Below, in pieces: positions 1 to 64,000 of a stretch of 64,000 nt of DNA. The stretch is from a virus. The stretch lies in the IMG/VR virus record IMGVR_UViG_3300027901_000001; one strand, given 5' to 3'. The position numbers were made by a program, and so were the translations under genes. The notes beneath the pieces were generated by a model that was not told the DNA's origin, ran no database searches, and saw only the letters and a program-made list of their open reading frames with translations. Within the stretch, counting starts at the first letter, position 1. Every line of letters starts with the position of its first letter.

Positions 1-189
1 GGCTACCTCATCAAAATTCATCTTCTCAATTTGTTCTAAAAACTCCTCTACTTTGCAGTGCTGCCACCAACTTTTTTCTTTCTTCCCATCAGGGCCTATT
101 CTAAAAGTCACAGCCCTTTGTTCGGGAACGAAAACCCTTCGACGAGGAACTTCCGCCTCACCATTTGGCTTTTGAGAATCACCCGTCAC
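1..189 (-). CDS. hypothetical protein, 3' end beyond window
   Basis: Not in ORF track; GTG at 189 overlaps the stop of 186..530; frame MTGDSQKPNGEAEVPRRRVF... stays open to base 1. Confidence 0.5.
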   Translation of the reverse strand, partial: MTGDSQKPNGEAEVPRRRVFVPEQRAVTFRIGPDGKKEKSWWQHCKVEEFLEQIEKMNFDEVA

Positions 190-530
190 TCTATCAGCTC
201 CAGATGAGAGTCCGCCTGGTGCAGCCTGGAGCCGCACTTCGTACAGAAAACCACGGCCGACCCCTGCTGCCAGTCCTCCCGGTCCACCTCTGCCTCGCCC
301 TCAGCACAGCACTCGTCCGGCTCATACCGATCGACGCCCTGCCACTTCGCCGGACCGACGTACATGCCGCAATACCACTTGACCCGGACAGTCTCACACG
401 GTCGCTCCACGATCCCATCCGGAGGATGATGCACCGGACACCTGTGGTTATCCCCAGCAATCGCACCGTCCGCCGTCATCAGACACATGCAACCAGAGGG
501 CGGTTGTTGAAAACGCGGAGCATTACCCAT
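186..530 (-). CDS. Cys-rich hypothetical protein
   Basis: ATG at 530 overlaps the end of the upstream gene (stop 523-525); C-terminal CTKC motif. Confidence 0.6.
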   Translation of the reverse strand: MGNAPRFQQPPSGCMCLMTADGAIAGDNHRCPVHHPPDGIVERPCETVRVKWYCGMYVGPAKWQGVDRYEPDECCAEGEAEVDREDWQQGSAVVFCTKCGSRLHQADSHLELIE

Positions 531-726
531 TGGATTGTGCCTCCAGGTAGCACTCCCAGCAGCGCATCCGATACCGCGCATATTGGCCTCCCTTGCGCCG
601 CACCTCATGGCCGCATTCAAGCGTAAAAATCACCGAATGAGTCCCCCTCGGATGATTCTTGGTGCGGTACCGCCGCCGCCGGATAATCTCCCTGAGCGGG
701 CGCTTGTCTCCCTTGACACCGCTCAT
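523..726 (-). CDS. small zinc-finger-like protein
   Basis: ATGA overlap with upstream stop; LECGH...CWEC. Confidence 0.65.
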   Translation of the reverse strand: MSGVKGDKRPLREIIRRRRYRTKNHPRGTHSVIFTLECGHEVRRKGGQYARYRMRCWECYLEAQSNG

Positions 727-968
727 GCCTGGTCCTTCTTTTCCTGAAGGTCCTCTCCGCATTCCACGCAAAGAAGCGCATGGCGTTGGAACACCTGCTT
801 CCCTTCCTCGTTGACACGCCGCCCAGCCCGCATCGTTTTGCCGCCTCTGGGGATGAACTCTTCACAGCCGTCGCAGATCAAATCCGTCCGCGCCTGACGC
901 CATTGAATCGTAATGTCGGCAACGTGTTCTTTGAGCCACGCCAGGCTCACCTTTGCCTTTTCAACCAT
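723..968 (-). CDS. small zinc-finger-like protein
   Basis: CDGC...CVEC pairs; fits gene packing. Confidence 0.65.
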   Translation of the reverse strand: MVEKAKVSLAWLKEHVADITIQWRQARTDLICDGCEEFIPRGGKTMRAGRRVNEEGKQVFQRHALLCVECGEDLQEKKDQA

Positions 969-983
969 CCGCCAATTCCTCGG

Positions 984-1529
984 TCATAGTGCTCCGAACG
1001 GCTTGGACTTCTCGAACACTTCCTGCTGGGTTTCCCTGTACCAATCGGGGTACTTCTTCAGCATCCGTTCGCAGAAGGCCATGTCCTCAGACCGATACTC
1101 TGTCCCGCGCTTGCTCTCGATCCGCAGCCGCAAACACCTCTCGGCATCCGGCAACGGGGGGCGCGGGTACGCCAGCAGCTTCCAGTGTGGAAACGGCCGC
1201 TCCTCGCTCCGGTCCCACCACCGATACCGGCACCCCTGGAAGCCCCGGATCCGCTGGTCGATGGTCACGGCCACCGCCCCGCCCCGACGCACCAGGACGT
1301 ACCCACGTATATGGGGATTCTGCCGGATGCAGACCAGCGGCGCGTACCCGATAAGGTGACCATCGTAGACCACGTACACCCGGTCGCCCGCGTCGAGATT
1401 CCTGGGCGGCCGACCGCCCATGTACCAGCCCCACTCGGTACCGGAGTAGGGCGCGCCTGCCGGGTCGCCTTCCGCGATCCAGGCCGCGAGCCCGAAACTC
1501 TTGGGTAGCGTGACTACGACATCAGCCAT
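984..1529 (-). CDS. PUA/ASCH-like domain protein
   Basis: GDRVYVVYDGHLIGYA beta motif typical of PUA/ASCH/EVE folds; family call tentative. Confidence 0.5.
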   Translation of the reverse strand: MADVVVTLPKSFGLAAWIAEGDPAGAPYSGTEWGWYMGGRPPRNLDAGDRVYVVYDGHLIGYAPLVCIRQNPHIRGYVLVRRGGAVAVTIDQRIRGFQGCRYRWWDRSEERPFPHWKLLAYPRPPLPDAERCLRLRIESKRGTEYRSEDMAFCERMLKKYPDWYRETQQEVFEKSKPFGAL

Positions 1530-1809
1530 CCGGCTCCCCCTCTCTACCTTCCAACCTCTTCAGTTCTTCCTTGTCGGCCGCCAACAACTTCTGGTGCGAC
1601 TCCTTCAGCTTCTTGTAGTGCTCCAGGCGCTCGGGGTCGCGCCAGATTTCCTCGATGGCGTTCGCCACCTGCGGGACCCGACCGAAGCCGTGCATCTCGC
1701 ACAACCCCAACAGTTCCCGGATCATCTTCTTGTCGTGCTCCTCCCCCCGACTTCCCGGCGGGTACAGAACCAGGGCGTCGTAGAGGTCGGTGATTCGCGG
1801 TCTCTCCAT
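1522..1809 (-). CDS. hypothetical protein
   Basis: ORF track; ATG 6 nt downstream of a predicted -10 box. Confidence 0.7.
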   Translation of the reverse strand: MERPRITDLYDALVLYPPGSRGEEHDKKMIRELLGLCEMHGFGRVPQVANAIEEIWRDPERLEHYKKLKESHQKLLAADKEELKRLEGREGEPDG

Positions 1810-1815
1810 CTGGTC

Positions 1816-1844
1816 AAAGTAATATGGTCAGGAAAGTTTGTCAA
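1816..1844 (-). promoter_or_regulatory. sigma70-like promoter, leaderless
   Basis: TTGACA (1844-1839), 17 nt spacer, TACTTT (1821-1816), ATG at 1809. Confidence 0.6.
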
Positions 1845-2481
1845 TCAGCCTAAATTCGAGCACCCAAACCCAGAGATTCGACTCCCAGGGGAAGCCGCGC
1901 CGCTCGTTCAGCAGGTCCCAGGTCATCGCATAGGCCCCAACCACATCGCCCTCCACGGCCTTATCCGCAACGCCTTCCGCGATGGCGTCCGCCTCGGAGA
2001 TGGCCTGGAGCCGCTCAACCCGGATGCCGGTCAGCTCCAGCGTCATCCGGCTGGCCCACCGGGGCATGAAACGCGGAGATTTCCACGGGCCGCGATGCCC
2101 GCTCTTGAACCACGGCTCATTTATCGGCTGCCCGTTGTGCTCATGGCGACACATCAAATCGGCCTTGTAGTGCGCCCACCGAAACGGGTTTTTCTTGTCC
2201 CAGTCCGAATACCAGGTCTCGCGTACCCAGATGCGGTCGCCCGGCTGGTAAGGACAGAACTGCGCCATCGGCACCGTCACGTCCCGGATGCCATCGGCCC
2301 ACGAAGCCTTTAAGCGTCTCCAGGAGCCGTCCGGGAGCTTCTCCGTGATAAAGGGCCATTCCCAGGTCCGGCCCTCCACCAGGACCGGCTGAGCGCTTAT
2401 CACACGCCGGGTCTGGGTCTTGGCCCCGGACAGAAGACCGGGAATCGACTCCCCGGTGAAGATGAGACCGCGCTCCTTCAC
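1828..2481 (-). CDS. ASCH-domain phage protein
   Basis: MKERGLIFTGESIPGLLSGAKTQTRR, GDRIWVRE and WKSPRFMPRWASR motifs of the phage ASCH family. Confidence 0.75.
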   Translation of the reverse strand: MKERGLIFTGESIPGLLSGAKTQTRRVISAQPVLVEGRTWEWPFITEKLPDGSWRRLKASWADGIRDVTVPMAQFCPYQPGDRIWVRETWYSDWDKKNPFRWAHYKADLMCRHEHNGQPINEPWFKSGHRGPWKSPRFMPRWASRMTLELTGIRVERLQAISEADAIAEGVADKAVEGDVVGAYAMTWDLLNERRGFPWESNLWVWVLEFRLIDKLS

Positions 2482-2894
2482 CTGTCCCCTTCATCCTGCC
2501 GCTCAGCAGCCACCAGTTCATCGAGTTTGTCATCCCCTTGCAAGGCAGTCGACTGCCCCTGCTCGAAATCCACCTGGTCGGCCTCCAGGGCGAATGTCAG
2601 CTCCCGGACCCGGCCCTCCAGGACCTTGATATAGTCGGCGGCGATGTGGCCGTGGGGGTCCTCCGATACATCGTAATCGGCCTTCAGGTCGCGCAGCTCC
2701 TGGTCGGTAGGAAACGGCATCGCGCCCCGGACCGCCGCGTCCCATATCTTGACCGGTACGTGGAACGTGTAAAAGCGAGCACAGCCGGACCGATGCTCCG
2801 CCACTCGCAATAGCCCGGTATTGGGTTCCTCCAAAACAAAAATGACCTCGTATTGCCTGTCGCCGATTCTCAGCTTGTCACCCAACGTGGCCAT
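2478..2894 (-). CDS. hypothetical protein, paralogue of 2894..3382
   Basis: Shares VPVxxWDAAVxGAxPFP and LEGRVRELxF with its neighbour. Confidence 0.75.
   Translation of the reverse strand: MATLGDKLRIGDRQYEVIFVLEEPNTGLLRVAEHRSGCARFYTFHVPVKIWDAAVRGAMPFPTDQELRDLKADYDVSEDPHGHIAADYIKVLEGRVRELTFALEADQVDFEQGQSTALQGDDKLDELVAAERQDEGDR
2543..2558. repeat. dispersed palindrome copy 1
   Basis: A-GGCAGTCGACTGCC-C; core 2544-2557; in the GQSTAL codons. Confidence 0.95.
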
Positions 2895-3382
2895 TACTTC
2901 TCCAACTCTTTCAATATTCGTTCCTGGGCCTCCCGAACAGCCGTGGCCGCTTCCGTTTCCGTCAGCTTCAACGCTGCTATCTCCTTTACCGCGTCCAATG
3001 AACGAGAGACGTGTTTCTCCAGCGCCTTCTGAAAAGCCCCGGCCCTGAATGCCAGCTCGCGTACCCGGCCTTCCAGCGCCTGAACATACTTTTCCGAGTC
3101 TTCCCGTGCGAACGAGAGATTGTCGCTGGAATTCCAGGTGTGAGCCTCAAACTCGCCCTTCAGCTTCGCCAGCTTCTCAATCGAAATTTCGGCAGGAAAA
3201 GGAGCCGCTCCCTGGACCGCTGCGTCCCACAGCTCGACCGGTACCAGGAATTGATGGTCCTCGGGAGTCTTCACCGTGACGAACCGGTCCTCCCCGGTAT
3301 CGAAATCACCAAGGGAGACCACCTCGAACCGCCTGCCGTTGATCGTTACACTGTCCCCTCGTTTGACCATCGCCCACCTCAA
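2894..3382 (-). CDS. hypothetical protein, paralogue of 2478..2894
   Basis: As above, with a coiled-coil C-terminal extension. Confidence 0.75.
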   Translation of the reverse strand: MRWAMVKRGDSVTINGRRFEVVSLGDFDTGEDRFVTVKTPEDHQFLVPVELWDAAVQGAAPFPAEISIEKLAKLKGEFEAHTWNSSDNLSFAREDSEKYVQALEGRVRELAFRAGAFQKALEKHVSRSLDAVKEIAALKLTETEAATAVREAQERILKELEK

Positions 3383-3609
3383 TCCGGCAACTTAGAGCCG
3401 TGTTCTTTCTGCCATCGCCACATTGCGCTAGCCAACAAGCGCGCCTCCCGTACCTTGTCAGGGTCCACGCCCTCTATCTCGGCATAAGCGGCCCACACCT
3501 GAACGGCCATCGGAGCCAGCTTGTCCCGCGCCCGCAGCACAAATACGGGCTCGTCATCGGCCACCTTGGACAGACAGCCGCCCTTCAGTTCCTCAGCTCT
3601 CGTACCCAT
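3379..3609 (-). CDS. conserved phage hypothetical (DEPVFVLRARD motif)
   Basis: DEPxFVLxARD motif recalled from small phage proteins. Confidence 0.7.
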   Translation of the reverse strand: MGTRAEELKGGCLSKVADDEPVFVLRARDKLAPMAVQVWAAYAEIEGVDPDKVREARLLASAMWRWQKEHGSKLPD

Positions 3610-3775
3610 AGTCCCTTTCCTGTCTCCTTTCCGCCTTCTCTATCTGCTTCTCCCAGCTCTTGACGGCCTCCTTCGCCACATCACTGCGGCCCGCGTGGTA
3701 GCCCATACGGTAGGCCAGGACCGGAATCGCAGCCCCAATTACAACCAGGGCCGCCGTGACCAAATAGGTGATCAT
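3593..3775 (-). CDS. small membrane protein
   Basis: ATGA overlap at 3772-3775; N-terminal hydrophobic helix. Confidence 0.6.
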   Translation of the reverse strand: MITYLVTAALVVIGAAIPVLAYRMGYHAGRSDVAKEAVKSWEKQIEKAERRQERDYGYES

Positions 3776-4239
3776 GGGTTGTCCCTCATCCACTTCGTGG
3801 CCTTGATCGCGTTCTCGGCAGCGCGAAGATTGCGGCGCTCCCTGCGACGGGCGGTGTCGGCCTTCACCGCCTCCCCGTACTCGCGCAGCTCACGCTCTTC
3901 CGGCGTCTCGGCCAGCTCCTCGACGGCACGGCGCGCCTTACCGATCTCGTCCATCGCGTCCTCGACCCGATTGTAGGATTTCTCCAAATGGTTGTGGACG
4001 CCGTACAGGTAAATCTCCAGGCGGTGAAGCTCGTCCGGACTGCAAGGGGTCAGCTCCGGCTTCGGGCATGAGCACTCCCCAACCATCTCTTCAAGGGTGT
4101 CGGCGCGGGCATCGTACCGCTCCCTCTCGATCGTTCGGTCCATGTACCTCTGCGCCAAAACCCAGAAAGTGAAGGCTGCCCCCGCGCTGGTAACCGCAAC
4201 CACCATCCAAAAAACGAATTTTGGGAGCTTGTTGTTCAT
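3772..4239 (-). CDS. membrane-anchored coiled-coil protein
   Basis: FVFWMVVAVTSAGAAFTFWVLA transmembrane (TM) segment, charged helical remainder. Confidence 0.7.
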   Translation of the reverse strand: MNNKLPKFVFWMVVAVTSAGAAFTFWVLAQRYMDRTIERERYDARADTLEEMVGECSCPKPELTPCSPDELHRLEIYLYGVHNHLEKSYNRVEDAMDEIGKARRAVEELAETPEERELREYGEAVKADTARRRERRNLRAAENAIKATKWMRDNP

Positions 4240-4245
4240 GGCCGC

Positions 4246-4326
4246 CTACTCCAACACGAGAACTCCGACTGTGCAGCAGACAAGCGTGAACACCATCGAA
4301 AAAACGACCTTTGCGTGCCTACTCAT
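4246..4326 (-). CDS. 26-aa hydrophobic peptide
   Basis: MSRHAKVVFSMVFTLVCCTVGVLVLE fills the gap between genes; not in ORF track. Confidence 0.35.
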   Translation of the reverse strand: MSRHAKVVFSMVFTLVCCTVGVLVLE

Positions 4327-5089
4327 CGCCGTCGCCCTCTTTCGGCCCAGAGGCGTTACTTCCGGCGATACGCTCCAGGAAATTCTCCGAATCGGCCCTA
4401 TTCACCATACCCAACCGGTGTAACATTTTTTCTCCGTCGCCCTTGTTCAGAACCAGCTCGCCCGCCAGACCGCCTCGGTTCCATATTCTTACCTTGTCAT
4501 GCACCCCTTCGGTCCTGAGCCGAGCACTGGTAAAAACCGGATGGTCAACGCCCACGAACTCCTGCTCCACCGGCTCTATCCTGGCCCCCAGCGCCGCCAA
4601 CATCTTGTCGGCCTGCATCAAATATCCCACCTGCTGCACCCGAAGTAAGTCGGCAAATCCCACAAGCATCAGCGCCTTCCATCCGTTGATGGCCAGCTCT
4701 TCCCTGCGAAGGGCATCCAGCAACTTTTGCGTCCACGGATCGCTCTGATCACGAGCGTTCAGGGAAGACAGGTGATTCGCCGCCAATTTCTCCAGACCGG
4801 GCATCACGTCGTTCTTCATCTGGTAACTCCAGATGTCGTGGGCCACAGCCGCCAATGGTGCACGGAATCCTTCAAAGGCGGTCAGAACCAAGCCCACGAT
4901 ACGCTCCGCGCAATCAGGACAGACATAAACGCCGCCCTCATCCTCGCCTATATCCCGGTCTTTCGGGTTCGGCGCGATGTCAAGCACCACCGGGGAATGG
5001 GACTTACCGCAAAGGCTACAACGCCCGCTAGCCCATTGAACCCCCGGCGGTGGGCTTGCCGTTTTCGGTACCAGCATCACCTTCTTCAT
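4319..5089 (-). CDS. zinc-finger-containing hypothetical protein
   Basis: CSLC...CPDC pairs. Confidence 0.7.
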   Translation of the reverse strand: MKKVMLVPKTASPPPGVQWASGRCSLCGKSHSPVVLDIAPNPKDRDIGEDEGGVYVCPDCAERIVGLVLTAFEGFRAPLAAVAHDIWSYQMKNDVMPGLEKLAANHLSSLNARDQSDPWTQKLLDALRREELAINGWKALMLVGFADLLRVQQVGYLMQADKMLAALGARIEPVEQEFVGVDHPVFTSARLRTEGVHDKVRIWNRGGLAGELVLNKGDGEKMLHRLGMVNRADSENFLERIAGSNASGPKEGDGDE

Positions 5090-5255
5090 GCTCCTTCTCC
5101 TTCAAGAAATCGCCGCCTACTTTAGCGATAAAATCATGGACCGCCTGCCGAATGAGCACGGCCACAGGAATCCTGGTGCGCTTGCTCAACTCTCTGAGCT
5201 TTTCGACCTGCTCCGGCTCGAAATGGCAGGTGTATATCTTCTTCTTACGTCCCAT
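5028..5255 (-). CDS. ribbon-helix-helix DNA-binding protein
   Basis: IYTCHFEPEQVEKLRELSKRTRIPVAVLIRQAVHDFI matches the RHH pattern. Confidence 0.75.
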   Translation of the reverse strand: MGRKKKIYTCHFEPEQVEKLRELSKRTRIPVAVLIRQAVHDFIAKVGGDFLKEKEHEEGDAGTENGKPTAGGSMG

Positions 5256-5664
5256 TCTCCGGGTCTCTCGCCTCCTCCATACCGCCGACAGCATCGGACA
5301 GGTCGTTCATGTACTTCGCAATCTCGGCCATGCGCCGGGGCAAATTCTCGGTGGAAGTAGATTCAAGGCTCTGGATAGCTTCCCACAAACTGGCTATCGC
5401 ATACTCGGCCGCCTCGGGATCGACCCGCGCCGCCAGCTCCTCGATGGTCGGCTTCTCTTCTGGCTCGCGCACCAGCCTCAGCGCGGTCAGCTTCTTGATG
5501 TCCGGGATGAGGTGCTCGGAATAGGTCAGCCGCCACTGTCCCGGCCCCATCTCCTCCAGATAGATGCGACCCATCCCTTCCGTGATCTTGTACTTGACCC
5601 CGGTGACTTTCCTCAACTCCAGAATAGGAAGCCCAGTGCCCTCCAGCTCGATTCCCTTCAGCAT
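5245..5664 (-). CDS. hypothetical protein
   Basis: ORF track; GGAG ribosome site upstream. Confidence 0.65.
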   Translation of the reverse strand: MLKGIELEGTGLPILELRKVTGVKYKITEGMGRIYLEEMGPGQWRLTYSEHLIPDIKKLTALRLVREPEEKPTIEELAARVDPEAAEYAIASLWEAIQSLESTSTENLPRRMAEIAKYMNDLSDAVGGMEEARDPENGT

Positions 5665-5667
5665 CCT

Positions 5668-5931
5668 TTACTCCTTCAACCGGACCAGAACCTCATGCTT
5701 TTTCAGCGGACAGTCCCTCAGCACCTCCTCCTTCGTCATATCCGTCATGTAGGTTGGGCAAACAGGACCGGGATATTCCCCGCCCGATCCCCACCCGAGA
5801 CAAATCCGCTCGCCCTCATCGAACCGAAAAAAAGGACAGTTGCAAAAGACAACATCCTCGTCATCTTCATCGTGATCCGACCCGCACTGGGCCTCCAGAA
5901 TCTTTGCCGTTCCGCTTCTCAGAACTCCCAT
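5668..5931 (-). CDS. Cys-rich hypothetical protein
   Basis: ATG at 5931 overlaps the upstream stop; CNCPFF, CP motifs. Confidence 0.6.
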   Translation of the reverse strand: MGVLRSGTAKILEAQCGSDHDEDDEDVVFCNCPFFRFDEGERICLGWGSGGEYPGPVCPTYMTDMTKEEVLRDCPLKKHEVLVRLKE

Positions 5932-6497
5932 TATCGACCTCCAAGGGTTGCGGTTTCCAGGGACGGCGTGAGCAGATCGCCGCCAACGCCGTACTCCGGA
6001 TTGTCCCACTTGAACAGCAAGGCACTCCCCTCACCCAGTACCCGAAACCCTGGCATGTGGTCACCATCCACGGTCACCATGTCCATCTGGTAGTACCGGT
6101 ACCAGAGGTTCCTGATGATCCGCTCCACGTCCTCGCACACCTGCTCGGTCAGCGGCTTACCACGGTACCGGCGCGTCTCCTGATCGATGAATTCGTCGAA
6201 CGCCTCCATCTTCTCCAGGTCGTCACGGAAAGCACGTCGCACCGCCAGCGGATAGGCCACGTTCTTGGGAACGATGCCTCGAAGGATAGCCCGTTTCAAA
6301 GCCTCCTTCAGCGGTTCGAGATTACCCACCAAGGGAAGGCCAGACGTGTAATCTCCCGGCCGGTCGCCATACCGAACGATCACTGTCTTCTCTCCCTTCG
6401 AGTCCCAGTGGACATAGAGATCCTCGCCTTTATATGTCCCCAAAAAATGGCATTTCAGGCAATTATCATGCCGATATTTCGGTTTCTCTTCAGGCAT
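5931..6497 (-). CDS. hypothetical protein
   Basis: ORF track; HDNCLKCHFLG motif. Confidence 0.7.
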   Translation of the reverse strand: MPEEKPKYRHDNCLKCHFLGTYKGEDLYVHWDSKGEKTVIVRYGDRPGDYTSGLPLVGNLEPLKEALKRAILRGIVPKNVAYPLAVRRAFRDDLEKMEAFDEFIDQETRRYRGKPLTEQVCEDVERIIRNLWYRYYQMDMVTVDGDHMPGFRVLGEGSALLFKWDNPEYGVGGDLLTPSLETATLGGR

Positions 6498-6777
6498 CGG
6501 CCGCGCCTTTCTTAAACAACTCGACCGCTCTCTCGACCCCTATACCCTCTTCATCCAGGTACCAATCACCACCCCACGCTCCGGCGTTTTTCCTCCTGCC
6601 CACCTCGAACTCCTCCCCCACTTCAGAGTCCTTAACTATCGGGCTCGGCAGGACCATCCGTACACACCGAAGGCGCAGCTTCGTCCACTTCTCGTCCGAA
6701 AGGTCCTCCACCACCTCCACAGCGATAATGCCACCCTCCTCATGGTAGAGACCCACCCTCTTTCCGTTGATGATCAC
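6490..6777 (-). CDS. hypothetical protein
   Basis: ORF track; AAGGAGG ribosome site upstream. Confidence 0.7.
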   Translation of the reverse strand: MIINGKRVGLYHEEGGIIAVEVVEDLSDEKWTKLRLRCVRMVLPSPIVKDSEVGEEFEVGRRKNAGAWGGDWYLDEEGIGVERAVELFKKGAADA

Positions 6778-6791
6778 CTAACCCTCCTTTC

Positions 6792-6834
6792 AAAAATCCC
6801 CGCCGCTTCATAGCCTCCCGGCTCCACGGCGGGG
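6792..6834 (-). terminator. GC hairpin with U-tract containing a kink-turn motif
   Basis: CCCCGCCG-UGGA-GCC-GGGA-GGC-UAUGAAG-CGGCGGGG followed by AUUUUU. Confidence 0.55.
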
Positions 6835-7001
6835 GACACTCCTCATTCAACACTTCATCTCAAATAAACGAATCCGGCCTGTGCCGGTGTCCTTAAACCA
6901 TATTCGCCTCCATTATTTGAGGTTTGCACCGTTCTATTATCCGCATCGTGCACGTAACAAGGCTGCATCTCCGGGTCGTGATCCGGCTCCCAGCATAAAC
7001 C

Positions 7002-7029
7002 ATCCTATACCTTGAAAAAAGATTGTCAA
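7002..7029 (-). promoter_or_regulatory. sigma70-like promoter with TTGA-N10-TCAA inverted repeat
   Basis: TTGACA (7029-7024), 16 nt spacer, TAGGAT (7007-7002). Confidence 0.6.
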
Positions 7030-7328
7030 GAAGACCACCACCAGGCGATGCACGCCGCGCTAATGATTACCGCGACCCACTTGGCCACTATCGCCCGCTT
7101 CACTATCCGGTCAACCTTGAGCATCGCCTCGGTGAAGCCAATCTCATGGCCCGCCTCGAATGCCACGTCCGCTATCGGCTTGAGCGCGTAATCGACAATA
7201 GCATCATCATCGAGGTTAGTATTGCGCCGCAGCCAGCACATAACCCGGCGTTTTTCGAGCATCAATAGCCCAGCCTGGCGCTCATTCACTTCCTTCAGAT
7301 TCCACACCTCTGCCACTACTGATTTCAC
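7026..7328 (-). CDS. hypothetical protein with C-terminal TM helix
   Basis: ORF track; WVAVIISAACIAWWW. Confidence 0.6.
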   Translation of the reverse strand: MKSVVAEVWNLKEVNERQAGLLMLEKRRVMCWLRRNTNLDDDAIVDYALKPIADVAFEAGHEIGFTEAMLKVDRIVKRAIVAKWVAVIISAACIAWWWSS

Positions 7329-7656
7329 CGGTCTTTCCTTTCGCGCAAGCCCTCTCTACCTCTTCCTTCACCTTCTTCTCGATCACGGCAAGGACCGCTT
7401 CCTTATGCTTCTCACAAATGAAAACCGACGGCTCCCACATACTGTGCTCCATTAGCGCCCAGCCCGCATCGTTCACCCATTGGCACTGTTTCAAATCGAT
7501 CCTGGGAGTCGGACTGGTACCGGGAAAGGGCTCAACAGCGCCGCCCATCTCCACCTGAAATACCGCCGTGATCTGGATGGTCTCGGAGCACTCCTCCTCC
7601 AGCTCCAGGAACCGCTTGGCCTCGCAGTGCACCGTGATCTCAGACGAGTATCTCAT
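7282..7656 (-). CDS. hypothetical protein
   Basis: ATG at 7656 overlaps the upstream stop. Confidence 0.6.
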   Translation of the reverse strand: MRYSSEITVHCEAKRFLELEEECSETIQITAVFQVEMGGAVEPFPGTSPTPRIDLKQCQWVNDAGWALMEHSMWEPSVFICEKHKEAVLAVIEKKVKEEVERACAKGKTGEISSGRGVESEGSE

Positions 7657-7946
7657 CAGCTTTTCCCGTCTATCTTGGCGAGCCCGGCCTCCTTGTGCTT
7701 CGGACAAAAGAAGCAGGGCGCACCCCCCGGCCTCCTTTTGGTCATGGCCCAGTCGACACCAGCGGCGGTGGTGAGCACCAGGTTGGCGACCTTCGGCGGC
7801 GCGAAACCACCGACCAGGGCCGTGCTCCCACCGGTGCCCACCATCCCCACGTGGTGGAGCACGTCGGCCTTAGTGATCTCATCACACTTGACACCCAGGA
7901 CCTCCTGGGCTTCGCACTGCACCCTCACCTGCATCCAGTACTTCAT
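7656..7946 (-). CDS. hypothetical protein
   Basis: ORF track; ATGA coupling. Confidence 0.65.
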   Translation of the reverse strand: MKYWMQVRVQCEAQEVLGVKCDEITKADVLHHVGMVGTGGSTALVGGFAPPKVANLVLTTAAGVDWAMTKRRPGGAPCFFCPKHKEAGLAKIDGKS

Positions 7947-8497
7947 CGGCGTTTCCCTGGTTTTTTCTTCTTGGAAGTCTTTTTGGACGCGGTACCGGGC
8001 TTCTCCGGCTTACCGTTCGTCGGTGACGGTTTTCGATCCGGGCGCTCCCGGTCCTTGCGTTTACCGCACTGCTTTTCCAACCGCTCCAGGATATCCACAC
8101 GGTTGCGCCGCCAGAACGCCGTGTTGTTCACCCAGAAGTAAATCTCCGGGTACCGATACCGGATGGCTTCACAGTTCTGGCACAGCGGCGGCTCACGCTC
8201 GATCCCCTCCCTTTCGAGCACCACCTTGCTGAACTTCTCGCTGGGCGGTAGAGGGTCGGTCCCGCGCCATATCGGTGCGCCACAGGCTGTACAAACCACT
8301 ATGCGGACCGCACACGCCCCCTTGACGCCCTGGGGCCGGGGAGCTTCCTTCAGCGCCCGCTGCTGAAGAGACATGATGAACCGCTGCTCCCGGTCCATCT
8401 CCACCACGTCGGCCCCACACTGCTCGCACATCGACCCTTCGGCATTCTCCTGATCCCTGACAATGTGCATCAGGTTTTTGGAACACACGAATCTCAT
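7943..8497 (-). CDS. zinc-finger protein with Lys-rich tail
   Basis: CEQC, CTAC, CQNC motifs; ATGA coupling at 8494-8497. Confidence 0.65.
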   Translation of the reverse strand: MRFVCSKNLMHIVRDQENAEGSMCEQCGADVVEMDREQRFIMSLQQRALKEAPRPQGVKGACAVRIVVCTACGAPIWRGTDPLPPSEKFSKVVLEREGIEREPPLCQNCEAIRYRYPEIYFWVNNTAFWRRNRVDILERLEKQCGKRKDRERPDRKPSPTNGKPEKPGTASKKTSKKKKPGKRR

Positions 8498-8760
8498 AAC
8501 AAAGCCTCCCATATCTGGCTGAGTATGTAGCCCAGCGTCGCTGCCGTTAGTACCACGATGAGGTTCACCATCATCATCAGCCGGTTGAGTTTTTTCGCCA
8601 CGACACCGTGGACCGGACAATGTGGATCCTCCGTGTATACCTCCACCATGCCGTCAATCCCTACCACACGGCCGTCTACATCCGGATAGCGAACAGTGTG
8701 CCCGGACCGGACCAGCTTCAGGCAGGTACACCCCTGCTCCCTGGTCTTCTCCGGCATCAA
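8494..8760 (-). CDS. small protein with C-terminal TM helix
   Basis: CTC...HCPVH motif, hydrophobic C-terminus. Confidence 0.6.
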   Translation of the reverse strand: MMPEKTREQGCTCLKLVRSGHTVRYPDVDGRVVGIDGMVEVYTEDPHCPVHGVVAKKLNRLMMMVNLIVVLTAATLGYILSQIWEALL

Positions 8761-9134
8761 TGCAGCCCTCCATCTTCTTTCTGTCCCTCTGCTTCTTCGG
8801 TTGCGCCATCCAGGTCCAGGCCACTGTCGGCCAGCCGATTGGCCAGGGCGTGCGCTCGACCTGACAGGTCGTAGTAGATAAAGGGCGCGGCTTTCGCCAA
8901 CACGAAAGTCCCCTGAGCCACGTTGGGCTTCGTTGTTTTGCTGTCACGAGAGATGCAAATAATCATGCCGCCAAGGGCCTGGTCGGCCGTGATCTTGGCG
9001 AGCACATTCAGCATGTCAGCGATGATGGAAGCCGACCCTTCCGGGATACCTTTCTTGTCCACGGCCTCCGACATTTTTCTCAGCAAGTCGACTATGCGAA
9101 CGCTCTGATCATCCTTGACATATTTGGTTGGCAT
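8757..9134 (-). CDS. hypothetical protein
   Basis: ORF track; GAGG ribosome site. Confidence 0.65.
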   Translation of the reverse strand: MPTKYVKDDQSVRIVDLLRKMSEAVDKKGIPEGSASIIADMLNVLAKITADQALGGMIICISRDSKTTKPNVAQGTFVLAKAAPFIYYDLSGRAHALANRLADSGLDLDGATEEAEGQKEDGGLH

Positions 9135-9151
9135 CTACCCTCCTCTTTGCC

Positions 9152-9322
9152 CTACAGCTTCACACCCGCATCGTCGAGAACGGTTTGAATCTCACGTTCG
9201 AGGTCGCCCCGAATCTCCGCCTTGATGTCGTGGTCGATCTCGTCCCACGTCTGCCGGAACCCTCTCCGGTCGAGCAGGTCTTTCAGGACCGCATCCCTTA
9301 TTCTCTGTGCCAATGTGCTCAC
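9152..9322 (-). CDS. 56-aa hypothetical protein
   Basis: Not in ORF track; MSTLAQRIRDAVLKDLLDRRGFRQTWDEID..., GTG start after AAGGGG. Confidence 0.6.
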   Translation of the reverse strand: MSTLAQRIRDAVLKDLLDRRGFRQTWDEIDHDIKAEIRGDLEREIQTVLDDAGVKL

Positions 9323-9406
9323 GATTACCCCTTCCTAGCGCCGAAGATTCGGGCGCGAACATGAAGTTCTGATCGTCAAGTTCACCTGTTTTTTTCCTAC
9401 ATCTCC

Positions 9407-9685
9407 CTACTGGATAGGGGGCTTCGACCTCAACCCCAACGCCGCATCGGTCAACCGCGTCAGCTCCTCGAAATACTCTGTGATGTCGAACCACACCTCG
9501 GTTCCGTCATCGCACTGGAAAACATCGTACCTTTTGCCGTCCTTGAGCTGCATGGCGCGTGTTATGTGCCGCTTGCCCATCTGCTCCAGCTTCTCGTACA
9601 TCTGGCTGATATTTTCCTTTGTAAACGCCAGCGGATCCTGCTCGCCATAGATGACCTCGAACTGCACGACTACCTTTTCAGCCAC
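9407..9685 (-). CDS. hypothetical protein
   Basis: ORF track; GGAGG ribosome site. Confidence 0.65.
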   Translation of the reverse strand: MAEKVVVQFEVIYGEQDPLAFTKENISQMYEKLEQMGKRHITRAMQLKDGKRYDVFQCDDGTEVWFDITEYFEELTRLTDAALGLRSKPPIQ

Positions 9686-9686
9686 G

Positions 9687-9827
9687 TTACCCTCCCAGAA
9701 TATGGTGGAGCGCCACCATGCCCCAGTAGCACACCGCGATCACCAGGACAGGGATGACCAGGACCAGGACTATCCGAGCCAGCTCTCCGGCCGTCAGCGG
9801 CGCGTCGGTTTTTGGGCTCTCGCTCAT
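9687..9827 (-). CDS. small membrane peptide
   Basis: ATGA coupling; single TM helix. Confidence 0.55.
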   Translation of the reverse strand: MSESPKTDAPLTAGELARIVLVLVIPVLVIAVCYWGMVALHHILGG

Positions 9828-10078
9828 GGGTTTCCTTCTGCCTTCCTCATCTCCTCGATGTCGAGGTACTCCACGGCCTGCCCGCAGCAGATACAGGTAT
9901 CGGCCGCCATGAGCCTGAACCCGGCCTTTTCGTCGCGGCCCACCAGCAGCACGCCGTGGAAACAGAACGGGCACTCGGACCGGTAAGGGCTCTCCCCGGT
10001 CCGCTTTAGGTGCGCGTGGACCACCTGGATCGGCGGATTGTGGAGGTTGATGCCGGTCTCTTTTTCGAGGTCTCTCAT
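9824..10078 (-). CDS. zinc-ribbon protein
   Basis: CPFC...CICC; ATGA coupling at 10075-10078. Confidence 0.65.
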   Translation of the reverse strand: MRDLEKETGINLHNPPIQVVHAHLKRTGESPYRSECPFCFHGVLLVGRDEKAGFRLMAADTCICCGQAVEYLDIEEMRKAEGNP

Positions 10079-10410
10079 GTGATCGTCCCGTCCCACTTCA
10101 GATATTTCAGTCCGCGCAAATCGACGCGCTTCGGCTTCCCTTTGAGAGACATCCCCCACGCCTCCAGATCACGGCCTTGTCCCAGGATCTCCCTTGCGCT
10201 GCCCTCCAAGCACCTCTTCAGGACGCTCATTTTGGTGGTCAAATCTCCGAAATCGACGGTGTAGCGCCTGATTACAACAATGGCCTGGTTGTCGCCCCGG
10301 ACTATACCCTTGGCCTTCGAGACCGCCTGATCGAAGCGGTAGAAGTACCACTTCGCGTCCTCATCACCGACGTACCGCTTGTCAATGAGACCGTACAGAG
10401 CACTCGGCAT
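10075..10410 (-). CDS. hypothetical protein
   Basis: ORF track. Confidence 0.6.
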   Translation of the reverse strand: MPSALYGLIDKRYVGDEDAKWYFYRFDQAVSKAKGIVRGDNQAIVVIRRYTVDFGDLTTKMSVLKRCLEGSAREILGQGRDLEAWGMSLKGKPKRVDLRGLKYLKWDGTIT

Positions 10411-10723
10411 CGCCGCCTTCCTCCTCCGTCAGCTCCAGGTGGATGTCGATGGAGCCCCCCTTCTTCAGCAGCTCCCTGGGAACGGGGATGCTGACGGCCT
10501 CCTTCCCCTCGCGCCTCCTGTCCCGCTTCTCCAGCTCCCTCTCGGCACGACTGGCAACGAGATAGATGAGAAGCCACAACGATATCACCTCGACCGACGG
10601 CTGTTCGCCAAGCAACAGCCAGCCGATTCCGAGCATTAAAGCCGCCAAAACTGCCGTGAATATGGTCGCGCTTATCCAGCGCACAAAATCCTCCCCCATC
10701 TTCTCCTTCTTCGCCTTCTCCAT
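10382..10723 (-). CDS. membrane protein (2 TM)
   Basis: Two hydrophobic helices. Confidence 0.6.
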   Translation of the reverse strand: MEKAKKEKMGEDFVRWISATIFTAVLAALMLGIGWLLLGEQPSVEVISLWLLIYLVASRAERELEKRDRRREGKEAVSIPVPRELLKKGGSIDIHLELTEEEGGDAECSVRSH

Positions 10724-10751
10724 CTCCTTCTCCTTCAGAAACTAAAGCTGA

Positions 10752-11387
10752 TTACGCTTTTCTCTCACTCGCCTCTTTTCCAATGAATTCCCGCATCCTT
10801 TCTTCTCCGTCTAAAGCTCCGATCAACGCCCATCTCACGGCAACCGCCATAGGCAAAAGGTCTCCCATCACCCCAATTGCTTCTGCTATCCTCTGTGCCA
10901 CTCGCTGCGACCTTTCAAAATAGAAGTGGTTGTCCACCTGCCAAGCGCGCCCGATGATTTTCTGCACCTGCCTCGATTCACAAACAGAAGGACCCTCCAG
11001 CATAAAATACGTCCTACACATAACGGGCCTGCTCTGATAGGCCAAACACGACTTGTCTCTTTTTAAGAAAACACAAGGAATTCCGCACAACTCTTTCCAC
11101 GCATCTTCCCTAGCAGAAGCCCGGTTGCAGACCGCCATCTCACGAAAAGCGCGCCTTTCCACAACGCGACACCATCGCTCGAATTTCTCCGGATCTGTCT
11201 TCTGGTCTATCAAATCCAAGACAAGCAGTATGGCCTCCGGAATCGTTATCTCCAGAAACTGATGGCAGCACCACGCACACCCTTTTTTGCAAGGGATTTT
11301 ACTCAATTGATCCGATGGAAAAGAAGCCACCCACCCATCAGCTTCACGGCACACATCTTTCAGCGGTTGCAGCACTTCCTTCTCCAT
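10752..11387 (-). CDS. YkgJ-family CxxxCxxCC cysteine-cluster protein
   Basis: IPCKKGCAWCC...CVFL...CLAYQSRPVMCRTY. Confidence 0.85.
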   Translation of the reverse strand: MEKEVLQPLKDVCREADGWVASFPSDQLSKIPCKKGCAWCCHQFLEITIPEAILLVLDLIDQKTDPEKFERWCRVVERRAFREMAVCNRASAREDAWKELCGIPCVFLKRDKSCLAYQSRPVMCRTYFMLEGPSVCESRQVQKIIGRAWQVDNHFYFERSQRVAQRIAEAIGVMGDLLPMAVAVRWALIGALDGEERMREFIGKEASERKA

Positions 11388-11433
11388 CTCCTTCTCCTTG
11401 GTGAAAATTTGGTCCGCACCGCTAGCTTGCTAG

Positions 11434-11802
11434 CTACACCTCCTGGTTTTTCATTTTCGCCATCGACAGCTCATCTTCAGCCGCCTTGATGATCTGGAAC
11501 ACATGGCCCGGCAGCGGCTTCTCCACCAGGCTGACCTCGATAACCCGAAAATCCATCTCCATCTTCCACAGGCCCCTGCTCTTGGGTTCCGACACCACCA
11601 CCGCCGTAACATCTGGCCCCGTCGCCCAGTCCATGCCAAGGCAGTCGACTGCCTTTTGGCGCGCCGCGCCCATGTCCCAGTACCGCTTCGGCCCAAACAG
11701 CCGCCGGGCTATCGCCTCCACGAACCACGGGGTTACGAGCCCGGCCGCCAGCAGCGGGGCCGACCTCCCTAAAAATTCACGCCTGGTCATCGGAGTAGGC
11801 AT
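11434..11802 (-). CDS. twin-arginine (Tat) signal protein A
   Basis: MTRREFLGRSAPLLAAGLVTPWFVEA. Confidence 0.7.
   Translation of the reverse strand: MPTPMTRREFLGRSAPLLAAGLVTPWFVEAIARRLFGPKRYWDMGAARQKAVDCLGMDWATGPDVTAVVVSEPKSRGLWKMEMDFRVIEVSLVEKPLPGHVFQIIKAAEDELSMAKMKNQEV
11638..11655. repeat. dispersed palindrome copy 2
   Basis: AA-GGCAGTCGACTGCC-TT, perfect 18 bp; in the KAVDCL codons. Confidence 0.95.
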
Positions 11803-12079
11803 CGGAACCCTTCCCTCCTATCGTAATCGTCCCGAAAAAATCGGGATTGATCCGCTTCTCCGCATAGCGATTTCTCACCCCCTCGATGTACTCCACGGCG
11901 TGGGGCGGACATACGTGAATGTCGACGTACCGGACGCCTCCGGCCCCCATGTCCCAGTACTTCTTGGGCGGAAACAGCCGCCTCATCACGGCTTCGACGA
12001 ACCAGGGCGTCACCAATCCGGCCGCCACCATCGGTGCGCTGCGCCTCAGAAACTCACGTCGGGTCATCCCTTGGGTCAT
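11777..12079 (-). CDS. Tat signal protein B (N-terminal duplicate of A)
   Basis: MTRREFLRRSAPMVAAGLVTPWFVEA...YWDMGA. Confidence 0.7.
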   Translation of the reverse strand: MTQGMTRREFLRRSAPMVAAGLVTPWFVEAVMRRLFPPKKYWDMGAGGVRYVDIHVCPPHAVEYIEGVRNRYAEKRINPDFFGTITIGGKGSDAYSDDQA

Positions 12080-12303
12080 AGGTCAGCGAACTCCCCTCTC
12101 CGAATCCGGTCTATCGTCTCCCGGCTCTCCAGCAGCTCATCGACATTGACGGTCATCGCCCCCGCCATCGCCGCGATCCCGTCGGACAGAACATCGTCCA
12201 CCTCATAGCCGTCCGTGATGAGCTTGATCATCCCAGTCACAAAGGGATCGTGGGTATTGGCCTCTATTTTCCGAAGCCGCTTCAGCGCCTCATCCTTGGT
12301 CAC
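12076..12303 (-). CDS. hypothetical protein
   Basis: ORF track; GGAGG ribosome site. Confidence 0.65.
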   Translation of the reverse strand: MTKDEALKRLRKIEANTHDPFVTGMIKLITDGYEVDDVLSDGIAAMAGAMTVNVDELLESRETIDRIRRGEFADL

Positions 12304-12679
12304 GGTACCTCCCCTGCCACCCTGGAAAGCAAGCCGATCCTTTTTTTTCTCCTTCAGTCGCTACCTTCAGCAATTCCTCAACCCACACCCGGTCAATTTC
12401 CTTGGCGATTTCCTCCGTCATCGCTTCCAGCAGCTCGCGCTCGAAATCGTCGCCGCCGAAGTCACCGAACAGCCGCTTACATTCCTCGTAGGACTTCACC
12501 TGGACCACCTGGTCCGTAGGCCCAGCCTCACCGACAAGGGGCCGTAAATCAGGCTTCTCGGGCTCCCCAGGGGGTAATTTCTCCCAGGCCGCCCGGACAG
12601 CCGAAACCGGCAGAATGCCGCCCGCGACCAGCGCCACCACTCCCCGCAAAAAACTACGTCTTGTCACAGTTCCTGGCAT
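12290..12679 (-). CDS. Tat signal protein C
   Basis: MPGTVTRRSFLRGVVALVAGGILPVSAVRA. Confidence 0.7.
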   Translation of the reverse strand: MPGTVTRRSFLRGVVALVAGGILPVSAVRAAWEKLPPGEPEKPDLRPLVGEAGPTDQVVQVKSYEECKRLFGDFGGDDFERELLEAMTEEIAKEIDRVWVEELLKVATEGEKKGSACFPGWQGRYRDQG

Positions 12680-12698
12680 GTTCCGTAACCACATCCTC

Positions 12699-12941
12699 TC
12701 AGTCCAAATCTCCGAACGGATCAAGGCCCAGATCGCGCATCACCTCTTGCGCCGCCAGCTCCTCATCCAACTCCCCCATCGCCATTTCTTCGTCGAGGCA
12801 GAGCTGCGCCGCGTCGCCCTTCGGAGAGGCTGTTTCCCTCCTCTCGAAGTCCTCCAGGGTGAGCACCTTTCGAGGCCGCCCTCTCCTACCTTTCTTCCTT
12901 ACCGCCACCTTCTGCTTCCTCCGTAGGGGGTATCGTACCAT
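12699..12941 (-). CDS. hypothetical protein (basic N-terminus, acidic C-terminus)
   Basis: ORF track; start uncertain. Confidence 0.55.
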   Translation of the reverse strand: MVRYPLRRKQKVAVRKKGRRGRPRKVLTLEDFERRETASPKGDAAQLCLDEEMAMGELDEELAAQEVMRDLGLDPFGDLD

Positions 12942-13242
12942 CCAGGGGAAGGGTTATCACCTTGGGATAGAAATACTTGAGATGCTCGGGGGCCACCTGG
13001 AAGGTACAATTCACGAGCCCCTGCTTCCTGGTGGGTTTGACCACCACATCCTTGAGCGTGACCTTTATACCGTCCGGCATCTCACACTCGATGTCCGGCA
13101 CCCGGATTCCCTTTGGCTGCCCAAGCAACCGCTCCAGGTACGTGTTGGGCACTCCAAATTCCTGCTCCCGTGGAAAAAGACGCTCAGATATGGCGTCTTT
13201 CATGCCGAGATTCCGTCCCATATCGAAAATCTTGCGAGGCAT
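12886..13242 (-). CDS. hypothetical protein
   Basis: ORF track. Confidence 0.6.
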   Translation of the reverse strand: MPRKIFDMGRNLGMKDAISERLFPREQEFGVPNTYLERLLGQPKGIRVPDIECEMPDGIKVTLKDVVVKPTRKQGLVNCTFQVAPEHLKYFYPKVITLPLDGTIPPTEEAEGGGKEER

Positions 13243-13249
13243 AAGACCC

Positions 13250-13465
13250 TCACTTCCGCAAAAACTTCCCGATCTCTCCGCTCATCTCCCGCGCCCGCGC
13301 CACATCACGATCATGGTACTCCTTCTGGATTGGCGTGCGCGTGTCAAGGCCCTCTGGCGTCGGGCAGGAACCCTCCCAGTCCGCTAATGCCGCCTTGAGA
13401 ATCTTCAAGTCATCCTTCGAGACGGCCAGCAGGTACTGTCCGGGCGCAACGATCATCGGTCGCAC
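13250..13465 (-). CDS. hypothetical protein
   Basis: ORF track. Confidence 0.6.
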   Translation of the reverse strand: MRPMIVAPGQYLLAVSKDDLKILKAALADWEGSCPTPEGLDTRTPIQKEYHDRDVARAREMSGEIGKFLRK

Positions 13466-13791
13466 TCCTTTGGTACAAAACTGCCGGGCTGAAGCCGGAA
13501 CACAATGTACTCCAGCGGCTTCGGAAATCTGGTCTTGAGATTTAATTCCTTAATATCCGGCCCTGCCTTTCTGAGCATCTCCAGGATGAACCATTCGGTG
13601 GCCAGGGCGACACATCCTGGATCGTTATGCACGAACACCGCCTCGGTCTTGTGCTTGCCGTCCAGAGTTTCGGCTTGTATTTCGGCCCACCGTTTTTTTT
13701 CCAAATCAAAAGGACACAGCCTTCCAAGATCGGTGGCCTGGAACGGTTCGACCTGCCGACAGCCATGACAGCAACCCAACGTCACCCTCAT
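13453..13791 (-). CDS. hypothetical protein
   Basis: ORF track; ATGA coupling; CCHGC motif. Confidence 0.6.
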   Translation of the reverse strand: MRVTLGCCHGCRQVEPFQATDLGRLCPFDLEKKRWAEIQAETLDGKHKTEAVFVHNDPGCVALATEWFILEMLRKAGPDIKELNLKTRFPKPLEYIVFRLQPGSFVPKECDR

Positions 13792-14354
13792 CGACCACCT
13801 CCAGATGTTTCACGTGAAACATGGCCCAGCGCCACACTTGGCGGCTCAGTCCAATGCCACTCGTTCTCCCCGACCAGAACGCCTTCCGCCCAGGCCCCGC
13901 TCGCTGTAACAAACCGGCCGGTGATCGTTTCGTGCCCTGCCAGACGTATCTCACCGCCGGTCCTATTCCACTCTTTGCACCTTTCCTCGTACTTCTTCAG
14001 CGCCGCTTCGTATTCCTCATCGGTCATCTCCCGGACGTAGGTAGGGGTCTCGGCATCATCATCCCATTCCCAAATCTCCCGCGTGGGTCTTTCCGGCGGC
14101 GGACAACGATAATCGAGTGTTTCCCGATCCATCTCCACGCTCTCACACCTCACAAATGGTTCCCCGGTGACAGGATGAACGTCAGTTGGCCACTTATCCC
14201 CAAGCATCTCCCGCTGAGACATACGAGGAGGAGGTGGCGGCTTCGACGGCTCCGGCACCTTGACCACCGTTCCGTCCGGCCACCGGACCTTGTAGGCCCC
14301 GTCGTGGTCCTTGAACAGCTCGGGCTCGGCTGATTCTCTACTCTTTTTCGGCAT
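13788..14354 (-). CDS. hypothetical protein ending HVSRETSGGGR
   Basis: ORF track; 3' end encodes the parS site. Confidence 0.65.
   Translation of the reverse strand: MPKKSRESAEPELFKDHDGAYKVRWPDGTVVKVPEPSKPPPPPRMSQREMLGDKWPTDVHPVTGEPFVRCESVEMDRETLDYRCPPPERPTREIWEWDDDAETPTYVREMTDEEYEAALKKYEERCKEWNRTGGEIRLAGHETITGRFVTASGAWAEGVLVGENEWHWTEPPSVALGHVSRETSGGGR
13806..13821. other. parS: canonical chromosomal-type ParB binding site
   Basis: Exact TGTTTCACGTGAAACA (18-bp palindrome 13805-13822). Confidence 0.85.
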
Positions 14355-14694
14355 TGACCCGCTCCGACTCCTCGCGCATCCGAACCAGAACGCGCCTCAT
14401 GGAAAAATAAAGGCTCTTCTCGGGCGCAAGGTGGCGCATGTACTGTTCGCCTTCCAACATCTTGCACAGCGTGTCCACCGTATCCCAGTTGGCCTGGACT
14501 TCTAAGGTTTTGATACCCGGCTCGTCCAGCTCAAACATATTCCGCCAGCCGTAGAGAAAACCGCCCTGCTGCGACGCCGCCTTGCACTTCCAGTCGTAGT
14601 GTGCCTGGGAGCACTCGATCATGTGGTCCAGTTCCGACCTCGTAATCTGAAGCCGGACCTCCACTTTGAACCTGAATCCCTTGATCTCAGGCAT
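14338..14694 (-). CDS. hypothetical protein
   Basis: ATG at 14694 with GGAGG upstream. Confidence 0.65.
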   Translation of the reverse strand: MPEIKGFRFKVEVRLQITRSELDHMIECSQAHYDWKCKAASQQGGFLYGWRNMFELDEPGIKTLEVQANWDTVDTLCKMLEGEQYMRHLAPEKSLYFSMRRVLVRMREESERVNAEKE

Positions 14695-15127
14695 CCTTGA
14701 TCGCCTCCAGGAGGTCCTCCACAGGAAGGTCCGATGTAGGGATGTTCTCGGCCCGGCATTTACGCAGCACCCCGGCGACCGCCCAGCCCTTATCGGTGAG
14801 CTTGAGGATGGGGTACATCCCGGTCCCTTCCCAGAGAATGAGTCCCGCCTGCACCATATCCTCCACACAGTCCCAGTCATCGTGCTCGGTCAGCTCATCC
14901 CCACCGCGCAACCGAGTCGGATATCCCTTGTCATTACCAACAGTCGGCAGACGGTCCCTATCGATGTCGCCACGGAGCACACGCCCCGGCCAATGCCGCA
15001 TTCGGGCAGCAGAGGGAATGCCCTTGTGATCGGTACACACTGTCTCGATGTAGCTCAGCGTGGTCAGATGATCCTTGCCCCACAGCTCCGGGGGCACCGG
15101 CTTTCCGTTGTGTTTCCTGGTCGTCAT
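14687..15127 (-). CDS. conserved phage hypothetical
   Basis: WGKDHLTTLSYIE...HDDWDCVEDM; ATGA coupling. Confidence 0.7.
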   Translation of the reverse strand: MTTRKHNGKPVPPELWGKDHLTTLSYIETVCTDHKGIPSAARMRHWPGRVLRGDIDRDRLPTVGNDKGYPTRLRGGDELTEHDDWDCVEDMVQAGLILWEGTGMYPILKLTDKGWAVAGVLRKCRAENIPTSDLPVEDLLEAIKDA

Positions 15128-15747
15128 CGGTTCCTCTCCGCCTCCGCCCGGCACCAGGAGCCCTGCCAGTCGCAGCGCCGCCCGAACCGCCGGTGGAGCT
15201 TGTGCATATCCGGCAGGTTGTCCGCGCAGATGTCGTCCCAGATATCGTGCCACACGGCGTCCCACCGCTTGTTTTTGGGCGGCTGCCACTCCAGGGCGTT
15301 GGCGTGGATGATGGTGAGCCGGGTGTTGGCCTTCCGGGCGATCTCGGCCAGCCAAGGCTCGACCAACATGATCACCTCCCTGGCCAGTTCCACTACGGTC
15401 ACGTGCTCGACCTCCGGCTTCATCAGGCAGGCCCGCGCCATCACCCCGAGCCCCAGGCCGTTAAGGAGCACGTCGCCCCTGGCCACACGAATGGCTAGCC
15501 GATGATCCCTAATCTCAGACGGTGTGTCGGACATCACCACCGTGCGCCTGTAGATGCCACCCTTGCGTACCAGCCGCGTATAGGTGCCCGCCGGAACAGC
15601 ACGCCCGCGCTCGCTAAAGCTGATTACCGCCCGAACCTCGCTGAACTTCGCATCTTCCTCGAATACCTCGTATCGCTCGATGGCATAATTCCCGGCGGTG
15701 CCCTCCGGCACGTCCACCTTGTACCTGTCGAACCAGCTCTCACTCAC
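15124..15747 (-). CDS. SAM-dependent methyltransferase / spermidine-synthase-like fold
   Basis: DVLLNGLGLG motif I, VTVVE motif II, WDAVWHDIW. Confidence 0.8.
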   Translation of the reverse strand: MSESWFDRYKVDVPEGTAGNYAIERYEVFEEDAKFSEVRAVISFSERGRAVPAGTYTRLVRKGGIYRRTVVMSDTPSEIRDHRLAIRVARGDVLLNGLGLGVMARACLMKPEVEHVTVVELAREVIMLVEPWLAEIARKANTRLTIIHANALEWQPPKNKRWDAVWHDIWDDICADNLPDMHKLHRRFGRRCDWQGSWCRAEAERNR

Positions 15748-16123
15748 GACTCCCCCCTTCCGGCAGCACCAGCCGCTTGTACGCCTCGCCGAAGTCGACC
15801 CGGCCCGCGACCATCCGGTTGAAAGCCAGCTCGATGTAGAGCTTCGGGTTGGCGTACTTGTTACCGCTGCGCTTGCCGATGAAATGCAGGCTCCGATTAC
15901 CGTGCTTGACCAGCGCGTCCTTCCAGTTCCCGATCGTCTCGTGGTAGCCGTCGATGACTACTGGCGGCACGTCCATGAACCGGAAGTGCAGCTCCTTCGA
16001 TTCGGCCCGACGGATGATGAGCCCGCAGTTGCGGGGCTCACCACGCATCAAATCCGGGACAGCCTTAGCGAGGTAAAACCTCACCTCCCGGATGCCCTGG
16101 CCCTTCTCTCCGATGAGCACCAT
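15740..16123 (-). CDS. DUF3037-like protein
   Basis: FYLAKAVPDLMRGEPRNCGLII resembles the DUF3037 N-terminal motif. Confidence 0.55.
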   Translation of the reverse strand: MVLIGEKGQGIREVRFYLAKAVPDLMRGEPRNCGLIIRRAESKELHFRFMDVPPVVIDGYHETIGNWKDALVKHGNRSLHFIGKRSGNKYANPKLYIELAFNRMVAGRVDFGEAYKRLVLPEGGSRE

Positions 16124-16130
16124 ATAACCT

Positions 16131-16158
16131 AAGTTATAGGTTGACGAGCGTTTGTCAA
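16131..16158 (-). promoter_or_regulatory. sigma70-like promoter, leaderless, with TTGA-N10-TCAA repeat
   Basis: TTGACA (16158-16153), 16 nt spacer, TAACTT (16136-16131), ATG at 16123. Confidence 0.65.
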
Positions 16159-16161
16159 GCC

Positions 16162-16650
16162 TTATCGGATACCGAGTGACGGATCGCCGATCACTATCTT
16201 CGCGCCGGGCACTTTCGTACCCGCTTTCAACGCGGCCAGGATAGCCTTGCGGTCTGGCGGCGGCGGACTGGGCTCGGCCCGATACTCGCTGGAGATCAGT
16301 GTCTCATCGTCGATCTGCACCTTCTCCTTGCCCTTGATGATGTAGATGGTGAACAGCGCCGTTTTGATCTTCTGCTTGTCCGCCGCCGTCATGTTCTCGC
16401 GCATGTAGGTCTTCAGCCGGGTAATGTTGTTCTCCACCGACTGACGCCGCCCGGCCAGCCGCGCCTCCTCCTCCTTCAGCACGGCGATATCGCCCTGGAG
16501 GTTCCTGACCACTTTAGCGCAGCCCTCCAGCTTGGTGTCGATCGCGTCGCTGAGGGTGTCCAGTACCGCCTGGAATCCTTCGCCGGTCTCGCTGTCGGAC
16601 ACCTCCAGCAGGTTCCGGTAGCTGCCCACCATTTCGTACAATTTCGCCAT
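16162..16650 (-). CDS. Siphovirus Gp157-family protein
   Basis: MAKLYE..., IDTKLEG, coiled coil, KIKTALFTI, DRKAILAALKAG. Confidence 0.9.
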   Translation of the reverse strand: MAKLYEMVGSYRNLLEVSDSETGEGFQAVLDTLSDAIDTKLEGCAKVVRNLQGDIAVLKEEEARLAGRRQSVENNITRLKTYMRENMTAADKQKIKTALFTIYIIKGKEKVQIDDETLISSEYRAEPSPPPPDRKAILAALKAGTKVPGAKIVIGDPSLGIR

Positions 16651-16666
16651 CTCCTTCTCCTCGGAG

Positions 16667-16978
16667 CTATTTCAGCCCCAGTTCGTTCTTTACCTTCACC
16701 CTGAGCACGGCGGCCCAGTCTCCTTCGGCCTTCTTCAGAAAGGCCAGAACCTCTGTCAGGAGCCGCTGCTGGCTCTTGATCGTCTCCGACTCAGTAACCC
16801 CCAGGTAGGTGAGCAGCTCCACGTCCAACGTCCGGCGCGCATCCTCGCGCCAGACATCGAACTCGGGACCCCTCTTCCGAGCCACCTGCCGATAGGTATC
16901 GACGGCCGTGATGACCCTTTCAAGAGCCGTCTTCCGTTCCGCCATCGGCACCCCCGGCACACAGCTTGCTACCGGCAT
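16667..16978 (-). CDS. hypothetical protein
   Basis: ORF track; start may be 16945. Confidence 0.6.
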   Translation of the reverse strand: MPVASCVPGVPMAERKTALERVITAVDTYRQVARKRGPEFDVWREDARRTLDVELLTYLGVTESETIKSQQRLLTEVLAFLKKAEGDWAAVLRVKVKNELGLK

Positions 16979-17457
16979 AGTGCCCTCCGGCGCATCTCGG
17001 GGTCAACTGGTCGGGTCAGGGCTTCCAGAGGCGTCAGACCCAGTTTCAGGCGCTTGTAGACGGTGCTACGACCGAGCCCGCGCCGCGCCGCGTGCTCCAA
17101 AAATGTGGCCACCATTCCATTCAGTTTCACCTGACCTCGCTCGCCCGCCCGCGCCCGCGTACGACATCGATCGCTGCAATACTGCCGTCCCGGAACCGCA
17201 GGTCGCCCGCACAAGCCGCACGGATGGGTACCTTGCCGTTCCAGTCGCCGGGTCACCGGACCGCCTTCCAAAACCTCCTGGAAAATCAAAATCTCGACAT
17301 CCAGCTCCGAGTCAGCCTCCAGACGCTCAATCGCCCGTCCACGGCATTCCGCACAGTAAATAGCCCCCGGCTCGGCCGTCTCGCCGCATCCCAAGATGGC
17401 ACATCGCACCGGCTGGAAATATCGGGCAGTCGACTGCCTCCGGCGCGCCCCTAGCAT
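16969..17457 (-). CDS. zinc-finger / putative HTH protein
   Basis: CAILGC..CAEC, CGLC..CSDRC, GLGRSTVYKRL; ATG 6 nt after a -10 box. Confidence 0.65.
   Translation of the reverse strand: MLGARRRQSTARYFQPVRCAILGCGETAEPGAIYCAECRGRAIERLEADSELDVEILIFQEVLEGGPVTRRLERQGTHPCGLCGRPAVPGRQYCSDRCRTRARAGERGQVKLNGMVATFLEHAARRGLGRSTVYKRLKLGLTPLEALTRPVDPEMRRRALCR
17424..17439. repeat. dispersed palindrome copy 3
   Basis: G-GGCAGTCGACTGCC-T; core 17425-17438. Confidence 0.95.
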
Positions 17458-17463
17458 CCAGCT

Positions 17464-17491
17464 ATCTTATACGATAGCCAGCGTTGGTCAA
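17464..17491 (-). promoter_or_regulatory. sigma70-like promoter, leaderless
   Basis: TTGACC (17491-17486), 16 nt spacer, TAAGAT (17469-17464); GCTATC-N6-GATAGC inverted repeat over the -10. Confidence 0.6.
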
Positions 17492-18138
17492 GAGGTGGCC
17501 GCGTCCACCAATTTCCAGACCACCCCGATCATCTGGAGCAACGGCATCGCCATCAGCTTCTTCTGGTTCTCGGGCTTCAGCGCATCGTACACCTGAACCA
17601 CGTGGCTCGCAGTCCACAGGTCCACCATCTTGCCCTGAATCTTGCGCGCCGTCTTTTCCTTCACGATCTGGCGCATCTGGTCAATGACAGGCTTTTTCGC
17701 CCTACCCTCGTCCAGCTCTTCGGCCGCCCCGGTGAACAGCACGTCCAAGTCGACATTATCAGATTCTTGAGTGCCTCCTCCGGCCATAACGGAATACCGA
17801 TTACCCCGTCGGGAAATATACACCCCGATTCCTTTTCCAACGCCTCGGGAAACATCTCGCCTGTCTTGCAAATCCGATGGCCAAGCAACAGCAGGAGCCA
17901 AACCGTTTGCCTTCAGCACTCGATTTACCACCTGTACCACCTTCTTAAAGCTATCAAATTCGCGCATTTCATACTTACCAACTGTACGCCCCAAAAATGT
18001 CTGTTTCGGCTCACCGCCCCCAAAACCTGCCTTGCCGAAAGCCTTGTTCAATTTGGCTGTTTCAGCGGACTCTCCTTTCTCCTCCAACCCTCTGGCCTCG
18101 GAGCCCACCGCTTCCTGTAATGCGTTTGCAAATCCCAT
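17488..18138 (-). CDS. candidate internal head protein
   Basis: MGFANALQEA leader, LEE and LDE linkers. Confidence 0.6.
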   Translation of the reverse strand: MGFANALQEAVGSEARGLEEKGESAETAKLNKAFGKAGFGGGEPKQTFLGRTVGKYEMREFDSFKKVVQVVNRVLKANGLAPAVAWPSDLQDRRDVSRGVGKGIGVYISRRGNRYSVMAGGGTQESDNVDLDVLFTGAAEELDEGRAKKPVIDQMRQIVKEKTARKIQGKMVDLWTASHVVQVYDALKPENQKKLMAMPLLQMIGVVWKLVDAATS

Positions 18139-18153
18139 CCGTCGCTCCTTATC

Positions 18154-18792
18154 TCAAGGCACTTCCGATGCCGCCTCGCTGAACAGAGCGTTCAAATCGA
18201 CATCCGACGAATCGCTCTCATGTCGCCGGGAACCCGCGAAAAATCTGGTAACGCTTCCCTCCAAGGCAGCCTTCAATTGGGTCGCCTGAGAACGATTGAG
18301 AACACCGAGTGTAACCAGCTTCTTCACGTCCCACTTCTTCCACGCATTTTCGATATCGCTGGCCTTGTCCAGCATATCGTGGGCCTGATCCCGCAAATTG
18401 CGGACAGCAGAATCAATCAGAGAGGCAAAATATGCCGTTGATCCTTTGCCCCGTCCTGCCTCCTCCAAGCTACGGTTTCCCTCCCGTTCCCCGTCAGAGT
18501 CTTCACGTTTTCCGCGAGCCTTTCCGCTAAATGGCGGAGCATCGATCGGCATAACAATCGAACCCGGATTTTCGCGGGCTAACTGCGCGGCAGCGCTGGA
18601 GGTTTTTGCATAAAGGTAGTCGATTCGGTCACGAAGTTTGACCTCGACTTTGAAACGATACCCCTTCTCCTTCATCTTTTCGGCCTCGCGCTTGAACTCG
18701 GCCGCTGTCGAAGGAGTCTTCCCTTTCCCGGCTTCCTCCAGTCCCCCGGCCTCGAAGCCCACCGCTTCTGCCAGTGCGTTTGCCAGTCCCAT
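18154..18792 (-). CDS. candidate internal head protein
   Basis: MGLANALAEA leader, two LEE-AG linkers. Confidence 0.6.
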   Translation of the reverse strand: MGLANALAEAVGFEAGGLEEAGKGKTPSTAAEFKREAEKMKEKGYRFKVEVKLRDRIDYLYAKTSSAAAQLARENPGSIVMPIDAPPFSGKARGKREDSDGEREGNRSLEEAGRGKGSTAYFASLIDSAVRNLRDQAHDMLDKASDIENAWKKWDVKKLVTLGVLNRSQATQLKAALEGSVTRFFAGSRRHESDSSDVDLNALFSEAASEVP

Positions 18793-18795
18793 CGG

Positions 18796-19914
18796 TTACT
18801 CCTTTGCGCCAACCCTCCGCGCCTTGGACATCACGCTATAAATCACCTGGAGCACCTCGTAGATGCCCATTCCCTCCATGCGCTCCTGGTTGTCATCGTT
18901 CAGGCCGTCGTACATCTCGACCGCCACGTTCGCCGAAAACGGGTCTACCAACACGCCGTTGATCAGCTTCGGCTCACTGCTATCCGCCACGGCCCGCAGT
19001 TTCTCAATGGTATCGTCGCCTTCGGCCTCATCGGTCATCAGCTTCAGGCGATCGGCCGTGATACTCTCGCCAGCGATGTTGGGCAGCGCTGGATCGTGGC
19101 CAACAATCTGGATGGACGTAGCCATCTCGTAGTCGCCCGGCATCTTGCCGGTAACGAATGAAAACTGGCCGCTATGCGGGCTGTACTTGAGCACCGAGGT
19201 CCCGACCAGCGAGGTATGGCCCGTAGGGTTGCTGAGATTGCTCCGTGGAGCCACGTCGTGAGTATCTTGGGGAGTGGTCGCCCCGGACGGCACGGGGCTC
19301 TGTGGTGTCGGATAGCCCCCCGCAGGTCCGAAATCTCCGTACACCTGCTGACGAATGGCCTCGGGCTGAACCACGGCAGAATCGCCGGATTTGCCGATAA
19401 CACGGAACACGGTACCTCCCAGGTCGACGGCCATCCCCGGTTCGATCTTGCCCATCGCCGGAACGAAATCGCCGTAGCTCTGGAGGTCGGTAGAGCCCCC
19501 GAACGGGTCGGCCTGCTCACCCAGACTCTCGGTTGTGGTCCATTTCCCGCCGTAACTCGGCATTTCGCTCCGGTACCGGCCGCGACGACACACGTTCTCA
19601 ACGTGCTGGATCGATCGGTCGATAACTTCCCGCAGCTCCCGCAAGGCTGACAGCGGCGCGCCCTCGAATACCTCGAACACCTGTTTGCGGTCCTCACCGG
19701 TCTTCTTGCCCGCCCTGGTTGCATCCTGGTTGGCAATTCCGAATGCCGTCGACAGCGCATCCAGCTTCTTCTGAAGCAAGGTGGTGAGGTTGGTATGGGT
19801 CTTGAGCAGCTCCAGCGCCTCATCGACGGGCTCCTGGAGCTGCTCCGTCATCTGCTGGCCCGAAGGTTTCTTGCCCTCGTCCAGGATCGAACGGATTTCA
19901 TCTGAAAAAGCCAT
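18796..19914 (-). CDS. candidate internal head protein
   Basis: Start MAFSDEIRSILDEG after GGAGG; C-terminal domain homologous to that of 17488..18138. Confidence 0.6.
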   Translation of the reverse strand: MAFSDEIRSILDEGKKPSGQQMTEQLQEPVDEALELLKTHTNLTTLLQKKLDALSTAFGIANQDATRAGKKTGEDRKQVFEVFEGAPLSALRELREVIDRSIQHVENVCRRGRYRSEMPSYGGKWTTTESLGEQADPFGGSTDLQSYGDFVPAMGKIEPGMAVDLGGTVFRVIGKSGDSAVVQPEAIRQQVYGDFGPAGGYPTPQSPVPSGATTPQDTHDVAPRSNLSNPTGHTSLVGTSVLKYSPHSGQFSFVTGKMPGDYEMATSIQIVGHDPALPNIAGESITADRLKLMTDEAEGDDTIEKLRAVADSSEPKLINGVLVDPFSANVAVEMYDGLNDDNQERMEGMGIYEVLQVIYSVMSKARRVGAKE

Positions 19915-19931
19915 GACTCCTCCGTATGCTG

Positions 19932-22900
19932 TTAGGCGACCGCCTCCAGCCAGCCTTTGCCCTGAGAATACACCCCGTCGCCGATGATGGCGATATCTTC
20001 GTCCTCCCACATCTGCTCGAAATCGGGGTCCGAAGCCCACGGCAGCACGACGATATGCAAGCCATGTTCAACGCCCTCCTGCATCTTCATCAGCCGCCGG
20101 GTCACCTCATTCATGCGCCGCGTTACGCTGGCGATCATCTTGAAAAGCCCAACTGAAACCTGGTCCCGGAAGTCCAAATAGACCTGCACATAAGCCGACA
20201 ACCGATCCGTGAGCTTGTCGCCCGTGATGACCGACTTCTGGTTCAGCAGCTTCTCACCCTCCCGGATAGCGACCGACCCCAGCTCCGCGCTCTCCCGGAT
20301 CACGGAATTCATCCTGGCTGTAACCTGGAGCACCTCGCGCACCAGATTCGTAGCGGTGATCTCCCTGGTAGGCACAGACGGCCCCTTACGCTTCCCGGCG
20401 CGCCGGGTTGAGATTCTGGCCATCTTGGCCAGCCGCGTCATGGCGTTGCGGCCCTCTGCGAACGGCCCGTACAGCTTCTTGGTCTCCGCCTCGAAAGACC
20501 GAGCAGCGTTGCCCAGGGGCGACCGCTGCATGGCGCGCTCGACCCCCGCCGTCCGCCGGATCCGCTCGGTCTCCTGGGCCGCGTGCGCCAGCTCTTCGGC
20601 CACCTCCTCCAGGTGGTAGACGGACCGGACGAACTTCCTGGTCTGGTCCACCGATCGCTCCAGCTCGCGCCGCAACTCCTGGTTGTCACTCCGCAGCTCA
20701 CCCACGGCCGCAGTGGCCGGAGCACGCTCGGACAGCTCTCCCTCGGTGACGCCGTACCTCTTCAGCAGGTCGCCGATCTTCTTCCCGGTGGACTTCCTCT
20801 GGGACAGATCCAGAACCGTGCGCGCCCGGCCCTGGTAGTTGCTGATATCGACATCCCTGGCCAGGGCTGCCTCGCCCAGTCCCAGCAGCAGCGCCGCGAC
20901 CACGGCCGCCTTCCCGGCCTTACTGAGCACGCCCTCGTCCAGCCCCTCCAGCTCCTCCAGCACGGCCTCCAGATCGGCATCGGTGCAGGACAGCACCGAC
21001 AAGTCGAACCAGTCCTCCTCGATCGGCCCTTCCATCAAAGCCAGGTGCAGATCGTTGGCCATCGACGCCGCGAGCTTCATCCCCTTGCTGTCGTGCTGTT
21101 TCAGGAACTTGACGATGTGCTTGCCCACCGCGTCGACGGACCCCTTCATGGGCTTGAAGCCGATGTCCTTCTGGTTGCTGTAGTGGACGGTGACCTTCAC
21201 GTCGCCATCGGCGTCGCCGTCCTTCTTGAAGGGCGCGACCTTGAACTTCACCTGCTTCGGACAGTTGACGATCTCGCCGGTCTTGGAACCCTTCGGCACG
21301 TCCGAGTACTCGATGATGACCTGCGGCGTGATGTACTGCGGCCCGAACCGGCAGAAAAAGTGCTTTTTCTTGAGCTGGGGCAGCCCCTTGGTCACCGTCT
21401 GGCACAGCTCCAGGGCGTCGCTCCAGCGGGCCTCGATCAGCTCGATGCCCTCCGTCTTCTTGGGAGGCTCTAGTTTACCGGTATAGAAGTCGGCGTCCCA
21501 TCCATCGGTGTAGAGTTTCTTCAGCTTCTCGGCCTTCGTTTTACTCATAATGTAACCGCGTTCGCGGTTCGTCCACTTACCCTTGAGAGCATCCGCGAGT
21601 CGAGCTGCCCGCGTCTTGTAACCGGTAGCAGAAGGGGCTCTCACGAGCATCTTATTCTTGGCATACCTAGCGGGAGAAATCTGGGGAGGTGCCTCTTCAG
21701 CTCTCTCCCAGAACAACTCGGCCAACTCAATACCTTCGGCCAGCTTGTAGGACGCCGTGCGGCTCACCCGCTTGCGGCCGGGCGCGGCCTGCACCAGCTC
21801 CAGCGTGCCCTTCTTGACGAGCTTCTTGAAGAAGCCGGTCACTACCTGGGGGCTGAGCCCGAACGCATACCCCAGGTCCAGCACGGATATCGTGCGGCCC
21901 GGCTTCTCCTTCATAAACGCTACCAGCTCGGCCTCGGTCGGCAGCTTTCCCTTCTCCGCCTCGTCCAGCTCGGCCGCTTCTACGGCCAACACGAAGTCCC
22001 CATATCCGTGCTTGACTACCTTGCCGGACCTGTCGGCGTAACCGATATGCGTGAGCTTCCCATCCCGTCGCAGCTTGTGAATGAATTGCTGGGCCACGTG
22101 CCTGAAATGGTCCTCATCGGCCCCTCTTCCGAACGTAGGCTTGAACTTCTTGTAGTACTGATCCCTGACCACCATATAGATGGCGTGCTTGAGATCCCCT
22201 TCCGTCCACTGCTTCTTCTTTTTGACCACCCTCGTAATAGGAGCAATGGAGAAGTCCTTGATGGTCGGCTCGACAGGAGCATCATCTCCCGTCTGACGCC
22301 CTTCTTCTAGCTCGACCTCCTCACGCACCAGCTCGGACCGGCCCTTCTTCTCCATGTTCTTAATCAGCTCCTTGACGAGCTTGCCTTCCTTGTTGTCGTA
22401 CACCTGGTGCGACCGACCGCTCTGGCCCTTGAACTTCTTGCCGCGCATCCGATCAAACTCGATGCTCTTGCCGTTGCCTTCCAGAGAAAACTCGCCGAAG
22501 CCCATGTGCTTGAGCTTCATGCCCGGCATGGCATCGCCGATCGAATTCAGGAAGGCGGTGTCGGCGTGGTAACTCTTGCCGTCGTAGTAGTGCTTGCCCT
22601 TCTCGGTGAGCAGCTCCTCCTCGATGGCCTCCTCGAACAGATTGTCCAGGCCCATGAGGTCCTCTTCCTTCTTCCGGGGCTTCAGCTTCGCCGCGTACAG
22701 CTTCTCCAGCACGGGCATCACTTTCTCCCGGAAGTACCGACCGGGATTGGCCCGCGCCCGCTTCATCTCGTCACGCGGAATCCCGGCCCCGCGAAAGGCC
22801 ACCTTCGCCACCTTCAGAACCTTCTTGGCCCAGGTCCGGGTCATCTGGAATCGGCGCATCAGATCGGACTCGCTGACGTTGCCTTCCTTGCTGGACACGA

Positions 22901-23474
22901 AATCGGAGATGGCGATGATGTCGGCCGGGAGCGAGATGGACTCTTCCAGCTCAGCCTCAAACAGATCGTTGAGGTCCTCCGACTCGAAATAGACGGGCTT
23001 GTGCTGCAACCCCTTCCTCTTGAACCGAGGATCGTGCTCGATGTTGAGCGGCGCAACGGCATGGGGCTCGTCCCTGTCGCTCCACAAAACCTTCGGCCAC
23101 ATCTTGCCGCCCCCCATCTTCACGAAGCCTACTACCTTCCCGTTGATCGGACCTCCGGCCTGCATCCCGATGTTCCGCAGAAACTTCCCGGTGTACCGAA
23201 CAATATCCCCTTTCTTGAACTCCTTACCGGACCGGCTGCCTTCCTCCAGCGCCCCCGCGAGCTGCCCGGCCAAGCCTTCCTTCTGGTACTTTTTCTTCAG
23301 CTCGGGCTCCTTGTCGTTCGTGGTGCTACCGGTCGACTTGTAGTGCGGCTTCGCACCCTTTTTATACATGTCCCAGGCCAGAGCAAAAGCCTTCTCGGTT
23401 GGCATGTGCCTCTTCATGGCCTTCACGGTCCCGGACCAGCCGGGCGGCGCTTTTTCGGTCAACGGTATGGTCAT
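19932..23474 (-). CDS. 1180-aa modular protein (basic/wHTH-like modules joined by L-x-E linkers)
   Basis: ATGA-coupled start at 23474; about ten acidic linkers; winged-helix-like module at about 21745-21950. Confidence 0.7.
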   Translation of the reverse strand: MTIPLTEKAPPGWSGTVKAMKRHMPTEKAFALAWDMYKKGAKPHYKSTGSTTNDKEPELKKKYQKEGLAGQLAGALEEGSRSGKEFKKGDIVRYTGKFLRNIGMQAGGPINGKVVGFVKMGGGKMWPKVLWSDRDEPHAVAPLNIEHDPRFKRKGLQHKPVYFESEDLNDLFEAELEESISLPADIIAISDFVSSKEGNVSESDLMRRFQMTRTWAKKVLKVAKVAFRGAGIPRDEMKRARANPGRYFREKVMPVLEKLYAAKLKPRKKEEDLMGLDNLFEEAIEEELLTEKGKHYYDGKSYHADTAFLNSIGDAMPGMKLKHMGFGEFSLEGNGKSIEFDRMRGKKFKGQSGRSHQVYDNKEGKLVKELIKNMEKKGRSELVREEVELEEGRQTGDDAPVEPTIKDFSIAPITRVVKKKKQWTEGDLKHAIYMVVRDQYYKKFKPTFGRGADEDHFRHVAQQFIHKLRRDGKLTHIGYADRSGKVVKHGYGDFVLAVEAAELDEAEKGKLPTEAELVAFMKEKPGRTISVLDLGYAFGLSPQVVTGFFKKLVKKGTLELVQAAPGRKRVSRTASYKLAEGIELAELFWERAEEAPPQISPARYAKNKMLVRAPSATGYKTRAARLADALKGKWTNRERGYIMSKTKAEKLKKLYTDGWDADFYTGKLEPPKKTEGIELIEARWSDALELCQTVTKGLPQLKKKHFFCRFGPQYITPQVIIEYSDVPKGSKTGEIVNCPKQVKFKVAPFKKDGDADGDVKVTVHYSNQKDIGFKPMKGSVDAVGKHIVKFLKQHDSKGMKLAASMANDLHLALMEGPIEEDWFDLSVLSCTDADLEAVLEELEGLDEGVLSKAGKAAVVAALLLGLGEAALARDVDISNYQGRARTVLDLSQRKSTGKKIGDLLKRYGVTEGELSERAPATAAVGELRSDNQELRRELERSVDQTRKFVRSVYHLEEVAEELAHAAQETERIRRTAGVERAMQRSPLGNAARSFEAETKKLYGPFAEGRNAMTRLAKMARISTRRAGKRKGPSVPTREITATNLVREVLQVTARMNSVIRESAELGSVAIREGEKLLNQKSVITGDKLTDRLSAYVQVYLDFRDQVSVGLFKMIASVTRRMNEVTRRLMKMQEGVEHGLHIVVLPWASDPDFEQMWEDEDIAIIGDGVYSQGKGWLEAVA

Positions 23475-23980
23475 TGTTTCACCTGTTCGACGGCTTCCAC
23501 GATGGCTACCGTGATCACCGCGCCAAAAATCAAACCCGCCCCCAGACCGATCTGGCCAGAGTGCTTCTCCCACCAGGACCGGACGGCTTCCTTCTTCCAG
23601 TGTTTGATCTCCCCGTCCGCCGCCTCCAGATGCCGATCGTAGATTTCGCGCTCACGCCCCCACGTCTTTAGATCGATGACGTAGAGCTGGCGCAGCTCGT
23701 TGTAGGCCACCACGTACTTCCCGGCCAAGACCGCCTTCTCGACCGACATGCAGACGCCGGGATTCTTGACCAGCTCCGGCTCCTCCTCCCCCTCCTTTTC
23801 AAGGAGGTAGCCCGCACACGGAACAGTCCAGTCAGCCGCCGGGGGAATGGGCTCAACGTTCGGTCGCTCCGGCAGATCGGCGGCCACCAACGGCGAGGGA
23901 AGCGTCCGCGTCGGCTGCGCCGCCTTCGTCGAGGCACAACCCTGAAAAACCAACAAAAAAATGACGAGGGCAAACCGCAA
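23471..23980 (-). CDS. lipoprotein with C-terminal TM helix (spanin-like)
   Basis: GGAGG then TTG start, MRFALVIFLLVFQG-C lipobox, C-terminal GLGAGLIFGAVITVAIV. Confidence 0.6.
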   Translation of the reverse strand: MRFALVIFLLVFQGCASTKAAQPTRTLPSPLVAADLPERPNVEPIPPAADWTVPCAGYLLEKEGEEEPELVKNPGVCMSVEKAVLAGKYVVAYNELRQLYVIDLKTWGREREIYDRHLEAADGEIKHWKKEAVRSWWEKHSGQIGLGAGLIFGAVITVAIVEAVEQVKQ

Positions 23981-24062
23981 GGCCCACCTCCAGAAAGGCA
24001 GGCCCGCCAGGGGCAGAAGAAGAAGGCGTAGAATCAGACCCCTGGCGGGTTGAACCTTACGG

Positions 24063-24323
24063 TTACAGCTCGTTGGCCTCGTCAAGGATGTTGGTGTCGT
24101 TCGCGTCGACCGCGATGGACATGGTGATCTTGCCCTCCTGCTCCAACAGGTTCAGGCGCTTGAAGGCCGGATCACCCTTGGGCACATCGCCCTCCATCAG
24201 GTCTGCCATCGATACGCCACCGACAAAGGTGTCGGCCGCACCACCGTTAGGGTCCAGAGTGCGGTTGATCGGGAAACCGATAGGCAGCGGTGTCGCGAGC
24301 TGGTTCTGAACAGTGAGAATCAT
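24063..24323 (-). CDS. hypothetical (possibly virion) protein
   Basis: ORF track; GGAGG ribosome site. Confidence 0.7.
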   Translation of the reverse strand: MILTVQNQLATPLPIGFPINRTLDPNGGAADTFVGGVSMADLMEGDVPKGDPAFKRLNLLEQEGKITMSIAVDANDTNILDEANEL

Positions 24324-24412
24324 CGTTTCCTCCGTAGGGAACTATTCCGGGGACGTGCCCCGAGTGCACCCTCTGAAACTATCACAGAGGAGTCAGGGCA
24401 AGAAATTTTCGG

Positions 24413-24781
24413 TCACTTCTCCGCGAGCTTTTTCCCGTAGTTGGCCAGAACGTCCTTCACCGTACCAACCACGGAGGCGTACCCGATCATCGCGCCGATG
24501 CCCGCGCCTACATAGAAAATTACCGACCCCATCATCCCCTCGGTCGTCAGGGCCTCCGTTACCGGCATTCCGGGAATCAGCCCGATGAGCGCGCCCATCA
24601 CCAGCGAGTGGTTCTTGCAGGTAACCCGATATACGCCCTTCCAGCCCTTGAAACCCTCCTTGGGCCATTTGTCTTTCGGTCCCAGGATGAGCTTCTTACC
24701 AGTCTCGTGAACTGAACCAATTACGAGCAAGGCCACCCAAAAAGCCGGGTGAGTAAAATACGCAACTAGACCATCGAGCAT
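24413..24781 (-). CDS. multi-pass membrane protein (holin-like)
   Basis: About three hydrophobic segments, basic C-terminus; ATG at 24781. Confidence 0.55.
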   Translation of the reverse strand: MLDGLVAYFTHPAFWVALLVIGSVHETGKKLILGPKDKWPKEGFKGWKGVYRVTCKNHSLVMGALIGLIPGMPVTEALTTEGMMGSVIFYVGAGIGAMIGYASVVGTVKDVLANYGKKLAEK

Positions 24782-24794
24782 GGCTTCACTCCTT

Positions 24795-25046
24795 TCACTT
24801 TTCCGGATCAAACTGCCCCCACTCCTGCGGGGGATAGATGTAAAACCGCTGTCCAAGAATCTCCTTCTTCTTGGCGGCCAGCCTCTTTTTGGCCTCCTCT
24901 TCAGTCGGAAAATTCCCCACCAGATACAGCTCCTCACCCGGATCGTTATGTTCATCGACGCCGACCACGTTGTAGCCCTTGCCCGGCATCGGGGTCAGGC
25001 GCTTCTGAGCCTTGAGTGCCTGGAGCGGATCGGCCATCCCCCACAT
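24795..25046 (-). CDS. hypothetical protein
   Basis: ORF track; directly downstream of the RelA/SpoT fusion. Confidence 0.65.
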   Translation of the reverse strand: MWGMADPLQALKAQKRLTPMPGKGYNVVGVDEHNDPGEELYLVGNFPTEEEAKKRLAAKKKEILGQRFYIYPPQEWGQFDPEK

Positions 25047-25050
25047 CCTA

Positions 25051-27087
25051 TCAAGTTATGCACCCGAAGTAACGACTCACCACTCTCGGACAAGGGGGCG
25101 CAGCACCCACTTCTTCCCCCTTATCCTGGGAATAAAAGTAGTCCGACACCCTAGCAGCGTAATCGATAATCCTGTTTTTGTGCCTCTCCAGAGCCCGAAC
25201 CTGCTCCCGAGTATAGGGCTTGTACTGATCGTGGGACCAATCGGCCGCCATATCCTGGCGGCGCGTGCGGATTTGGAGTTCCTTCACCTCACCGTCCTTG
25301 TCCACGATGTCCAGGTGGATGCTCCGATACTTCACCGCGCCCTGGGGATTACGCACCTTGTCATCAATGTTCTTGATCCTTATACCGTATCGCGCCCCCT
25401 TCCCTTTGATACTCTCAATAATATCATACACTTCTCCGATGGAACCGGCGATGATCCTGGTTCCGGTCACATCTCCCAGGGCACTCGCTGCCTTGTATTT
25501 GACGTTCTTTGCATCTGGCGGGGCGATCTTACCCAACATGCTATCGAGGTCCTTCAGCCGACCCGTTACCTTGTACCGGGGACCCGCCAGTCTTCCCAGG
25601 TCCCTCATAAATCCCTGCTGCCGCTTGGCGTGCTTGGCCCTCATCTCCTTCGCAGCCCGGATATGGTCACCAACGCCCAACGGCGCAATCAATCCCTGCT
25701 GCACATACCGCGCCATCCTCCGAATGGTACTAGCCAGCTCCTTCCTCTTCTTTGCCTGGGCCTCAGCATCTTCCACAACATCTTGAGCAAAGGTTCCCTT
25801 CACCTTCCGCCATTTACTCGGATCGGCGATTTTAACATGCACCCCCGTCTTGCGTTTACGCCGGGTGCCAATATCGTACTTGATTTCCTGCAAAATCCTG
25901 TCCAGCGGCGACAGCTCCCGTGACGCTCGAATACCCTTGGCCTCCGGCCATCTGGCCGCCAGCTTGCCCACGGTCACCTGGAGCCGAGCGGCCACATCCG
26001 AATCCAGGCGCTGCCCCAACAATTGCCCCGCGAAGGCCCGAGAAAAGCCCTCCTGCCCCTTTCCATTCCCCCAGGTCTCCCTGTCCCCCTTACCGAACTC
26101 CTGAAGCCACAGGCGTTCTGCGAGCGCCCTGAGCACGTTTTCGATGTTGGCCGAACCGGACCGCTGGGCATCGAAAATGAACAGGTCCGCCGTCGGGTCA
26201 TACTGAACAAAAGCAGTGCCTTTTACCTTGGCCGGATTCAGCTCCACCAGGCCGCCCGCCGCCGTCAACAGCCCCACACCGGTGAGCACCTTCGAGGCCC
26301 CCTCCAGCGCTCGCGTTACGTCCCGGACCTCGGAGCTGGTGTATCCCCACGTGTTCACGACCTCAAATCCAGCAGCCTTGAAAAATGGGTCTGCTTTACC
26401 CAAACCCTTAGCTGCCACCTTCCGAGCATCCCGAAGACCCCCGGCCAGCGCCCGCAACGCGGCCGACGCCTTCCTCGCCCCGGTGGGAGAGGTCCAAACA
26501 TTATGGGCAAGCCGCTTCAAAGTGGACCGGAGCTTACTCACCTCCGGCCGCTCACCCTCCAGGGCATCGGCGACGGGCTCTGCAAGCGCAGCCATCTGTT
26601 TGAGCTTCCAGGAAGCAGCCCCGGTAACCGACACCGCCACGGCCGTCTGCTCGATCTCCTTGGCGATAGCCTTGAGATAGGAGTCAGTCAGCGGGTCACT
26701 GCTGATCTTCGGAACGGCCTCTGTCAGATGCTCTTTCACCGTCACCGATCGTACCACCACCTGCGGGCCGGTCGGAGCATTTGTCGCCCTGGGCGGATCG
26801 TACCTCTTGAGCACCTTCACCGGCCACGCCCACAGCTCCCGGTCCTTTGGCCACCACTGCTGGCGCTGCTCATCGCTGATACGGTGCTCGCCCCGGCGAC
26901 GCTCAAACTGCTTAACGGTGAGCTTTTCCTGCTTGCCCAGCCGGACTGTACCGTACGCCTTCCGGCTACTGAGCAGCACGAACTCCTTGCCCGCGACATC
27001 AAAAGGCTTACTTTTGACGATGAGCTTCTTTTCGCCGTCGCGCACCATCTCCGCCATCGCGGTCGGCGAAAGGATGAGCCCCTCCAC
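25051..27087 (-). CDS. ASCH-like / degenerate zincin / RelA-SpoT synthetase-domain fusion
   Basis: GRLKDLDSMLGK, DVTGTRII, YRSIH and ELQIRT synthetase motifs; N-terminal ASCH pattern. Confidence 0.85.
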   Translation of the reverse strand: MEGLILSPTAMAEMVRDGEKKLIVKSKPFDVAGKEFVLLSSRKAYGTVRLGKQEKLTVKQFERRRGEHRISDEQRQQWWPKDRELWAWPVKVLKRYDPPRATNAPTGPQVVVRSVTVKEHLTEAVPKISSDPLTDSYLKAIAKEIEQTAVAVSVTGAASWKLKQMAALAEPVADALEGERPEVSKLRSTLKRLAHNVWTSPTGARKASAALRALAGGLRDARKVAAKGLGKADPFFKAAGFEVVNTWGYTSSEVRDVTRALEGASKVLTGVGLLTAAGGLVELNPAKVKGTAFVQYDPTADLFIFDAQRSGSANIENVLRALAERLWLQEFGKGDRETWGNGKGQEGFSRAFAGQLLGQRLDSDVAARLQVTVGKLAARWPEAKGIRASRELSPLDRILQEIKYDIGTRRKRKTGVHVKIADPSKWRKVKGTFAQDVVEDAEAQAKKRKELASTIRRMARYVQQGLIAPLGVGDHIRAAKEMRAKHAKRQQGFMRDLGRLAGPRYKVTGRLKDLDSMLGKIAPPDAKNVKYKAASALGDVTGTRIIAGSIGEVYDIIESIKGKGARYGIRIKNIDDKVRNPQGAVKYRSIHLDIVDKDGEVKELQIRTRRQDMAADWSHDQYKPYTREQVRALERHKNRIIDYAARVSDYFYSQDKGEEVGAAPPCPRVVSRYFGCIT

Positions 27088-27090
27088 GCC

Positions 27091-27417
27091 TCACCTCAGA
27101 TTGGCGGCAAGAAAGGCAGCGATATCCCGGCGCGCCCCTTTCGGATCAGTCTCCCCCTTTTTTTCGATGGACTCGATCACCTTCTTCTGCGCATCCGCTG
27201 TGGCCCGCACCTTGGCCTTCTCGATCTCTCCTTCCAGATGCACACGCTCGATCTTGTCCCGCGCCCGCTCTGTAAAGGTCGGCGGCTTCAGCGGTCCCTC
27301 CGTAGGCTCCGGACCCCCTTTCGGCCCCAGCAGCTTCCACAGGATGGTAATGGCGAACCCGACACCGAGCGCGAACGCCCACCACCAGCGCCGAATAAAC
27401 CGCTTGACCTTTTTCAT
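27091..27417 (-). CDS. membrane-anchored protein
   Basis: Basic N-terminus, WWWAFALGVGFAITILW TM helix, coiled coil. Confidence 0.7.
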   Translation of the reverse strand: MKKVKRFIRRWWWAFALGVGFAITILWKLLGPKGGPEPTEGPLKPPTFTERARDKIERVHLEGEIEKAKVRATADAQKKVIESIEKKGETDPKGARRDIAAFLAANLR

Positions 27418-27594
27418 CTAGCCCTCGGTTAGATATTGGCGGCGGTCCGGCGTGGGCATGTCATCGGTCAGCATCTTGCGGCCCTGCTGGTCCTTGATCT
27501 CCGTGTGACCGCAGTTCTGACAAGTGATCTTCACCCTGCCCTCATCCAGGCCCTCGGTGAGGACCTTCTCAGAACCACATCGTGAACACTTCAT
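27418..27594 (-). CDS. 58-aa zinc-ribbon protein
   Basis: Not in ORF track; MKCSRCG...CQNCG...YLTEG; stop abuts the next ATG. Confidence 0.7.
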   Translation of the reverse strand: MKCSRCGSEKVLTEGLDEGRVKITCQNCGHTEIKDQQGRKMLTDDMPTPDRRQYLTEG

Positions 27595-27604
27595 CTCCTT
27601 CTCC

Positions 27605-28186
27605 TTATTTACTGAAAACGCGGTATTTTTTCCAAATGGTCTCCATAAATGAATTCGCCGCTTTGTCGACCGCCCTAAGAAACGCCGCCTTGTCCTTGCG
27701 CTCCATGTGTTCCGACTTCACGGCCTGGTCCAAATCGTCAATGAATTTCCGTATCAACCTCGATGACGCATCGTAGAACGGCGGCCTTTCCTCCTTCAAT
27801 TCTTGCTCCTCCTGTACCGGCGGCGTGTACCCGTGGTCCTTCTTGCCGGTCTGGGGCTTCGTGGTGTCCCTCTGGCCAGGCAGTCGACTGCCTGCCTCCT
27901 TGGCCAACCGCACCAGGTCGGCGTCGGGCACCTCGGTAATCGCACTAGCCACGGCCCGGCCGCGAGCATCGAAATAGACAATCCCCTGAGAACCGTTGGC
28001 CATCCTGAACCGATGCCGGTCCGGAATGCACTTCCGGAGCACGAAGCTCTCCAGCTTCCGGCGCTGCTCGGGATCGGACAACAGCGGCCATCCGCTCACG
28101 TTGTAATCGGGGTCGAACTCGGGGTGATCGACCTCGCCATCCAGCTTCTGCTGCTCGGTAAGATGGGAAAAAATATGCTCCAGCAT
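27605..28186 (-). CDS. hypothetical protein
   Basis: ORF track; start overlaps the upstream stop. Confidence 0.7.
   Translation of the reverse strand: MLEHIFSHLTEQQKLDGEVDHPEFDPDYNVSGWPLLSDPEQRRKLESFVLRKCIPDRHRFRMANGSQGIVYFDARGRAVASAITEVPDADLVRLAKEAGSRLPGQRDTTKPQTGKKDHGYTPPVQEEQELKEERPPFYDASSRLIRKFIDDLDQAVKSEHMERKDKAAFLRAVDKAANSFMETIWKKYRVFSK
27877..27894. repeat. dispersed palindrome copy 4
   Basis: CA-GGCAGTCGACTGCC-TG, perfect 18 bp; in the AGSRLP codons. Confidence 0.95.
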
Positions 28187-29217
28187 CAGGACCTCTCTTT
28201 CGGCTGCTGTACCACTTTACCACCGCCGATCCGCTCCCGGCCACCTTTCCCACGCTTGCGGCTCCGGATGACTGGACCGTCCACGTAGTTCTCGAACCGA
28301 GCCGGATCCGCCGGAGGCACGAACTGGGAAGCCGACGGGCTCGTACCGACGCCATGCGCAGAGCCGACAGGTACTCCCGTGTACGCCAAGCCAGGAGGAT
28401 AAGCGGGCGGCGTCTTGGGCGGCAAGACAATCTCGAATAGCGAATTAAACCGGCCACGCTCGCTGGCTTCCGACTTTCTGGCACCGTGTGGCATCGGAAT
28501 ACGGCCCTTGCAGAACTGGGCCAGAACAGCGTTGAGATTCCGCGTGGTGTGATCCGCCTCGAAAGACGACTTGGACCAGCCCACCTCCTCAGCGGCCTTA
28601 GCAACCCGCCGGAGCTTCGTGACCCACTGCAACCAAGCACGCCGCGCCCCGATCTCTCGCCGTTGAGGCTCAGGAACCCCCACCGCCCTTTCCAGCAGGT
28701 CATCCAACCGGAGGCAGCCACCTAGACATTCGGGCTCCGCAGCTTCATGGGTCTCCCAGGGAGGCTCACACTCTCCCTTCTTCATAATGGGCTTGCCATG
28801 CACCCCGCCACGCTGTTTCCCGTCAAACAGAATGTAGCACTCTTTCCCCGCTGGCTTCAGCTTCGCCATCCTAGCGCGAGCAGCCTTCTCATCGTCAAAT
28901 CCTTCCCCCAAAGGAATATCCTTCCCGGCCCAGGTCGTTCGGTGAATGATCTGGTATCGCTTCACCCCGGTTTTCACTCCGGGCGGCCGAAGGTACACCC
29001 GTCTCTCGCCCAACTCTGTCTCCTCAGCTTTCTTCTTGCCTGCCGCTATCACCTGCTGGGGCGTCATGCGCTCCTTGGATGTCACCCCGCACGCCCGCTT
29101 GAGCGTGCTCATGGCTATGGCGAAATGCTGGGTTCCCTTGGCCGTCTTGCCCCGGTAATACTCCCGCCGGATGTTCGCCTCAAAAGCATCCATCGAGCAT
29201 CTGCGGTCCAGCGGCAT
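28186..29217 (-). CDS. basic hypothetical protein
   Basis: ORF track. Confidence 0.7.
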   Translation of the reverse strand: MPLDRRCSMDAFEANIRREYYRGKTAKGTQHFAIAMSTLKRACGVTSKERMTPQQVIAAGKKKAEETELGERRVYLRPPGVKTGVKRYQIIHRTTWAGKDIPLGEGFDDEKAARARMAKLKPAGKECYILFDGKQRGGVHGKPIMKKGECEPPWETHEAAEPECLGGCLRLDDLLERAVGVPEPQRREIGARRAWLQWVTKLRRVAKAAEEVGWSKSSFEADHTTRNLNAVLAQFCKGRIPMPHGARKSEASERGRFNSLFEIVLPPKTPPAYPPGLAYTGVPVGSAHGVGTSPSASQFVPPADPARFENYVDGPVIRSRKRGKGGRERIGGGKVVQQPKERS

Positions 29218-29220
29218 AGC

Positions 29221-29472
29221 CTATCCTTGCTCTCGACGACCCTCAGCAACCAGGAAGAGGTAGTCGACTGCCTCTTTGCAGCCGTGCTCTTCGAGATATC
29301 CCCTTAAGGCTTTGTCCAGAATCCGGCCAGGGGTCAAGTTTTCGGCCTTGGCCTGGAGAAGTAGGGTCTCCCACATGGCCCGTGTGATCACCAGGACCAT
29401 CGCATCCCCGGCGTGCCTGATTATCTCCGATACGGCCTCATCTTCCTGGGAAAGCGCAATCGCTTTTGCCAT
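29221..29472 (-). CDS. small protein, possibly ribbon-helix-helix
   Basis: LVITRAMWETLLLQAKAENLTPGRILDKALRGYL. Confidence 0.55.
   Translation of the reverse strand: MAKAIALSQEDEAVSEIIRHAGDAMVLVITRAMWETLLLQAKAENLTPGRILDKALRGYLEEHGCKEAVDYLFLVAEGRREQG
29257..29274. repeat. dispersed palindrome copy 5 (one mismatch)
   Basis: GA-GGTAGTCGACTGCC-TC; in the EAVDYL codons. Confidence 0.85.
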
Positions 29473-29474
29473 AC

Positions 29475-30317
29475 CTACAGCCCAAGCGGTCCAGCTATGG
29501 CACCGCCGATATCCTCCAGGATGCCGCCGTCCTCAGAATCCCCAGAAACCGCCAATGGATTCACAACTTCGCCCGCCAGCGTCATATCCGCACGATTGTG
29601 AAAGGCCACTTTACCCTCACTCTGCACCGTCTCAGCAAATTCCAGGGATATCTCCACGATACGCGGCCGACCGCTGGGGAACCACGCCTCGTAGGTGACA
29701 TCGCAGGTGGTCATCACACACACGATGTCGTGCTCGTCGATCTTGTGCCCCAGGTTCGTGCCGGGCAGCACCAGGATGCACTTCGGAGGCTCGAACACCC
29801 GCAGATCGTCCTGGATGTAGTACGGGTAGGTGAAATATCGCAGCCAATGAATCGCCGCCTCGATAGGCACATTCCTCATCGGATCCGCTTCCGGACCGCC
29901 CAGGCCAACAAAGCTGGCTGCCGATTCGACCGCGCTCACCACGGCTCCAATAGCCCCACCGATGCCCCCGGCCTTCTCCCTCGGGGGAGGCTCATGGTCG
30001 CGAGTAAAAACGGCCGTAAAGCTCAGCCGCCGCTCGCCGCCGTGGGTCCACTGATAGATGGGATGCGAGCCACCGGGAATGTTGCGGGGATTCCATTCCG
30101 ACGGGCGGCTATCGGTCAAGGACTCCGGCCAGTACTGAAACGCTATTCCGGCATCCTTGGCAGGCTCGGCCCCGACCGACAAACCGCTACCCTGTCCTAC
30201 CCACGGAGGCACCTCATCCTCAGCCAGATCAATGGCTTTCAGATAAGCCTGAGCCAGCTTCGGGTGATGCGTGCTCCCCGTAAGCTGAGTAATTATTCCT
30301 GTAGGCAGCGCGGGCAT
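29475..30317 (-). CDS. CIS-tube-like / tail tube initiator protein
   Basis: FQYWPESLTDSRPSEWNPRNIPGGSHPIYQWTHGGERRLSFTAVF. Confidence 0.75.
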   Translation of the reverse strand: MPALPTGIITQLTGSTHHPKLAQAYLKAIDLAEDEVPPWVGQGSGLSVGAEPAKDAGIAFQYWPESLTDSRPSEWNPRNIPGGSHPIYQWTHGGERRLSFTAVFTRDHEPPPREKAGGIGGAIGAVVSAVESAASFVGLGGPEADPMRNVPIEAAIHWLRYFTYPYYIQDDLRVFEPPKCILVLPGTNLGHKIDEHDIVCVMTTCDVTYEAWFPSGRPRIVEISLEFAETVQSEGKVAFHNRADMTLAGEVVNPLAVSGDSEDGGILEDIGGAIAGPLGL

Positions 30318-30335
30318 ACTTCCATTCCTGCTTTA

Positions 30336-30548
30336 CTACGGCGGATCCTCTAGTGCCACGGTGAGATCGACAGGCGTTGGTATAATAACTTTTCCCACAA
30401 TCTTCCCGACCTGTTTATCGGTAGAAAGATTAAAACCGATAACCTTACCGGCGGTGATATCGGTCGCCAGATTACCAACCCATGCCCCTAACACCGCAGC
30501 ATCGGCAAAGGAAACCTCTATGTCTTCTATTTTTGTAGGCGGTGCCAT
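30336..30548 (-). CDS. small tail-associated protein, paralogue of 38977..39195
   Basis: VSxADAAxLxxWxxNLATD...GKVI...DLTVAxED shared. Confidence 0.75.
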   Translation of the reverse strand: MAPPTKIEDIEVSFADAAVLGAWVGNLATDITAGKVIGFNLSTDKQVGKIVGKVIIPTPVDLTVALEDPP

Positions 30549-30565
30549 TTTACCTCTCCTTCAAA

Positions 30566-33079
30566 TTAATCCAACGGCCCATTGAAAGCGGTAAGCGTTT
30601 GAATCCCGAAAACAACAAACTGAAAATAAATTACTTCTGTAGTCAAATCCTTATTACCGGTACTCCAATGATAACACGAGATGCGAAAGGTGTCGGTATC
30701 GTAAGCGTATCCTGAAAAATAATATCCCGGACTATCAGACGTAATTATGATGATCATGTCATCTTCGTCTGTAAAACTCTGTCTCAAATTGATATCTAGA
30801 TCGGGAGATTGTTTGACGGGATCCCCGTTAATATTGAAACCCTCTATCAAAGAAGGAGAAGCCCCGCTGTAACACTTTCCCCATGCCTTTGGAGCGTTTT
30901 TCGCTTTCAAAACGTTCCTCGGCACCGTGATATTTTTAGCAGGATTCTGGTCCGCACTAATTCCTCGGAAATCAACACCTGAACTCAACACTATCGCTTG
31001 CCCGTCAGCTCCTCCAGTTGGATTATCAAAAAGGCCACCTCCTTTGTCGCCTCTACCATATACGCCGTATCCCTGATCGGAACCCGGACCATCAAGACCA
31101 ACAACCCCGACGTTTCTATAGGAAGGCGATTCGGGACCACGTTCACCAGCCTGACCAAATACCCCAATACCACCCTCCCCCGCTCCATTTTCGGCATCAC
31201 CACCAAAGGCTTTTAATGCGGTATGCCCATCACCGTCGCTTAGTGCATCTCCCCCATAAATAATAACAGCGGGATCAAGGTAATACCCTGAATCCGTATT
31301 TTCACCATAAAATACTCCGGCAAGGCCATCGGTTCCTGCCACACACGCTACACCAGCACCTTGCGCCGAATCCAATTTTAGTGCCCCTAGTGCCTCTTCG
31401 GACGCGCCCTTGCCCCAAAACACACCGCCAACATCCTTAACCGTGGGTATATCACCACCATACTCACCCTTACCGAATACCCCCGCAGAGGCTTCGCCGC
31501 TGCCTTCTGCCATCCCATACATTCCAAACGCGGCATATCCTTCATCTGGATCAAGCGCTGCGGACAGCACTCCCATAACATGCTCACCTACCCCCGTTCC
31601 GTCTGCCACAGCATATATACCCCCTAACTTGCCCTCCGCCGCTATAGCAGGAGCGGTAAGGGACGGGGTTTCGCTGTAAATACCAGGGGCATCGGCAGCC
31701 ACGGCATGAATAGCAACATTGTCTTCCGATTCTACGAATATCCCTCTCCCCGATCCGGTCGCTACAATAGTTAGGGCATCAGTATCCGCTGGAGGCGTGA
31801 TGTCCATCGCCCCTTTGAAAAATGTATTAGCTTCAATGGTCCAATCAAACAGATCCACGTCATTGACAGGATCAGCCGTGATCTTTGCAGATATGGCACT
31901 GCCATCCGCCGGGCTGGTGTTAATTAATCTGATGGTCGAATCGGCCCATGTCGCCTCATCGTCCGGTAAGATAGCAGGGAAAAGCGCCAGAGCACTTCCT
32001 TCAATCTGACGATTGATTCCCATAATATACCGCTGGCCGTCATCTTCCAGCGCATCCCCGACCTCTTTCCAGATCCGGATATCATCTATATAGAGATACC
32101 CGCTGTTCCCGGCATCCACATGCGATGTGATCTCCCATCCGAACCAACCATCATAGGGCGACTCCACCACTCCCGTTATGTGCACCCAACCAACATCAGG
32201 GCCGCTATTGGTGAATGGTCGATCGACCACCGTAAAAGAAGCGCCGGTTGAAAGACCGTCCCGAAAAGCAAATCTAATTCTTTGCGTCGTGTCGTAAGTC
32301 CAATTGTCAGTTCGGACATAGAATGAATAAAGTATTCGCTGTCCTTCTCGAACCGGATAAAGCACCCCACTGATACCATCTCCTGTATGAGGAGACAGAA
32401 TCGCAATCCCATCGCTACCTCCAAAGCGGAAGGAATGGGTCAGCGACCTCTTAAAATTATCACTGTTCTCAATCGTTACAGAGCCCGTTGTGAGCGCCGC
32501 GAAATATGGAAAGAATCTGTCAGCGGCCTTTCCAGGAACAGGGAGGTCTACGTTGCCACCCTCAACGATCTGCCGCCAATCGCGCATCCCCGTCGACTGG
32601 TCCTGCCAGGCATCCCGCCGCCGATCCAGTGTGATGTTCGCAGCCGGAATAACACCCGACGCCGGAACCTCCACCTTTCCAATAACGACAATTTTTTCAT
32701 CAGCATCTATATCTACTTGCGAATAAGCACGCCATGTGGCCTCGGTATCCGCATCGGTAACATAGGAAACTTCCAGACCGATGTAGACAGTGGTACCCGG
32801 AATGCCGCCCGTGTTAAGGCTGAGAGTAGTAGTACCGACCTCGCGCACGGTCACCTGGCGACCGTCGGCGTTGGCATAGGTATAAACCGAATCACCGGTC
32901 ACCGGATCTGGTGCAATCTCGACAGATAAAACCGCCAATGAGGCGGTCAGATTACCGCCCCTATTGATGCCACGCGGAACCGGCCCGTGGAGCTTTCTAT
33001 TAAGTCCATCGGAAACATAGGGCTCCCGCCACCGAATAGTGGTGGCTCCTTCAGGAAGCGTTGCCAGCGGTATGGACAT
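30566..33079 (-). CDS. tail fibre / receptor-binding protein
   Basis: Follows baseplate genes; lectin-like beta segment, Gly-rich repeats, C-terminal PKAWG module. Confidence 0.7.
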   Translation of the reverse strand: MSIPLATLPEGATTIRWREPYVSDGLNRKLHGPVPRGINRGGNLTASLAVLSVEIAPDPVTGDSVYTYANADGRQVTVREVGTTTLSLNTGGIPGTTVYIGLEVSYVTDADTEATWRAYSQVDIDADEKIVVIGKVEVPASGVIPAANITLDRRRDAWQDQSTGMRDWRQIVEGGNVDLPVPGKAADRFFPYFAALTTGSVTIENSDNFKRSLTHSFRFGGSDGIAILSPHTGDGISGVLYPVREGQRILYSFYVRTDNWTYDTTQRIRFAFRDGLSTGASFTVVDRPFTNSGPDVGWVHITGVVESPYDGWFGWEITSHVDAGNSGYLYIDDIRIWKEVGDALEDDGQRYIMGINRQIEGSALALFPAILPDDEATWADSTIRLINTSPADGSAISAKITADPVNDVDLFDWTIEANTFFKGAMDITPPADTDALTIVATGSGRGIFVESEDNVAIHAVAADAPGIYSETPSLTAPAIAAEGKLGGIYAVADGTGVGEHVMGVLSAALDPDEGYAAFGMYGMAEGSGEASAGVFGKGEYGGDIPTVKDVGGVFWGKGASEEALGALKLDSAQGAGVACVAGTDGLAGVFYGENTDSGYYLDPAVIIYGGDALSDGDGHTALKAFGGDAENGAGEGGIGVFGQAGERGPESPSYRNVGVVGLDGPGSDQGYGVYGRGDKGGGLFDNPTGGADGQAIVLSSGVDFRGISADQNPAKNITVPRNVLKAKNAPKAWGKCYSGASPSLIEGFNINGDPVKQSPDLDINLRQSFTDEDDMIIIITSDSPGYYFSGYAYDTDTFRISCYHWSTGNKDLTTEVIYFQFVVFGIQTLTAFNGPLD

Positions 33080-33088
33080 CCTGGTCTC

Positions 33089-33796
33089 CTAAAAAATCAA
33101 CTCGATAAGATGATTGAATTGTATGCCCGTCTGCTCCTCCATCGGAAATGTCATGTAAGCCAACATGACACCGTTCGCGTCAAATACCCCCAGCTCAAAG
33201 AATCGGGGCGGGTTTCCCTGCTGGTCTGACAGCGCCTCGCTCGCAAGCACTATCGCCAGAATCTCGACGATGGCCGGGACCGCCGACGTATACAGCACAT
33301 CTCCAGCCGTCAAATCCTTCCGAAAAGTAAAAAGCGGTTCGTCTGCCTTCCTGACCGCCCGGCCCAAAGTAGTTGGGCCGACATAGTTCCCTGTAAGGGT
33401 GATGTGGGTATCATCTAGCACGTCAAACACCTCACCCCACCCGTCTATTTCGGAGCCCGGCACCCCGGCAGAGTAGGGATCCGCGCTGGGCGTCGGCCCC
33501 GGCTTGATCCACTGCCCCGGTGCCACATCAGCCAGAAATGAAGTCCCCACGCCGACCACGTTCGGGCTGCCGTTGGTGAAATCCGCAACGCCTCCACCGG
33601 CCAGCTCCTCACCCTCCGATTGAAGATCCAAGAAGGTGGGGTCAGGGGGGATAGGCTCCGGCGGCAAACCAGTATATGCCCCCTCGCCAATCTTGAAGCG
33701 CGTGATATCGGCCTTGGTATCAGCCGTGTCCCGCGCATAGACCCGCGCCAGAACCGCCTCCCAGCCTTCCTGTAATGTACCATCGGGTACCGCCAC
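33089..33796 (-). CDS. baseplate / fibre attachment protein
   Basis: ITRFKIGEG...FFELGVFDANGVMLAY tail-collar-like motifs. Confidence 0.7.
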   Translation of the reverse strand: MAVPDGTLQEGWEAVLARVYARDTADTKADITRFKIGEGAYTGLPPEPIPPDPTFLDLQSEGEELAGGGVADFTNGSPNVVGVGTSFLADVAPGQWIKPGPTPSADPYSAGVPGSEIDGWGEVFDVLDDTHITLTGNYVGPTTLGRAVRKADEPLFTFRKDLTAGDVLYTSAVPAIVEILAIVLASEALSDQQGNPPRFFELGVFDANGVMLAYMTFPMEEQTGIQFNHLIELIF

Positions 33797-33812
33797 TCTC
33801 CTTCTCCTCCTC

Positions 33813-35471
33813 CTATGGCGGCGTGCTCACCTGCACCGTCGGATTCAATGGCAATTGAACGGGGCCAACCACGTGAACTATCTCTGCTGTTCTAACATGG
33901 GCGGGCACCGCCTTATTAATTTTCCGTGTCAACCGGCCCATCGCATCATCCATAAGAGCATCCGGTTCATCCAGGACTTCAGCCGCTACGACATCTATCT
34001 TCAACAAGCTGGCTCGGCAGTAGTCGCAGCTCATCAGCAGGTGACACTCGTAATCGATGCTAACCTCGGTTCCGAAAACGGGAAAATCTCCCGCGAAAAT
34101 CTCGAATTCCCACTCACCCGCCGCCACCTCCACTGGCTGCGCTTCCAAATAAAACGCTCCTTCCATCGTCGAAAAATTGGCGTACCAGTAACCGATTGCC
34201 GCTATCGGCCACAGATCCACACCAGGACCTACACGAAGTCTCCAGCGCCCACTTCCAAGATCCGTTGAACTGATGATAGGCAGGTTCTCCAACACGAAAC
34301 CGATGGCCTCTTCCACGCTCATGCCATCCGGCGGTGACGGCACCGGAGGGGTAATCGCCTCGCTCGTCCAGTTCGGCGTTTCCCGGCAGGCATAATCTAA
34401 AGGAATGACATCGGCCGCAATTTCATCGAAGCGCGGAATAAGGGGATCCACCGTTGTGTAGTACTTTCCGCTGCCAGAAGGAATCTCGAACACCTCATCC
34501 GGCGACAGCCAGGACGGAACCGAGCTGATACGCCACAGGCCGTGGGCCACCACTCGGTACCCGGAAATCTTGCCGATGATGTCGTAGCCCCTCTGCGCGC
34601 CCTTCCTGATCAGCCACTGTTTGCCGTTCCGGACCGTGCTGCGCTGGAAGCTCTCCGGCTCATGCTGGTCCACCTCCAGGCCGAAATCCTCTCCCAGGTA
34701 GGGCAGCAGCGCCGGAGGATGGAGCACCGCCGGACCATCTGAGGCCGTCATCACCACCGCCAGGCCGGATACCTGGTCTGCCCCCTCCCAGGGCTCGGTC
34801 AGTACGATGGTGGTGTCATCCACCACTGTCTCCACTTTCCCTACATACTGACCGCCAGTGCTCCGGGCGAGATACTGTCCTGGAGATACCCTTTTGGATA
34901 CGTCCGGATCCGTCAAAAAGAGCGTTCCCGAGCCCGTAACGGTCGCTGAGCCCGCCGTAAAGCTGACCAGGCCCGTTAGCTGGGTGCCCTGGCTGAAGGC
35001 CGTCACGGGCAGCTCAGCCACGCCTGTTAGCTCAACCATCGGCCCGGCGCTCCAGAGCTTGTGCACCGAGTTGACGGTGTATTCACGACCCGCCTCGTCC
35101 TCCAGAATCCAGCCGATGGAGGTACCTTCCAGGGGATTGAATGGGTCGTCAGGATCCGTTTTTTCCAGCAGGGCCTCGATGGTGCGGCCACCCGCCGTCG
35201 AGTACGCTATCAGCAGGTTAACGTTGAGCCGCTCCTGGTATTGGCTCCTCACCAGGTCCGGGTCGCGCAGCGAACCGAAGTCCCGAACCTTCTGCAACAG
35301 CTCATCAAAGGACGGCCGGATGGTGTCGACGAAAGTCTCCAGACGATTGTCGGCCACATCCTGGTCGAGCCGCCGGTCCAGCTCCGGCAGGTCCTTGAAC
35401 AGCACCTGCTTCGACCAGTTGTATGAGCCGAAGGGGCCTGTTCCGAATGGCCATGAACCGAATCCCGGCAT
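33813..35471 (-). CDS. baseplate wedge subunit (gpI/gp7-like)
   Basis: LFKDLPELDRRLD...LLPYLGEDFG...LIRKGAQRG pattern; position. Confidence 0.7.
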   Translation of the reverse strand: MPGFGSWPFGTGPFGSYNWSKQVLFKDLPELDRRLDQDVADNRLETFVDTIRPSFDELLQKVRDFGSLRDPDLVRSQYQERLNVNLLIAYSTAGGRTIEALLEKTDPDDPFNPLEGTSIGWILEDEAGREYTVNSVHKLWSAGPMVELTGVAELPVTAFSQGTQLTGLVSFTAGSATVTGSGTLFLTDPDVSKRVSPGQYLARSTGGQYVGKVETVVDDTTIVLTEPWEGADQVSGLAVVMTASDGPAVLHPPALLPYLGEDFGLEVDQHEPESFQRSTVRNGKQWLIRKGAQRGYDIIGKISGYRVVAHGLWRISSVPSWLSPDEVFEIPSGSGKYYTTVDPLIPRFDEIAADVIPLDYACRETPNWTSEAITPPVPSPPDGMSVEEAIGFVLENLPIISSTDLGSGRWRLRVGPGVDLWPIAAIGYWYANFSTMEGAFYLEAQPVEVAAGEWEFEIFAGDFPVFGTEVSIDYECHLLMSCDYCRASLLKIDVVAAEVLDEPDALMDDAMGRLTRKINKAVPAHVRTAEIVHVVGPVQLPLNPTVQVSTPP

Positions 35472-35483
35472 TGCTCCTCTACG

Positions 35484-35966
35484 TTAAGCGGACCTCCACT
35501 TTGCGTCCGTGTCATCGTAGTAAATGTCTTGAGCATCCCCCGGTTGAAGAACGATATCCCCCGCACCACCAAGAAGCAGAAATCGATTGGCGGTCAGCGA
35601 ACCGACATCCTGGTCTTTCAGGGTAATGTTAAAGGATCCCACGTTGATGAGCGTCTTTCGTTTGCCGGATGCCGGAAGATCAGTGGAGTTAATCCCCGTT
35701 ATGTCCCACGCCGCATCCGAGTACATCCGGACAACCGTTGCCACCAGAATATCGTCGGGATCCCAGTTGTCCTGGTCGGCTGTGATTTCCGGAGTGGTGA
35801 TTTCCATCGGCGCGCCGAACAACACAAAAGCCTGAATGGGATCACCGGTGATTAGAGTCAGAGCGTCCGCGTTCTCCGAATCCATGATGATCGCCCAGTG
35901 ATTCGGGCCGGGCGCTTCCGCCTGCGACAGCGGGAGTTTCACTATGTCGAGTTGCCCGTTAGACAT
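35484..35966 (-). CDS. fibre-module protein
   Basis: ITG...LINVG...LQPGD..IYYD...W module shared with 39207 and 41805. Confidence 0.65.
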   Translation of the reverse strand: MSNGQLDIVKLPLSQAEAPGPNHWAIIMDSENADALTLITGDPIQAFVLFGAPMEITTPEITADQDNWDPDDILVATVVRMYSDAAWDITGINSTDLPASGKRKTLINVGSFNITLKDQDVGSLTANRFLLLGGAGDIVLQPGDAQDIYYDDTDAKWRSA

Positions 35967-35986
35967 TTACCTCTCCTTCGTATTCT

Positions 35987-36529
35987 CTAGGTGTAACTAC
36001 CCATCCAGGTGGACAGGTCCACCTCCCCATACAGAAACTCATAGAATTCGGTGATCGCCTGCGCCTTGGTTTTTTCTTCCGATGACATCTTGTACCGCAC
36101 CAGCCCATCAACGGCCCGCATCATCCATTCCGGGGCTTCGGTTTTCAACATCTTGGCCGCTGTGAACAAGGCGGAATACAACGCCTTAGATGGATCTGCT
36201 GGAGACGGCGGAGAACCAATCCCGCTTTTCGGCCCGGCCCAGCCCATGAGATCACGCAGTTCCTGAACGGTCATGCTCGTATTAAAGGCGAGCATTTTGG
36301 TCTTCAGCTCAGAGTCTTCCAGGGTAGCGGCGACATTGTGGATGGCCGTCACCAGCACGTTCTTGGCCACAGGCAGATTGGTATAGGCCAGCACCACGCA
36401 CCACATCCCTGGGTTCGGTGTCGCCTGGTAAATGTCCGCCGCTGGCTTATCGATCAACGAACTGACATCTCCCACGCACCACCTCTTGGTGCTGTTCAGG
36501 GTCCCCAAAAATTCTATCAGGTCGGCCAT
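35987..36529 (-). CDS. W-C paralogue family member 1
   Basis: RWC...WCVVLAYTNL...ELKTKM...LYSA...GSYT. Confidence 0.85.
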   Translation of the reverse strand: MADLIEFLGTLNSTKRWCVGDVSSLIDKPAADIYQATPNPGMWCVVLAYTNLPVAKNVLVTAIHNVAATLEDSELKTKMLAFNTSMTVQELRDLMGWAGPKSGIGSPPSPADPSKALYSALFTAAKMLKTEAPEWMMRAVDGLVRYKMSSEEKTKAQAITEFYEFLYGEVDLSTWMGSYT

Positions 36530-36548
36530 AAAAACCTTTCACTTACGG

Positions 36549-37751
36549 CTATGGTGGCAGCTCTGGCCCAGTTGGGTATTCCTCATGGGGCGTCCATTCT
36601 AAGTCCGCAGGGTTGATCGGAACACGTGGGGTAAATGCTATCAGATAACAAGGCACGCCTTCGTCCTCTCCCGGTTCCACTTCTAAATAATAGTTGCCCT
36701 TGAACAGGCACATGCCTTTCGAATATCCCTTGAACGAAGGAAACGGGACGTGCTCGAAGTTATCAGGGCCATCCGCGCCCATCCGGCCGATTTGCATTTC
36801 CATTCCCGGAAGCAGAACGAGAACCGCTCCTCCCACAAGAAACAGCGCGCTCCTATTTATCACATCCCACACAGCGTAGGGTTCCGAGTGTTGCTCCCAG
36901 ATAAACGGCGACATAAGCCGATCGTTGATCAGCTCCCACGTTGCGCCGTCGGTAGATTGGATAAACCGTATGGTCCACGGAGGGTCCCATTCCGCCATCC
37001 CTTGCGCATACTCGGAAGACAGAGCCACGAATCGACCGTCGCCAGTAACTTCCAACTCTGTAAGCCCCTGCGATGCCCCTTGTGGCTGCATTCCGGGAGG
37101 CGTAACGTTTGTCCACGTCAAACCATGATCGTCGGAGTACTGAATAACATCGCGGGACCCTAAACCCTCACCATATTCCCCATAAGCCGCGCCGACAGCC
37201 ACCATCCGACCACCGTAAGAATCGATATTCCAAATAATGACCTCTTCCGTTTCCCCCGGAGGCACAGAGGCCCCATTGATCGCGGTCCAGTCGGTAACAT
37301 CAGCAGGCAACGCACGCTGAAACATCGGCAATGAAGATGGTGGCGCACCCGCACTTTCTCCTGACACGATGAACGCCGTACCGTCGAAATGGACGCACAT
37401 GAAATCGTCCACAAGACCCAGGCTCTCGTCATAATCCTGTTCTTCGATGTTCCAGTTGTAGTACGCATCGGGTCCTTCCGAGGTAAGTATATGCGAGTCA
37501 GTTCCCGAAAAAACGTATTTGCCGTCTCCATAGGCCACGTCGGTTATCTTGTAATAAAGCTCATAGATCGGGATAAAGGTGACGCCGTCCAAAGAGACAA
37601 ACAAGAGCGATTCGTCTTGCATGAACATATACCCGTTGGCCTCTATGGGCCTTCCAGGGTTGGTCCACCAATCATATACGCCAAACGTCAGCTTCGTATA
37701 GGACGAAAACCTGTCCTTCAAGACAGGATATGAAGCCCTCAAACTCGACAT
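36549..37751 (-). CDS. Asp-box (BNR) beta-propeller protein
   Basis: SLDGVTF, SDDHGLTW, STDGATW repeats; ATG at 37751 after GGAGG. Confidence 0.7.
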   Translation of the reverse strand: MSSLRASYPVLKDRFSSYTKLTFGVYDWWTNPGRPIEANGYMFMQDESLLFVSLDGVTFIPIYELYYKITDVAYGDGKYVFSGTDSHILTSEGPDAYYNWNIEEQDYDESLGLVDDFMCVHFDGTAFIVSGESAGAPPSSLPMFQRALPADVTDWTAINGASVPPGETEEVIIWNIDSYGGRMVAVGAAYGEYGEGLGSRDVIQYSDDHGLTWTNVTPPGMQPQGASQGLTELEVTGDGRFVALSSEYAQGMAEWDPPWTIRFIQSTDGATWELINDRLMSPFIWEQHSEPYAVWDVINRSALFLVGGAVLVLLPGMEMQIGRMGADGPDNFEHVPFPSFKGYSKGMCLFKGNYYLEVEPGEDEGVPCYLIAFTPRVPINPADLEWTPHEEYPTGPELPP

Positions 37752-37766
37752 TTTCAAAACCTCCGA

Positions 37767-38282
37767 TCAGGTGTAAGACCCGCGCCACTCTTCGAGTGAA
37801 ACCTGCGAACGATGAAAGTCAGCCGCCGTCTGCGCCGCCTCTACGATGGTTACACCTTTGGCTCTTTCATGTTGTAAAAAATAAGAGGCTGGCGCTTTGA
37901 TGTAGGGCCTTTGCTCATACCGTAAGAACTTGGCCGCCGAATAAAGCAACCTGTGTTCCGTCGGCAGCGCACCATTGCGCAGCGCTCCGGCCCATGCGAT
38001 CAAATCCTCGTACTCCTGGTCCGACATCGATGCGGTGACCGTGAGCATTTTGGTTTTCAGCTCGCCATCGTCGAGATCAGCCGCAACGTGTTGAACGACA
38101 GCGGCGATCAGATCCCGTGCCTTCGGCAGGTTCATGTAGGCCAATCCCTGACACCAGATATCCGGACGACGGCTGCTGTTGTACATCTCGGACGATTCGT
38201 CCTTGAGCAGCTTTTTCGCTGGACCGCACCATGTCCGGTTCTCATTGAACAACTCCAAAAAGTTTTCCTTCACCGTGGTCAT
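37767..38282 (-). CDS. W-C paralogue family member 2
   Basis: TWC...WCQGLAYMNL...WRGSYT. Confidence 0.85.
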   Translation of the reverse strand: MTTVKENFLELFNENRTWCGPAKKLLKDESSEMYNSSRRPDIWCQGLAYMNLPKARDLIAAVVQHVAADLDDGELKTKMLTVTASMSDQEYEDLIAWAGALRNGALPTEHRLLYSAAKFLRYEQRPYIKAPASYFLQHERAKGVTIVEAAQTAADFHRSQVSLEEWRGSYT

Positions 38283-38308
38283 GCGCTTCTCCTTACAAAC
38301 GTATAACT

Positions 38309-38420
38309 CTAGGTATAAGTTCCACCCGCGCTAAACTGATCAAAGGTTACCTGACTTACAAACCAGGCTTTCAACCCACTCTTCTAACTGCGTAGTAAAA
38401 TACTCCTTCACCGTAGGCAT
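38309..38420 (-). pseudogene. internally deleted, frameshifted relic of the W-C family
   Basis: MPTVKEYF start after GGAGGG; another frame ends SQVTFDQFSAGGTYT-stop, like the family C-terminus. Confidence 0.55.
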
Positions 38421-38439
38421 AAAACCCTCCTAATACAAA

Positions 38440-38964
38440 TCAGGTATAGGATCCCCTCCACTCCTCCAATGTCACTTCCGAACGCAGAAATGTATAAAAG
38501 GTCTCCCTCGCCTGCGAAAGCCTCACTGTACTCTTCTCCCTTTCATAATCGATAAGATAGATTACCGGAGCCTTGATCTTGTCCTGGGCTTCCGTTTTCA
38601 AAAAAATGGCGGCCGAGTACAACGCCGAATGCAATTTCGGAAACGATACTCCACGGCGCAAGGGCTTTGCCCATGCGATGAGGGCATCATATTCCTCCGC
38701 CGTCAGCGAAACGGTCAGCGACTCCAGCTTGGTTCTCAGATCACCAGGATCAAGATCGGCCGCCGCGTTATGGATAGCCTGAACGATGACGGCTTTGGCC
38801 TTCGTCAAATTGGTATAAGCCAGCACCTGACACCAAAAATCCGGCCGATTTGTACCATTGTAGGTGTCCGCCGAATCTTCTTTTACGAGTTTCTGGGCGA
38901 ACGCACACCACGCCCCTGCCTTCTGCTCAAATAGTCCGTCCAAAAACTGTTTTATCGTAGGCAC
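38440..38964 (-). CDS. W-C paralogue family member 3
   Basis: AWC...WCQVLAYTNL...WRGSYT. Confidence 0.85.
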   Translation of the reverse strand: MPTIKQFLDGLFEQKAGAWCAFAQKLVKEDSADTYNGTNRPDFWCQVLAYTNLTKAKAVIVQAIHNAAADLDPGDLRTKLESLTVSLTAEEYDALIAWAKPLRRGVSFPKLHSALYSAAIFLKTEAQDKIKAPVIYLIDYEREKSTVRLSQARETFYTFLRSEVTLEEWRGSYT

Positions 38965-38976
38965 AAAAGTCTCCTA

Positions 38977-39195
38977 CTAGGCGTCTTCTACCGCCACTGT
39001 AAGATCGTCGATCGACGTGGCGGAAGAGAGAATAAGCTCGCCCTCGATCATTCCGCCCGTTCCCTCCGAACGAGTAGTCACATGAAAAGATATTACCTTA
39101 CCCCCGGACACATCTGTCGCAAGATTATTCAACCACGTTTGCAACGCGGCTGCGTCAGCATAGGAAACGCTAACAGGTACCTTTGATTGCGCCAT
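38977..39195 (-). CDS. small tail-associated protein, paralogue of 30336..30548
   Basis: Shared motifs as above. Confidence 0.75.
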   Translation of the reverse strand: MAQSKVPVSVSYADAAALQTWLNNLATDVSGGKVISFHVTTRSEGTGGMIEGELILSSATSIDDLTVAVEDA

Positions 39196-39206
39196 TGGAT
39201 TTCTCC

Positions 39207-40391
39207 TTACTTGTGGTATTCAACCTCAAGAATCACCGATAAATCTGTTACAACACCACCGGTGTCTACTTGATCAACGTCTACCGTTACCATTTCGCCC
39301 TGAGAAAAATCCCCCGCTTCGATAGCAGGTGCCGTATCCTTACCGTCTGCATCGTCATAGGGGATAGTCGGCCTGTTCGACTGAGTTGTAAAAATGGTTG
39401 TGCCCTCGATATTCACGTCCACTATCGTACTGCCGCCAGTGCCCGTAGTGCCCTTTCTGTAAGCAGTAGCCCTGATAATCCTTCCGTTGAACGGGGCCTC
39501 CCACGCACCGCCTTGCTCGCCACCCGAGGAAACCGTCCCCGCGATGAAAACCCGTACCGTGTTCGTGCGCCGACTGCCTAGTTTCCACGCACGCCATTTC
39601 ATCACGGTGCCCCGGCTGTCGTATATCAGTAGGACGCCATCGTCCTTTCGCAGCACTATTGTTTCTTGTGTATCCGTGAGAACCCTCTCATTTGCGGTGG
39701 CGCTTCCTGAGTTATGGGCGATACTCACACTATATGTATCGCTCGTGTTGAATAGAAATCTTATTGGTTTGACAGGGCTGGAGATGCCACTAAATACAAA
39801 AGAACTAACTATTCCGTTTATGAGCACATCTACCGACGGGGCAAGGCTCACAAAATCAGCCGACCCGCCCCAGCCGCCGCTGTAGGGAGAGGGAGGCCAA
39901 GAGTTATAGGTTGCCGTATCTACCGGGAGCCAGGGATAAGCGGGCGCATTCAGGTTCAAACTCTGCGCGACAAACCATCTATCATCGGTTGTATCGTATA
40001 TTATTTTGCATCCCTGCTTCGGGCCTAAGAACAAAGTGGTGTCATTCGGGCACTTGAGCCTGTTACTTGAAACAGTGTCGCTGTCGTGCAATAGCGCAAC
40101 GAAAGCGCTGCCCACGTTTATGATGGTCTTTTCACGCACGAAATCATCGGAACCAGCGTAATTTTGGAATCCGCGAATCATGGTTCCGGCGGATCCGGGG
40201 AAAAGAAGTAAAGTATGGCACTTCCGCCACTGGCTAGAAGATCCGGGTGCATAACTATTGTAAACACCTCCGCCGCTAGGATAAACGTATAAAAGGCCAG
40301 TCTGCGCTCGTATTAGGTGCTCAGCGTAAGGCGCGGCCAATATCTTGGCCCGTTCAGTTACAGGGTCAAAACTCTTTATCTGATCGGTCAT
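39207..40391 (-). CDS. tail fibre-like protein with two repeated modules
   Basis: Two copies of the G..N...YD...W module; C-terminal beta-sandwich. Confidence 0.65.
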   Translation of the reverse strand: MTDQIKSFDPVTERAKILAAPYAEHLIRAQTGLLYVYPSGGGVYNSYAPGSSSQWRKCHTLLLFPGSAGTMIRGFQNYAGSDDFVREKTIINVGSAFVALLHDSDTVSSNRLKCPNDTTLFLGPKQGCKIIYDTTDDRWFVAQSLNLNAPAYPWLPVDTATYNSWPPSPYSGGWGGSADFVSLAPSVDVLINGIVSSFVFSGISSPVKPIRFLFNTSDTYSVSIAHNSGSATANERVLTDTQETIVLRKDDGVLLIYDSRGTVMKWRAWKLGSRRTNTVRVFIAGTVSSGGEQGGAWEAPFNGRIIRATAYRKGTTGTGGSTIVDVNIEGTTIFTTQSNRPTIPYDDADGKDTAPAIEAGDFSQGEMVTVDVDQVDTGGVVTDLSVILEVEYHK

Positions 40392-40426
40392 TAGATAACC
40401 CCAGAAGCTCGACTATCTTGCCAGCT

Positions 40427-41353
40427 TTAGTTGTTCCCGTGTCTATACTTCGCACCATAACGTTTCCTTATCAGATGCAGATATTTGGCATCGTTGGAAC
40501 AGTCGTTGACCAGAATATCCAGCCCATTACGCACAACGTACTCGATAATATCTACCGTGATAAACCTACTTTCGGTAGGACTGACCAGCCACGACTTGTA
40601 GACATAAGCCTCCTTTCCTACAACGTATCCTTCGGTTCCCTGGTGATGAATCATCAACTCGGCCAGGTTGAGCTGCGCCACCCCGCAATCTATAAGGATT
40701 TGCAGTTTCCCATCGTCCAACAGCCTCTTTCTAACCTGTGGAATAGACGGAATTTCAACGGTAACCTTGCCAATAATGTCCTTCACCAGAATGAGTTTCT
40801 CTAATACCTCATCACTGAAATCCGTGGCAGCCAGGTTGACCCGCAGCTCATCAAGCCCGGCGTCTTTGAGCTTCGCCAAGATATCCGAATCGACCAGCTT
40901 ACCATTAGTATAGGCCCAGAGATAAATAGCGGGAGCCGTTTTAGAGAAAAGAGTCAATATGGAAATAACCTTGTCTCGCTCCAGCAGAAACTCTCCTCCA
41001 GAAAAAGACACCCCCGTAATTTTCGGATTCTCAGCCATGATGTCCGACACGACCTGGACGGCGGATCGCGTATTAATATAAAGGTGCTCGTCATGGTCTT
41101 TTTTCGGGGGCTTTCTTGCACAGAAATCACAAGTTAGATTGCACCATCCTGTAGTAGGCAGGCAAATCCAGGTACCGGCCTTGCAAGCCCGACACCCTTC
41201 TGACAGTCCGTGACTTGAATTTGTATATATAGTGCGCCCTTCATCCTCGACACAGAGACCGCCATTTAGCAGAGCATACCTGTTACGGATTTGCTCCACG
41301 AACGTATCGCCATCAACGATATCCTGTGTGCCCATTCTATCCAACACCTGCAT
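40427..41353 (-). CDS. radical SAM protein (COG2108-like)
   Basis: GCRAC, then CNLTCDFC (CxxxCxxC), SFSGGE, YTNG, GLDELR; ATG at 41353 after GGAG. Confidence 0.9.
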   Translation of the reverse strand: MQVLDRMGTQDIVDGDTFVEQIRNRYALLNGGLCVEDEGRTIYTNSSHGLSEGCRACKAGTWICLPTTGWCNLTCDFCARKPPKKDHDEHLYINTRSAVQVVSDIMAENPKITGVSFSGGEFLLERDKVISILTLFSKTAPAIYLWAYTNGKLVDSDILAKLKDAGLDELRVNLAATDFSDEVLEKLILVKDIIGKVTVEIPSIPQVRKRLLDDGKLQILIDCGVAQLNLAELMIHHQGTEGYVVGKEAYVYKSWLVSPTESRFITVDIIEYVVRNGLDILVNDCSNDAKYLHLIRKRYGAKYRHGNN

Positions 41354-41366
41354 CACAAATCGGCTC

Positions 41367-41801
41367 CTATGGTGGCGGTGCACCAGGTACTTCCACTATC
41401 TCACCCTTCTCGATCGTAACAATGGCATCCGAACCAATCATCTCCGCCACCCGGCCAATCGGCACAATAAAGTAACCCCCAATCTGGTGGGGCGCGTTAC
41501 GGTAAGAACCAGCGCTACTATAGTTCAAATAGATATAATCACCGGCTGCCCAACTAGAGCCATATTGATAGGAGCTGGGAATAATAACGGGACCAGCGTA
41601 TGCGAAAAAACCATGATCAGGTTGAGCAACATCCGCTATAGCTGTTCCCCAATATTGTGCTTCAGCAAAAGATGTAACCCTCGCTATCTTCACATTTCTG
41701 TTGCTTGAAAAAACATATACCGGCTGCCCTCGATAAATCGTGGTGGCATCGGCATTATTCATATACCTTATTGGCAAAACTTGATTGGCAGGAACGTGCA
41801 T
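41367..41801 (-). CDS. virion fibre/cement-like beta protein
   Basis: IYRGQPVY...G.AIADVA...YIYL...G pattern. Confidence 0.55.
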   Translation of the reverse strand: MHVPANQVLPIRYMNNADATTIYRGQPVYVFSSNRNVKIARVTSFAEAQYWGTAIADVAQPDHGFFAYAGPVIIPSSYQYGSSWAAGDYIYLNYSSAGSYRNAPHQIGGYFIVPIGRVAEMIGSDAIVTIEKGEIVEVPGAPPP

Positions 41802-41804
41802 AAT

Positions 41805-42572
41805 CTATCCTCCCACCACATGCCAGGCCCAATAACCCCCCTCCGAACTCATAAACTGCCAGGTGACCCCAATCCACGCAAGACCAATAGGAATGTCCGT
41901 TGCCGCAGCGATAACACCTCCACTGATAGGATCTTCAATCTTTTGTGAAGCAGAATAAACATTGATAATCGCCGTGCTGCCGGTTACATTCTTTATTGCA
42001 AACAAGTCACCCATTGATGGACCGGGCGGAAATGTAATCCGTTTATTTCCTGTAAAACTCGCTGGCTCATATGGAACACGCTCTCCAACCGATCCTGTGT
42101 ATTCATTTAGCCGCCGCGACGACGTAGGCTCAAGATCATTACCTTTAGGTTTTGCATCGGTTTGATACCAGTGTTCTTCCTCTGTATCATAATAAAATAC
42201 AGCCAGGTCATCCTGAGCCAACTCTAAGAGTTCCCTCTGCTTGATAAAAATCTTGTCTTCTGCGACAGCACCCACATCCATGTGACTAATAAAAACAGAA
42301 TATGTGCCATCGTTCCTAATGATTTTCTTTTCGCCCTTAATCCCAGCTATCGGAGATGAATAAAATCCCTCAATATACACCGTACCAGTGGTGGGATTTA
42401 TAACCACCACATCTGCATCGGCCCAACCGGTAATGCCGTTCCCAAAATCACTGTAAGTTCCGGCAGGGACATCGACATCTATCTGAGACAACGGACCAGC
42501 AGCTCCGGCGGCAATCTCTGCCTCCAGCCGTTGAATTTCTGATAAAATATATTTTTTTGAAAAACCGCTCAT
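41805..42572 (-). CDS. fibre-module protein
   Basis: Shared module plus ITFPPGPSMGDLFAIKN fibre repeat. Confidence 0.65.
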   Translation of the reverse strand: MSGFSKKYILSEIQRLEAEIAAGAAGPLSQIDVDVPAGTYSDFGNGITGWADADVVVINPTTGTVYIEGFYSSPIAGIKGEKKIIRNDGTYSVFISHMDVGAVAEDKIFIKQRELLELAQDDLAVFYYDTEEEHWYQTDAKPKGNDLEPTSSRRLNEYTGSVGERVPYEPASFTGNKRITFPPGPSMGDLFAIKNVTGSTAIINVYSASQKIEDPISGGVIAAATDIPIGLAWIGVTWQFMSSEGGYWAWHVVGG

Positions 42573-43090
42573 CAGGCGTACTCGCCCTTCCAGGTATTCA
42601 AATCCACCTGTCCACGCAAAAATGTGTAGAAAGTGGTTGTGGCTTCATCCATCGACACCGCACTCCTCTCGGCCTCCTTTCTTATCAAACAGTGAATGGG
42701 AACCGGAATAATCTCCGGACGCTCCTCTTTCAAAAACCTGGCGGCCCCGTATAAAGCCCCATGAAGAGCTGCCTCCGACGGCCCCTGTCGCAGAGGCCGA
42801 GCCCAGTCCATCAGAGCCGTGTACTCCTGGACTGTCATCGAAACAGTCAGCGATTCCATCTTGGTCTTCAGCTCGCTCGCGGAGAGCAGTGCCGCCTCGT
42901 TCTGAATCGCCTGAACAAGCACAGACTTGGCCGTCGCCAAATCGGTATAGGCCAAAACAACACACCACCATTCCGCATGAGTAGGACCGTTGTAAATATC
43001 CGCCGTGTCCTTCTCGAATAGCGGCTGCGATGACCGACACCACTTTTTCGTGGTGAATAGAGTAGCCAAATAATTGCGCAACTGGGTCAT
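42572..43090 (-). CDS. W-C paralogue family member 4
   Basis: KWC...WCVVLAYTDL...WKGEYA. Confidence 0.85.
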   Translation of the reverse strand: MTQLRNYLATLFTTKKWCRSSQPLFEKDTADIYNGPTHAEWWCVVLAYTDLATAKSVLVQAIQNEAALLSASELKTKMESLTVSMTVQEYTALMDWARPLRQGPSEAALHGALYGAARFLKEERPEIIPVPIHCLIRKEAERSAVSMDEATTTFYTFLRGQVDLNTWKGEYA

Positions 43091-43091
43091 C

Positions 43092-43982
43092 TTAACCTAC
43101 CATCCATCCGTTGCCCTTCACGCGCTCCAGCCGCAGGTACTCTCGCGGAGTTGTAAGCTGCCTAGAAGGAAGCCCCCCTAACAGCGGCCCCTGACCATCC
43201 ACCGTCACCACCGGCGGCGTCGCGGCATCGCTGATGCTGATCAGCTCCACCTTCTCCCCTGGGGTGCCCCTGGGCCTGAGCGTGAGGGTGAATGGCCCGT
43301 ACGTCGGGTCAATCCGGGCAATGCAGTTATTGGGAATCTCGGCCGCCTCGCCAATAATCGGCAGCACCTGGGGCGGTGTGTGCCAGCGGCCGATAAACCG
43401 CATGTGGCCGTTCAGGAACACACGACCGTCGACAACCACCTTACCGTCCACATTAATCTGGGTGTTGGGCAGCACGGATACCGAATCGCCCGGTGCCACA
43501 TATTTGAAAGCGCCGCCAATTCCGCCACCACCACCGCCGCCACCGCTGAAAAAATCCTCTGCCTCAATGACCGTCCCGGCCTGCATGATCATGGCGTTGC
43601 GAAAAATAAAATTCGTGCCGACCCGCAGCCCCAGGATAAGCGAATCGTCGGTGTTCAGAGCGATATTGGCGACCTCCGCCGCCACGTTCACGTTCTGCCC
43701 CGGATGCCGGGTGATCTCGGCCCGGATCACCTGGCCGTCGGCCGGAGCCAGGGAGTTGGCCACGATGCGCGTGAAAAACCCGGTGGAGGGCGAGAAAACA
43801 AGAAAAGCCTCGCTCCAGGTCAACCCGGATCCGCCGGGGGACCAGGACAACAGACCGCCACCGGTCAGGATAAGATTTCGATCCTCGCGAGCCGCGAAAC
43901 CGGAGGCATCCGTCGCCCGCACGAAATCGACGAATCCATCAAACCAGGGATCGTCGTGCTGGCTGGGATACGTCCATCCCAT
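43092..43982 (-). CDS. tail fibre / baseplate-associated protein
   Basis: ATG at 43982; poly-Gly hinge; FTLTLRP..TPGEKVEL fibre module. Confidence 0.65.
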   Translation of the reverse strand: MGWTYPSQHDDPWFDGFVDFVRATDASGFAAREDRNLILTGGGLLSWSPGGSGLTWSEAFLVFSPSTGFFTRIVANSLAPADGQVIRAEITRHPGQNVNVAAEVANIALNTDDSLILGLRVGTNFIFRNAMIMQAGTVIEAEDFFSGGGGGGGGIGGAFKYVAPGDSVSVLPNTQINVDGKVVVDGRVFLNGHMRFIGRWHTPPQVLPIIGEAAEIPNNCIARIDPTYGPFTLTLRPRGTPGEKVELISISDAATPPVVTVDGQGPLLGGLPSRQLTTPREYLRLERVKGNGWMVG

Positions 43983-43995
43983 TCGTGGAGAGGTC

Positions 43996-44628
43996 TCAGA
44001 CACCTTCCTGCTTCTCCTTCTCCAGCTCCTGCTCGTAGTCATCATCCAGGGCGTACGCCGCCTCTTCGTGATGACTGCCTTCGTACGGATTCTCACCCCT
44101 CAGCCAGGCGGTAGTCCAGTTTCCGACACCCATCTGGATGTAGCCCGTGAGCCAGAGGAGCCCGGCGAGCACGTAGGAGGCAGTCGACTGCCCCACAGCC
44201 GCAACTAAGGCCGCCAGCACAAAGGCCCGCAGCATGGAAGCCTCGTATTGCTCAACGTGCACATGCTCATGGAACTGGACCGGCCGCCACGGCTTCCCCC
44301 TCGGGTGCCGCTTTAGCGGCCCGTAAAAGATCGCGTGCCCTATGGTAGATCCTCCCCAAGGGTACTTTGTCCCGTCCGGCAGCTCCCGCAGATACCAACC
44401 CTTCGGCCAACGACCCTCGCTCACCGGCCAGGAGCCCTTTTTCATCTCACAGGTCAGCGACGGGCCGCCCGGACCACCAGGCTTGGCAGCCGGATTATCG
44501 CGAGGATTTTCCCACTCCAGCCTGGTACCCCAGAGCGCTCGAATCAACAGGATACCCCCCCATACCAGCAAGTCCCACGGCAGGCAGAGCAGGTACAGCA
44601 CCAGGTGGCGCTTCGCCTTCAGGTTCAT
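43996..44628 (-). CDS. membrane-associated HExxH zinc metallopeptidase (DUF4157-like)
   Basis: TIGHAIF...HEHVHVEQY...NPYE..HHEEAAY; hydrophobic helices. Confidence 0.65.
   Translation of the reverse strand: MNLKAKRHLVLYLLCLPWDLLVWGGILLIRALWGTRLEWENPRDNPAAKPGGPGGPSLTCEMKKGSWPVSEGRWPKGWYLRELPDGTKYPWGGSTIGHAIFYGPLKRHPRGKPWRPVQFHEHVHVEQYEASMLRAFVLAALVAAVGQSTASYVLAGLLWLTGYIQMGVGNWTTAWLRGENPYEGSHHEEAAYALDDDYEQELEKEKQEGV
44178..44193. repeat. dispersed palindrome copy 6
   Basis: A-GGCAGTCGACTGCC-C; core 44179-44192; in the GQSTAS codons. Confidence 0.95.
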
Positions 44629-46805
44629 GCCGCCGCCTCCACACCAGTCAAGGCCACCGACCCCTTGGTAATGACGTACTTCTCGGTGATGATGAGATTC
44701 CCATCAGCATCGATCGGAACCACGTCTCCAACAGTTCCGACGATCTTGACCACCGAGTAAGCCACGCCATCTACGCCGCCTATACCGGTTTGAGGATTCG
44801 GCGAAATTACCGTATCCAGGTTGGCCACTCGAAGAGAAGCCCCAAAGGCACGCACACGCAGCAGATCATCAACCGCCTTCTCGACGTTCGTTAAAACCGT
44901 CTGCTTGACGAACCCGGCCTTTATTCCAACGGTAATTTCGATAATTGCCGGAACCAGATACGCGCCGCCGGAGACCACCTCCGGCACCTGGGTGACCTCT
45001 TTGCGTGCGTCCAGGTAGGCCCGTAGCGAGTTGATCAAAGCGACTGGGGGCTCTTGGAGGAAGCCGTCCACGTCCCTGGTAAGGATCGGCACCTGGACCA
45101 GATTAGCCTTGCAATCAGCCGACAGAAAACCGTCCACATGGTCAAAAATGTTTTGCAGCTCAGTCTCGATCGCATCCTCAAAGCCCGTAGTCACACGGTT
45201 GTTAATAACGATCACCTGGGCCTCGATGCTGTCGAGCAGCGGCTCCATGTCGTCCAGGCTGGTCTGGGCCGTCGTGTTCTCCTCCTCCAGCTCATCTGCC
45301 TGCGTCTTAATACTGGCCTGCTTGTTCACAACAGTGGTCGCCTCTCCGTCGGCGGCTGAAGCGTCGCCCGAGATGTTATCCGCTTCCGCATCGATCGAGT
45401 CGAAGTAAGCCTTGAGCGCGTTCTTGGTATCAGCAGTTAGCTGGTCCGGGGTATCCGTCGTGATGGCGTCCACGGCGGCCTTACCATCGGTCACGTGGGT
45501 CTTGATGTCGTTGGCGTCTACCCCAATCTGGGAAGTCCTGTTTTTGATGGACCGGGCGGCAGTAATAGCGTCATCAGCATCCGACTCGATCCCGGTTTTC
45601 TTGGTTGCGATGACCCCCGTTGCATCGTCCGCCGTGTCCCGCAGCTCGTAGATGGCCATCCGATCCGGCTCGATCTGGTCCGTCGCCGCCTGCACGTCAG
45701 AGGCCAGGGAATCTCGTATGACTCTAATGTTGTCCAAGTAAATCTGGAGCTGGATATCGTCTTCCGCGCTATGGGCCGCGAACGCCTGAGCAATAGCCAC
45801 TTGGCCCGCCAGCGCGTCCACATAAGCCGTGGAAAGCCCCTCGTAGTCGCCCCTGGTCACCGCCACATCGCGGGCGTGATAGAACCGCTGAGCATTGGTC
45901 CGAGCTTTCTCCAGGTCCTCCCGATCCGCGCCCGGCGTCGAGGGCAGCGGGTTGGTAATGTTCAACGGAATAATGGTGGCCGCCACGACGAGGGGATCCA
46001 CTACATCGGTAATAGTATCGCTCTGGACAGCTCCCGCCTTGCCCGAATTGGCAACGTATTCGGCCCGGATTTCATCCCCTGCCGCTGGAATGTTCCCGGC
46101 AATACCATCACCAAATCGCAGGGACGGCGGCTCATCGTTGTAATTCACTTCAAACTGGTCGGTCATATCAAAGGTAATGATCTCGGACTCCGACCAGGGA
46201 AAACCGGCTACCCGGCACACAAAGCCATTACCAGCGATGTATCGTCCGCGCTGAGGGTTGAGCCGGAAAATCTGATTCTTCGCGCCATTCGAGGAGAAGA
46301 ACTCTACCCGCGTTTCGCCCTCTCTCACCCCAACGGTGCGCGGCGGACTCAAGGGACCCTCTCCTATCGGAAAGGTAACCGCCTCTACCGCCTCGAAAAC
46401 CAGGTTGTTCGGCCCCTGGAACTTGAATCCGATGGGTATAGTCACAGCAAAGGTCTGAACCTCTGCAAGGGTCACTTCCAAATCCACCGCTGCCGACACG
46501 GCCGCCGACATCTTGTACCCGAGCTGGCGCGCCAGCCTGCTGATGGCCTTCCTGGTGCGGGCCGTCGCCAGGTAAGATTCCGTAGCTTGCCGGTCGATGT
46601 AGAAGCTCAGCGTCTCACAGGCCCAACTCACAATATCGATGAGCATCTGGCCGACGCCCGAAACCACGAAGTCGTTGAATTCCGTGACAAACAACGCCTG
46701 GATCCGGGCGATGATGTCATCGACGAACGTGAAGAAATCCTTGCCAGCAAACCTGGCCCGGTTGATTTTCGCCTGGGGGCTTTCTATCTGGATCGGGTCA
46801 GCCAT
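44625..46805 (-). CDS. baseplate J / gp6-like wedge protein
   Basis: KDFFTF...LSFYIDRQATESYLATAR...LGY; LRFGDG; GADRED...AVTRGDY. Confidence 0.9.
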   Translation of the reverse strand: MADPIQIESPQAKINRARFAGKDFFTFVDDIIARIQALFVTEFNDFVVSGVGQMLIDIVSWACETLSFYIDRQATESYLATARTRKAISRLARQLGYKMSAAVSAAVDLEVTLAEVQTFAVTIPIGFKFQGPNNLVFEAVEAVTFPIGEGPLSPPRTVGVREGETRVEFFSSNGAKNQIFRLNPQRGRYIAGNGFVCRVAGFPWSESEIITFDMTDQFEVNYNDEPPSLRFGDGIAGNIPAAGDEIRAEYVANSGKAGAVQSDTITDVVDPLVVAATIIPLNITNPLPSTPGADREDLEKARTNAQRFYHARDVAVTRGDYEGLSTAYVDALAGQVAIAQAFAAHSAEDDIQLQIYLDNIRVIRDSLASDVQAATDQIEPDRMAIYELRDTADDATGVIATKKTGIESDADDAITAARSIKNRTSQIGVDANDIKTHVTDGKAAVDAITTDTPDQLTADTKNALKAYFDSIDAEADNISGDASAADGEATTVVNKQASIKTQADELEEENTTAQTSLDDMEPLLDSIEAQVIVINNRVTTGFEDAIETELQNIFDHVDGFLSADCKANLVQVPILTRDVDGFLQEPPVALINSLRAYLDARKEVTQVPEVVSGGAYLVPAIIEITVGIKAGFVKQTVLTNVEKAVDDLLRVRAFGASLRVANLDTVISPNPQTGIGGVDGVAYSVVKIVGTVGDVVPIDADGNLIITEKYVITKGSVALTGVEAAA

Positions 46806-47191
46806 CAGGCCGCACTCCTGGTCGCCATATCGACCGCCGTTTGCCTAATTTCCCCGCGCACTCGATATACCACGATCACCACCACCGTATAGCCTTTTGC
46901 GGCCCGGTTCTCCTTCTGAAGGGTGATTACCCGCAGCGCCTGGATGCGGGGCTCTCCGGCCGCCAGAGCGCGCCGCACCTCGTGGTTAATGCTGGCCCGC
47001 ATCATGGGGCCGATGTTCTCGAACACGAAATTCATCGTGTCACTACCGGCATTCGGCCGCATAACCCGCTCCCCGCGCCGGGTCTGGAGAATGCGCCGGA
47101 TATTGTCCTCAATCGTCTGGTCATCCTCGCTCTTCGCCGGAAAGCCAGTGGTATTCTTGTTGAACGGAAATGCTATGCCACGAATCGTCAT
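46805..47191 (-). CDS. gp25/GPW-family baseplate protein
   Basis: IRRILQTRRGERVMRPNAGS...EPRI. Confidence 0.9.
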   Translation of the reverse strand: MTIRGIAFPFNKNTTGFPAKSEDDQTIEDNIRRILQTRRGERVMRPNAGSDTMNFVFENIGPMMRASINHEVRRALAAGEPRIQALRVITLQKENRAAKGYTVVVIVVYRVRGEIRQTAVDMATRSAA

Positions 47192-47243
47192 CTAGCCGTC
47201 CATCCTACCTTAAAGCCTCTGTTTTCCTCAATTCTCCGTCCTT

Positions 47244-47735
47244 TCATGTAATGGGCACGATCACCGGTGGAGCCGGTAGGATCGTGTACGTCACCGTCAC
47301 TGTCCTGGAAGCGGTATCCAACTGAGCCGCAATCGCTTCGGCCGCCGCCGCCTCCGGCTGCGGAGCTGAAAGAACCGCAGTCAGACCAGCGATCAAAGCT
47401 GGCTTGCCAGGAAAAGCAGTCACCGCACCCGCCCCACCTGGTGGAGTGAACACAACGGGCGGAAGCAACCAGAACGCCTCGATTCCATTAGCCAATGCCA
47501 TCGCGAAATTCGAGGGACTGGGAGACGGGGTTTTCATCGCGGTCTGGAGCATCGGACTCATCTTGGTGGCCTCTGTCCCTACCCACACGGGAAGCGCCAG
47601 ACCAGCTATCGCGGGCTTCGCGTACTTGGTATAGGCATCCGCCCAGCTCCGGGCGTTCTTGCCCTCGTCCGCTTCCAAGGCTCTCATCACCTTGAGCAGA
47701 GCAGTAGAAAGCTGTTTGACGACCATCGGCATCAC
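47244..47735 (-). CDS. hypothetical tail protein
   Basis: ORF track; position in the baseplate operon. Confidence 0.65.
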   Translation of the reverse strand: MMPMVVKQLSTALLKVMRALEADEGKNARSWADAYTKYAKPAIAGLALPVWVGTEATKMSPMLQTAMKTPSPSPSNFAMALANGIEAFWLLPPVVFTPPGGAGAVTAFPGKPALIAGLTAVLSAPQPEAAAAEAIAAQLDTASRTVTVTYTILPAPPVIVPIT

Positions 47736-48511
47736 TTCACCTTGTTCACCTTCGATAAGGCCGTCTCTAGTCGGGCCTTGATTGCTTGAAAGGTCGCCAC
47801 GTTGACTGGCGGGCTGGTGGTGCCCGCCGGAGAAATCACCGTCAGTTGGGCAATCGCATCCAGCGTCTCCTCGAATAATCCCTTGAGCACATCCCCGAGC
47901 ACGGCCGCTTCGGTGGCCCCCTCTCCCAGGGATATCGTAGTGGTACCCGGCGGCACGCCTGGCAGCTCGAAGTTGGCGACCACGACGTTGCCCAGCTTAT
48001 CCCACTCAGCATACCCCCCGAGCTTGTGCTCGAACCGCACCTTCTCTTGACCCGTATCGTCGATGAGCAGGAGCTTGTGGCCGCCGGGCGTGACCCAGCC
48101 GTGGGCATCGACCGACTCCAACTCCGACGGCATCTCACCCTTGGCCCACCAGCCGCCGAACCACAGAGGAATATCCGGCTTTCCCCTTTCAAACTCGACC
48201 CAGGTGTGGCTCCCCTTGGGAGGCAGGCTCTTGAAGCCATACCCTGAACCTGCCAGCGGCGTCTTGGGATAGGCAACACGCGGCGGCGTCTCAGGCGTGT
48301 CACCGATACCCGGCACGCGCACCTTCAGCAAACCGATCTTGTCCAAATCGGCCCCAAGCCCGATGGCCCCCAGTTCAGAAAAACCCTTGTTATCGACCAC
48401 CTCAGCCCGATACGAACCAAAGTAGTAGCCCAGCCACTCCAGGCCCTCCATAACGATCCGGTCCATGAACCGGCGAAAGCCCGATGCCGAATACGCCAAA
48501 GAACCAGGCAC
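47732..48511 (-). CDS. baseplate spike (gpV/gp5 OB-fold)
   Basis: YRAEVVDN...LKVRVP...LPPKGSHTWVEFERG..DIPLW.G. Confidence 0.9.
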   Translation of the reverse strand: MPGSLAYSASGFRRFMDRIVMEGLEWLGYYFGSYRAEVVDNKGFSELGAIGLGADLDKIGLLKVRVPGIGDTPETPPRVAYPKTPLAGSGYGFKSLPPKGSHTWVEFERGKPDIPLWFGGWWAKGEMPSELESVDAHGWVTPGGHKLLLIDDTGQEKVRFEHKLGGYAEWDKLGNVVVANFELPGVPPGTTTISLGEGATEAAVLGDVLKGLFEETLDAIAQLTVISPAGTTSPPVNVATFQAIKARLETALSKVNKVK

Positions 48512-48522
48512 CCTTCAACCTC

Positions 48523-50010
48523 CTAAAAATCGCCCTTGACAGCATCAACAATAGTACCGCCCCCCGATGCCGCATCCACGCCCTCTTCCACCTCCTCAGT
48601 GTTGGTCTCCTCTGCCTGTTTTGCTAGAGCCTCATCGAGCCCACCAGCAGCCGACCCGTTGTTGATGAGCTTCAGACTCATCATCCACTCGGTGTCGTTA
48701 GCTTCGTGCGTCATAGATTCGAGCCAATAGTTGCTGCTGAAAATTCCTACACCACCCAGCTCCACAACGCTGCCCGGAAACAACTCCGGAATCGCATATG
48801 CAGAAATAGAAGCATTAATGCCGTACCGAAAAGCCAACGCATCCCGATGCGCCTGGCAAATATCTTTCGGCTCTCTAGGATCTCGCGCCGAAACAGGCAT
48901 AAATTGACCTGTACGCTGCGTACCTTCCGTAGCGGCCAGTTGCACCAATACATCCTCCACCAGCTTCTCGGTTGAATCCGGTAGTTTCCCATCTCCCAGC
49001 ACCGCTTCCTGCGCAGTAGCGGACGTAACTTCTATGTCCAGAACTTTCTTGCTCAGCGGATCCAGATCACTGCTCGTTGTCTTGATCGCCCCAGCCGGTA
49101 GATAAACACCCTGGGGCTCGATCTCAAACTCGAACATAGGAAAAGTATTCTGAAAATCGCAATTTCCGCGCATCAGAAATTTATAGAGAGGCGGCCTCTT
49201 TAGAGACTCTTTCCGCTTTCTCACATACAAAACATTCCCCCCCTCATCCTTCTGCGATGAAGCCAGAAAAGCATCACAACCGGCATCTCTCGTCATCTTC
49301 TGTACAAAAAACCAATCCGTCATATTGCCCTGGCTTACCTTGGTGCGCTTCTTTTCCAAAGGGTCTTCGTATCCAATCGCTGTCAGGGCTGACACGATCG
49401 CTTCGAGCCCGCTATCTTCTTTGAACACCACCTTCCATTTATGAGTCTCGGCAATTTCCTCAATAATCTCTTTGTACGATTTACCCTCGTACACTTTGGA
49501 AGATGTCCCCCGTAAAGAGGCCATATCACCGCCACCATTGAGGGTTGCCGTTAGCCCCTCATCACCAGTAATCCGAAGGGAAGGTTTCTGGGCCATCGTA
49601 GAAAACCAAGGGGTGAACCGGCCCAGCTTCGGATACCCAAGCTGCACCTCATAAAGGTTCCCTACGCGAAACAATGAACTCTCCAAGAGCTTGAGTCCCA
49701 GGTCGAACGGGGAGGCAATATTGATCGTCGTTTTGGCAACCATACCCAGGCTTATTTCCACAGACACGCTTTCCACAATCGGCAAGTCCAAACCGAGTAG
49801 GTCACTGGTACCCCCACCACCGCCAAGATCTAACACATCGTCGACCATGCCAAGCGCATCGCCCAAACCGCCACCAAGGTTCGGAATATCGGTGGACTCC
49901 TGTTTCATCCACAACGGTACACGCACGCCGTCCGTCGGATTTGTTACGGCCACCGATATCTGAAAACCAGAAGGATCGATCGGCCCGGCACCTCCAAGCC
50001 CGAGCACCAT
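48523..50010 (-). CDS. baseplate hub (gpD/gp27-like)
   Basis: EVQLGY, QGNMTDWFFVQK, PGSVVELGGVG..S..YW..S..H. Confidence 0.85.
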   Translation of the reverse strand: MVLGLGGAGPIDPSGFQISVAVTNPTDGVRVPLWMKQESTDIPNLGGGLGDALGMVDDVLDLGGGGGTSDLLGLDLPIVESVSVEISLGMVAKTTINIASPFDLGLKLLESSLFRVGNLYEVQLGYPKLGRFTPWFSTMAQKPSLRITGDEGLTATLNGGGDMASLRGTSSKVYEGKSYKEIIEEIAETHKWKVVFKEDSGLEAIVSALTAIGYEDPLEKKRTKVSQGNMTDWFFVQKMTRDAGCDAFLASSQKDEGGNVLYVRKRKESLKRPPLYKFLMRGNCDFQNTFPMFEFEIEPQGVYLPAGAIKTTSSDLDPLSKKVLDIEVTSATAQEAVLGDGKLPDSTEKLVEDVLVQLAATEGTQRTGQFMPVSARDPREPKDICQAHRDALAFRYGINASISAYAIPELFPGSVVELGGVGIFSSNYWLESMTHEANDTEWMMSLKLINNGSAAGGLDEALAKQAEETNTEEVEEGVDAASGGGTIVDAVKGDF

Positions 50011-50340
50011 CTAACGACCCTCCTCCCCCCTGCTCGGTCGCCGCAAAACATGAGTAAAAACTCGACGCTGAGAAGGAATCCTGATGACAGTATTCGGATT
50101 CAAATCACACGGCAGCAATTCCATGTTGTTGGCCAGGGCGATGATCCACCACAAGTCATCACTACCGTAGAATTTCCTGGCCAACCGATCGATCCGGTCG
50201 CCACGGTCTACGGTGTACCGCTTGTCGTCCGGAGCCGCCTCGATCTTCGGGTACACCGGCAGCTCCCAGTGCTCCACATCATCAATGGTGATGAGCCTGG
50301 CGAAAAGCAACCTCGATGTCTTTCTGACCCTAACCGGCAT
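50011..50340 (-). CDS. LysM / tail-X protein
   Basis: YTVDRGDRIDRLARKFYGSDDLWWIIALAN. Confidence 0.9.
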   Translation of the reverse strand: MPVRVRKTSRLLFARLITIDDVEHWELPVYPKIEAAPDDKRYTVDRGDRIDRLARKFYGSDDLWWIIALANNMELLPCDLNPNTVIRIPSQRRVFTHVLRRPSRGEEGR

Positions 50341-50350
50341 ACTCTACGTT

Positions 50351-53128
50351 CTACACCCCTTCTCGTTCCGCACCGCCCGCTTCGGCGGCCCGCGTTCGCC
50401 CTCCTCTGCGTGCTCTCTTGTCCCTCGCAGTAACTCCCGCCTCCACACCAGCAGCCACGAGCTTCACCGCCCGAGGATCTTTCAAAAAAGCCTCCAAAGG
50501 CTCAGCCGCCGCGCCACCTCTACCCCGAACCATGAAGGTTTCGGTCACAGCTACCTGAGCCTCCGCTGCGGCCTCCTGCCGGGCTGCCTCAACGGGCCTC
50601 TTTCCTTTTCCACGCCGCCGGGCCTTGGGTTCCGGCTTCTCAGTCTCCCTCCCCCGCCGCGCAAGCGCCTCGGTGGTCTTCGCGTAAATCCGCGCCTTCA
50701 TCTTCTCGACGCGCTCGATGCCGCGACCGCCTTCTTCCACAACGCCACTTAGCTCTTTCCCCAGATGCGAAAACTCCTTCCGCACGTCCATCCCTGCGGT
50801 TTCCATCCTTTTCAGACGCTCCATGCCCAGCCGGTCAGCCTCTGCATTCGAGCGCCTACGCGCATCCTCCTTTTCCTTAATATCTTCATCCAGCTCTGTG
50901 ATGTCCCTTCTGAGATTCTGGAGGGTCTGTTTCACCCCCTTATCCACCGACTCGGCCAGTCCCCCAAGGCCCACCATTTCGAGCGCATCCTTGGGCAGCT
51001 TGTCCACAAGGAACTGGACGATCTCCAGGATATTGGCCGCCCCCTGCTTCAACGCCCTGACCGTCTTCTGCAACCCGACATCGACCTTGAAGAAAAACCC
51101 CTCCCACATATCGATTACCCAGTCCATCGCGCCGCCGATCCCCTCCTTGATGAAAACCGCAACGGCCTTCGCGGACTTGCCGACGATCACAAACGCCCCA
51201 GCCATAACAACAGCCGCCGCCTTCACGATGGTCTTCACCCCAACAATCGTTGCAGCGATGGCGGCGGCCCCTGTCGCAATCATCATGGGAAGGTTCTTCA
51301 TGAACCACTTTCCAAAAGGCTTCAGCGTATCCTCCCACATGGAAATGGCACCGCCTTTGATCGCCTCCCAAGCATCGAGTCCCACCCGCTTGATCATCTT
51401 AAAGGCTGGACCCAGCTCCTTCTTCAGCACCCCCCAGATTTCCTTCAGAACCGGAGCGATCAGATCCCAGTTCTTGTAGACGAGATAACCGATCCCGGCG
51501 AAGAGCATCAGCTTGATGGACAGCATCCCAAATACTTTGCCCAGGCCACCAAAAACCTTGCCGAGAACTGCGAAACCACCGAGCATCTTGAATCCAATGA
51601 TCATCGGACCTAGCGACGTAACCACGTCGATGATGGCGTCACCCCATCCTTCGGTCATCGGCGCGACCTTCTGCAACCACTTGGCAACGCCTCCGAGTAT
51701 GCCGCCCCTACCCGCCAGCTTCTCCAGAGACGGAAGAATGCCGTGCACCAACCCGTGACGGCGTACATCCAAGAATAGCTGGAGCAGCTCGGCAAAGGGG
51801 CCGCCCTTCTTCCGCAAGTTGTCGATCGTGTCGCCCAGACGCTTCCACGCCTTGGCCTGACGCTTTACGACCATCGCATCGGTCTGGGAGGTCATCTTGT
51901 TCAGACGGTTGGCGAACCGCTCCTCCATCAGGTCCATCTGTTCGGAGAAGGTCCGCGCCGCGCCGGACGCCCCCTTTGCCATCCGGCCTAACGCGCCGGA
52001 AGCTCCTTCAATCGGCCCACGCATAGACTCTATGACCTTCGCGCCTTCTGCACCCGCCTTCACCATGAACTTGATGGACTCGGGGAGCTGTTCCAGCAGC
52101 CGGAACTTCCTGGTTTCGTCGAGCGAAGCGTAGACCTTCTGGATCTCCTGAATGAACAGAGCCGGGTCGTCCGCCATGACCTCGAAGGCTTTGTCGATGG
52201 ATCCGTAGGTTTCCGCGAGCCGGGCGGTCATCTCGGGGAACTCCCCGCCCAGGCCAGCAAAGGTGCGCGCCAACTCCCTCCGCGACTCCGTGAGCTTCTG
52301 CATCACGTCGACGGCCGCCTGGAACGATTGCTCATACGGACCGCCCAACACGCGCTGGGTCGACGCCGCCAGGACAGTCAGGGACTTGACGGTATCCTCG
52401 ACGCTTCCGGCCATACCCTCCGGCAACCCGGCAATGGCGGCATCAGCGGCCTTCAGCGCCTCCGGCATCTGCCGGATTGCGTCCGCACCCGCGCCGGACA
52501 CTTCTCCGATCTTGGTAATCTCGTCCAGAAGAAGACCCGCACCCTTGGCCCCCAAACCGTAGCCCTGGGCTAGGCTGGTGAGCGTGTCGGCGAGCTGGTC
52601 TCCGCTCAGAATGCCCGCCTGCATCAGACCGCCGATCTCCCGGACGTTCAGACCGTAATCTTCGAGCTTGGCCCCGGACTTGGTGAGCAAGGCAATGGCC
52701 TTGGTCATCTCGGCCGCGTCCACCTCTAGGGTAAAAGACACACCAGAGATGGCCCCTTTGTACTCGTCCACGGCCTTCTTGAACTCCCCCAGGCCAGCGG
52801 TGGCCTCCCGATAGGTCTTGCCGAACTGCACCCCCCACGACTCGATCTGATTGGCCTGGGCCGCGTCTCCGAGCCCAGCCTTTTCAGCCAGCCCCTCCAT
52901 CGCATCGGTGAGCCGGTGTACCTGAAGGAAGTTGAGCGCGTTGATGGCGTTGCCGAACTTCATCAACCCGGAGGTCTGCTTCCCCACCTGGCGGATACTG
53001 TCGGACATCTCCTCGAAGCCGCCGCCAATCTGCTCGGTAACCTTGACCGCGCCCTTGTCCTTGGCTCCGAACATGAAGCCAAGGCCCAAGAGCCGACCCA
53101 TGCCACCGCCGCCGCCAGTAATTGCCAC
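50351..53128 (-). CDS. tape measure protein
   Basis: 925-aa Ala/Gly-rich helical ORF with hydrophobic middle, between chaperone and LysM genes. Confidence 0.9.
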   Translation of the reverse strand: MAITGGGGGMGRLLGLGFMFGAKDKGAVKVTEQIGGGFEEMSDSIRQVGKQTSGLMKFGNAINALNFLQVHRLTDAMEGLAEKAGLGDAAQANQIESWGVQFGKTYREATAGLGEFKKAVDEYKGAISGVSFTLEVDAAEMTKAIALLTKSGAKLEDYGLNVREIGGLMQAGILSGDQLADTLTSLAQGYGLGAKGAGLLLDEITKIGEVSGAGADAIRQMPEALKAADAAIAGLPEGMAGSVEDTVKSLTVLAASTQRVLGGPYEQSFQAAVDVMQKLTESRRELARTFAGLGGEFPEMTARLAETYGSIDKAFEVMADDPALFIQEIQKVYASLDETRKFRLLEQLPESIKFMVKAGAEGAKVIESMRGPIEGASGALGRMAKGASGAARTFSEQMDLMEERFANRLNKMTSQTDAMVVKRQAKAWKRLGDTIDNLRKKGGPFAELLQLFLDVRRHGLVHGILPSLEKLAGRGGILGGVAKWLQKVAPMTEGWGDAIIDVVTSLGPMIIGFKMLGGFAVLGKVFGGLGKVFGMLSIKLMLFAGIGYLVYKNWDLIAPVLKEIWGVLKKELGPAFKMIKRVGLDAWEAIKGGAISMWEDTLKPFGKWFMKNLPMMIATGAAAIAATIVGVKTIVKAAAVVMAGAFVIVGKSAKAVAVFIKEGIGGAMDWVIDMWEGFFFKVDVGLQKTVRALKQGAANILEIVQFLVDKLPKDALEMVGLGGLAESVDKGVKQTLQNLRRDITELDEDIKEKEDARRRSNAEADRLGMERLKRMETAGMDVRKEFSHLGKELSGVVEEGGRGIERVEKMKARIYAKTTEALARRGRETEKPEPKARRRGKGKRPVEAARQEAAAEAQVAVTETFMVRGRGGAAAEPLEAFLKDPRAVKLVAAGVEAGVTARDKRARRGGRTRAAEAGGAEREGV

Positions 53129-53133
53129 CTACA

Positions 53134-53312
53134 TCATCTCCGAGATTTCAACCGCGCCGCTCTCCACCGATCCAGGTTTTCTTTTTCGTCCGCGAACCTC
53201 CGACGCCTCCCACACGGCATCTTCATCAAGACATCGTATGGTTGATGCAAAGCCTCCATCAGGTAGAGGACCTCTGCCTCCAGCGCCTGGAGGTTGCCGA
53301 AGGGAAAAAAAA
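53134..53312 (-). CDS. -1 frameshift extension of the tail assembly chaperone (gpGT-like)
   Basis: Open frame PFGNLQALEAEVLYLMEALHQPYDVLMKMPCGRRRRF...SRR, stop at 53134-53136. Confidence 0.7.
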
Positions 53313-54320
53313 GGTTCGCTGCGTCACGTCCAGTTCCGTCACGAATTCTCGCTTACAGAACTGGCATTTGATGTCTATTTCCATATTGATATCCGGTTCG
53401 TTGAGATAGAAATTCTCCCGTAGCTGGTCGCGGTCTCCAGAGGTCCACCCCTTCACGATCGGATAAAGCTGCTCCGCCTCCTTGCTGAGCTTGATCTTCT
53501 TAGCCGACCCAGCCCCATAGACGAAATCGTCGAGCCCCAGCCTCACGCTTTTTTCGTTGATGGACACCAGCCGCATCATGATGGCGTAGGTTAGAATCTT
53601 GAAATCGTCCGTGTCAGACGTTGCCACGGCCCTCATGATCTTCTCCTGCGGAAGCGAAGAAACACGCCACACGATCTCATCGCCGCTGTCGAGCAGCTTT
53701 ACCGAGAAGTCCCGCTTGCCCGGCTCCGCCATCTCGTAGGTTTCCAGGTGTCCCAGGTTCACCTGGTAGCTGCCCTCTCGCTGGCAGTTGTCGATGGGAC
53801 ACCGAATGTCCATCTCGTACATATCCTTGCGCCGCTTCCAGTGCGTAACACGCCGGATCGAAACCAGCAGATGCTTCCTGGACCCCATCGGCAGCCGGTG
53901 GATCGCCTGGGTAATCTTGCCCTTTTCGGTGAGCGTCCCGATGCGCTCGGTGCAGTTCACCATGATGCCGGTCAACCGATCGATGATGTCGATGTTGTCG
54001 TTGCTGATCAGCTCCTCTTCGTCGCCGCCCAGCGACTTAACGTGCACCTCGTTGTGGACCACCCGATCCTCGTCCAGGTAACCACCGACGATAGTGAACA
54101 CCCCGCTCTCCGCAGCCGCGTCCGTGATGGTCTCATAGTCCCCGCTGCTATCCTCAACAACATCGCCCTGAAGGGCCTGCTGAAGATGCGGCGACGGCGT
54201 TCCCCGCTCCAGCCCCGGACCGCCAGGCGGCGCGGGCTGTGGTGCTGGCAATTCACCTGGTTGTCCACCTGCCAGATTAACCGGTGCCTTGGCCTCGGCC
54301 TTTCCTGATCCTGCTCCCAT
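53259..54320 (-). CDS. T4 gp26-like baseplate-hub / tail assembly chaperone
   Basis: VKSLGGDEEEL...LLVSIRRVT...RCP..NC...C.FC; immediately upstream of the tape measure gene. Confidence 0.75.
   Translation of the reverse strand: MGAGSGKAEAKAPVNLAGGQPGELPAPQPAPPGGPGLERGTPSPHLQQALQGDVVEDSSGDYETITDAAAESGVFTIVGGYLDEDRVVHNEVHVKSLGGDEEELISNDNIDIIDRLTGIMVNCTERIGTLTEKGKITQAIHRLPMGSRKHLLVSIRRVTHWKRRKDMYEMDIRCPIDNCQREGSYQVNLGHLETYEMAEPGKRDFSVKLLDSGDEIVWRVSSLPQEKIMRAVATSDTDDFKILTYAIMMRLVSINEKSVRLGLDDFVYGAGSAKKIKLSKEAEQLYPIVKGWTSGDRDQLRENFYLNEPDINMEIDIKCQFCKREFVTELDVTQRTFFFPSATSRRWRQRSST
53304..53312 (-). other. slippery site for -1 ribosomal frameshift
   Basis: ACC TTT TTT TTC (T8 run; T TTT TTC heptamer). 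Confidence 0.7.
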
Positions 54321-54354
54321 CTTCTCCTCCTTCTGTAGCTCCCACTACATTCAC

Positions 54355-55146
54355 CTATTGGATAATCTCGGACAGCCGTTCTATCCAACGGCTGCGCTCC
54401 TCTCCTTTCAACCTTCGCCTTCTGCGTCTCTTCTTTTTTTCACCCCCTATCGGCGTCACACGGCGCAATGGCGGCCCGAGGGGCACGTGGTACCGGGCGA
54501 TGTTCCCGGTCCCCATCACACCACTGGAGGCCCTGGTAGGCCCTACCTTGATAGGGGTCAAAACCTCTCCTGGAGGCGTCGCCTGCTCGGAGGCAGTCGA
54601 CTGCCTTTGGGGAATCGGCCGAATGGCCGTTATCTTGCACTTGTTGATCTTCTCAATCCGATTCTTTGCCGTCTTCTCGTGCGCCTCGCACACTGGAATA
54701 TATGCACGCCCATCTGCCCACTCGTAAGACTTGGTGGCCGGGCTATCACAGTACTTGCACTTCTGAGACTTCGTGGCTTTGCCCTCGACGAGGGACTCGG
54801 ATTTCGGGGGCTCTGGACCACCTGCGGCCGGGCGCGTGGGCGCACGCGGGGGCTGCTTCTTGGCGGTCTCGTCCTCCCCCTCTTTTCCCCCTTTGCCGGG
54901 CTCAGGAGCCGCTTTACTGCCCGGACGCGCCGGAGGCACCCTATCCCCCTTCCGCCGCTTCTTCTTGTCCTTGCTGGGCCTCCTCTTGCCGTACAGAGCG
55001 TCCTGCTCCTCCCCCTCCTCATCGCCCTGCATATTCAGGAAAAACACCGACAACGGAACGAGCTTCACCGCCGGAGCCGTCGGACCGTACATCCCGATGG
55101 TCCCGATGGGAGCGCTGACAGCGCGTGTGCTCATTCCGTACGTCAT
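54355..55146 (-). CDS. Lys/Pro-rich protein with a zinc-finger module
   Basis: CKYC...CEAH; LVE-G linker. Confidence 0.65.
   Translation of the reverse strand: MTYGMSTRAVSAPIGTIGMYGPTAPAVKLVPLSVFFLNMQGDEEGEEQDALYGKRRPSKDKKKRRKGDRVPPARPGSKAAPEPGKGGKEGEDETAKKQPPRAPTRPAAGGPEPPKSESLVEGKATKSQKCKYCDSPATKSYEWADGRAYIPVCEAHEKTAKNRIEKINKCKITAIRPIPQRQSTASEQATPPGEVLTPIKVGPTRASSGVMGTGNIARYHVPLGPPLRRVTPIGGEKKKRRRRRRLKGEERSRWIERLSEIIQ
54591..54606. repeat. dispersed palindrome copy 7
   Basis: A-GGCAGTCGACTGCC-T, perfect 16 bp; in the RQSTAS codons. Confidence 0.95.
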
Positions 55147-55164
55147 TTGCTTTTCAGCCTATCA

Positions 55165-55542
55165 TCACGAATTGAAATTCGTCACGCTCTCTGTAGCGAA
55201 CAGCTCCGCCTTCTCCACCAGCGTCTCACGGCGAGGAGGAGTCTCGCCGTGGTCCACCCACAATTCGTACTGATTCGCACCGGTTTCCAGCTTCTCGGTA
55301 TCCGCAACTTCCAGCGTTAGAATCGCCACACCATTTTCCCTGTCGATGATCTCGATGCCGCCGCCGGAATCCGTGGTCTTGGTAAAAAATACCGTGCTAC
55401 CCCGGAACGCCGTAAAAATAAGCCGCACCCCGCTGGCCAGCTTAGGCTTGGCCCCACTCTTCTTTTTGATGGTGATCTGGAAGGACTTGCTCTGTCCCTT
55501 CACCACGCGCAAGCTGTTCAGTAAATTCGGGGGATAGGCCAT
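55165..55542 (-). CDS. BppU-like Ig-fold virion protein
   Basis: G.S..FQITIK...G.AILTL...DT..L..G..QYELWV. Confidence 0.55.
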   Translation of the reverse strand: MAYPPNLLNSLRVVKGQSKSFQITIKKKSGAKPKLASGVRLIFTAFRGSTVFFTKTTDSGGGIEIIDRENGVAILTLEVADTEKLETGANQYELWVDHGETPPRRETLVEKAELFATESVTNFNS

Positions 55543-55676
55543 CAGCAATCCTCCACGGTGGCCGTCAGAGTGTCGGGCGCGTCGCCGACTATGGCCTCCA
55601 AGCCCTGGTCGCTTTCTTCCACCACGGCTGTCAGCGTGTCCGGTGCATCTCCTACTGTTGCCATCAGCTCATCCAT
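55542..55676 (-). CDS. 44-aa acidic peptide with internal repeat
   Basis: Not in ORF track; TGATG-coupled at both ends; VGDAPDTLTAxVE twice. Confidence 0.65.
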   Translation of the reverse strand: MDELMATVGDAPDTLTAVVEESDQGLEAIVGDAPDTLTATVEDC

Positions 55677-56362
55677 CAGAAAATCCCACTAGCAACATTG
55701 ACCGCACCGGTTACAGCCCCGACCGCCCCAGAAATCCCCGGAGCGATGGTCGAAACCGTAACCTCCTGGACGTACTCCGGCTGCACTTCAAGCTCCACAA
55801 TCGAGACATCGCTGGCCGAAGCGTCAAAATCCGAACCCGCTTTGTACCTGGTCGGCACGCAGTCGTGCAGCGACCAGCACCGGCCGGGGATTCGATCCTC
55901 AATAAAACTCGCCAGAATAGCTCCTCCGGCTGCTCCGGTAACCCCTCCAGCCAGGCCGCTGGTGGCCAAACCAGCAGCAGCCCCGACCGCAGCCCCTACT
56001 GCAAGCTGCGCAGTTCCGCCACTCCGCAACCCTAAAAAGTGGATCAGAAACAAGGTCCTCCTGGAGGGATCCTCCCCCCGGATGGCCCTGGTGATCCAGT
56101 TATACATATCGGAGTCGTAAAAGCGCGCCCCACGGGAAAGGGTAATCGGCCCGGCGTCGGCGGTCTTGACCACCCGGCGCTTGTACTCCCAGTTGCCTGG
56201 CTGGATATCGCGCAGCTCGGTGGTGATCTCCGGCGCGGTGATGGCGCTGAACGCCAACGACGGATCGAGCACCGGAAACAGGATATTGCCCCCCATCACC
56301 CCGGCATCAAACAGCCAGAAGTTGAAAACCTGAAGTACGTCCTCAAGCCTCTCGCGGGGCAC
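55676..56362 (-). CDS. tail tube protein 2 (gp19-like)
   Basis: FSAITAPEITTE...GPITLSRG....SDMYNWI. Confidence 0.85.
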   Translation of the reverse strand: MPRERLEDVLQVFNFWLFDAGVMGGNILFPVLDPSLAFSAITAPEITTELRDIQPGNWEYKRRVVKTADAGPITLSRGARFYDSDMYNWITRAIRGEDPSRRTLFLIHFLGLRSGGTAQLAVGAAVGAAAGLATSGLAGGVTGAAGGAILASFIEDRIPGRCWSLHDCVPTRYKAGSDFDASASDVSIVELEVQPEYVQEVTVSTIAPGISGAVGAVTGAVNVASGIF

Positions 56363-56404
56363 CGTCAGCCTCCAGGTGGCCAGCAGGCCACAAAATCCTG
56401 GCGA

Positions 56405-56968
56405 CTACGGCAAGGATGCTTGAACACCAGGCGGGGTATAAATCTCCGGCCTTTCGTAATCGACATCCACCTCTGCCAGGCTGACATCCGAGGTGCTGGC
56501 ATCCAGGTCTCCAGCGAGTTTGACGCGAGCCGGTATCGCCTCTCGACAGATGTACACCTTGGAATTCTGCATCGTAAAATCGTTGGCCGCGTCGAAAGGA
56601 TAGGACCGCCCTTGTCTCATAGCGTGATAATAGACGAGATCGGTTCGATACTCGCGCCCTTCGGCCGCCGCGATAGCCCACACGTAGAACGCCGTGTCGT
56701 ACCTCGCCACACCTCTGCTGAGCGTCAAGGTGTTGGTAGATGGAATACCGGAATACTTCTGAGTGTATGTCTTGATCCCCTCTCGATACTCCGAAGTCTC
56801 TATCGTCAGTTCCGGAGACGTTGCTGCCTGGAATCCAGCTTCGGCCTCCAGGCCGACCCCGTAACCCGCCGCCGGTTGCAACGGATCGTCCGCAATACCT
56901 GGCACCGCACTCGCCCGGACGTGATACCGGAACGCATGAAGTGGATCTGTCGCCATCGCTCTTGCCAT
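56405..56968 (-). CDS. tail tube protein 1 (gp19-like)
   Basis: DPLHAFRY...GFQ...EYREG....KYSG....LTLSRG. Confidence 0.9.
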   Translation of the reverse strand: MARAMATDPLHAFRYHVRASAVPGIADDPLQPAAGYGVGLEAEAGFQAATSPELTIETSEYREGIKTYTQKYSGIPSTNTLTLSRGVARYDTAFYVWAIAAAEGREYRTDLVYYHAMRQGRSYPFDAANDFTMQNSKVYICREAIPARVKLAGDLDASTSDVSLAEVDVDYERPEIYTPPGVQASLP

Positions 56969-56986
56969 GATCTCCTCCTGCTTCTC

Positions 56987-57559
56987 CTACCTTTCACCCG
57001 GAAGAATCATCCCGTCCAGCGGCGGTAAAAGATCTCCCAGGGTGGTATCTGCGCCTCTCCCCAGCTCCAGGGGCGAAGGCAAATTCCGAACTCTGTTCAC
57101 GAACTCGCGGAGCGTCATCTCCTGTTCCGCCATTTCATCCGCGATGAGGTTGTAGAGACTGGGCCACTTCTCGACCATCACCAGGATCTCCCCGGCCCGG
57201 TCCAGGTAGCTGTAATTGCGCTCGGCCGACCGGGTTCCACTGTCCCGCATCACACGTCCGAATCCGGCCTGGGGCATCATCTCCTTCAACTCGATACCGT
57301 TTTGGACCAGTTTTTCGGCATAGGCCGGGCCAAAGTGGGCCACGGCATTTTCCCGAATCCAGTTGCTCCAGCGCGGCTGATCCATCGACTCATGGCCCAC
57401 CACGACCAGAGGCAGCACTCCGTGAGCATCGCGGCCCGGATAGTTGTCGTGCCGCAGCCGCATCAGCTTGACGATGAACCCCATCTCGTCCAACGGCTCC
57501 GATCGAACCGCCATCGGCTCATCATATATGGCCTCTTCAAGCTGTTTTGCGATTCCCAT
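56987..57559 (-). CDS. hypothetical protein with MGIAKQLEEA leader
   Basis: N-terminus resembles the leaders at 18138 and 18792. Confidence 0.65.
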   Translation of the reverse strand: MGIAKQLEEAIYDEPMAVRSEPLDEMGFIVKLMRLRHDNYPGRDAHGVLPLVVVGHESMDQPRWSNWIRENAVAHFGPAYAEKLVQNGIELKEMMPQAGFGRVMRDSGTRSAERNYSYLDRAGEILVMVEKWPSLYNLIADEMAEQEMTLREFVNRVRNLPSPLELGRGADTTLGDLLPPLDGMILPGER

Positions 57560-57606
57560 CTTCGGTCCTTTCTATCACACCCCTCTCAGAGGAGGCTACT
57601 TTTAGG

Positions 57607-58473
57607 TCATGCCTCCAGGCTCTTCGCTGCGTCATACCCCTCCTTCTGAATCTTTACCGCCTCATGGGGATCGAAGTGCAGCGGATCGTCATTCAGCAAA
57701 TGCGCGGCATGAATTATCCGGAGCTTGATCTTCTTTTTGCCCTCGATCTCTTCGTACTCCAGCAGCCGGGTCAGAAGCTGGGCGTACTTCGCGTCTACCC
57801 AGGTAAGCTGATCACTCATCACGTCGATAGAACGTATGGCCACATCTGGCCAATCCGGGTTACGCTCGAACTTCGCCGTCGGCTTGGGCGGATGGCAGAT
57901 TGACACATCGATTTCATCACAGCCCAGATCGATAAGGGCCTTCACCGGCGTCACGTGCCGCACGCCGCCATCGGTCCAGAGCTGGCCGTCGGTCTGAATG
58001 GGCTCGAAGAAAGCCGGGTAGCTGGCCGATGCCAAGACCGCCTCCGCCAACGGGCTGTAGGTCTCATCAAACAGCCGGTAGCTGGTGGTATCCAGCGACA
58101 CCGCGCCGATCCGGAGCTTCTTGCCGGATGCCCGGACCCTTTCCTCGTCCAGCGTCTTCTTCACCAATTCTTGAAGGGGCTTGCTATTGAGCGCGCTCGA
58201 CTTCCAAATGCTGACCTTGCCAAACAGAAACCAGCTCTTCCAGATGTCGGGGTCCTGAATCGGCGTGAACAGGTCCTTTAGATCCTGGGCGGCCTGCATC
58301 TCCTCACCCGTCTTATACTGAGTCAGGAAGGAGCCCACCAGTGCGCCCACACTCACGCCCGCATAGGCATCGTACTCGGTCCGCAGGTCACCCAGAAGGT
58401 GGTCAACCACTCCCACGTGGAACTGACCCCTAGACCCCCCACCGCTGAGCGCAAGTCCCCGCATCACTTCCAA
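57607..58473 (-). CDS. patatin-like phospholipase
   Basis: LALSGGGSRG, GVSVG (GxSxG), ASAS.P, DGG motifs intact. Confidence 0.95.
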   Translation of the reverse strand: MEVMRGLALSGGGSRGQFHVGVVDHLLGDLRTEYDAYAGVSVGALVGSFLTQYKTGEEMQAAQDLKDLFTPIQDPDIWKSWFLFGKVSIWKSSALNSKPLQELVKKTLDEERVRASGKKLRIGAVSLDTTSYRLFDETYSPLAEAVLASASYPAFFEPIQTDGQLWTDGGVRHVTPVKALIDLGCDEIDVSICHPPKPTAKFERNPDWPDVAIRSIDVMSDQLTWVDAKYAQLLTRLLEYEEIEGKKKIKLRIIHAAHLLNDDPLHFDPHEAVKIQKEGYDAAKSLEA

Positions 58474-59102
58474 AGCCGATAAGCAACCGTGATCTTCGGC
58501 TGCGTCCCTTCCGTCGCCACTGAATGGTATTTGGCTCTAAGTTTGAACCCAGTAGGAATGGAGGTGGACCCCTCAGAAACAGCCCCAACCTTCCCCGACG
58601 GCGGAATATAAACTGTTTCACCATACTGTCCCACAACGGCATCAGACCCATTCAAAACGAAAAGTTCAACGTAGTCCCCGTCGGTAAAATCTTTTACTTC
58701 CGCCAAAGCCCCTTGCAAAGCCATCGCTTCGGGCAGCGCATAGTCGTTATTAGTGTCGGTGTTCAGAGCAGCGTCGAACTGCACACCCTTAATAAAAAGA
58801 TGCTTGTTCTTGTTATCGGTAGGACACGCCCTGACGTAGGACACCACATCATCCGGCAACGGGAGGCCCGAGTGATTGCCGATAATGCCCCCACACGGAT
58901 TCGTGGTGTCTCCATCGAGAAGAGTCTTGTCGGCCGCAGGCAAGTCAGCCTTGAACTGAACTGTGAGGGCATCGCCGTTCACATTGACACCATCTAACGC
59001 AATAGTGATGGCGCTCAAACCAATTTCCTGGATAAGCCTGTCCGAATCGACCTTCCCGGAAATCACGTCCTCGCTGATGGTGTAATTAAAAATGCTGGCC
59101 AT
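58464..59102 (-). CDS. virion structural protein
   Basis: Coupled start at 59102; beta-rich. Confidence 0.6.
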   Translation of the reverse strand: MASIFNYTISEDVISGKVDSDRLIQEIGLSAITIALDGVNVNGDALTVQFKADLPAADKTLLDGDTTNPCGGIIGNHSGLPLPDDVVSYVRACPTDNKNKHLFIKGVQFDAALNTDTNNDYALPEAMALQGALAEVKDFTDGDYVELFVLNGSDAVVGQYGETVYIPPSGKVGAVSEGSTSIPTGFKLRAKYHSVATEGTQPKITVAYRLWK

Positions 59103-60754
59103 CAATAGACCCTCCAAATTTCAATATAGGCGTTCTTTATGTATTGCGCGTTTCCATCCAGGCTTTGCCACTGAATCTTGAACGTTTTAGCCACCCCAGT
59201 AAAGACAATCTCCCATGCACTCCCATACTGGTCGTACCTATCGTTGCTATCCTTCACTCTAAACGGAATTTCCTCTAATGTTACAGCGTCCGTCACATTG
59301 TAAAGACGCACCTGCCCCCTTTTATCAGAGTTTTTTACCATCGCGCTATAAGCCACACGATAGGTTCCGGTCCTCGCGGGAACAACCAGGGTAACCTTGT
59401 CCTGATAGGCGAGGAGAGACGTGTTCTGCTCTCCCAGCGACTGCGCTCTTTGGTAATCAGCCCCGAAGATTCCACCGGTACCACCTCCACCAGGCACCCC
59501 AACAAGGTCGGTCCTTCTGAGATCAACATAAGCAGCGCCTGTTCCATCGCTACGGATCCGAGCCTTTGGGGTGTTGGAATAAGCAGTAGCTGTCTGGAAA
59601 ATGACAACGCCTATCGGTACCATCTCCGGCGTAGGCAGTCCGCTCAAAATTACATTCCTGATTTCTACTTGAGCGCCAGCCCTTGCATCCGAAACAGTGG
59701 AATAGAATTGCTGCCCTTGAATGCCAACAAACGGCTCACTGAGGTTGTTCGTTCCAAAAAACAAAACGCAAACAAAGTTTGCATTCGCTACCTCTGTTAG
59801 ACCCCAGACCCCACCCAGGTAACTGTTGTAGGGAAGCCGCTGAGCCGCCGGATATCCTGCCGTTCCCTGGTAAATAACAGGAAACGAATCCGCCGTCTTT
59901 TTGCGCCAATCACCAGCCGCTCCGCTACGATAATAAATTGGAATCTGCGCCGTCGGAGAAAGGGTCTGAGGACTACCGTTTACAATTGAAAAAAGCAGAT
60001 CCTCATCTCGAATCGCTCCATCCTGTACGGCAAATTGCGCATGACCGTTACTGCTTCCATCACCATCGGCCGTAATGCCTTGTAAAGCAAGGCCATCGGT
60101 CCACCGAGCACCGAATGAGAAATGCAAATGCAGGTGCGTCTCACCATTCATCTGAATGCCATGACGCTCGTCGGCAAAAAGGATCGAAGCCTTATTGGTA
60201 AAATCCCAGTAAAGCAGCGCCACAAGCGCGTATTTCAAAATGAGGTCGTCCGTAAAGGCTTGAGTAGTCTGGAGAACCCCCGCTGTATCAAAATAGAAGT
60301 AGTGAATACCCTCAGCGTCGGGCCATGTCCTGTTCTGTGCTGCCGTCTTCGTGTACTTGCTACCGGCGATATAAAAATCAAAGCTGGTAACCGCCGGTTG
60401 AACAGTAAAAGTTCGAGAACCATCTACCCGACTGATCGTGGAATCCGTCCTGTTGGGAAAGCCTGTCGGTTCCTGTTGGGTATCATGCAAGTTGTCGGTA
60501 TTCTTCGCCATCGCCGGAGCAGACGCCGCGTTCAGTGACTCCTCCTTGTTCAGGTCCTTTCCATCGACATTGAGGAGTACGTCCCCAGCATTGATGTAAG
60601 CTAGAAGCTCTGCATCCTCCTGAATATCCCAGACAAAGTTATAGGCCGTGAGAGTTACCTGTCCGCTGGCCGGAATCTTGGCATCGGGCGCGGACAGGTT
60701 CTTAAGCGGAAGATCACCGGCCGTCTGGTTCTTAGCTATGATGATCGTGGACAT
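59102..60754 (-). CDS. virion fibre-like protein
   Basis: Coupled start at 60754; beta-rich, Gly hinge before the C-terminal domain. Confidence 0.6.
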   Translation of the reverse strand: MSTIIIAKNQTAGDLPLKNLSAPDAKIPASGQVTLTAYNFVWDIQEDAELLAYINAGDVLLNVDGKDLNKEESLNAASAPAMAKNTDNLHDTQQEPTGFPNRTDSTISRVDGSRTFTVQPAVTSFDFYIAGSKYTKTAAQNRTWPDAEGIHYFYFDTAGVLQTTQAFTDDLILKYALVALLYWDFTNKASILFADERHGIQMNGETHLHLHFSFGARWTDGLALQGITADGDGSSNGHAQFAVQDGAIRDEDLLFSIVNGSPQTLSPTAQIPIYYRSGAAGDWRKKTADSFPVIYQGTAGYPAAQRLPYNSYLGGVWGLTEVANANFVCVLFFGTNNLSEPFVGIQGQQFYSTVSDARAGAQVEIRNVILSGLPTPEMVPIGVVIFQTATAYSNTPKARIRSDGTGAAYVDLRRTDLVGVPGGGGTGGIFGADYQRAQSLGEQNTSLLAYQDKVTLVVPARTGTYRVAYSAMVKNSDKRGQVRLYNVTDAVTLEEIPFRVKDSNDRYDQYGSAWEIVFTGVAKTFKIQWQSLDGNAQYIKNAYIEIWRVY

Positions 60755-61482
60755 CAGACTCTCCACCTGACGATAAAGTAACCCTGCACGGCCGTAGTCA
60801 CGTTACCGCCCGACTGGTTGCGAGCAGCTAACACGCTGTGCTGAGCGAAATCAGCATTTACAGTATTGTCTGCTCCTTTCTGAGCTGCCGACGCCAGCGT
60901 TGCAATAGAAGCCCCATCGTCCATAATCTCAAAGGTCGCCGCATCCGTGTCGTCCCTGGTATAGCCTATCGCCACAACGGTTCCGTTGAACCTCGCGTCG
61001 TATCCATTGGTCGCTGAAAACGTCAGCCCCTCGGTACCTCCATAATAGCTGCCTGCGGCCGTGTCCTTCTTGGCTCCAAAAACAAATGTTTGAGCCTCAA
61101 CCGACAACCACTTTCCGCGCACCGAATCGTACTCCATCGTCATACGGAGTACGGTATTGAAATAGAGATCGCCGTTCTGCGGAGCCGGAGCCACCGGATC
61201 AACTGCACCCGGAGGATAGATTCTGATGGCAACTGGCTCCGTATTATCAACTTTCTGCCAGACCGTCCCATTGAAAATGGCCCAATCCCCTACCTGCCAA
61301 TCGGTGATGCCATCCAGATTGGTAGTCCCCGCAACCGACACCACATAGTAGTGCCCCTGAACACCAATACCACTGGCCAGCGCCGGATTGTTAGCCGCTG
61401 CATCCCAGGTCCCTTTATATGTAACGGCACCCAAGGCGGCACCTGGATCAGGTTGTAGACGACCGTTAATATAAAGAGGCAC
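60754..61482 (-). CDS. fibre/whisker-like protein
   Basis: YKGTWDAAAN.P.LASG.G..GHYYVVSVAG...VGDWAIFNG..WQK motif recalled from phage fibres. Confidence 0.7.
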   Translation of the reverse strand: MPLYINGRLQPDPGAALGAVTYKGTWDAAANNPALASGIGVQGHYYVVSVAGTTNLDGITDWQVGDWAIFNGTVWQKVDNTEPVAIRIYPPGAVDPVAPAPQNGDLYFNTVLRMTMEYDSVRGKWLSVEAQTFVFGAKKDTAAGSYYGGTEGLTFSATNGYDARFNGTVVAIGYTRDDTDAATFEIMDDGASIATLASAAQKGADNTVNADFAQHSVLAARNQSGGNVTTAVQGYFIVRWRV

Positions 61483-61485
61483 TCG

Positions 61486-61896
61486 TTACACCAGCGTCGG
61501 AATAATGGTCACGTCCAACTCGTCCACCGTACCAGATACGGCAGTTACTTCGAGCCAGACAAAGGAATCGGCCGGAATGGCCGCATTGTCGAACAAGATA
61601 ATGCTGCTGCCGTTACTTAAATCGTTAGTGGTTACTCCTCCTATATTGACCTCGGTACCTGCCGCATCACGGGTAGACGCAAATCTCACCGTCCACGTAA
61701 CCGACGGCGAAGCGGAGCCTCGGATCGCTGCTACTATCCGGGAAACGGTAAAGCCGTTTTCAGTGTAGAAAGAGTCTTCTTCCCCAGCGACAGTCGGAGA
61801 TTCCAACCTCAACTTCTTGGCCCCCACGTCACCGGCCCCAGGATTAGCCCCGTAGATTCTCAGGCTGGTGTCTCTGCCATTGGCATATATCGGCAC
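61486..61896 (-). CDS. virion structural protein
   Basis: ORF track; beta-sandwich-like. Confidence 0.6.
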   Translation of the reverse strand: MPIYANGRDTSLRIYGANPGAGDVGAKKLRLESPTVAGEEDSFYTENGFTVSRIVAAIRGSASPSVTWTVRFASTRDAAGTEVNIGGVTTNDLSNGSSIILFDNAAIPADSFVWLEVTAVSGTVDELDVTIIPTLV

Positions 61897-61907
61897 GGAG
61901 ACACCTC

Positions 61908-62333
61908 CTACGTCATGGATGCAGGCTCTGGATGGAGGGGCCTCCCAATCACTCTGGCGAACATGGCGTTGGCCGCGCCGGAGGAGATGATCACGATGTG
62001 TTCGTCCGGGGCGAGCTGAAACTTGTCAGTGATGAGGATGTTGACCTCCAGGGGGTCGGTCGACTTGAATATCTCGATATCATCGGCCGCGCCGCCCGGC
62101 CCCCGGATCACGATGCTCTTGCTGCCGACCCCATTGAAATCCACAGCAATTTGCTGAATCTCCTTGAGGAAGTAGGAGGTAAAGTCGAATACGAACAGAC
62201 CGCCCTGAGCTGCTGGCGGGAACTTCTTGACCCCCTTGGTGGTAAAGTCGGGGGTAGTCAACGGCACCGTCCCATCCCAGTCGTTACCGGCTGTGATGCG
62301 CTGCTCAATTACAACGAACTGAGGGTCCGACAC
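61908..62333 (-). CDS. virion structural protein
   Basis: ORF track; GGAGG ribosome site. Confidence 0.6.
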   Translation of the reverse strand: MSDPQFVVIEQRITAGNDWDGTVPLTTPDFTTKGVKKFPPAAQGGLFVFDFTSYFLKEIQQIAVDFNGVGSKSIVIRGPGGAADDIEIFKSTDPLEVNILITDKFQLAPDEHIVIISSGAANAMFARVIGRPLHPEPASMT

Positions 62334-62379
62334 GGCCTACCTCCTCCCGAAGGAAAGCGAGGAAAGGGAAGGTGGCAGC

Positions 62380-62784
62380 CTACGTCGTTACCTGAGCATC
62401 GTCATAGTATCTGCGCCACTGGGCGTTGGAGAAGTAGACCGGCACGCCGGTTCCAGCGCCTCCGCCCTCACCGGTCTTCCGACCGTTGGAACAGAAAGCC
62501 GTGCGGCCTTCGTACCCGGTGGGCAGATCGACGAAGGCATATATCTCCTTGGCCGCCGCGTTGAGCGCGCCCTGGGTCGCCACCGCCGCGTCCCTGGCAT
62601 CCGGCGTCACGGAGACCGACAGGTTCCCGGCTACCACCTGGCTCTTAATGACCTCGTTGCCATCGAGGTCGCCGATGGTGATGTCGTTCCAGTTCTTGGT
62701 TTCTCCGGAAGCCACCTCGATGTTCGGTCCCGGAATAAAAATGGGGTCGCTGATGGCCCCGGTGTGAGTGATCGCTGCATCCAT
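62380..62784 (-). CDS. virion structural protein
   Basis: ATG at 62784; G..AFCSNGRK.GE..GAGTGVPVYF motif. Confidence 0.6.
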   Translation of the reverse strand: MDAAITHTGAISDPIFIPGPNIEVASGETKNWNDITIGDLDGNEVIKSQVVAGNLSVSVTPDARDAAVATQGALNAAAKEIYAFVDLPTGYEGRTAFCSNGRKTGEGGGAGTGVPVYFSNAQWRRYYDDAQVTT

Positions 62785-62855
62785 TTTTTTCCTCGCTGTT
62801 TCTCCTGGCGGTCCGACCGCCAAAAACCTCTAAGCCCTTGTTTCAGTACAACCGT

Positions 62856-64000
62856 TTATGCCGCCATCGCCGTGAACATCTGCTGGATACGGAACACGAT
62901 AAACTCGCCGGGCCTGTTGGGAGCGACGAATATATCGCAGATGACCTCACCCGCCTGCTCCACCTCCGGCGGGTTATTGGTCTCGTCACAGATAACCTGG
63001 AAGCCCTCACTGGGCTTGGTACCCGCAAAGATCCCCTGGTTGAACAGCCCCAGCAGGAAAGTTTCGACGCTGAGCTGGATCCGACCCCGCAGGGATGCGC
63101 CCACGTCCTCGAATACGAAACCGTGGGTGCTGTTGTAGATCGACGCCTTCAGGAAGTTGAAGAGCCGCCGCACGTGAACGAACTGGAAGTCGCCCGGCGG
63201 GCTCTCCAGCGTGCGCGCACCCCATACCACACGGCCGGTCTGCGGCGTATCCATGAGAGCGTTGACCTGGCTCTGGAAAAAGGTGTCGATTTCGGCGAAC
63301 TCCAGCCTGCGTTCCAGGCCGGTGGACCAGTTGAGCACGCCGTCCCTGGTCCCTGCCGGAGCCTTGCCCACGCTCCGATTCACATCCGTGCGCGCATATA
63401 CGCCCGCGATATGACCTTGGGGCGGGATATTCAGGCTGTTGTCCGTTACGGGATCCGCGATGGTGATGTAGGGGTAGTACAGCGCCGCGTAGCTGCTGGT
63501 AATGCCCAGCGTGTTACGCCGCCAGTCCTTGACCTGCTGCGGGTTCATGCCCGGCGGCGAGGCCAGGATAATGAACCACTTGCCGTTGGTCTCGGCTTCG
63601 GCCACCTGGTCGACCGCCATCGTCACGTTCCCGGCCGCGTCCGGAATGGCGATGTTGAGCAGCTCATCGGGCACCAACAGGGCGTACATGCCCTCTCTGG
63701 CCGTTTTCAGCGTCGGATCAGTCAGCTCGTTACGGCCGATAGACGCCGTTCCGTCTGAACCGCCGTAGAAATCGTCTTCATTAAGGGTGTCGCCCGGCTC
63801 CACGTAGTGCTGAGCATCGACCTTCGAGCCCGGAACCAGAGCTGTCGGCGGAGTCGCGTGCGAGGTCTCGGCCGCTGATACCGCTACAAGCGTCTTGAAC
63901 GCGAACTTGCCGTTTTCGTAGTCGACCTGATTGAAGCCCACCGGAGCCGCCGGATCGATATCGCCGATCAGGTTTCCGTTGCCATCGTCAGTGATGGTTC
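62856..64000 (-). CDS. tail sheath protein (5' end beyond window)
   Basis: VWGARTL, VHVRRLFNF, VICDETNN, APNRPGEFIVFRIQQ; frame open to 64000. Confidence 0.95.
   Translation of the reverse strand, partial: TITDDGNGNLIGDIDPAAPVGFNQVDYENGKFAFKTLVAVSAAETSHATPPTALVPGSKVDAQHYVEPGDTLNEDDFYGGSDGTASIGRNELTDPTLKTAREGMYALLVPDELLNIAIPDAAGNVTMAVDQVAEAETNGKWFIILASPPGMNPQQVKDWRRNTLGITSSYAALYYPYITIADPVTDNSLNIPPQGHIAGVYARTDVNRSVGKAPAGTRDGVLNWSTGLERRLEFAEIDTFFQSQVNALMDTPQTGRVVWGARTLESPPGDFQFVHVRRLFNFLKASIYNSTHGFVFEDVGASLRGRIQLSVETFLLGLFNQGIFAGTKPSEGFQVICDETNNPPEVEQAGEVICDIFVAPNRPGEFIVFRIQQMFTAMAA

Follow-up and report, generated by a model that had tools for sequence, protein, structure and literature searches.

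The closest published parallel to the sites described here is the 17-bp dyad repeat 5'-TGTTCGG-N3-CCGAACA of the Cluster O mycobacteriophages, Corndog and its relatives (PMC4351075). A dimeric binder has been predicted for this repeat, and proteins with ParB-like domains were noted in those phages (PMC4351075). Such dispersed dyad repeats have been known since 2015 and are still unexplained. Here we describe them in a distant, T4-like lineage, in the uncultured phage G000, whose complete virus record comprises 191,623 bp. The stretch of DNA analysed, referred to as the window, is 64,000 nucleotides long and corresponds to bases 98-64097 of this record, read on the minus strand.

As in Cluster O, the G000 sites number in the dozens, share inverted arms that are invariant, are distributed genome-wide and are not tied to promoters. 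Many copies are intergenic, with about a third intragenic in the Cluster O comparison. The array thereby shows the features of the descriptive class of Cluster O-type dispersed dyad repeats. On the other hand, the Cluster O phages are actinobacterial siphoviruses of ~70 kb with sites denser at one end, whereas G000 is a T4-like myovirus of 192 kb in which a gap-free palindrome of 14 bp recurs at significantly even intervals. Its site positions are also kept while their spelling changes from lineage to lineage, and the centre is shaped by restriction-site avoidance.

A second parallel is KorB-OB of the IncP plasmid RK2, a palindrome dispersed on a mobile replicon with some copies distant from promoters (PMC11790492). 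KorB is a CTP clamp that is loaded at these dispersed OB palindromes (PMC11790492). It is a ParB-family, CTP-gated sliding clamp, and the candidate reader in G000 has a predicted KorB/ParB-like NTD + HTH fold (Z 9.8); ParB-parS and Noc-NBS form the broader class for this comparison. G000 harbours both a palindrome within the 13-16-bp range of such systems and, on the same replicon, a protein with a putative ParB-family NTD fold and an HTH. The differences are that no ParA and no KorA-like partner is known in G000, that the candidate carries a methyltransferase as a fusion partner, and that the site sequence is unrelated.

The stoperators of Cluster A mycobacteriophages are asymmetric, follow the direction of transcription and occur in temperate phages that encode an immunity repressor. 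They resemble the G000 sites in being 20-30 dispersed short sites, some of them intragenic, with a spelling that co-evolves, in G000 putatively, with a phage protein between lineages. The G000 site is symmetric, and lysogeny genes were not seen in a non-exhaustive search. T5 and phiKMV-like phages carry localized single-strand interruptions at asymmetric, strand-specific nick motifs, and P2 and phiX174 have origins inside their rep genes. Common to these phages and G000 are an exact, dispersed short word and an HUH-type gene, putative in G000, carrying a copy of the word. Nicking at the G000 sites is hypothetical, and the presence of the HUH gene does not always coincide with that of an array. 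Finally, HIP1 (GCGATCGC) of cyanobacteria is likewise an over-represented palindrome with quasi-regular spacing, located inside and outside genes and linked to a methyltransferase (PMC5861425). HIP1 is, however, an 8-mer with thousands of copies in a cellular genome, and the G000 word is a 14-mer with 24 copies, private to a phage lineage.

A 14-bp palindrome dispersed over the phage chromosome

The original prediction listed seven sites in the window, and all seven positions were correct. Six are exact copies of GGCAGTCGACTGCC and one, GGTAGTCGACTGCC, has a single mismatch. No match occurred in any of 100 dinucleotide-preserving shuffles. They are as follows, in window coordinates with no strand assigned to the sites and the strand of the gene in brackets.

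2544..2557 (genome 61541): exact copy within a 138-aa gene, 2478-2894 (-), frame GQSTA
11640..11653 (genome 52445): exact copy within a 122-aa gene, 11434-11802 (-), frame KAVDC
17425..17438 (genome 46660): exact copy in a gap between called genes
27879..27892 (genome 36206): exact copy within a 193-aa gene, 27605-28186 (-), frame GSRLP
29259..29272 (genome 34826): one-mismatch copy GGTAGTCGACTGCC in an 83-aa gene, close to its end, frame EAVDY
44179..44192 (genome 19906): exact copy within a 210-aa gene, 43996-44628 (-), frame GQSTA
54592..54605 (genome 9493): exact copy within a 263-aa gene, 54355-55146 (-), frame RQSTA

The site is a perfect palindrome of 14 bp without a gap, and in roughly half of the copies an outer A...T pair lengthens it to 16 bp. 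The over-representation seen in the window extends to the whole genome (191,623 bp), which contains the word 20 times exactly and 4 times with one mismatch, against an expectation of none. GGCAGTCGACTGCC is the most over-represented 10- to 16-mer of G000. The density is ~1 copy per 8 kb over the entire chromosome. The spacing is more even than chance, with a coefficient of variation of the gaps of 0.49 against 0.94 under random placement (p = 0.00025).

Other features previously described from the window were partly borne out. The translation in three frames (QSTA, AVDC/Y and GSRLP) was confirmed, and no copy was found in the lower-GC stretch at 30-44 kb of the window, in agreement with the statement that an AT-richer locus is free of the motif. 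In the window, every copy is flanked by a purine on the left and a pyrimidine on the right. Over the whole genome, 21 of 24 copies have A or G at position -1, and 16 of 24 have T or C at position +1. The copies had all been placed inside ORFs. According to a crude gene caller, this applies to six of the seven in the window, 17425 being in a gap, but not to the genome, in which 9 of the 24 copies are not wholly inside a called gene, compared with 13.5% of positions (p = 0.003); the other 15 are inside genes. A stop triplet adjoins 8 of the 24 copies (5% expected, p = 1.6e-5), and intergenic copies often lie straight after a stop codon and shortly before the next Shine-Dalgarno sequence. Intragenic copies are in-frame substitutions rather than insertions. 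As the flanks of the copies are unrelated to each other and indels are absent, the copies do not reflect an insertion event.

Conservation and re-spelling in related phages

The motif forces the use of rare codons: AGT makes up 11% of Ser codons, CGA 7% of those for Arg, ACT 11% for Thr and GCA 10% for Ala. In addition, the exact 14-mer is kept at orthologous places in relatives: at GroES codon 69 in L284 and L285, and at the g229/g230 junction in L284. The DNA of these relatives is about 26% diverged and the flanks of the orthologous sites are 74-78% identical to G000, with the motif identical at 14/14 positions. The rare codons and this identity indicate purifying selection at the level of DNA, not protein, as had been proposed from the window.

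The sister lineage G003 has 11 copies of a different word, GGCAATTGATTGCC, which are also evenly spaced (p = 0.006). Four of the 11 are in or beside orthologues of site-bearing genes of G000. The orthologue of the gene with copy 54592 has GGCAATCAATTGCC (GQSIA) at the matching place, and that of the gene with copy 29259 has its own palindrome ~10 codons from the G000 position. The centre is asymmetric (TG/CA) in all 11 copies. In G004, a 42% fragment that includes the syntenic region, the orthologous copies are GTCGAT, GACGAC, GACGAT and GTCGCCGAC variants with intact arms. GTCGAC itself is purged from G004 (0 observed, 52 expected) and also from L283, which has GGCAATCGACTGCC; in both genomes the copies are edited just enough to break GTCGAC. 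Judging from these sequences, restriction-site avoidance conflicts visibly with the lattice, the centre being edited and the arms preserved. A skeleton of GCA-N2-CG-N2-TGC is common to the clade. Site positions are thus kept, and spelling is rewritten in concert. Spelling edits that spare the arms, even spacing and kept positions together point to selection for the sites.

An array of GCACCCGGGTGC is present in G006 (90% complete), and the same word occurs in the only distantly related L259. The complete relatives G001 and G002 are without a lattice. No array of GGCAGTCGACTGCC was found in other IMG/VR contigs or in the bacterial genomes examined. The bacterial matches listed (first 120 stretches, 185,579 species genomes) were singletons in unrelated taxa without a common context, except in one MAG, where a repeat element of no relation was present. 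In the genomes examined the motif is not a host repeat, an explanation that had been named as a way to refute the prediction. Among the matches listed there was no highly iterated word of the REP/RAYT, HIP, uptake-sequence or Chi type. The genome-wide extent of the array, its evenness, its positional conservation and its re-spelling in sister lineages are features that lay beyond the view of a reader of the window.

Candidate readers of the sites

Our favoured reading, with an estimated probability of roughly 0.4, is that the 24 copies form a chromosome-wide docking or loading lattice for a phage-encoded, two-fold-symmetric, sequence-specific DNA-binding protein. This is in line with the original prediction of an uncharacterised binding system acting on dyad-symmetric, dispersed sites. 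The sites would act on double-stranded DNA, and recognition would involve the CG at the centre together with the outer arms, GGCA...TGCC. The task would demand coverage of the whole chromosome, at ~1 site per 8 kb, rather than control of particular promoters. In G000 none of the 14 positions varies, which is stricter than in most binding sites and argues against docking, and the asymmetric TG/CA centre of G003 would be a poor fit for a reader with perfect symmetry.

A centromere or partition role, as first suggested, was not supported. The complete G000 genome contains no match to ParA (PF13614, PF01656) or to the canonical ParB HTH (PF17762), and the sites are evenly dispersed rather than clustered; a ParABS centromere was accordingly rejected. 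The wHTH candidate at 19932-23474 in the window had no PHROG match and no link to the motif. The only ParB-fold DNA-binding protein of G000 is encoded elsewhere.

Genome 155116-156348, outside the window: ParB-NTD + HTH fused to an MT-A70 adenine methyltransferase

The predicted fold of this fusion protein is KorB/ParB-like. In a structure model with a mean pLDDT of 85, residues 3-222 matched KorB-CTP (8qa8, Z 9.8), pNOB8 ParB (5k5d, Z 9.8), Spo0J (1vz0, Z 8.5) and the ParB DNA-binding domain on parS (6s6h, Z 6.3). PHROG ParB-like families matched residues 18-219 (E 9e-17), and the Pfam ParB_N match was sub-threshold. Fusions of this kind are common in phages and their function is unknown (PMC12704722); more than 4,400 full-length homologues belong to the family. 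That this protein is the specific reader of the lattice we regard as unlikely, although it is the leading candidate. If so, a nucleotide-gated clamp of the ParB/KorB type might load at each site, spread across a few kilobases of flank and haul its fused methyltransferase along the phage DNA. It is rather unlikely that the lattice consists of loading sites for such a clamp and that its adenine methyltransferase slides along and marks the phage chromosome in full, with site spelling driven to change together with the reader whenever host restriction enzymes target the centre.

The fusion is present in G000, G003, L283, L284 and L285 and absent from G001 and G002. Its HTH segment is near-identical in the four genomes whose word is of the GGCAGT type, and that of G003 is very different. 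The methyltransferase half, by contrast, is conserved. The HTH difference of G003 may merely mirror its greater overall distance. No gene tracks the arrays perfectly: G006 has its array yet no ParB_N or MT-A70 match, and G004 retains edited sites without the fusion. In four unrelated phages carrying the fusion, no clear 12-16-bp array was found in 14-21 kb. Five canonical parS-type palindromes (TGTTTCACGTGAAACA-type) are also present in G000 and could equally be the sites of the fusion. Furthermore, purging of hexamer palindromes has gone further in G000 than in relatives without the methyltransferase, so that methylation does not evidently confer broad protection.

The main rival, itself unlikely, is that the sites are recognized and nicked by an HUH (Rep_1-like) endonuclease of the phage, generating single-strand interruptions or priming points throughout the genome.

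Genome 126214-127440, outside the window: Rep-like gene with HUH (HVHLH) and Y-x-x-K-G motifs

Both motifs are invariant in four orthologues from four genomes, and the protein has sub-threshold Pfam matches to Rep_1 (E 2.9e-6) and REP_ORF2-G2P. G000, G004 and G003 each carry their own word inside this gene; the G003 copy lies ~30 codons away in a different frame and was therefore gained separately. A parS-type palindrome is also found in the G000 gene, 150 bp from the 14-mer. The origin of P2 lies within its own gpA gene, and T5 has localized nicks. Exactness at all 14 positions would suit an enzyme and even spacing would suit priming or nick sites, and the neighbours of the gene resemble proteins that handle DNA ends: one is an MmcB-like PD-(D/E)XK nuclease, and a weak match to Gam was also seen. 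However, G001 has the gene without an array, G006 an array without a detectable Rep-like gene, and G002 neither, and in L280 and L281 the local palindrome is outside the gene, at 4.2 kb and 0.3 kb, respectively. Nicking both strands of a symmetric site would equal a double-strand break, 5-bp stems are too short for extrusion and, to our knowledge, Rep_1 nick sites are not palindromes. The fold model has a pLDDT of 41, and no PDB sequence match was found for the protein. A host protein, recruited or titrated by the phage as parS-type sites may recruit host ParB, is an improbable reader. G000 has sites of the TGTTTCACGTGAAACA type, yet none of its own proteins matches the ParB HTH, which makes use of host DNA-binding proteins plausible, and the GCACCCGGGTGC word common to the distantly related G006 and L259 could reflect a shared host factor. 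Against this, close phage relatives differ in spelling, and the bacterial matches listed lack a common context apart from the MAG element.

Two explanations not involving a DNA reader appear highly improbable. The palindrome would give an identical hairpin from either strand, with a 5-bp stem and a UCGA loop, and a role of such small intercistronic hairpins in processing, stability or translation control would agree with the enrichment of copies between genes, often after a stop and before a Shine-Dalgarno sequence. The hairpin is weak (-6.4 kcal/mol), and folding in context was no better than that of shuffles (z -0.4 to -1.8). With no U tract and no Rfam match in the window, an intrinsic terminator or known RNA element was rejected. 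Moreover, 15 of 24 copies are intragenic, one is between two tRNA genes, and even DNA spacing and full dyad symmetry would remain unexplained. The sites could instead be functionless. They would then be a short selfish element or by-products of biased repair or methylation-linked mutation, the latter having been proposed for HIP1 of cyanobacteria. The hexamer at the centre is type II-like, methyltransferases and small PD-(D/E)XK nucleases are among the products of the phage, and the asymmetric centre common to all G003 copies hints at copying; unrelated flanks without indels, even spacing, kept positions and the minimal, arm-sparing edits in GTCGAC-purged genomes argue otherwise.

Returning to the docking lattice, its mechanism is newly constrained by the even spacing, by orthologous positions kept over deep divergence, by spelling rewritten in concert across sister lineages and by the conflict with restriction-site avoidance. 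A short list of candidate readers can be named, one from a large family of phage ParB-fold::methyltransferase fusions. Confirmation of any one of them would uncover a system by which large phages mark or coat their chromosome throughout.

Sequence context of individual copies

A sigma-54 promoter has the consensus GG-N10-GC, from the -24 GG to the -12 GC. By inspection, the motif reads GG-N9-GC, one base short, and this assignment was rejected. Copy 17425 lies ~25 nt downstream of a promoter-like TTGACC...TATAAG pair and inside a 162-aa ORF that the crude gene caller rejected. The sequence GGCGCGCC is located 4 nt from this copy and, likewise, 4 nt from copy 11640.

Distribution and anatomy of the palindrome in G000

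The window corresponds to bases 98-64097, minus strand, of the complete IMG/VR virus record G000 (191,623 bp; 58% G+C; ends overlapping by 94 bp). We class the phage as a distant T4-like myovirus on account of its Gp23 capsid protein, Gp20 portal, gp21-type protease and baseplate wedge proteins. The phage appears to originate from marine sediment, and when a 10-kb query was compared by megablast with the 50,697 deposited phage records, no relative was found at the nucleotide level. The original prediction had placed seven copies of the 14-bp palindrome GGCAGTCGACTGCC (arms GGCA...TGCC, centre hexamer GTCGAC) in the window. All seven coordinates proved correct, with six copies exact and one carrying a single mismatch, and none was obtained in 100 shuffles. 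Over the whole genome, we counted 20 exact and four one-mismatch copies, along with two further copies with two mismatches. GGCAGTCGACTGCC is the most over-represented word in G000 among 10- to 16-mers. No occurrence of the 14-mer was found in the literature searched. The closest published case is a 17-bp dyad repeat in Cluster O mycobacteriophages, present in 34 copies of which about one third are intragenic, with invariant arms and unknown function (PMC4351075). The observation is confirmed and extended, and the array is a variant of a feature known, though unexplained, from phage genomes.

The 24 copies in G000 have unrelated flanks, except that A tends to precede the motif and T to follow it, indicating that the repeated unit is no larger than 14-16 bp. 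Based on gene positions from a crude gene caller made for this analysis, 15 of the 24 copies lie within genes and are read in three frames, as QSTA, AVDC and GSRLP. These intragenic copies align with orthologues without gaps, and therefore arose by substitution. Together with the unrelated flanks, this rules out an inserted mobile element. The codons forced by the motif are rare, with AGT, CGA, ACT and GCA each making up 7-11% of their synonymous family. Nine of the 24 copies are not wholly within a gene, compared with 13.5% of positions (p = 0.003), and eight adjoin a stop triplet (p = 1.6e-5 against an expected 5%), in many cases closely followed by the next Shine-Dalgarno sequence. The copies are also much more evenly spaced than under random placement (CV of the gaps 0.49 vs 0.94, p = 0.00025), the widest gap being 16.5 kb. 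As RNA, the motif would form just a 5-bp hairpin of -6.4 kcal/mol with no U tract, and when folded in context it is no more stable than shuffled sequence; no Rfam match was found in the window.

Several copies have particular surroundings. The copy at genome position 139908 takes up the spacer that separates two tRNA genes, and large tRNA gene arrays are present around 130-141 kb. At genome 76340-76440 (locus L007), the copy at 76414 is preceded at about 40 nt by TTGACA and the T4-late-promoter-like TATAAATA, and is followed directly by a Shine-Dalgarno sequence. Three of the copies (genome 46660, 52445 and 126948) have the sequence GGCGCGCC at a distance of exactly 4 nt, at window 11628-11635 and 17441-17448 and at genome 126937, where it reads GCGCGCC.

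Concerning occurrence outside this lineage, exact GGCAGTCGACTGCC gave 30 single hits across IMG/VR. A scan of bacteria with one genome per species gave, among the matches listed, singletons from unrelated taxa and, in a single MAG, an unrelated repeat element; in the genomes examined, the motif is thus no host repeat. The matches in Bacteriovoracales and a Gemmatimonadota MAG represent an unrelated contig-end repeat without similarity to the phage. In the Bacteriovoracales MAG APA_bin_12, the 14-mer forms part of a longer repeat at several contig ends (L155, L156, L191, L200, L217, L228 and L231).

Arrays in related phages

Relatives gathered by their capsid protein split three ways, into those with no array, those with an array of another spelling, and those with the same word. 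Neither G001 and G002 (complete genomes, 77% capsid identity) nor the fragment G008 contains a dyad array of any kind. The other spellings are listed below.

Dyad arrays of other spelling in relatives of G000
G003 (67% capsid identity): 11 evenly spaced copies, GGCAAT-TG/CA-ATTGCC
G006: 11 copies of GCACCCGGGTGC
G009: CGCAATCGATTGCG
G010 and L268: GCGAAATCGATTTCGC
L073: TGCAACCGGTTGCA
G005: TGGCCCCGGGGCCA

Most of these share the skeleton GCA-N2-CG-N2-TGC. The re-spelled arrays are likewise enriched between genes (6 of 11 copies in G003, 7 of 11 in G006). The same word was found in L284 and L285, two loci recovered through their methyltransferase gene, with two exact copies of GGCAGTCGACTGCC each. 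As in G000, both carry the exact motif at codon 69 of GroES, and L284 also at the junction of g229 and g230, while the DNA around these retained copies is 74-78% identical. Four orthologous genes hold, in or beside them, the word of G000 and the different word of G003; the same linker of one gene reads RQSTA in G000 and GQSIA in G003. Four copies at orthologous places remain in G004 (84% capsid identity), as GGCAGTCGATTGCC, GGCAGACGACTGCC, GGCAGACGATTGCC and GGCAGTCG-CCG-ACTGCC, each altered just enough to abolish GTCGAC. The locus L283 carries GGCAATCGACTGCC, and GTCGAC is absent from its 16 kb.

Many 6-bp palindromes are purged in all of these phages (G000 and G001-G006), and the set differs in each relative. 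In G000, 21 of 55 testable hexamer palindromes occur at 10% of expectation or below, including CAGCTG (observed/expected, 0/108), GCCGGC (0/136), GAGCTC (0/101) and CGCGCG (0/100). GTCGAC itself is purged from G004 (0/52) and G005 (1/69). The centre hexamer of an array is not purged in the genome that carries that array, and the occurrence of GTCGAC in G000 (76 observed vs 87 expected) rules out the motif as a restriction target under avoidance there. The extreme, relative-specific purge implies hosts with an abundance of type II restriction systems. We infer long-term selection on the arms and the central CG, with pressure from host restriction on the centre among the forces that re-spell the array.

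Two relatives contain further repeats. Alongside its GCACCCGGGTGC array, G006 (L113-L122) has 18 copies of another dyad family, GTGCA-N5-TGCAC; the flanks of GCACCCGGGTGC are asymmetric (TC...AG), with one orientation over 17-125 kb and the opposite near the record ends. G004 (L096-L099) carries a non-palindromic 20-mer, CCGCTTCCGCCAGTGCCGCC, in eight to nine copies.

Partition and parS-type sites

The motif had been read as the site of a DNA-binding system and, more specifically, as a dispersed centromere. The former view holds in part. A role in partition is not supported, as the complete genome of G000 encodes no ParA and gives no Pfam ParB-HTH match. A canonical ParB is present in G003, and its homologues occur in the array-free G001 and G002 and not in G000, so that it is not the reader.

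G000 harbours a second dispersed palindrome, (AT)GTTTCACGTGAAAC(AT), in five exact copies.

Copies of the second palindrome in G000
window 13807-13820 (genome 50278)
genome 83876
genome 126799
genome 140582
genome 165446

GTTTCACGTGAAAC exactly matches TGTTTCACGTGAAACA, the consensus of chromosomal parS in ParB papers. A parS-type copy just upstream of a ResIII helicase gene is also present in L284 and L285.

Candidate readers of the motif

The protein at window 19932-23474, initially named as a candidate, gave no PHROG match. We screened for genes common to G000 and G003 and missing from G001 and G002, and five were found.

Genes shared by G000 and G003 and missing from G001 and G002
genome 155116-156348 (L012:5116-6348): 410-aa ParB-like::MT-A70 fusion
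genome 164994-165380: 128-aa PD-(D/E)XK restriction-endonuclease-like protein, shared only with G003 (66% identical)
genome 147634-148464: 276-aa MmcB-like PD-(D/E)XK nuclease, shared only with G003; the gene starts 10 nt past a motif copy
HAD_SAK_2 protein
g262: present in G004 too

No gene in this screen is shared by every array-bearing genome and missing from G001 and G002. The product of g262, which fits G000, G003 and G004, is a helical protein without family match.

The best candidate for the reader is the fusion protein, judged from its predicted structure and sequence comparison. In the structure model (mean pLDDT 85), residues 3-222 match KorB-CTP, pNOB8 ParB, Spo0J and the DNA-binding domains of ParB, KorB and SopB, and residues 224-408 match METTL3 and MTA1. 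The methyltransferase half is conserved, whereas the HTH segment, near-identical among G000, L283, L284 and L285, differs strongly in G003. These fold matches and the covariation of the HTH next to a conserved methyltransferase single out the fusion as a putative reader. ParB-fold::methyltransferase fusions are reported to be common in phages, with unknown function (PMC12704722). The nearest characterised system in mechanism is that of RK2, in which KorB acts as a CTP-gated clamp that loads at dispersed OB palindromes (PMC11790492). Against this candidate, the fusion is missing from G004, and G006, which has an array, gives no match to ParB_N or MT-A70. In addition, over 4,400 full-length homologues in this family are encoded on phage-sized contigs, and four unrelated carriers display no clear array in 14-21 kb. 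The parS-type sites may recruit host ParB or serve as sites of the fusion, and these five canonical palindromes could be its true sites.

The main rival to the fusion as reader is an HUH Rep_1-like protein, which bears zinc-ribbon cysteines and is uncommon among T4-like phages; it is encoded at genome 126214-127440 (L010:12214-13440), with orthologues in G001, G003 and G004. Its HUH and Tyr motifs are conserved, and in G000, G004 and G003 the gene holds a copy of the respective genome's own word. Gene and array do not always go together, however: G001 has only the gene, and G006 only an array. A profile search found no PDB relative, the fold model (pLDDT 41) was unusable, and two further loci with Rep-like genes (L280 and L281) contain no GCA-N2-CG-N2-TGC sites. 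In G000, the Rep_1-like gene contains both dispersed palindromes, 150 bp apart.

Follow-up and report, generated by a model that had tools for sequence, protein, structure and literature searches.

A RelA/SpoT-type pyrophosphokinase on a dead-zincin carrier, a candidate packaged effector of a T4-like phage

The window, a stretch of 64,000 nucleotides from the viral record IMGVR_UViG_3300027901_000001, contains a gene for a 678-aa protein that we refer to as the effector (Table 1). An identical sequence is present in the protein database, from a 191,670-bp contig in which the public gene call also covers all 678 aa, and GC periodicity of the coding type extends over the whole gene, the first 108 codons included. 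The ORF is real and its synthetase part is intact. The effector is composed of an N-terminal segment, a carrier (helix bundle and dead zincin), a flexible adapter and a warhead, a pyrophosphokinase of the RelA/SpoT type. This architecture had not been recognized in a first-pass annotation of the sequence, and it is rare: only five synthetase-bearing relatives were found among ~15 billion proteins, none with the N-terminal extension. The same annotation described two domains and overlooked the conserved, confidently folded carrier that separates the N-terminal segment from the synthetase by ~260 residues, and with it the dead zincin and the swapping of warheads, which are the main organizing features of the effector. 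Promoter and terminator scans gave matches no more numerous than in shuffled sequence.

Table 1. Features of the effector gene and its surroundings. Positions are those of the window; an arrow marks a candidate cleavage position.
Feature	Position	Strand	Remarks
Effector ORF, 678 aa	25051..27087	minus	GTG start; stop codon 25051-25053; one uninterrupted frame
N-terminal segment, residues 1-108	26764..27087	minus	ASCH-like, putative; basic, pI 10.1; this phage only
L-T-E↓A junction, residues 121-124	26716..26727	minus	candidate prohead-protease site; corresponds to end of orthologues' short leader; low pLDDT
Carrier part 1, residues 126-231, four-helix bundle	26395..26712	minus	pLDDT >95; generic helical-bundle matches Z ~10, non-specific
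Carrier part 2, residues 232-383, zincin-like, HExxH lost	25939..26394	minus	R-A-L-A-E in the motif's place
Adapter, residues 384-440	25768..25938	minus	flexible linker, beta-hairpin, I-L-Q-E↓I; only in warhead-bearing members
Conserved I-L-Q-E↓I site, residues 398-402	25882-25893	minus	candidate cleavage site within adapter
Synthetase, small-alarmone-synthetase fold, residues 441-660	25108..25767	minus	Pfam core residues 509-623 (nt 25219-25563)
R510-x-K512-x3-S516-x3-K520	25528-25560	minus	synthetase motif
D539-x-x-G542-x-R544	25456-25473	minus	synthetase motif
Y587-R-S-I-H591	25315-25329	minus	synthetase motif
E603-L-Q-I-R-T608	25264-25281	minus	synthetase motif
C-terminal tail, P-P-C-P-x-V-V-x-x-x-F-G-C-[IL]-T	25054..25098	minus	conserved; C666 and C676 invariant; pLDDT 88-96
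dn83, 83 aa	24795..25046	minus	candidate cognate immunity protein/antitoxin; 4 nt past effector stop codon
108-aa protein, N-terminal hydrophobic helix	27091-27417	minus	conserved upstream pair, locus marker
58-aa zinc-ribbon protein	27418-27594	minus	conserved upstream pair, locus marker
Four downstream neighbours with short L-x-E↓ leaders	17488..23474	minus	candidate capsid-internal proteins
~1180-aa downstream neighbour	within 17488..23474	minus	leader MTIPLTE↓K
372-aa downstream neighbour	within 17488..23474	minus	leader MAFSDEIRSILDE↓G
212-aa downstream neighbour	within 17488..23474	minus	leader MGLANALAE↓A
216-aa downstream neighbour	within 17488..23474	minus	leader MGFANALQE↓A

Pfam RelA_SpoT (PF04607) matched the warhead at 49.6 bits, where the cut-off is 27 (E 5.7e-13), and scored 53.6 bits in a six-frame search of the genome. 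The synthetase motifs named in the first-pass annotation lie where it had placed them. All five Syn motifs are kept, and across five orthologues compared at 43-61% overall identity there is no change at R510, K512, K520, D539, R544, Y587, H591, E603, Q605 or R607; matched to RelSeq numbering, we take these residues to include the Asp and Glu of catalysis and the Arg and Lys that bind ATP. Structurally, the domain is closest to RelP (Z 14.9, rmsd 2.5 Å over 166 residues), followed by RelQ (13.6), CapRel (13.1) and Tas1, the weakest (10.3). A profile of the five orthologues scored best against RelP and RelQ (55-40 bits; RelP 55) and far lower against CapRel (24.7). The effector lacks an HD hydrolase domain, as noted earlier, and PF13328 (HD_4) was unmatched in the complete 191.6-kb genome. 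The synthetase looks catalytically competent, and it has no hydrolase partner. Searches with the synthetase domain alone returned no near relatives of 108-347 aa, one weak match among GenBank phages and none in a scan of GTDB genomes.

Synthetases of the Apk type carry the signatures GxN in Syn3, RYT in Syn2 and YH in Syn4 (PMC12226406). In the effector, S-x-H (S-I-H) in Syn3 and I-R in Syn4 are of the guanosine type, and G-T-R in Syn2 is nearer the guanosine type than RYT, although such signatures are not experimental determinants of specificity (PMC12226406). A (p)ppApp synthetase (Apk1/Tas1, Apk2) was rejected as first choice, there being no Syn signature of the Apk type. Guanosine-type signatures, a genome without a hydrolase, and closest sequences and structures that belong to the housekeeping enzymes RelP and RelQ would all suit a regulatory, non-toxic (p)ppGpp synthetase, produced in the course of infection to tune host metabolism, with the downstream gene dn83 unrelated or merely regulatory. 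We consider such a role improbable. It leaves unexplained the strong basic charge of the warhead fragment (net +15 to +32) as well as two properties of the locus described below, namely the strict cassette behavior of dn83 and the exchange of the synthetase with a Zeta-toxin/AvrRxo1-like kinase; moreover, exported synthetases that make only (p)ppGpp can be highly toxic (PMC12691689).

Related phages carry orthologues of the 58-aa and 108-aa pair upstream of the carrier gene (L001-L007). The C-terminal end of the effector differs among them. In a single case (P0006), the same carrier and adapter are joined to a C-terminal Zeta_toxin/AAA_33 domain; one locus (L004) encodes the carrier only, and another (L005) a RelA-type copy with a frameshift. 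Two loci (L003 versus L009) have a common backbone, the differences between them being the warhead and the small ORF. The layout is that of a polymorphic toxin, in which the same carrier bears a RelA/SpoT warhead, a Zeta-toxin warhead or none, and the small ORF accompanies only the RelA warhead.

That small ORF, dn83, had been pointed out as the only antitoxin candidate, and it does co-vary perfectly with the synthetase. Its orthologues directly follow the RelA-type effector genes in five of five cases and occur at neither of the two other types (Zeta-type L003, carrier-only L004), a co-occurrence that comprises seven loci of one phage lineage rather than independent events. At L002 and L008, there is a 4-nt overlap between the start of dn83 and the effector stop. 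By this pattern of occurrence, warhead and dn83 act as one cassette, and relatives carry the cassette, have a Zeta-toxin kinase and no small gene, or have neither. Because dn83 accompanies every RelA-type gene but neither the Zeta-type nor the carrier-only locus, it is probably the cognate immunity protein of the synthetase. Adjacent immunity genes are known for toxSAS and Apk toxins (PMC12691689, PMC11782079, PMC12226406). No known family, antitoxin family or fold was recognized for dn83 by family searches and Atlas, where scores (≤0.80) were at chance level. Y71 of dn83 is invariant, and its C-terminal aromatic residues are conserved.

The second part of the carrier (residues 232-382) is matched structurally by zincin peptidases, 4l7a among them, with Z-scores of 7.6-9.8 and pLDDT >90 in this region. 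A Foldseek search with the carrier structure returned phage peptidase-like matches as well as ART-PolyVal and DdrB-like giant phage proteins. About 40 of the 68 hits to a carrier profile were stand-alone proteins of ~250 aa, the usual form of the carrier at a conserved locus in related phages; the profile found no additional loci in IMG/VR. Distant relatives of the carrier are Peptidase_Mx1/Mx proteins with HE[LF][GA]H, and none of the 51 core family members has HExxH, R-A-L-A-E being aligned to H-E-x-x-H. Residues 232-383 are a zincin fold with loss of the catalytic HExxH, and an active peptidase was ruled out for the central module by loss of the motif in all 51 core members. No known virion protein was significantly similar to the carrier, which also had no MuF (Phage_Mu_F) match in Pfam or PHROG; structural hits to head-morphogenesis proteins were insignificant (E >0.1).

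Two conserved L-x-E sites, LTE↓A and LQE↓I, bracket the carrier, and both lie in flexible linkers. The point at which warheads are swapped is near residue 432. Three further conserved [LIVM]-x-E sites of the effector sit inside helices, so the L-x-E motif by itself is weak evidence of cleavage.

The N-terminal segment is missing from all relatives of the effector. Its first-pass description as an ASCH-like domain was not confirmed at significance: residues 1-115 had no Pfam or NCBIfam match even at E ≤ 10, PF04266 (ASCH) had none in the phage genome at E ≤ 10 in a search that found it in control genomes, and BLASTP of the segment against E. coli YqfB gave none. A tblastn search of 50,697 phage records, a word-indexed protein search and an IMG/VR scan with the segment were all empty. 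AlphaFold2 models of residues 1-115 (pLDDT 37 from single sequence, <50 in the full-length model) were unusable for fold search. A language-model look-alike search placed the segment among viral clusters of ~120 aa that are partly ASCH-bearing (score 0.95, with 190 of 256 features shared; 21 of 30 hits), and the segment aligned co-linearly over its full length, at a non-significant E of 0.8, with TTHA0113, an ASCH protein. The ASCH motif is GxKxxExR (PMC6803910). In the weak TTHA0113 alignment, the segment departs from this motif, reading G18-E-K20-K-L-I-V-K25 with Gly and Lys kept, Glu lost and Arg changed to Lys. Both models have pLDDT <50 here; the language-model neighbors and the order of the predicted strands and helices are compatible with a PUA-like beta-barrel. 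Taken with the TTHA0113 alignment, these hints lend weak support to an ASCH identity. The further proposal that ASCH supplies RNA recognition at the core of the mechanism is not supported: the ASCH identity is unproven, the segment is unique to one phage and every relative works without it.

The 'HLTE-A' junction reported after the N-terminal segment is present at residues 120-124. Since a likely protease site, LTE↓A, follows the segment, the segment may be cut off or released separately. It could even be functionally apart, either as a recently inserted small gene that lost its stop codon or as a long propeptide, with the working protein beginning at about residue 110-124 through an internal GTG or cleavage at LTE↓A. 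This reading is compatible with the explanation that we prefer below, and we hold it tentatively, at a little less than even confidence. The relative P0003 begins at the homologous 'VVRSVSV'. The N-terminal insertion stops precisely where the ancestral start lies, LTE↓A follows it, and GC3 in the segment is higher (0.81 against 0.64-0.74). Against this, coding periodicity is unbroken with no stop codon between the segments, internal GTGs have no clear ribosome-binding site, and the public gene call starts at the first residue.

The 191-kb genome encodes a T4-type head comprised of a portal, a gp21-like protease and a gp23-like capsid protein, with the gp21-type prohead protease, at genome positions 179743-181422, scoring over the cut-off of PF03420 (65.6 bits). 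The genome is GC-rich. No tyrosine integrase was found and the phage looks virulent. The T4 protease gp21 cleaves after L-X-E or I-X-E, and T4 internal proteins and Alt, which have short propeptides at the N-terminus, are ejected (PMC9026906, PMC7411985). T4 targeting sequences act N-terminally, and the propeptides of giant phages span 111-130 residues (PMC7411985). In the phage studied here, (Q)L-x-E leaders occur on at least 10 proteins and on the capsid propeptide, and the QLQE of the leaders is also found in the capsid propeptide region. A strict leader pattern was present in 10 ORFs versus 0.54 in shuffles, a statistic biased by definition of the pattern after the leaders had been seen; a loose pattern was only ~2.8 sd over shuffles. 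Leaders of the four downstream neighbors are conserved in their L001 and L002 orthologues. For the ~1180-aa neighbor, the number of L-x-E sites is about as composition predicts and therefore uninformative, and position and conservation were relied on instead.

Five effector orthologues (P0002, P0003, P0004, P0007 and P0009) have short leaders ending in [LIMV]-[TA]-E↓A, such as MDGITE↓A and MDAVAE↓A. This family leader fits the QLQE consensus less tightly and is missing from more distant members. In the effector itself, the leader-like motif is internal (residues 121-123), behind 120 extra residues. With a T4-type head, a gp21-like protease, L-x-E leaders and two sites that bracket the carrier, packaging of the effector in the capsid and its ejection are plausible, by analogy with T4 Alt. 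The leaders of the neighboring genes and the net charge of the warhead fragment also favor packaging. The virion delivery proposed in the first-pass annotation is thus backed circumstantially by head, protease, leader family and orthologue leaders, while the carrier, being unlike known virion proteins, speaks against it.

That unlikeness would be expected if effector and dn83 were a non-packaged, intracellular toxin-antitoxin-like pair acting, for example, in exclusion of competing phages, timing of host shut-off or an addiction-like manner, with proximity to structural genes incidental. Adjacency and co-variation of dn83 fit type II toxSAS modules (PMC7229694, PMC11782079), the PADLOC candidate defence family PDC-S33 matches the synthetase (E 4e-11), and CapRel is a good structural match. 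However, the carrier to which the warhead is joined sits at a conserved locus amid genes with capsid-type leaders, the sequence profile of the warhead is closer to RelP and RelQ than to the toxSAS CapRel, and exchange for a Zeta kinase at one and the same position is characteristic of delivered polymorphic effectors (PMC5512222). Absence of a tyrosine integrase from an apparently virulent phage also makes a prophage-style defence role unlikely. We therefore judge an intracellular pair to be unlikely, although less so than a purely regulatory enzyme.

Our preferred explanation, which we regard as evenly poised between right and wrong, is that the effector is a modular phage protein on a dead-zincin carrier that is inhibited by dn83, packaged, trimmed and ejected into the next host. 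The effector would be produced late, with the dn83 protein bound to the synthetase and keeping it inactive, and would be directed into the T4-type prohead. Lacking HExxH, the zincin cannot self-process, and the T4-type prohead protease would have to do any processing; it is predicted to cut at LTE↓A (residue 123) and LQE↓I (residue 401). Cleavage would free a basic synthetase fragment of ~277 aa that would arrive in the next host with the DNA and without its inhibitor. There, the fragment may move pyrophosphate from ATP onto a 3'-OH. The acceptor would most likely be GDP/GTP, yielding (p)ppGpp, with tRNA 3' ends as the alternative; with either acceptor, host transcription and translation would be shut down or reprogrammed. 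(p)ppGpp would agree with the Syn signatures, and tRNA with the basic charge.

A broader proposal, which we consider less likely than not, is that one lineage of virulent T4-like phages of ~160-190 kb possesses an undescribed polymorphic ejection system. In such a system, the dead zincin would serve as a capsid-targeting carrier for a swappable alarmone-type pyrophosphokinase or Zeta kinase, and a small dedicated immunity protein would silence the warhead in the cell that makes the phage. Cuts at L-x-E would be made by the prohead protease instead of the zincin and, in the present phage, would release an ASCH-like RNA-binding module and the basic synthetase into the next host.

By analogy, the effector has its nearest precedents in the MuF-Apk2 toxins and in polyvalent proteins. 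Among MuF polymorphic toxins, those of the Apk2 type are accompanied by IapK/Aph1 immunity (PMC5576092, PMC12226406), and Zeta-toxin kinases fused to MuF domains also occur in phages (PMC5512222). Like the effector, MuF-Apk2 proteins have a conserved N-terminal carrier (head-tied in MuF), a variable C-terminal toxin that can be a RelA/SpoT-type pyrophosphokinase, and one or more downstream immunity genes. They differ in that the effector carrier is a helical bundle and dead zincin without a MuF Pfam match, in that their phages are temperate whereas this one is apparently virulent, T4-like and 191 kb in size, and in the GxN/RYT/YH signatures of Apk2 as opposed to guanosine-type signatures. The effector also has one small candidate immunity gene of 83 aa and no hydrolase. 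In polyvalent proteins, a zincin-like metallopeptidase is the commonest hub domain, and use early in invasion has been predicted (Iyer et al. 2017; PMC5512222). As in the effector and its relatives, a zincin-like domain is joined in these proteins to domains such as RelA/SpoT or a zeta-toxin kinase (PMC5512222), but the effector is far smaller (3-4 modules), its zincin is without HExxH, and a small ORF lies beside the warhead.

T4 Alt, IPI-III and giant-phage ejection proteins share with the effector a T4-type head, a gp21-like protease, L/I-x-E↓ leaders (here on orthologues and many phage proteins), basic charge and an enzyme that would modify the newly entered host (PMC9026906, PMC7411985). 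There is no sequence relationship, and packaging of the effector is putative. Alt is an ADP-ribosyltransferase whereas the effector is a pyrophosphokinase, and the effector has an immunity-like partner, of which none is described for Alt in T4 reviews (PMC9026906, PMC7411985). RelP, RelQ and toxSAS (FaRel, FaRel2, PhRel, PhRel2, CapRel; Tas1/Apk1) have the same catalytic fold and five Syn motifs as the effector, and toxSAS also have an adjacent small partner gene; in contrast, the effector synthetase sits behind a non-catalytic N-terminal region of 440 residues.

RelA/SpoT toxins of phages have come mainly from temperate phages (MuF-Apk2) and giant polyvalent proteins, with the delivery route largely inferred. 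If our preferred explanation is true, the carrier-warhead-immunity principle of polymorphic toxins would reach the ejection proteins of lytic phages, a dead protease would have been reused as a packaging scaffold, and an alarmone synthetase of guanosine rather than (p)ppApp type would join the injected weapons of phages. The locus is a compact and tractable case in a virulent T4-like phage, with a defined carrier, an 83-aa candidate inhibitor and explicit predicted cleavage sites. Its relatives supply a natural allele set of carrier only, synthetase with small ORF, and Zeta kinase.

The effector gene is a single open frame of 678 codons, with a coding-type codon-position GC pattern over its whole length, first 108 codons included. 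The first-pass annotation had described complete RelA/SpoT synthetase motifs and no HD hydrolase domain. The motifs were recovered, and Pfam RelA_SpoT matched the same protein (E 5.7e-13; 49.6 bits versus a cut-off of 27). No HD domain occurs in the protein, HD_4 hydrolase is absent from the genome, and RelA_SpoT is present there in one copy only. The Syn motifs are invariant among five orthologues whose overall identity is just 43-61%. When an orthologue profile was compared with solved structures, RelP and RelQ ranked top (55-40 bits), followed by long Rel/RelA enzymes, with the CapRel toxSAS at only 24.7 bits. An AlphaFold2 model of the effector, built from 51 family sequences, gave the synthetase region a pLDDT of mostly 85-97 and superposed it on RelP with Z 14.9 (rmsd 2.5 Å, 166 residues), and on RelQ (Z 13.6), CapRel (13.1), an exported synthetase (12.4) and Tas1 (10.3). 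The effector belongs to the RelA/SpoT synthetase superfamily, and its domain is of the small-alarmone-synthetase type. Guanosine- and adenosine-specific enzymes differ in signature (SxH versus GxN, AVR versus RYT, IR versus YH; PMC12226406); the effector carries S-I-H, G-T-R and I-R, so that, judged by sequence, Syn3 and Syn4 fall with the guanosine enzymes and Syn2 lies closer to them than to the adenosine ones. Because exchanging signature residues does not convert specificity (PMC12226406), these signatures are a correlate of specificity and no proof of it. The C-terminal tail, modeled with high confidence, reads P-P-C-P-x-V-V-x-x-x-F-G-C-[IL]-T with both cysteines invariant in all five orthologues; a metal site, a disulfide and docking are candidate roles.

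The synthetase part of the initial domain account stood, but that account had left undescribed a folded carrier with pLDDT >90, consisting of a four-helix bundle and an alpha/beta domain. Searched exhaustively with a profile, 1.84 billion representative sequences yielded 68 relatives of the carrier. About 40 clusters consist of free-standing proteins 241-268 aa long, and a few others are longer. The weaker matches formed a separate tier of Pfam Peptidase_Mx1/Mx proteins of 305-463 aa (one of 889 aa), every one with HE[LF][GA]H. HExxH occurs in 0 of 51 core family members, and the effector has R-A-L-A-E in the aligned columns. Residues 232-382 matched several zincin peptidase structures (Z 7.6-9.8), among them the Bacteroides caccae structure 4l7a (putative zinc metallopeptidase); models of a phage "putative peptidase", M34 and IrrE-like proteins also matched. 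Thus, the alpha/beta module is a zincin stripped of its zinc ligands and catalytic Glu.

In all relatives with recovered DNA the locus is syntenic: a 58-aa zinc-ribbon gene and an approximately 106-aa gene lie 5' of the carrier gene. What follows the carrier differs. Carrier, adapter and RelA/SpoT domain are joined in the window and at loci L001, L002, L008 and L009. L005 is a frameshifted RelA/SpoT-type locus; its distal synthetase half lies in another frame, overlapping the end of a 439-aa gene, with sequencing error, decay or a programmed shift as candidate causes. At L003, carrier and adapter are joined to a Zeta_toxin/AAA_33 kinase (P0006, 699 aa) whose Walker A motif is intact and which weakly matches the XopAJ/AvrRxo1 zeta-toxin subfamily; P0006 also has an extra C-terminal tail of about 130 aa. 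At L004 the carrier stands alone and is succeeded immediately by the next conserved gene; this state is read from L004, the remaining short-contig loci being uninformative on it. Warheads are exchanged near residue 432, in a flexible stretch. Iyer et al. list RelA/SpoT domains and zeta-toxin kinases among the effectors found in phage polyvalent proteins and MuF fusions, and name a zincin-like peptidase as the commonest hub in polyvalent proteins (PMC5512222).

An orthologue of the 83-aa ORF lies directly 3' of the RelA-type gene in 5 of 5 cases. These proteins are 67-87 aa long and 48-68% identical in alignment; the 83-aa ORF itself matched no family in family database searches. The ORF start overlaps the effector stop codon by 4 nt in L002 and L008, and a 4-nt gap separates them in the window. 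The ORF is absent at L003, where no small ORF follows the kinase, and at L004, which has the carrier only. Downstream, L003 and L009 have the same backbone, in which an 86-aa gene comes after a 138/140-aa membrane protein encoded on the opposite strand; they differ in warhead plus 83-aa ORF, which thus act together like a single cassette. Inhibitors encoded next to the toxin are a feature of known toxSAS and Apk systems, and some are compact proteins plugging a substrate site (PMC11782079, PMC12226406, PMC12691689). The 83-aa product is reasonably likely to be the cognate inhibitor of the synthetase. The 138/140-aa protein stands in for an approximately 122-aa same-strand membrane protein of the window, marking a second variable spot after the effector.

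The earlier assignment of ASCH to the N-terminal segment fared less clearly. No Pfam or NCBIfam match was obtained even at loose thresholds, no search returned a homologue, and no confident fold was predicted. However, a language-model search with residues 1-115 found as neighbors viral clusters of about 120 aa, 16-40% of whose members carry ASCH (score 0.95, 190 of 256 features in common, a level reached by about 1 in 100 shuffled sequences). The segment aligned co-linearly end to end, at a non-significant E of 0.8, with Thermus TTHA0113, an ASCH protein (PMC6803910); only half of the GxKxxExR signature is retained (G-E-K-K-L-I-V-K). The segment probably has an ASCH-like fold; its ASCH membership is unproven. 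It is unique to this effector, all other family members having an extension of at most 23 residues, and the insertion ends exactly where the relative P0003 starts. Its third-position GC is 0.81 versus 0.64-0.74 in the rest of the gene, which would be in keeping with a segment acquired recently from elsewhere.

T4 internal proteins and Alt are targeted to the capsid by short N-terminal propeptides and ejected into the host; gp21 cleaves after L/I-X-E, and in giant phages propeptides 111-130 residues long are used as well (PMC9026906, PMC7411985). The genome encodes a T4-type head module with portal, gp21-like protease (65.6 bits) and gp23-like capsid protein. M-x(2-6)-[QAEI]-L-x-E-[AGSK], a pattern chosen after the leaders had been seen, starts 10 genome ORFs, typically as MSxSxQLQE/A, versus a mean of 0.54 and a maximum of 3 in shuffles. 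On sequence grounds, these leaders resemble a family of capsid-targeting sequences or propeptides in the style of T4 and would suggest many capsid-internal proteins. The four genes that follow the effector block also have L-x-E leaders, and these leaders are kept in L001 and L002; the effector's nearest relatives start with MDGITE/A, MDAVAE/A, VLGMTE/A, …SLTE/A and …PMTE/A. Conserved [LIVM]-x-E sites in low-confidence linkers of the effector are only LTE/A (121-123) and I-L-Q-E/I (398-402), flanking the carrier on both sides, and the 402-678 fragment of every orthologue is strongly basic. From the T4-type head, leader family, linker sites and basic fragment, we infer that an Alt-like effector, capsid-packaged and protease-trimmed, is plausible, with the balance about even. 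The capsid protein has RYQLQE/D at residues 56-60, the leader-family motif near the T4 gp23 propeptide cut position. The long acidic C-terminal part of the protease ORF, with many [LI]-x-E sites, could represent a scaffold or a propeptide fused to the protease.

In working principle the effector is like MuF-Apk2 toxins with their immunity proteins, small polyvalent proteins and T4 Alt. Membership of the MuF family (MuF domain absent), of active zincins (without HExxH) and of Apk enzymes (wrong Syn signatures) was ruled out. New here is a combination on a familiar theme: in an apparently virulent phage, a dead-zincin carrier with a swappable warhead occurs together with T4-type processing signals and an orphan candidate for immunity. 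No tyrosine integrase was found in its genome. The virus record is complete (191,623 bp, with ends overlapping by 94 bp), and the window corresponds to its bases 98-64097 read on the reverse strand; the window carries a myovirus tail/baseplate module (tape measure, hub, wedge) ordered right to left. Other genes of the window are a radical SAM gene amid baseplate and fiber genes, and a gene after fiber-like genes, away from the main tail module and kept in L001-L003, with a sub-threshold match to a contractile-injection-system tube family.

Coordinates of the effector, its neighbors and related features (window positions unless a record is named)
Feature	Position	Effector residues	Remark
Effector ORF	25051-27087 (-)	1-678	
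N-terminal segment	26764-27087		
Four-helix bundle		126-231	carrier, 124-383
Alpha/beta domain		232-383	carrier, 124-383
Adapter		384-440	
RelA_SpoT (Pfam)		509-623	
Synthetase motifs	25264-25560		
C-terminal tail	25054-25098		
83-aa ORF	24795-25046 (-)		
Membrane protein, ~122 aa	24413-24781		
Leader ORF starts	57559, 18792, 18138 (-)		~9-aa M-[SG]-x-x-x-Q-L-[QSA]-E/A, conserved in at least 10 ORFs genome-wide
Radical SAM protein	40427-41383		Pfam E 1.9e-12
280-aa protein	29475-30317		E 1.6e-4
gp23-like major capsid protein	G000:C1:181475-183007		outside window; residues counted from first ATG
gp21-like prohead protease domain, in 559-aa ORF	G000:C1:179743-181422		outside window
Kinase P0006	L003:10001-12100		
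Predicted membrane protein, 138/140 aa	L003:12097-12513; L009:3484-3906		opposite strand
Frameshifted locus	L005:1593-3256
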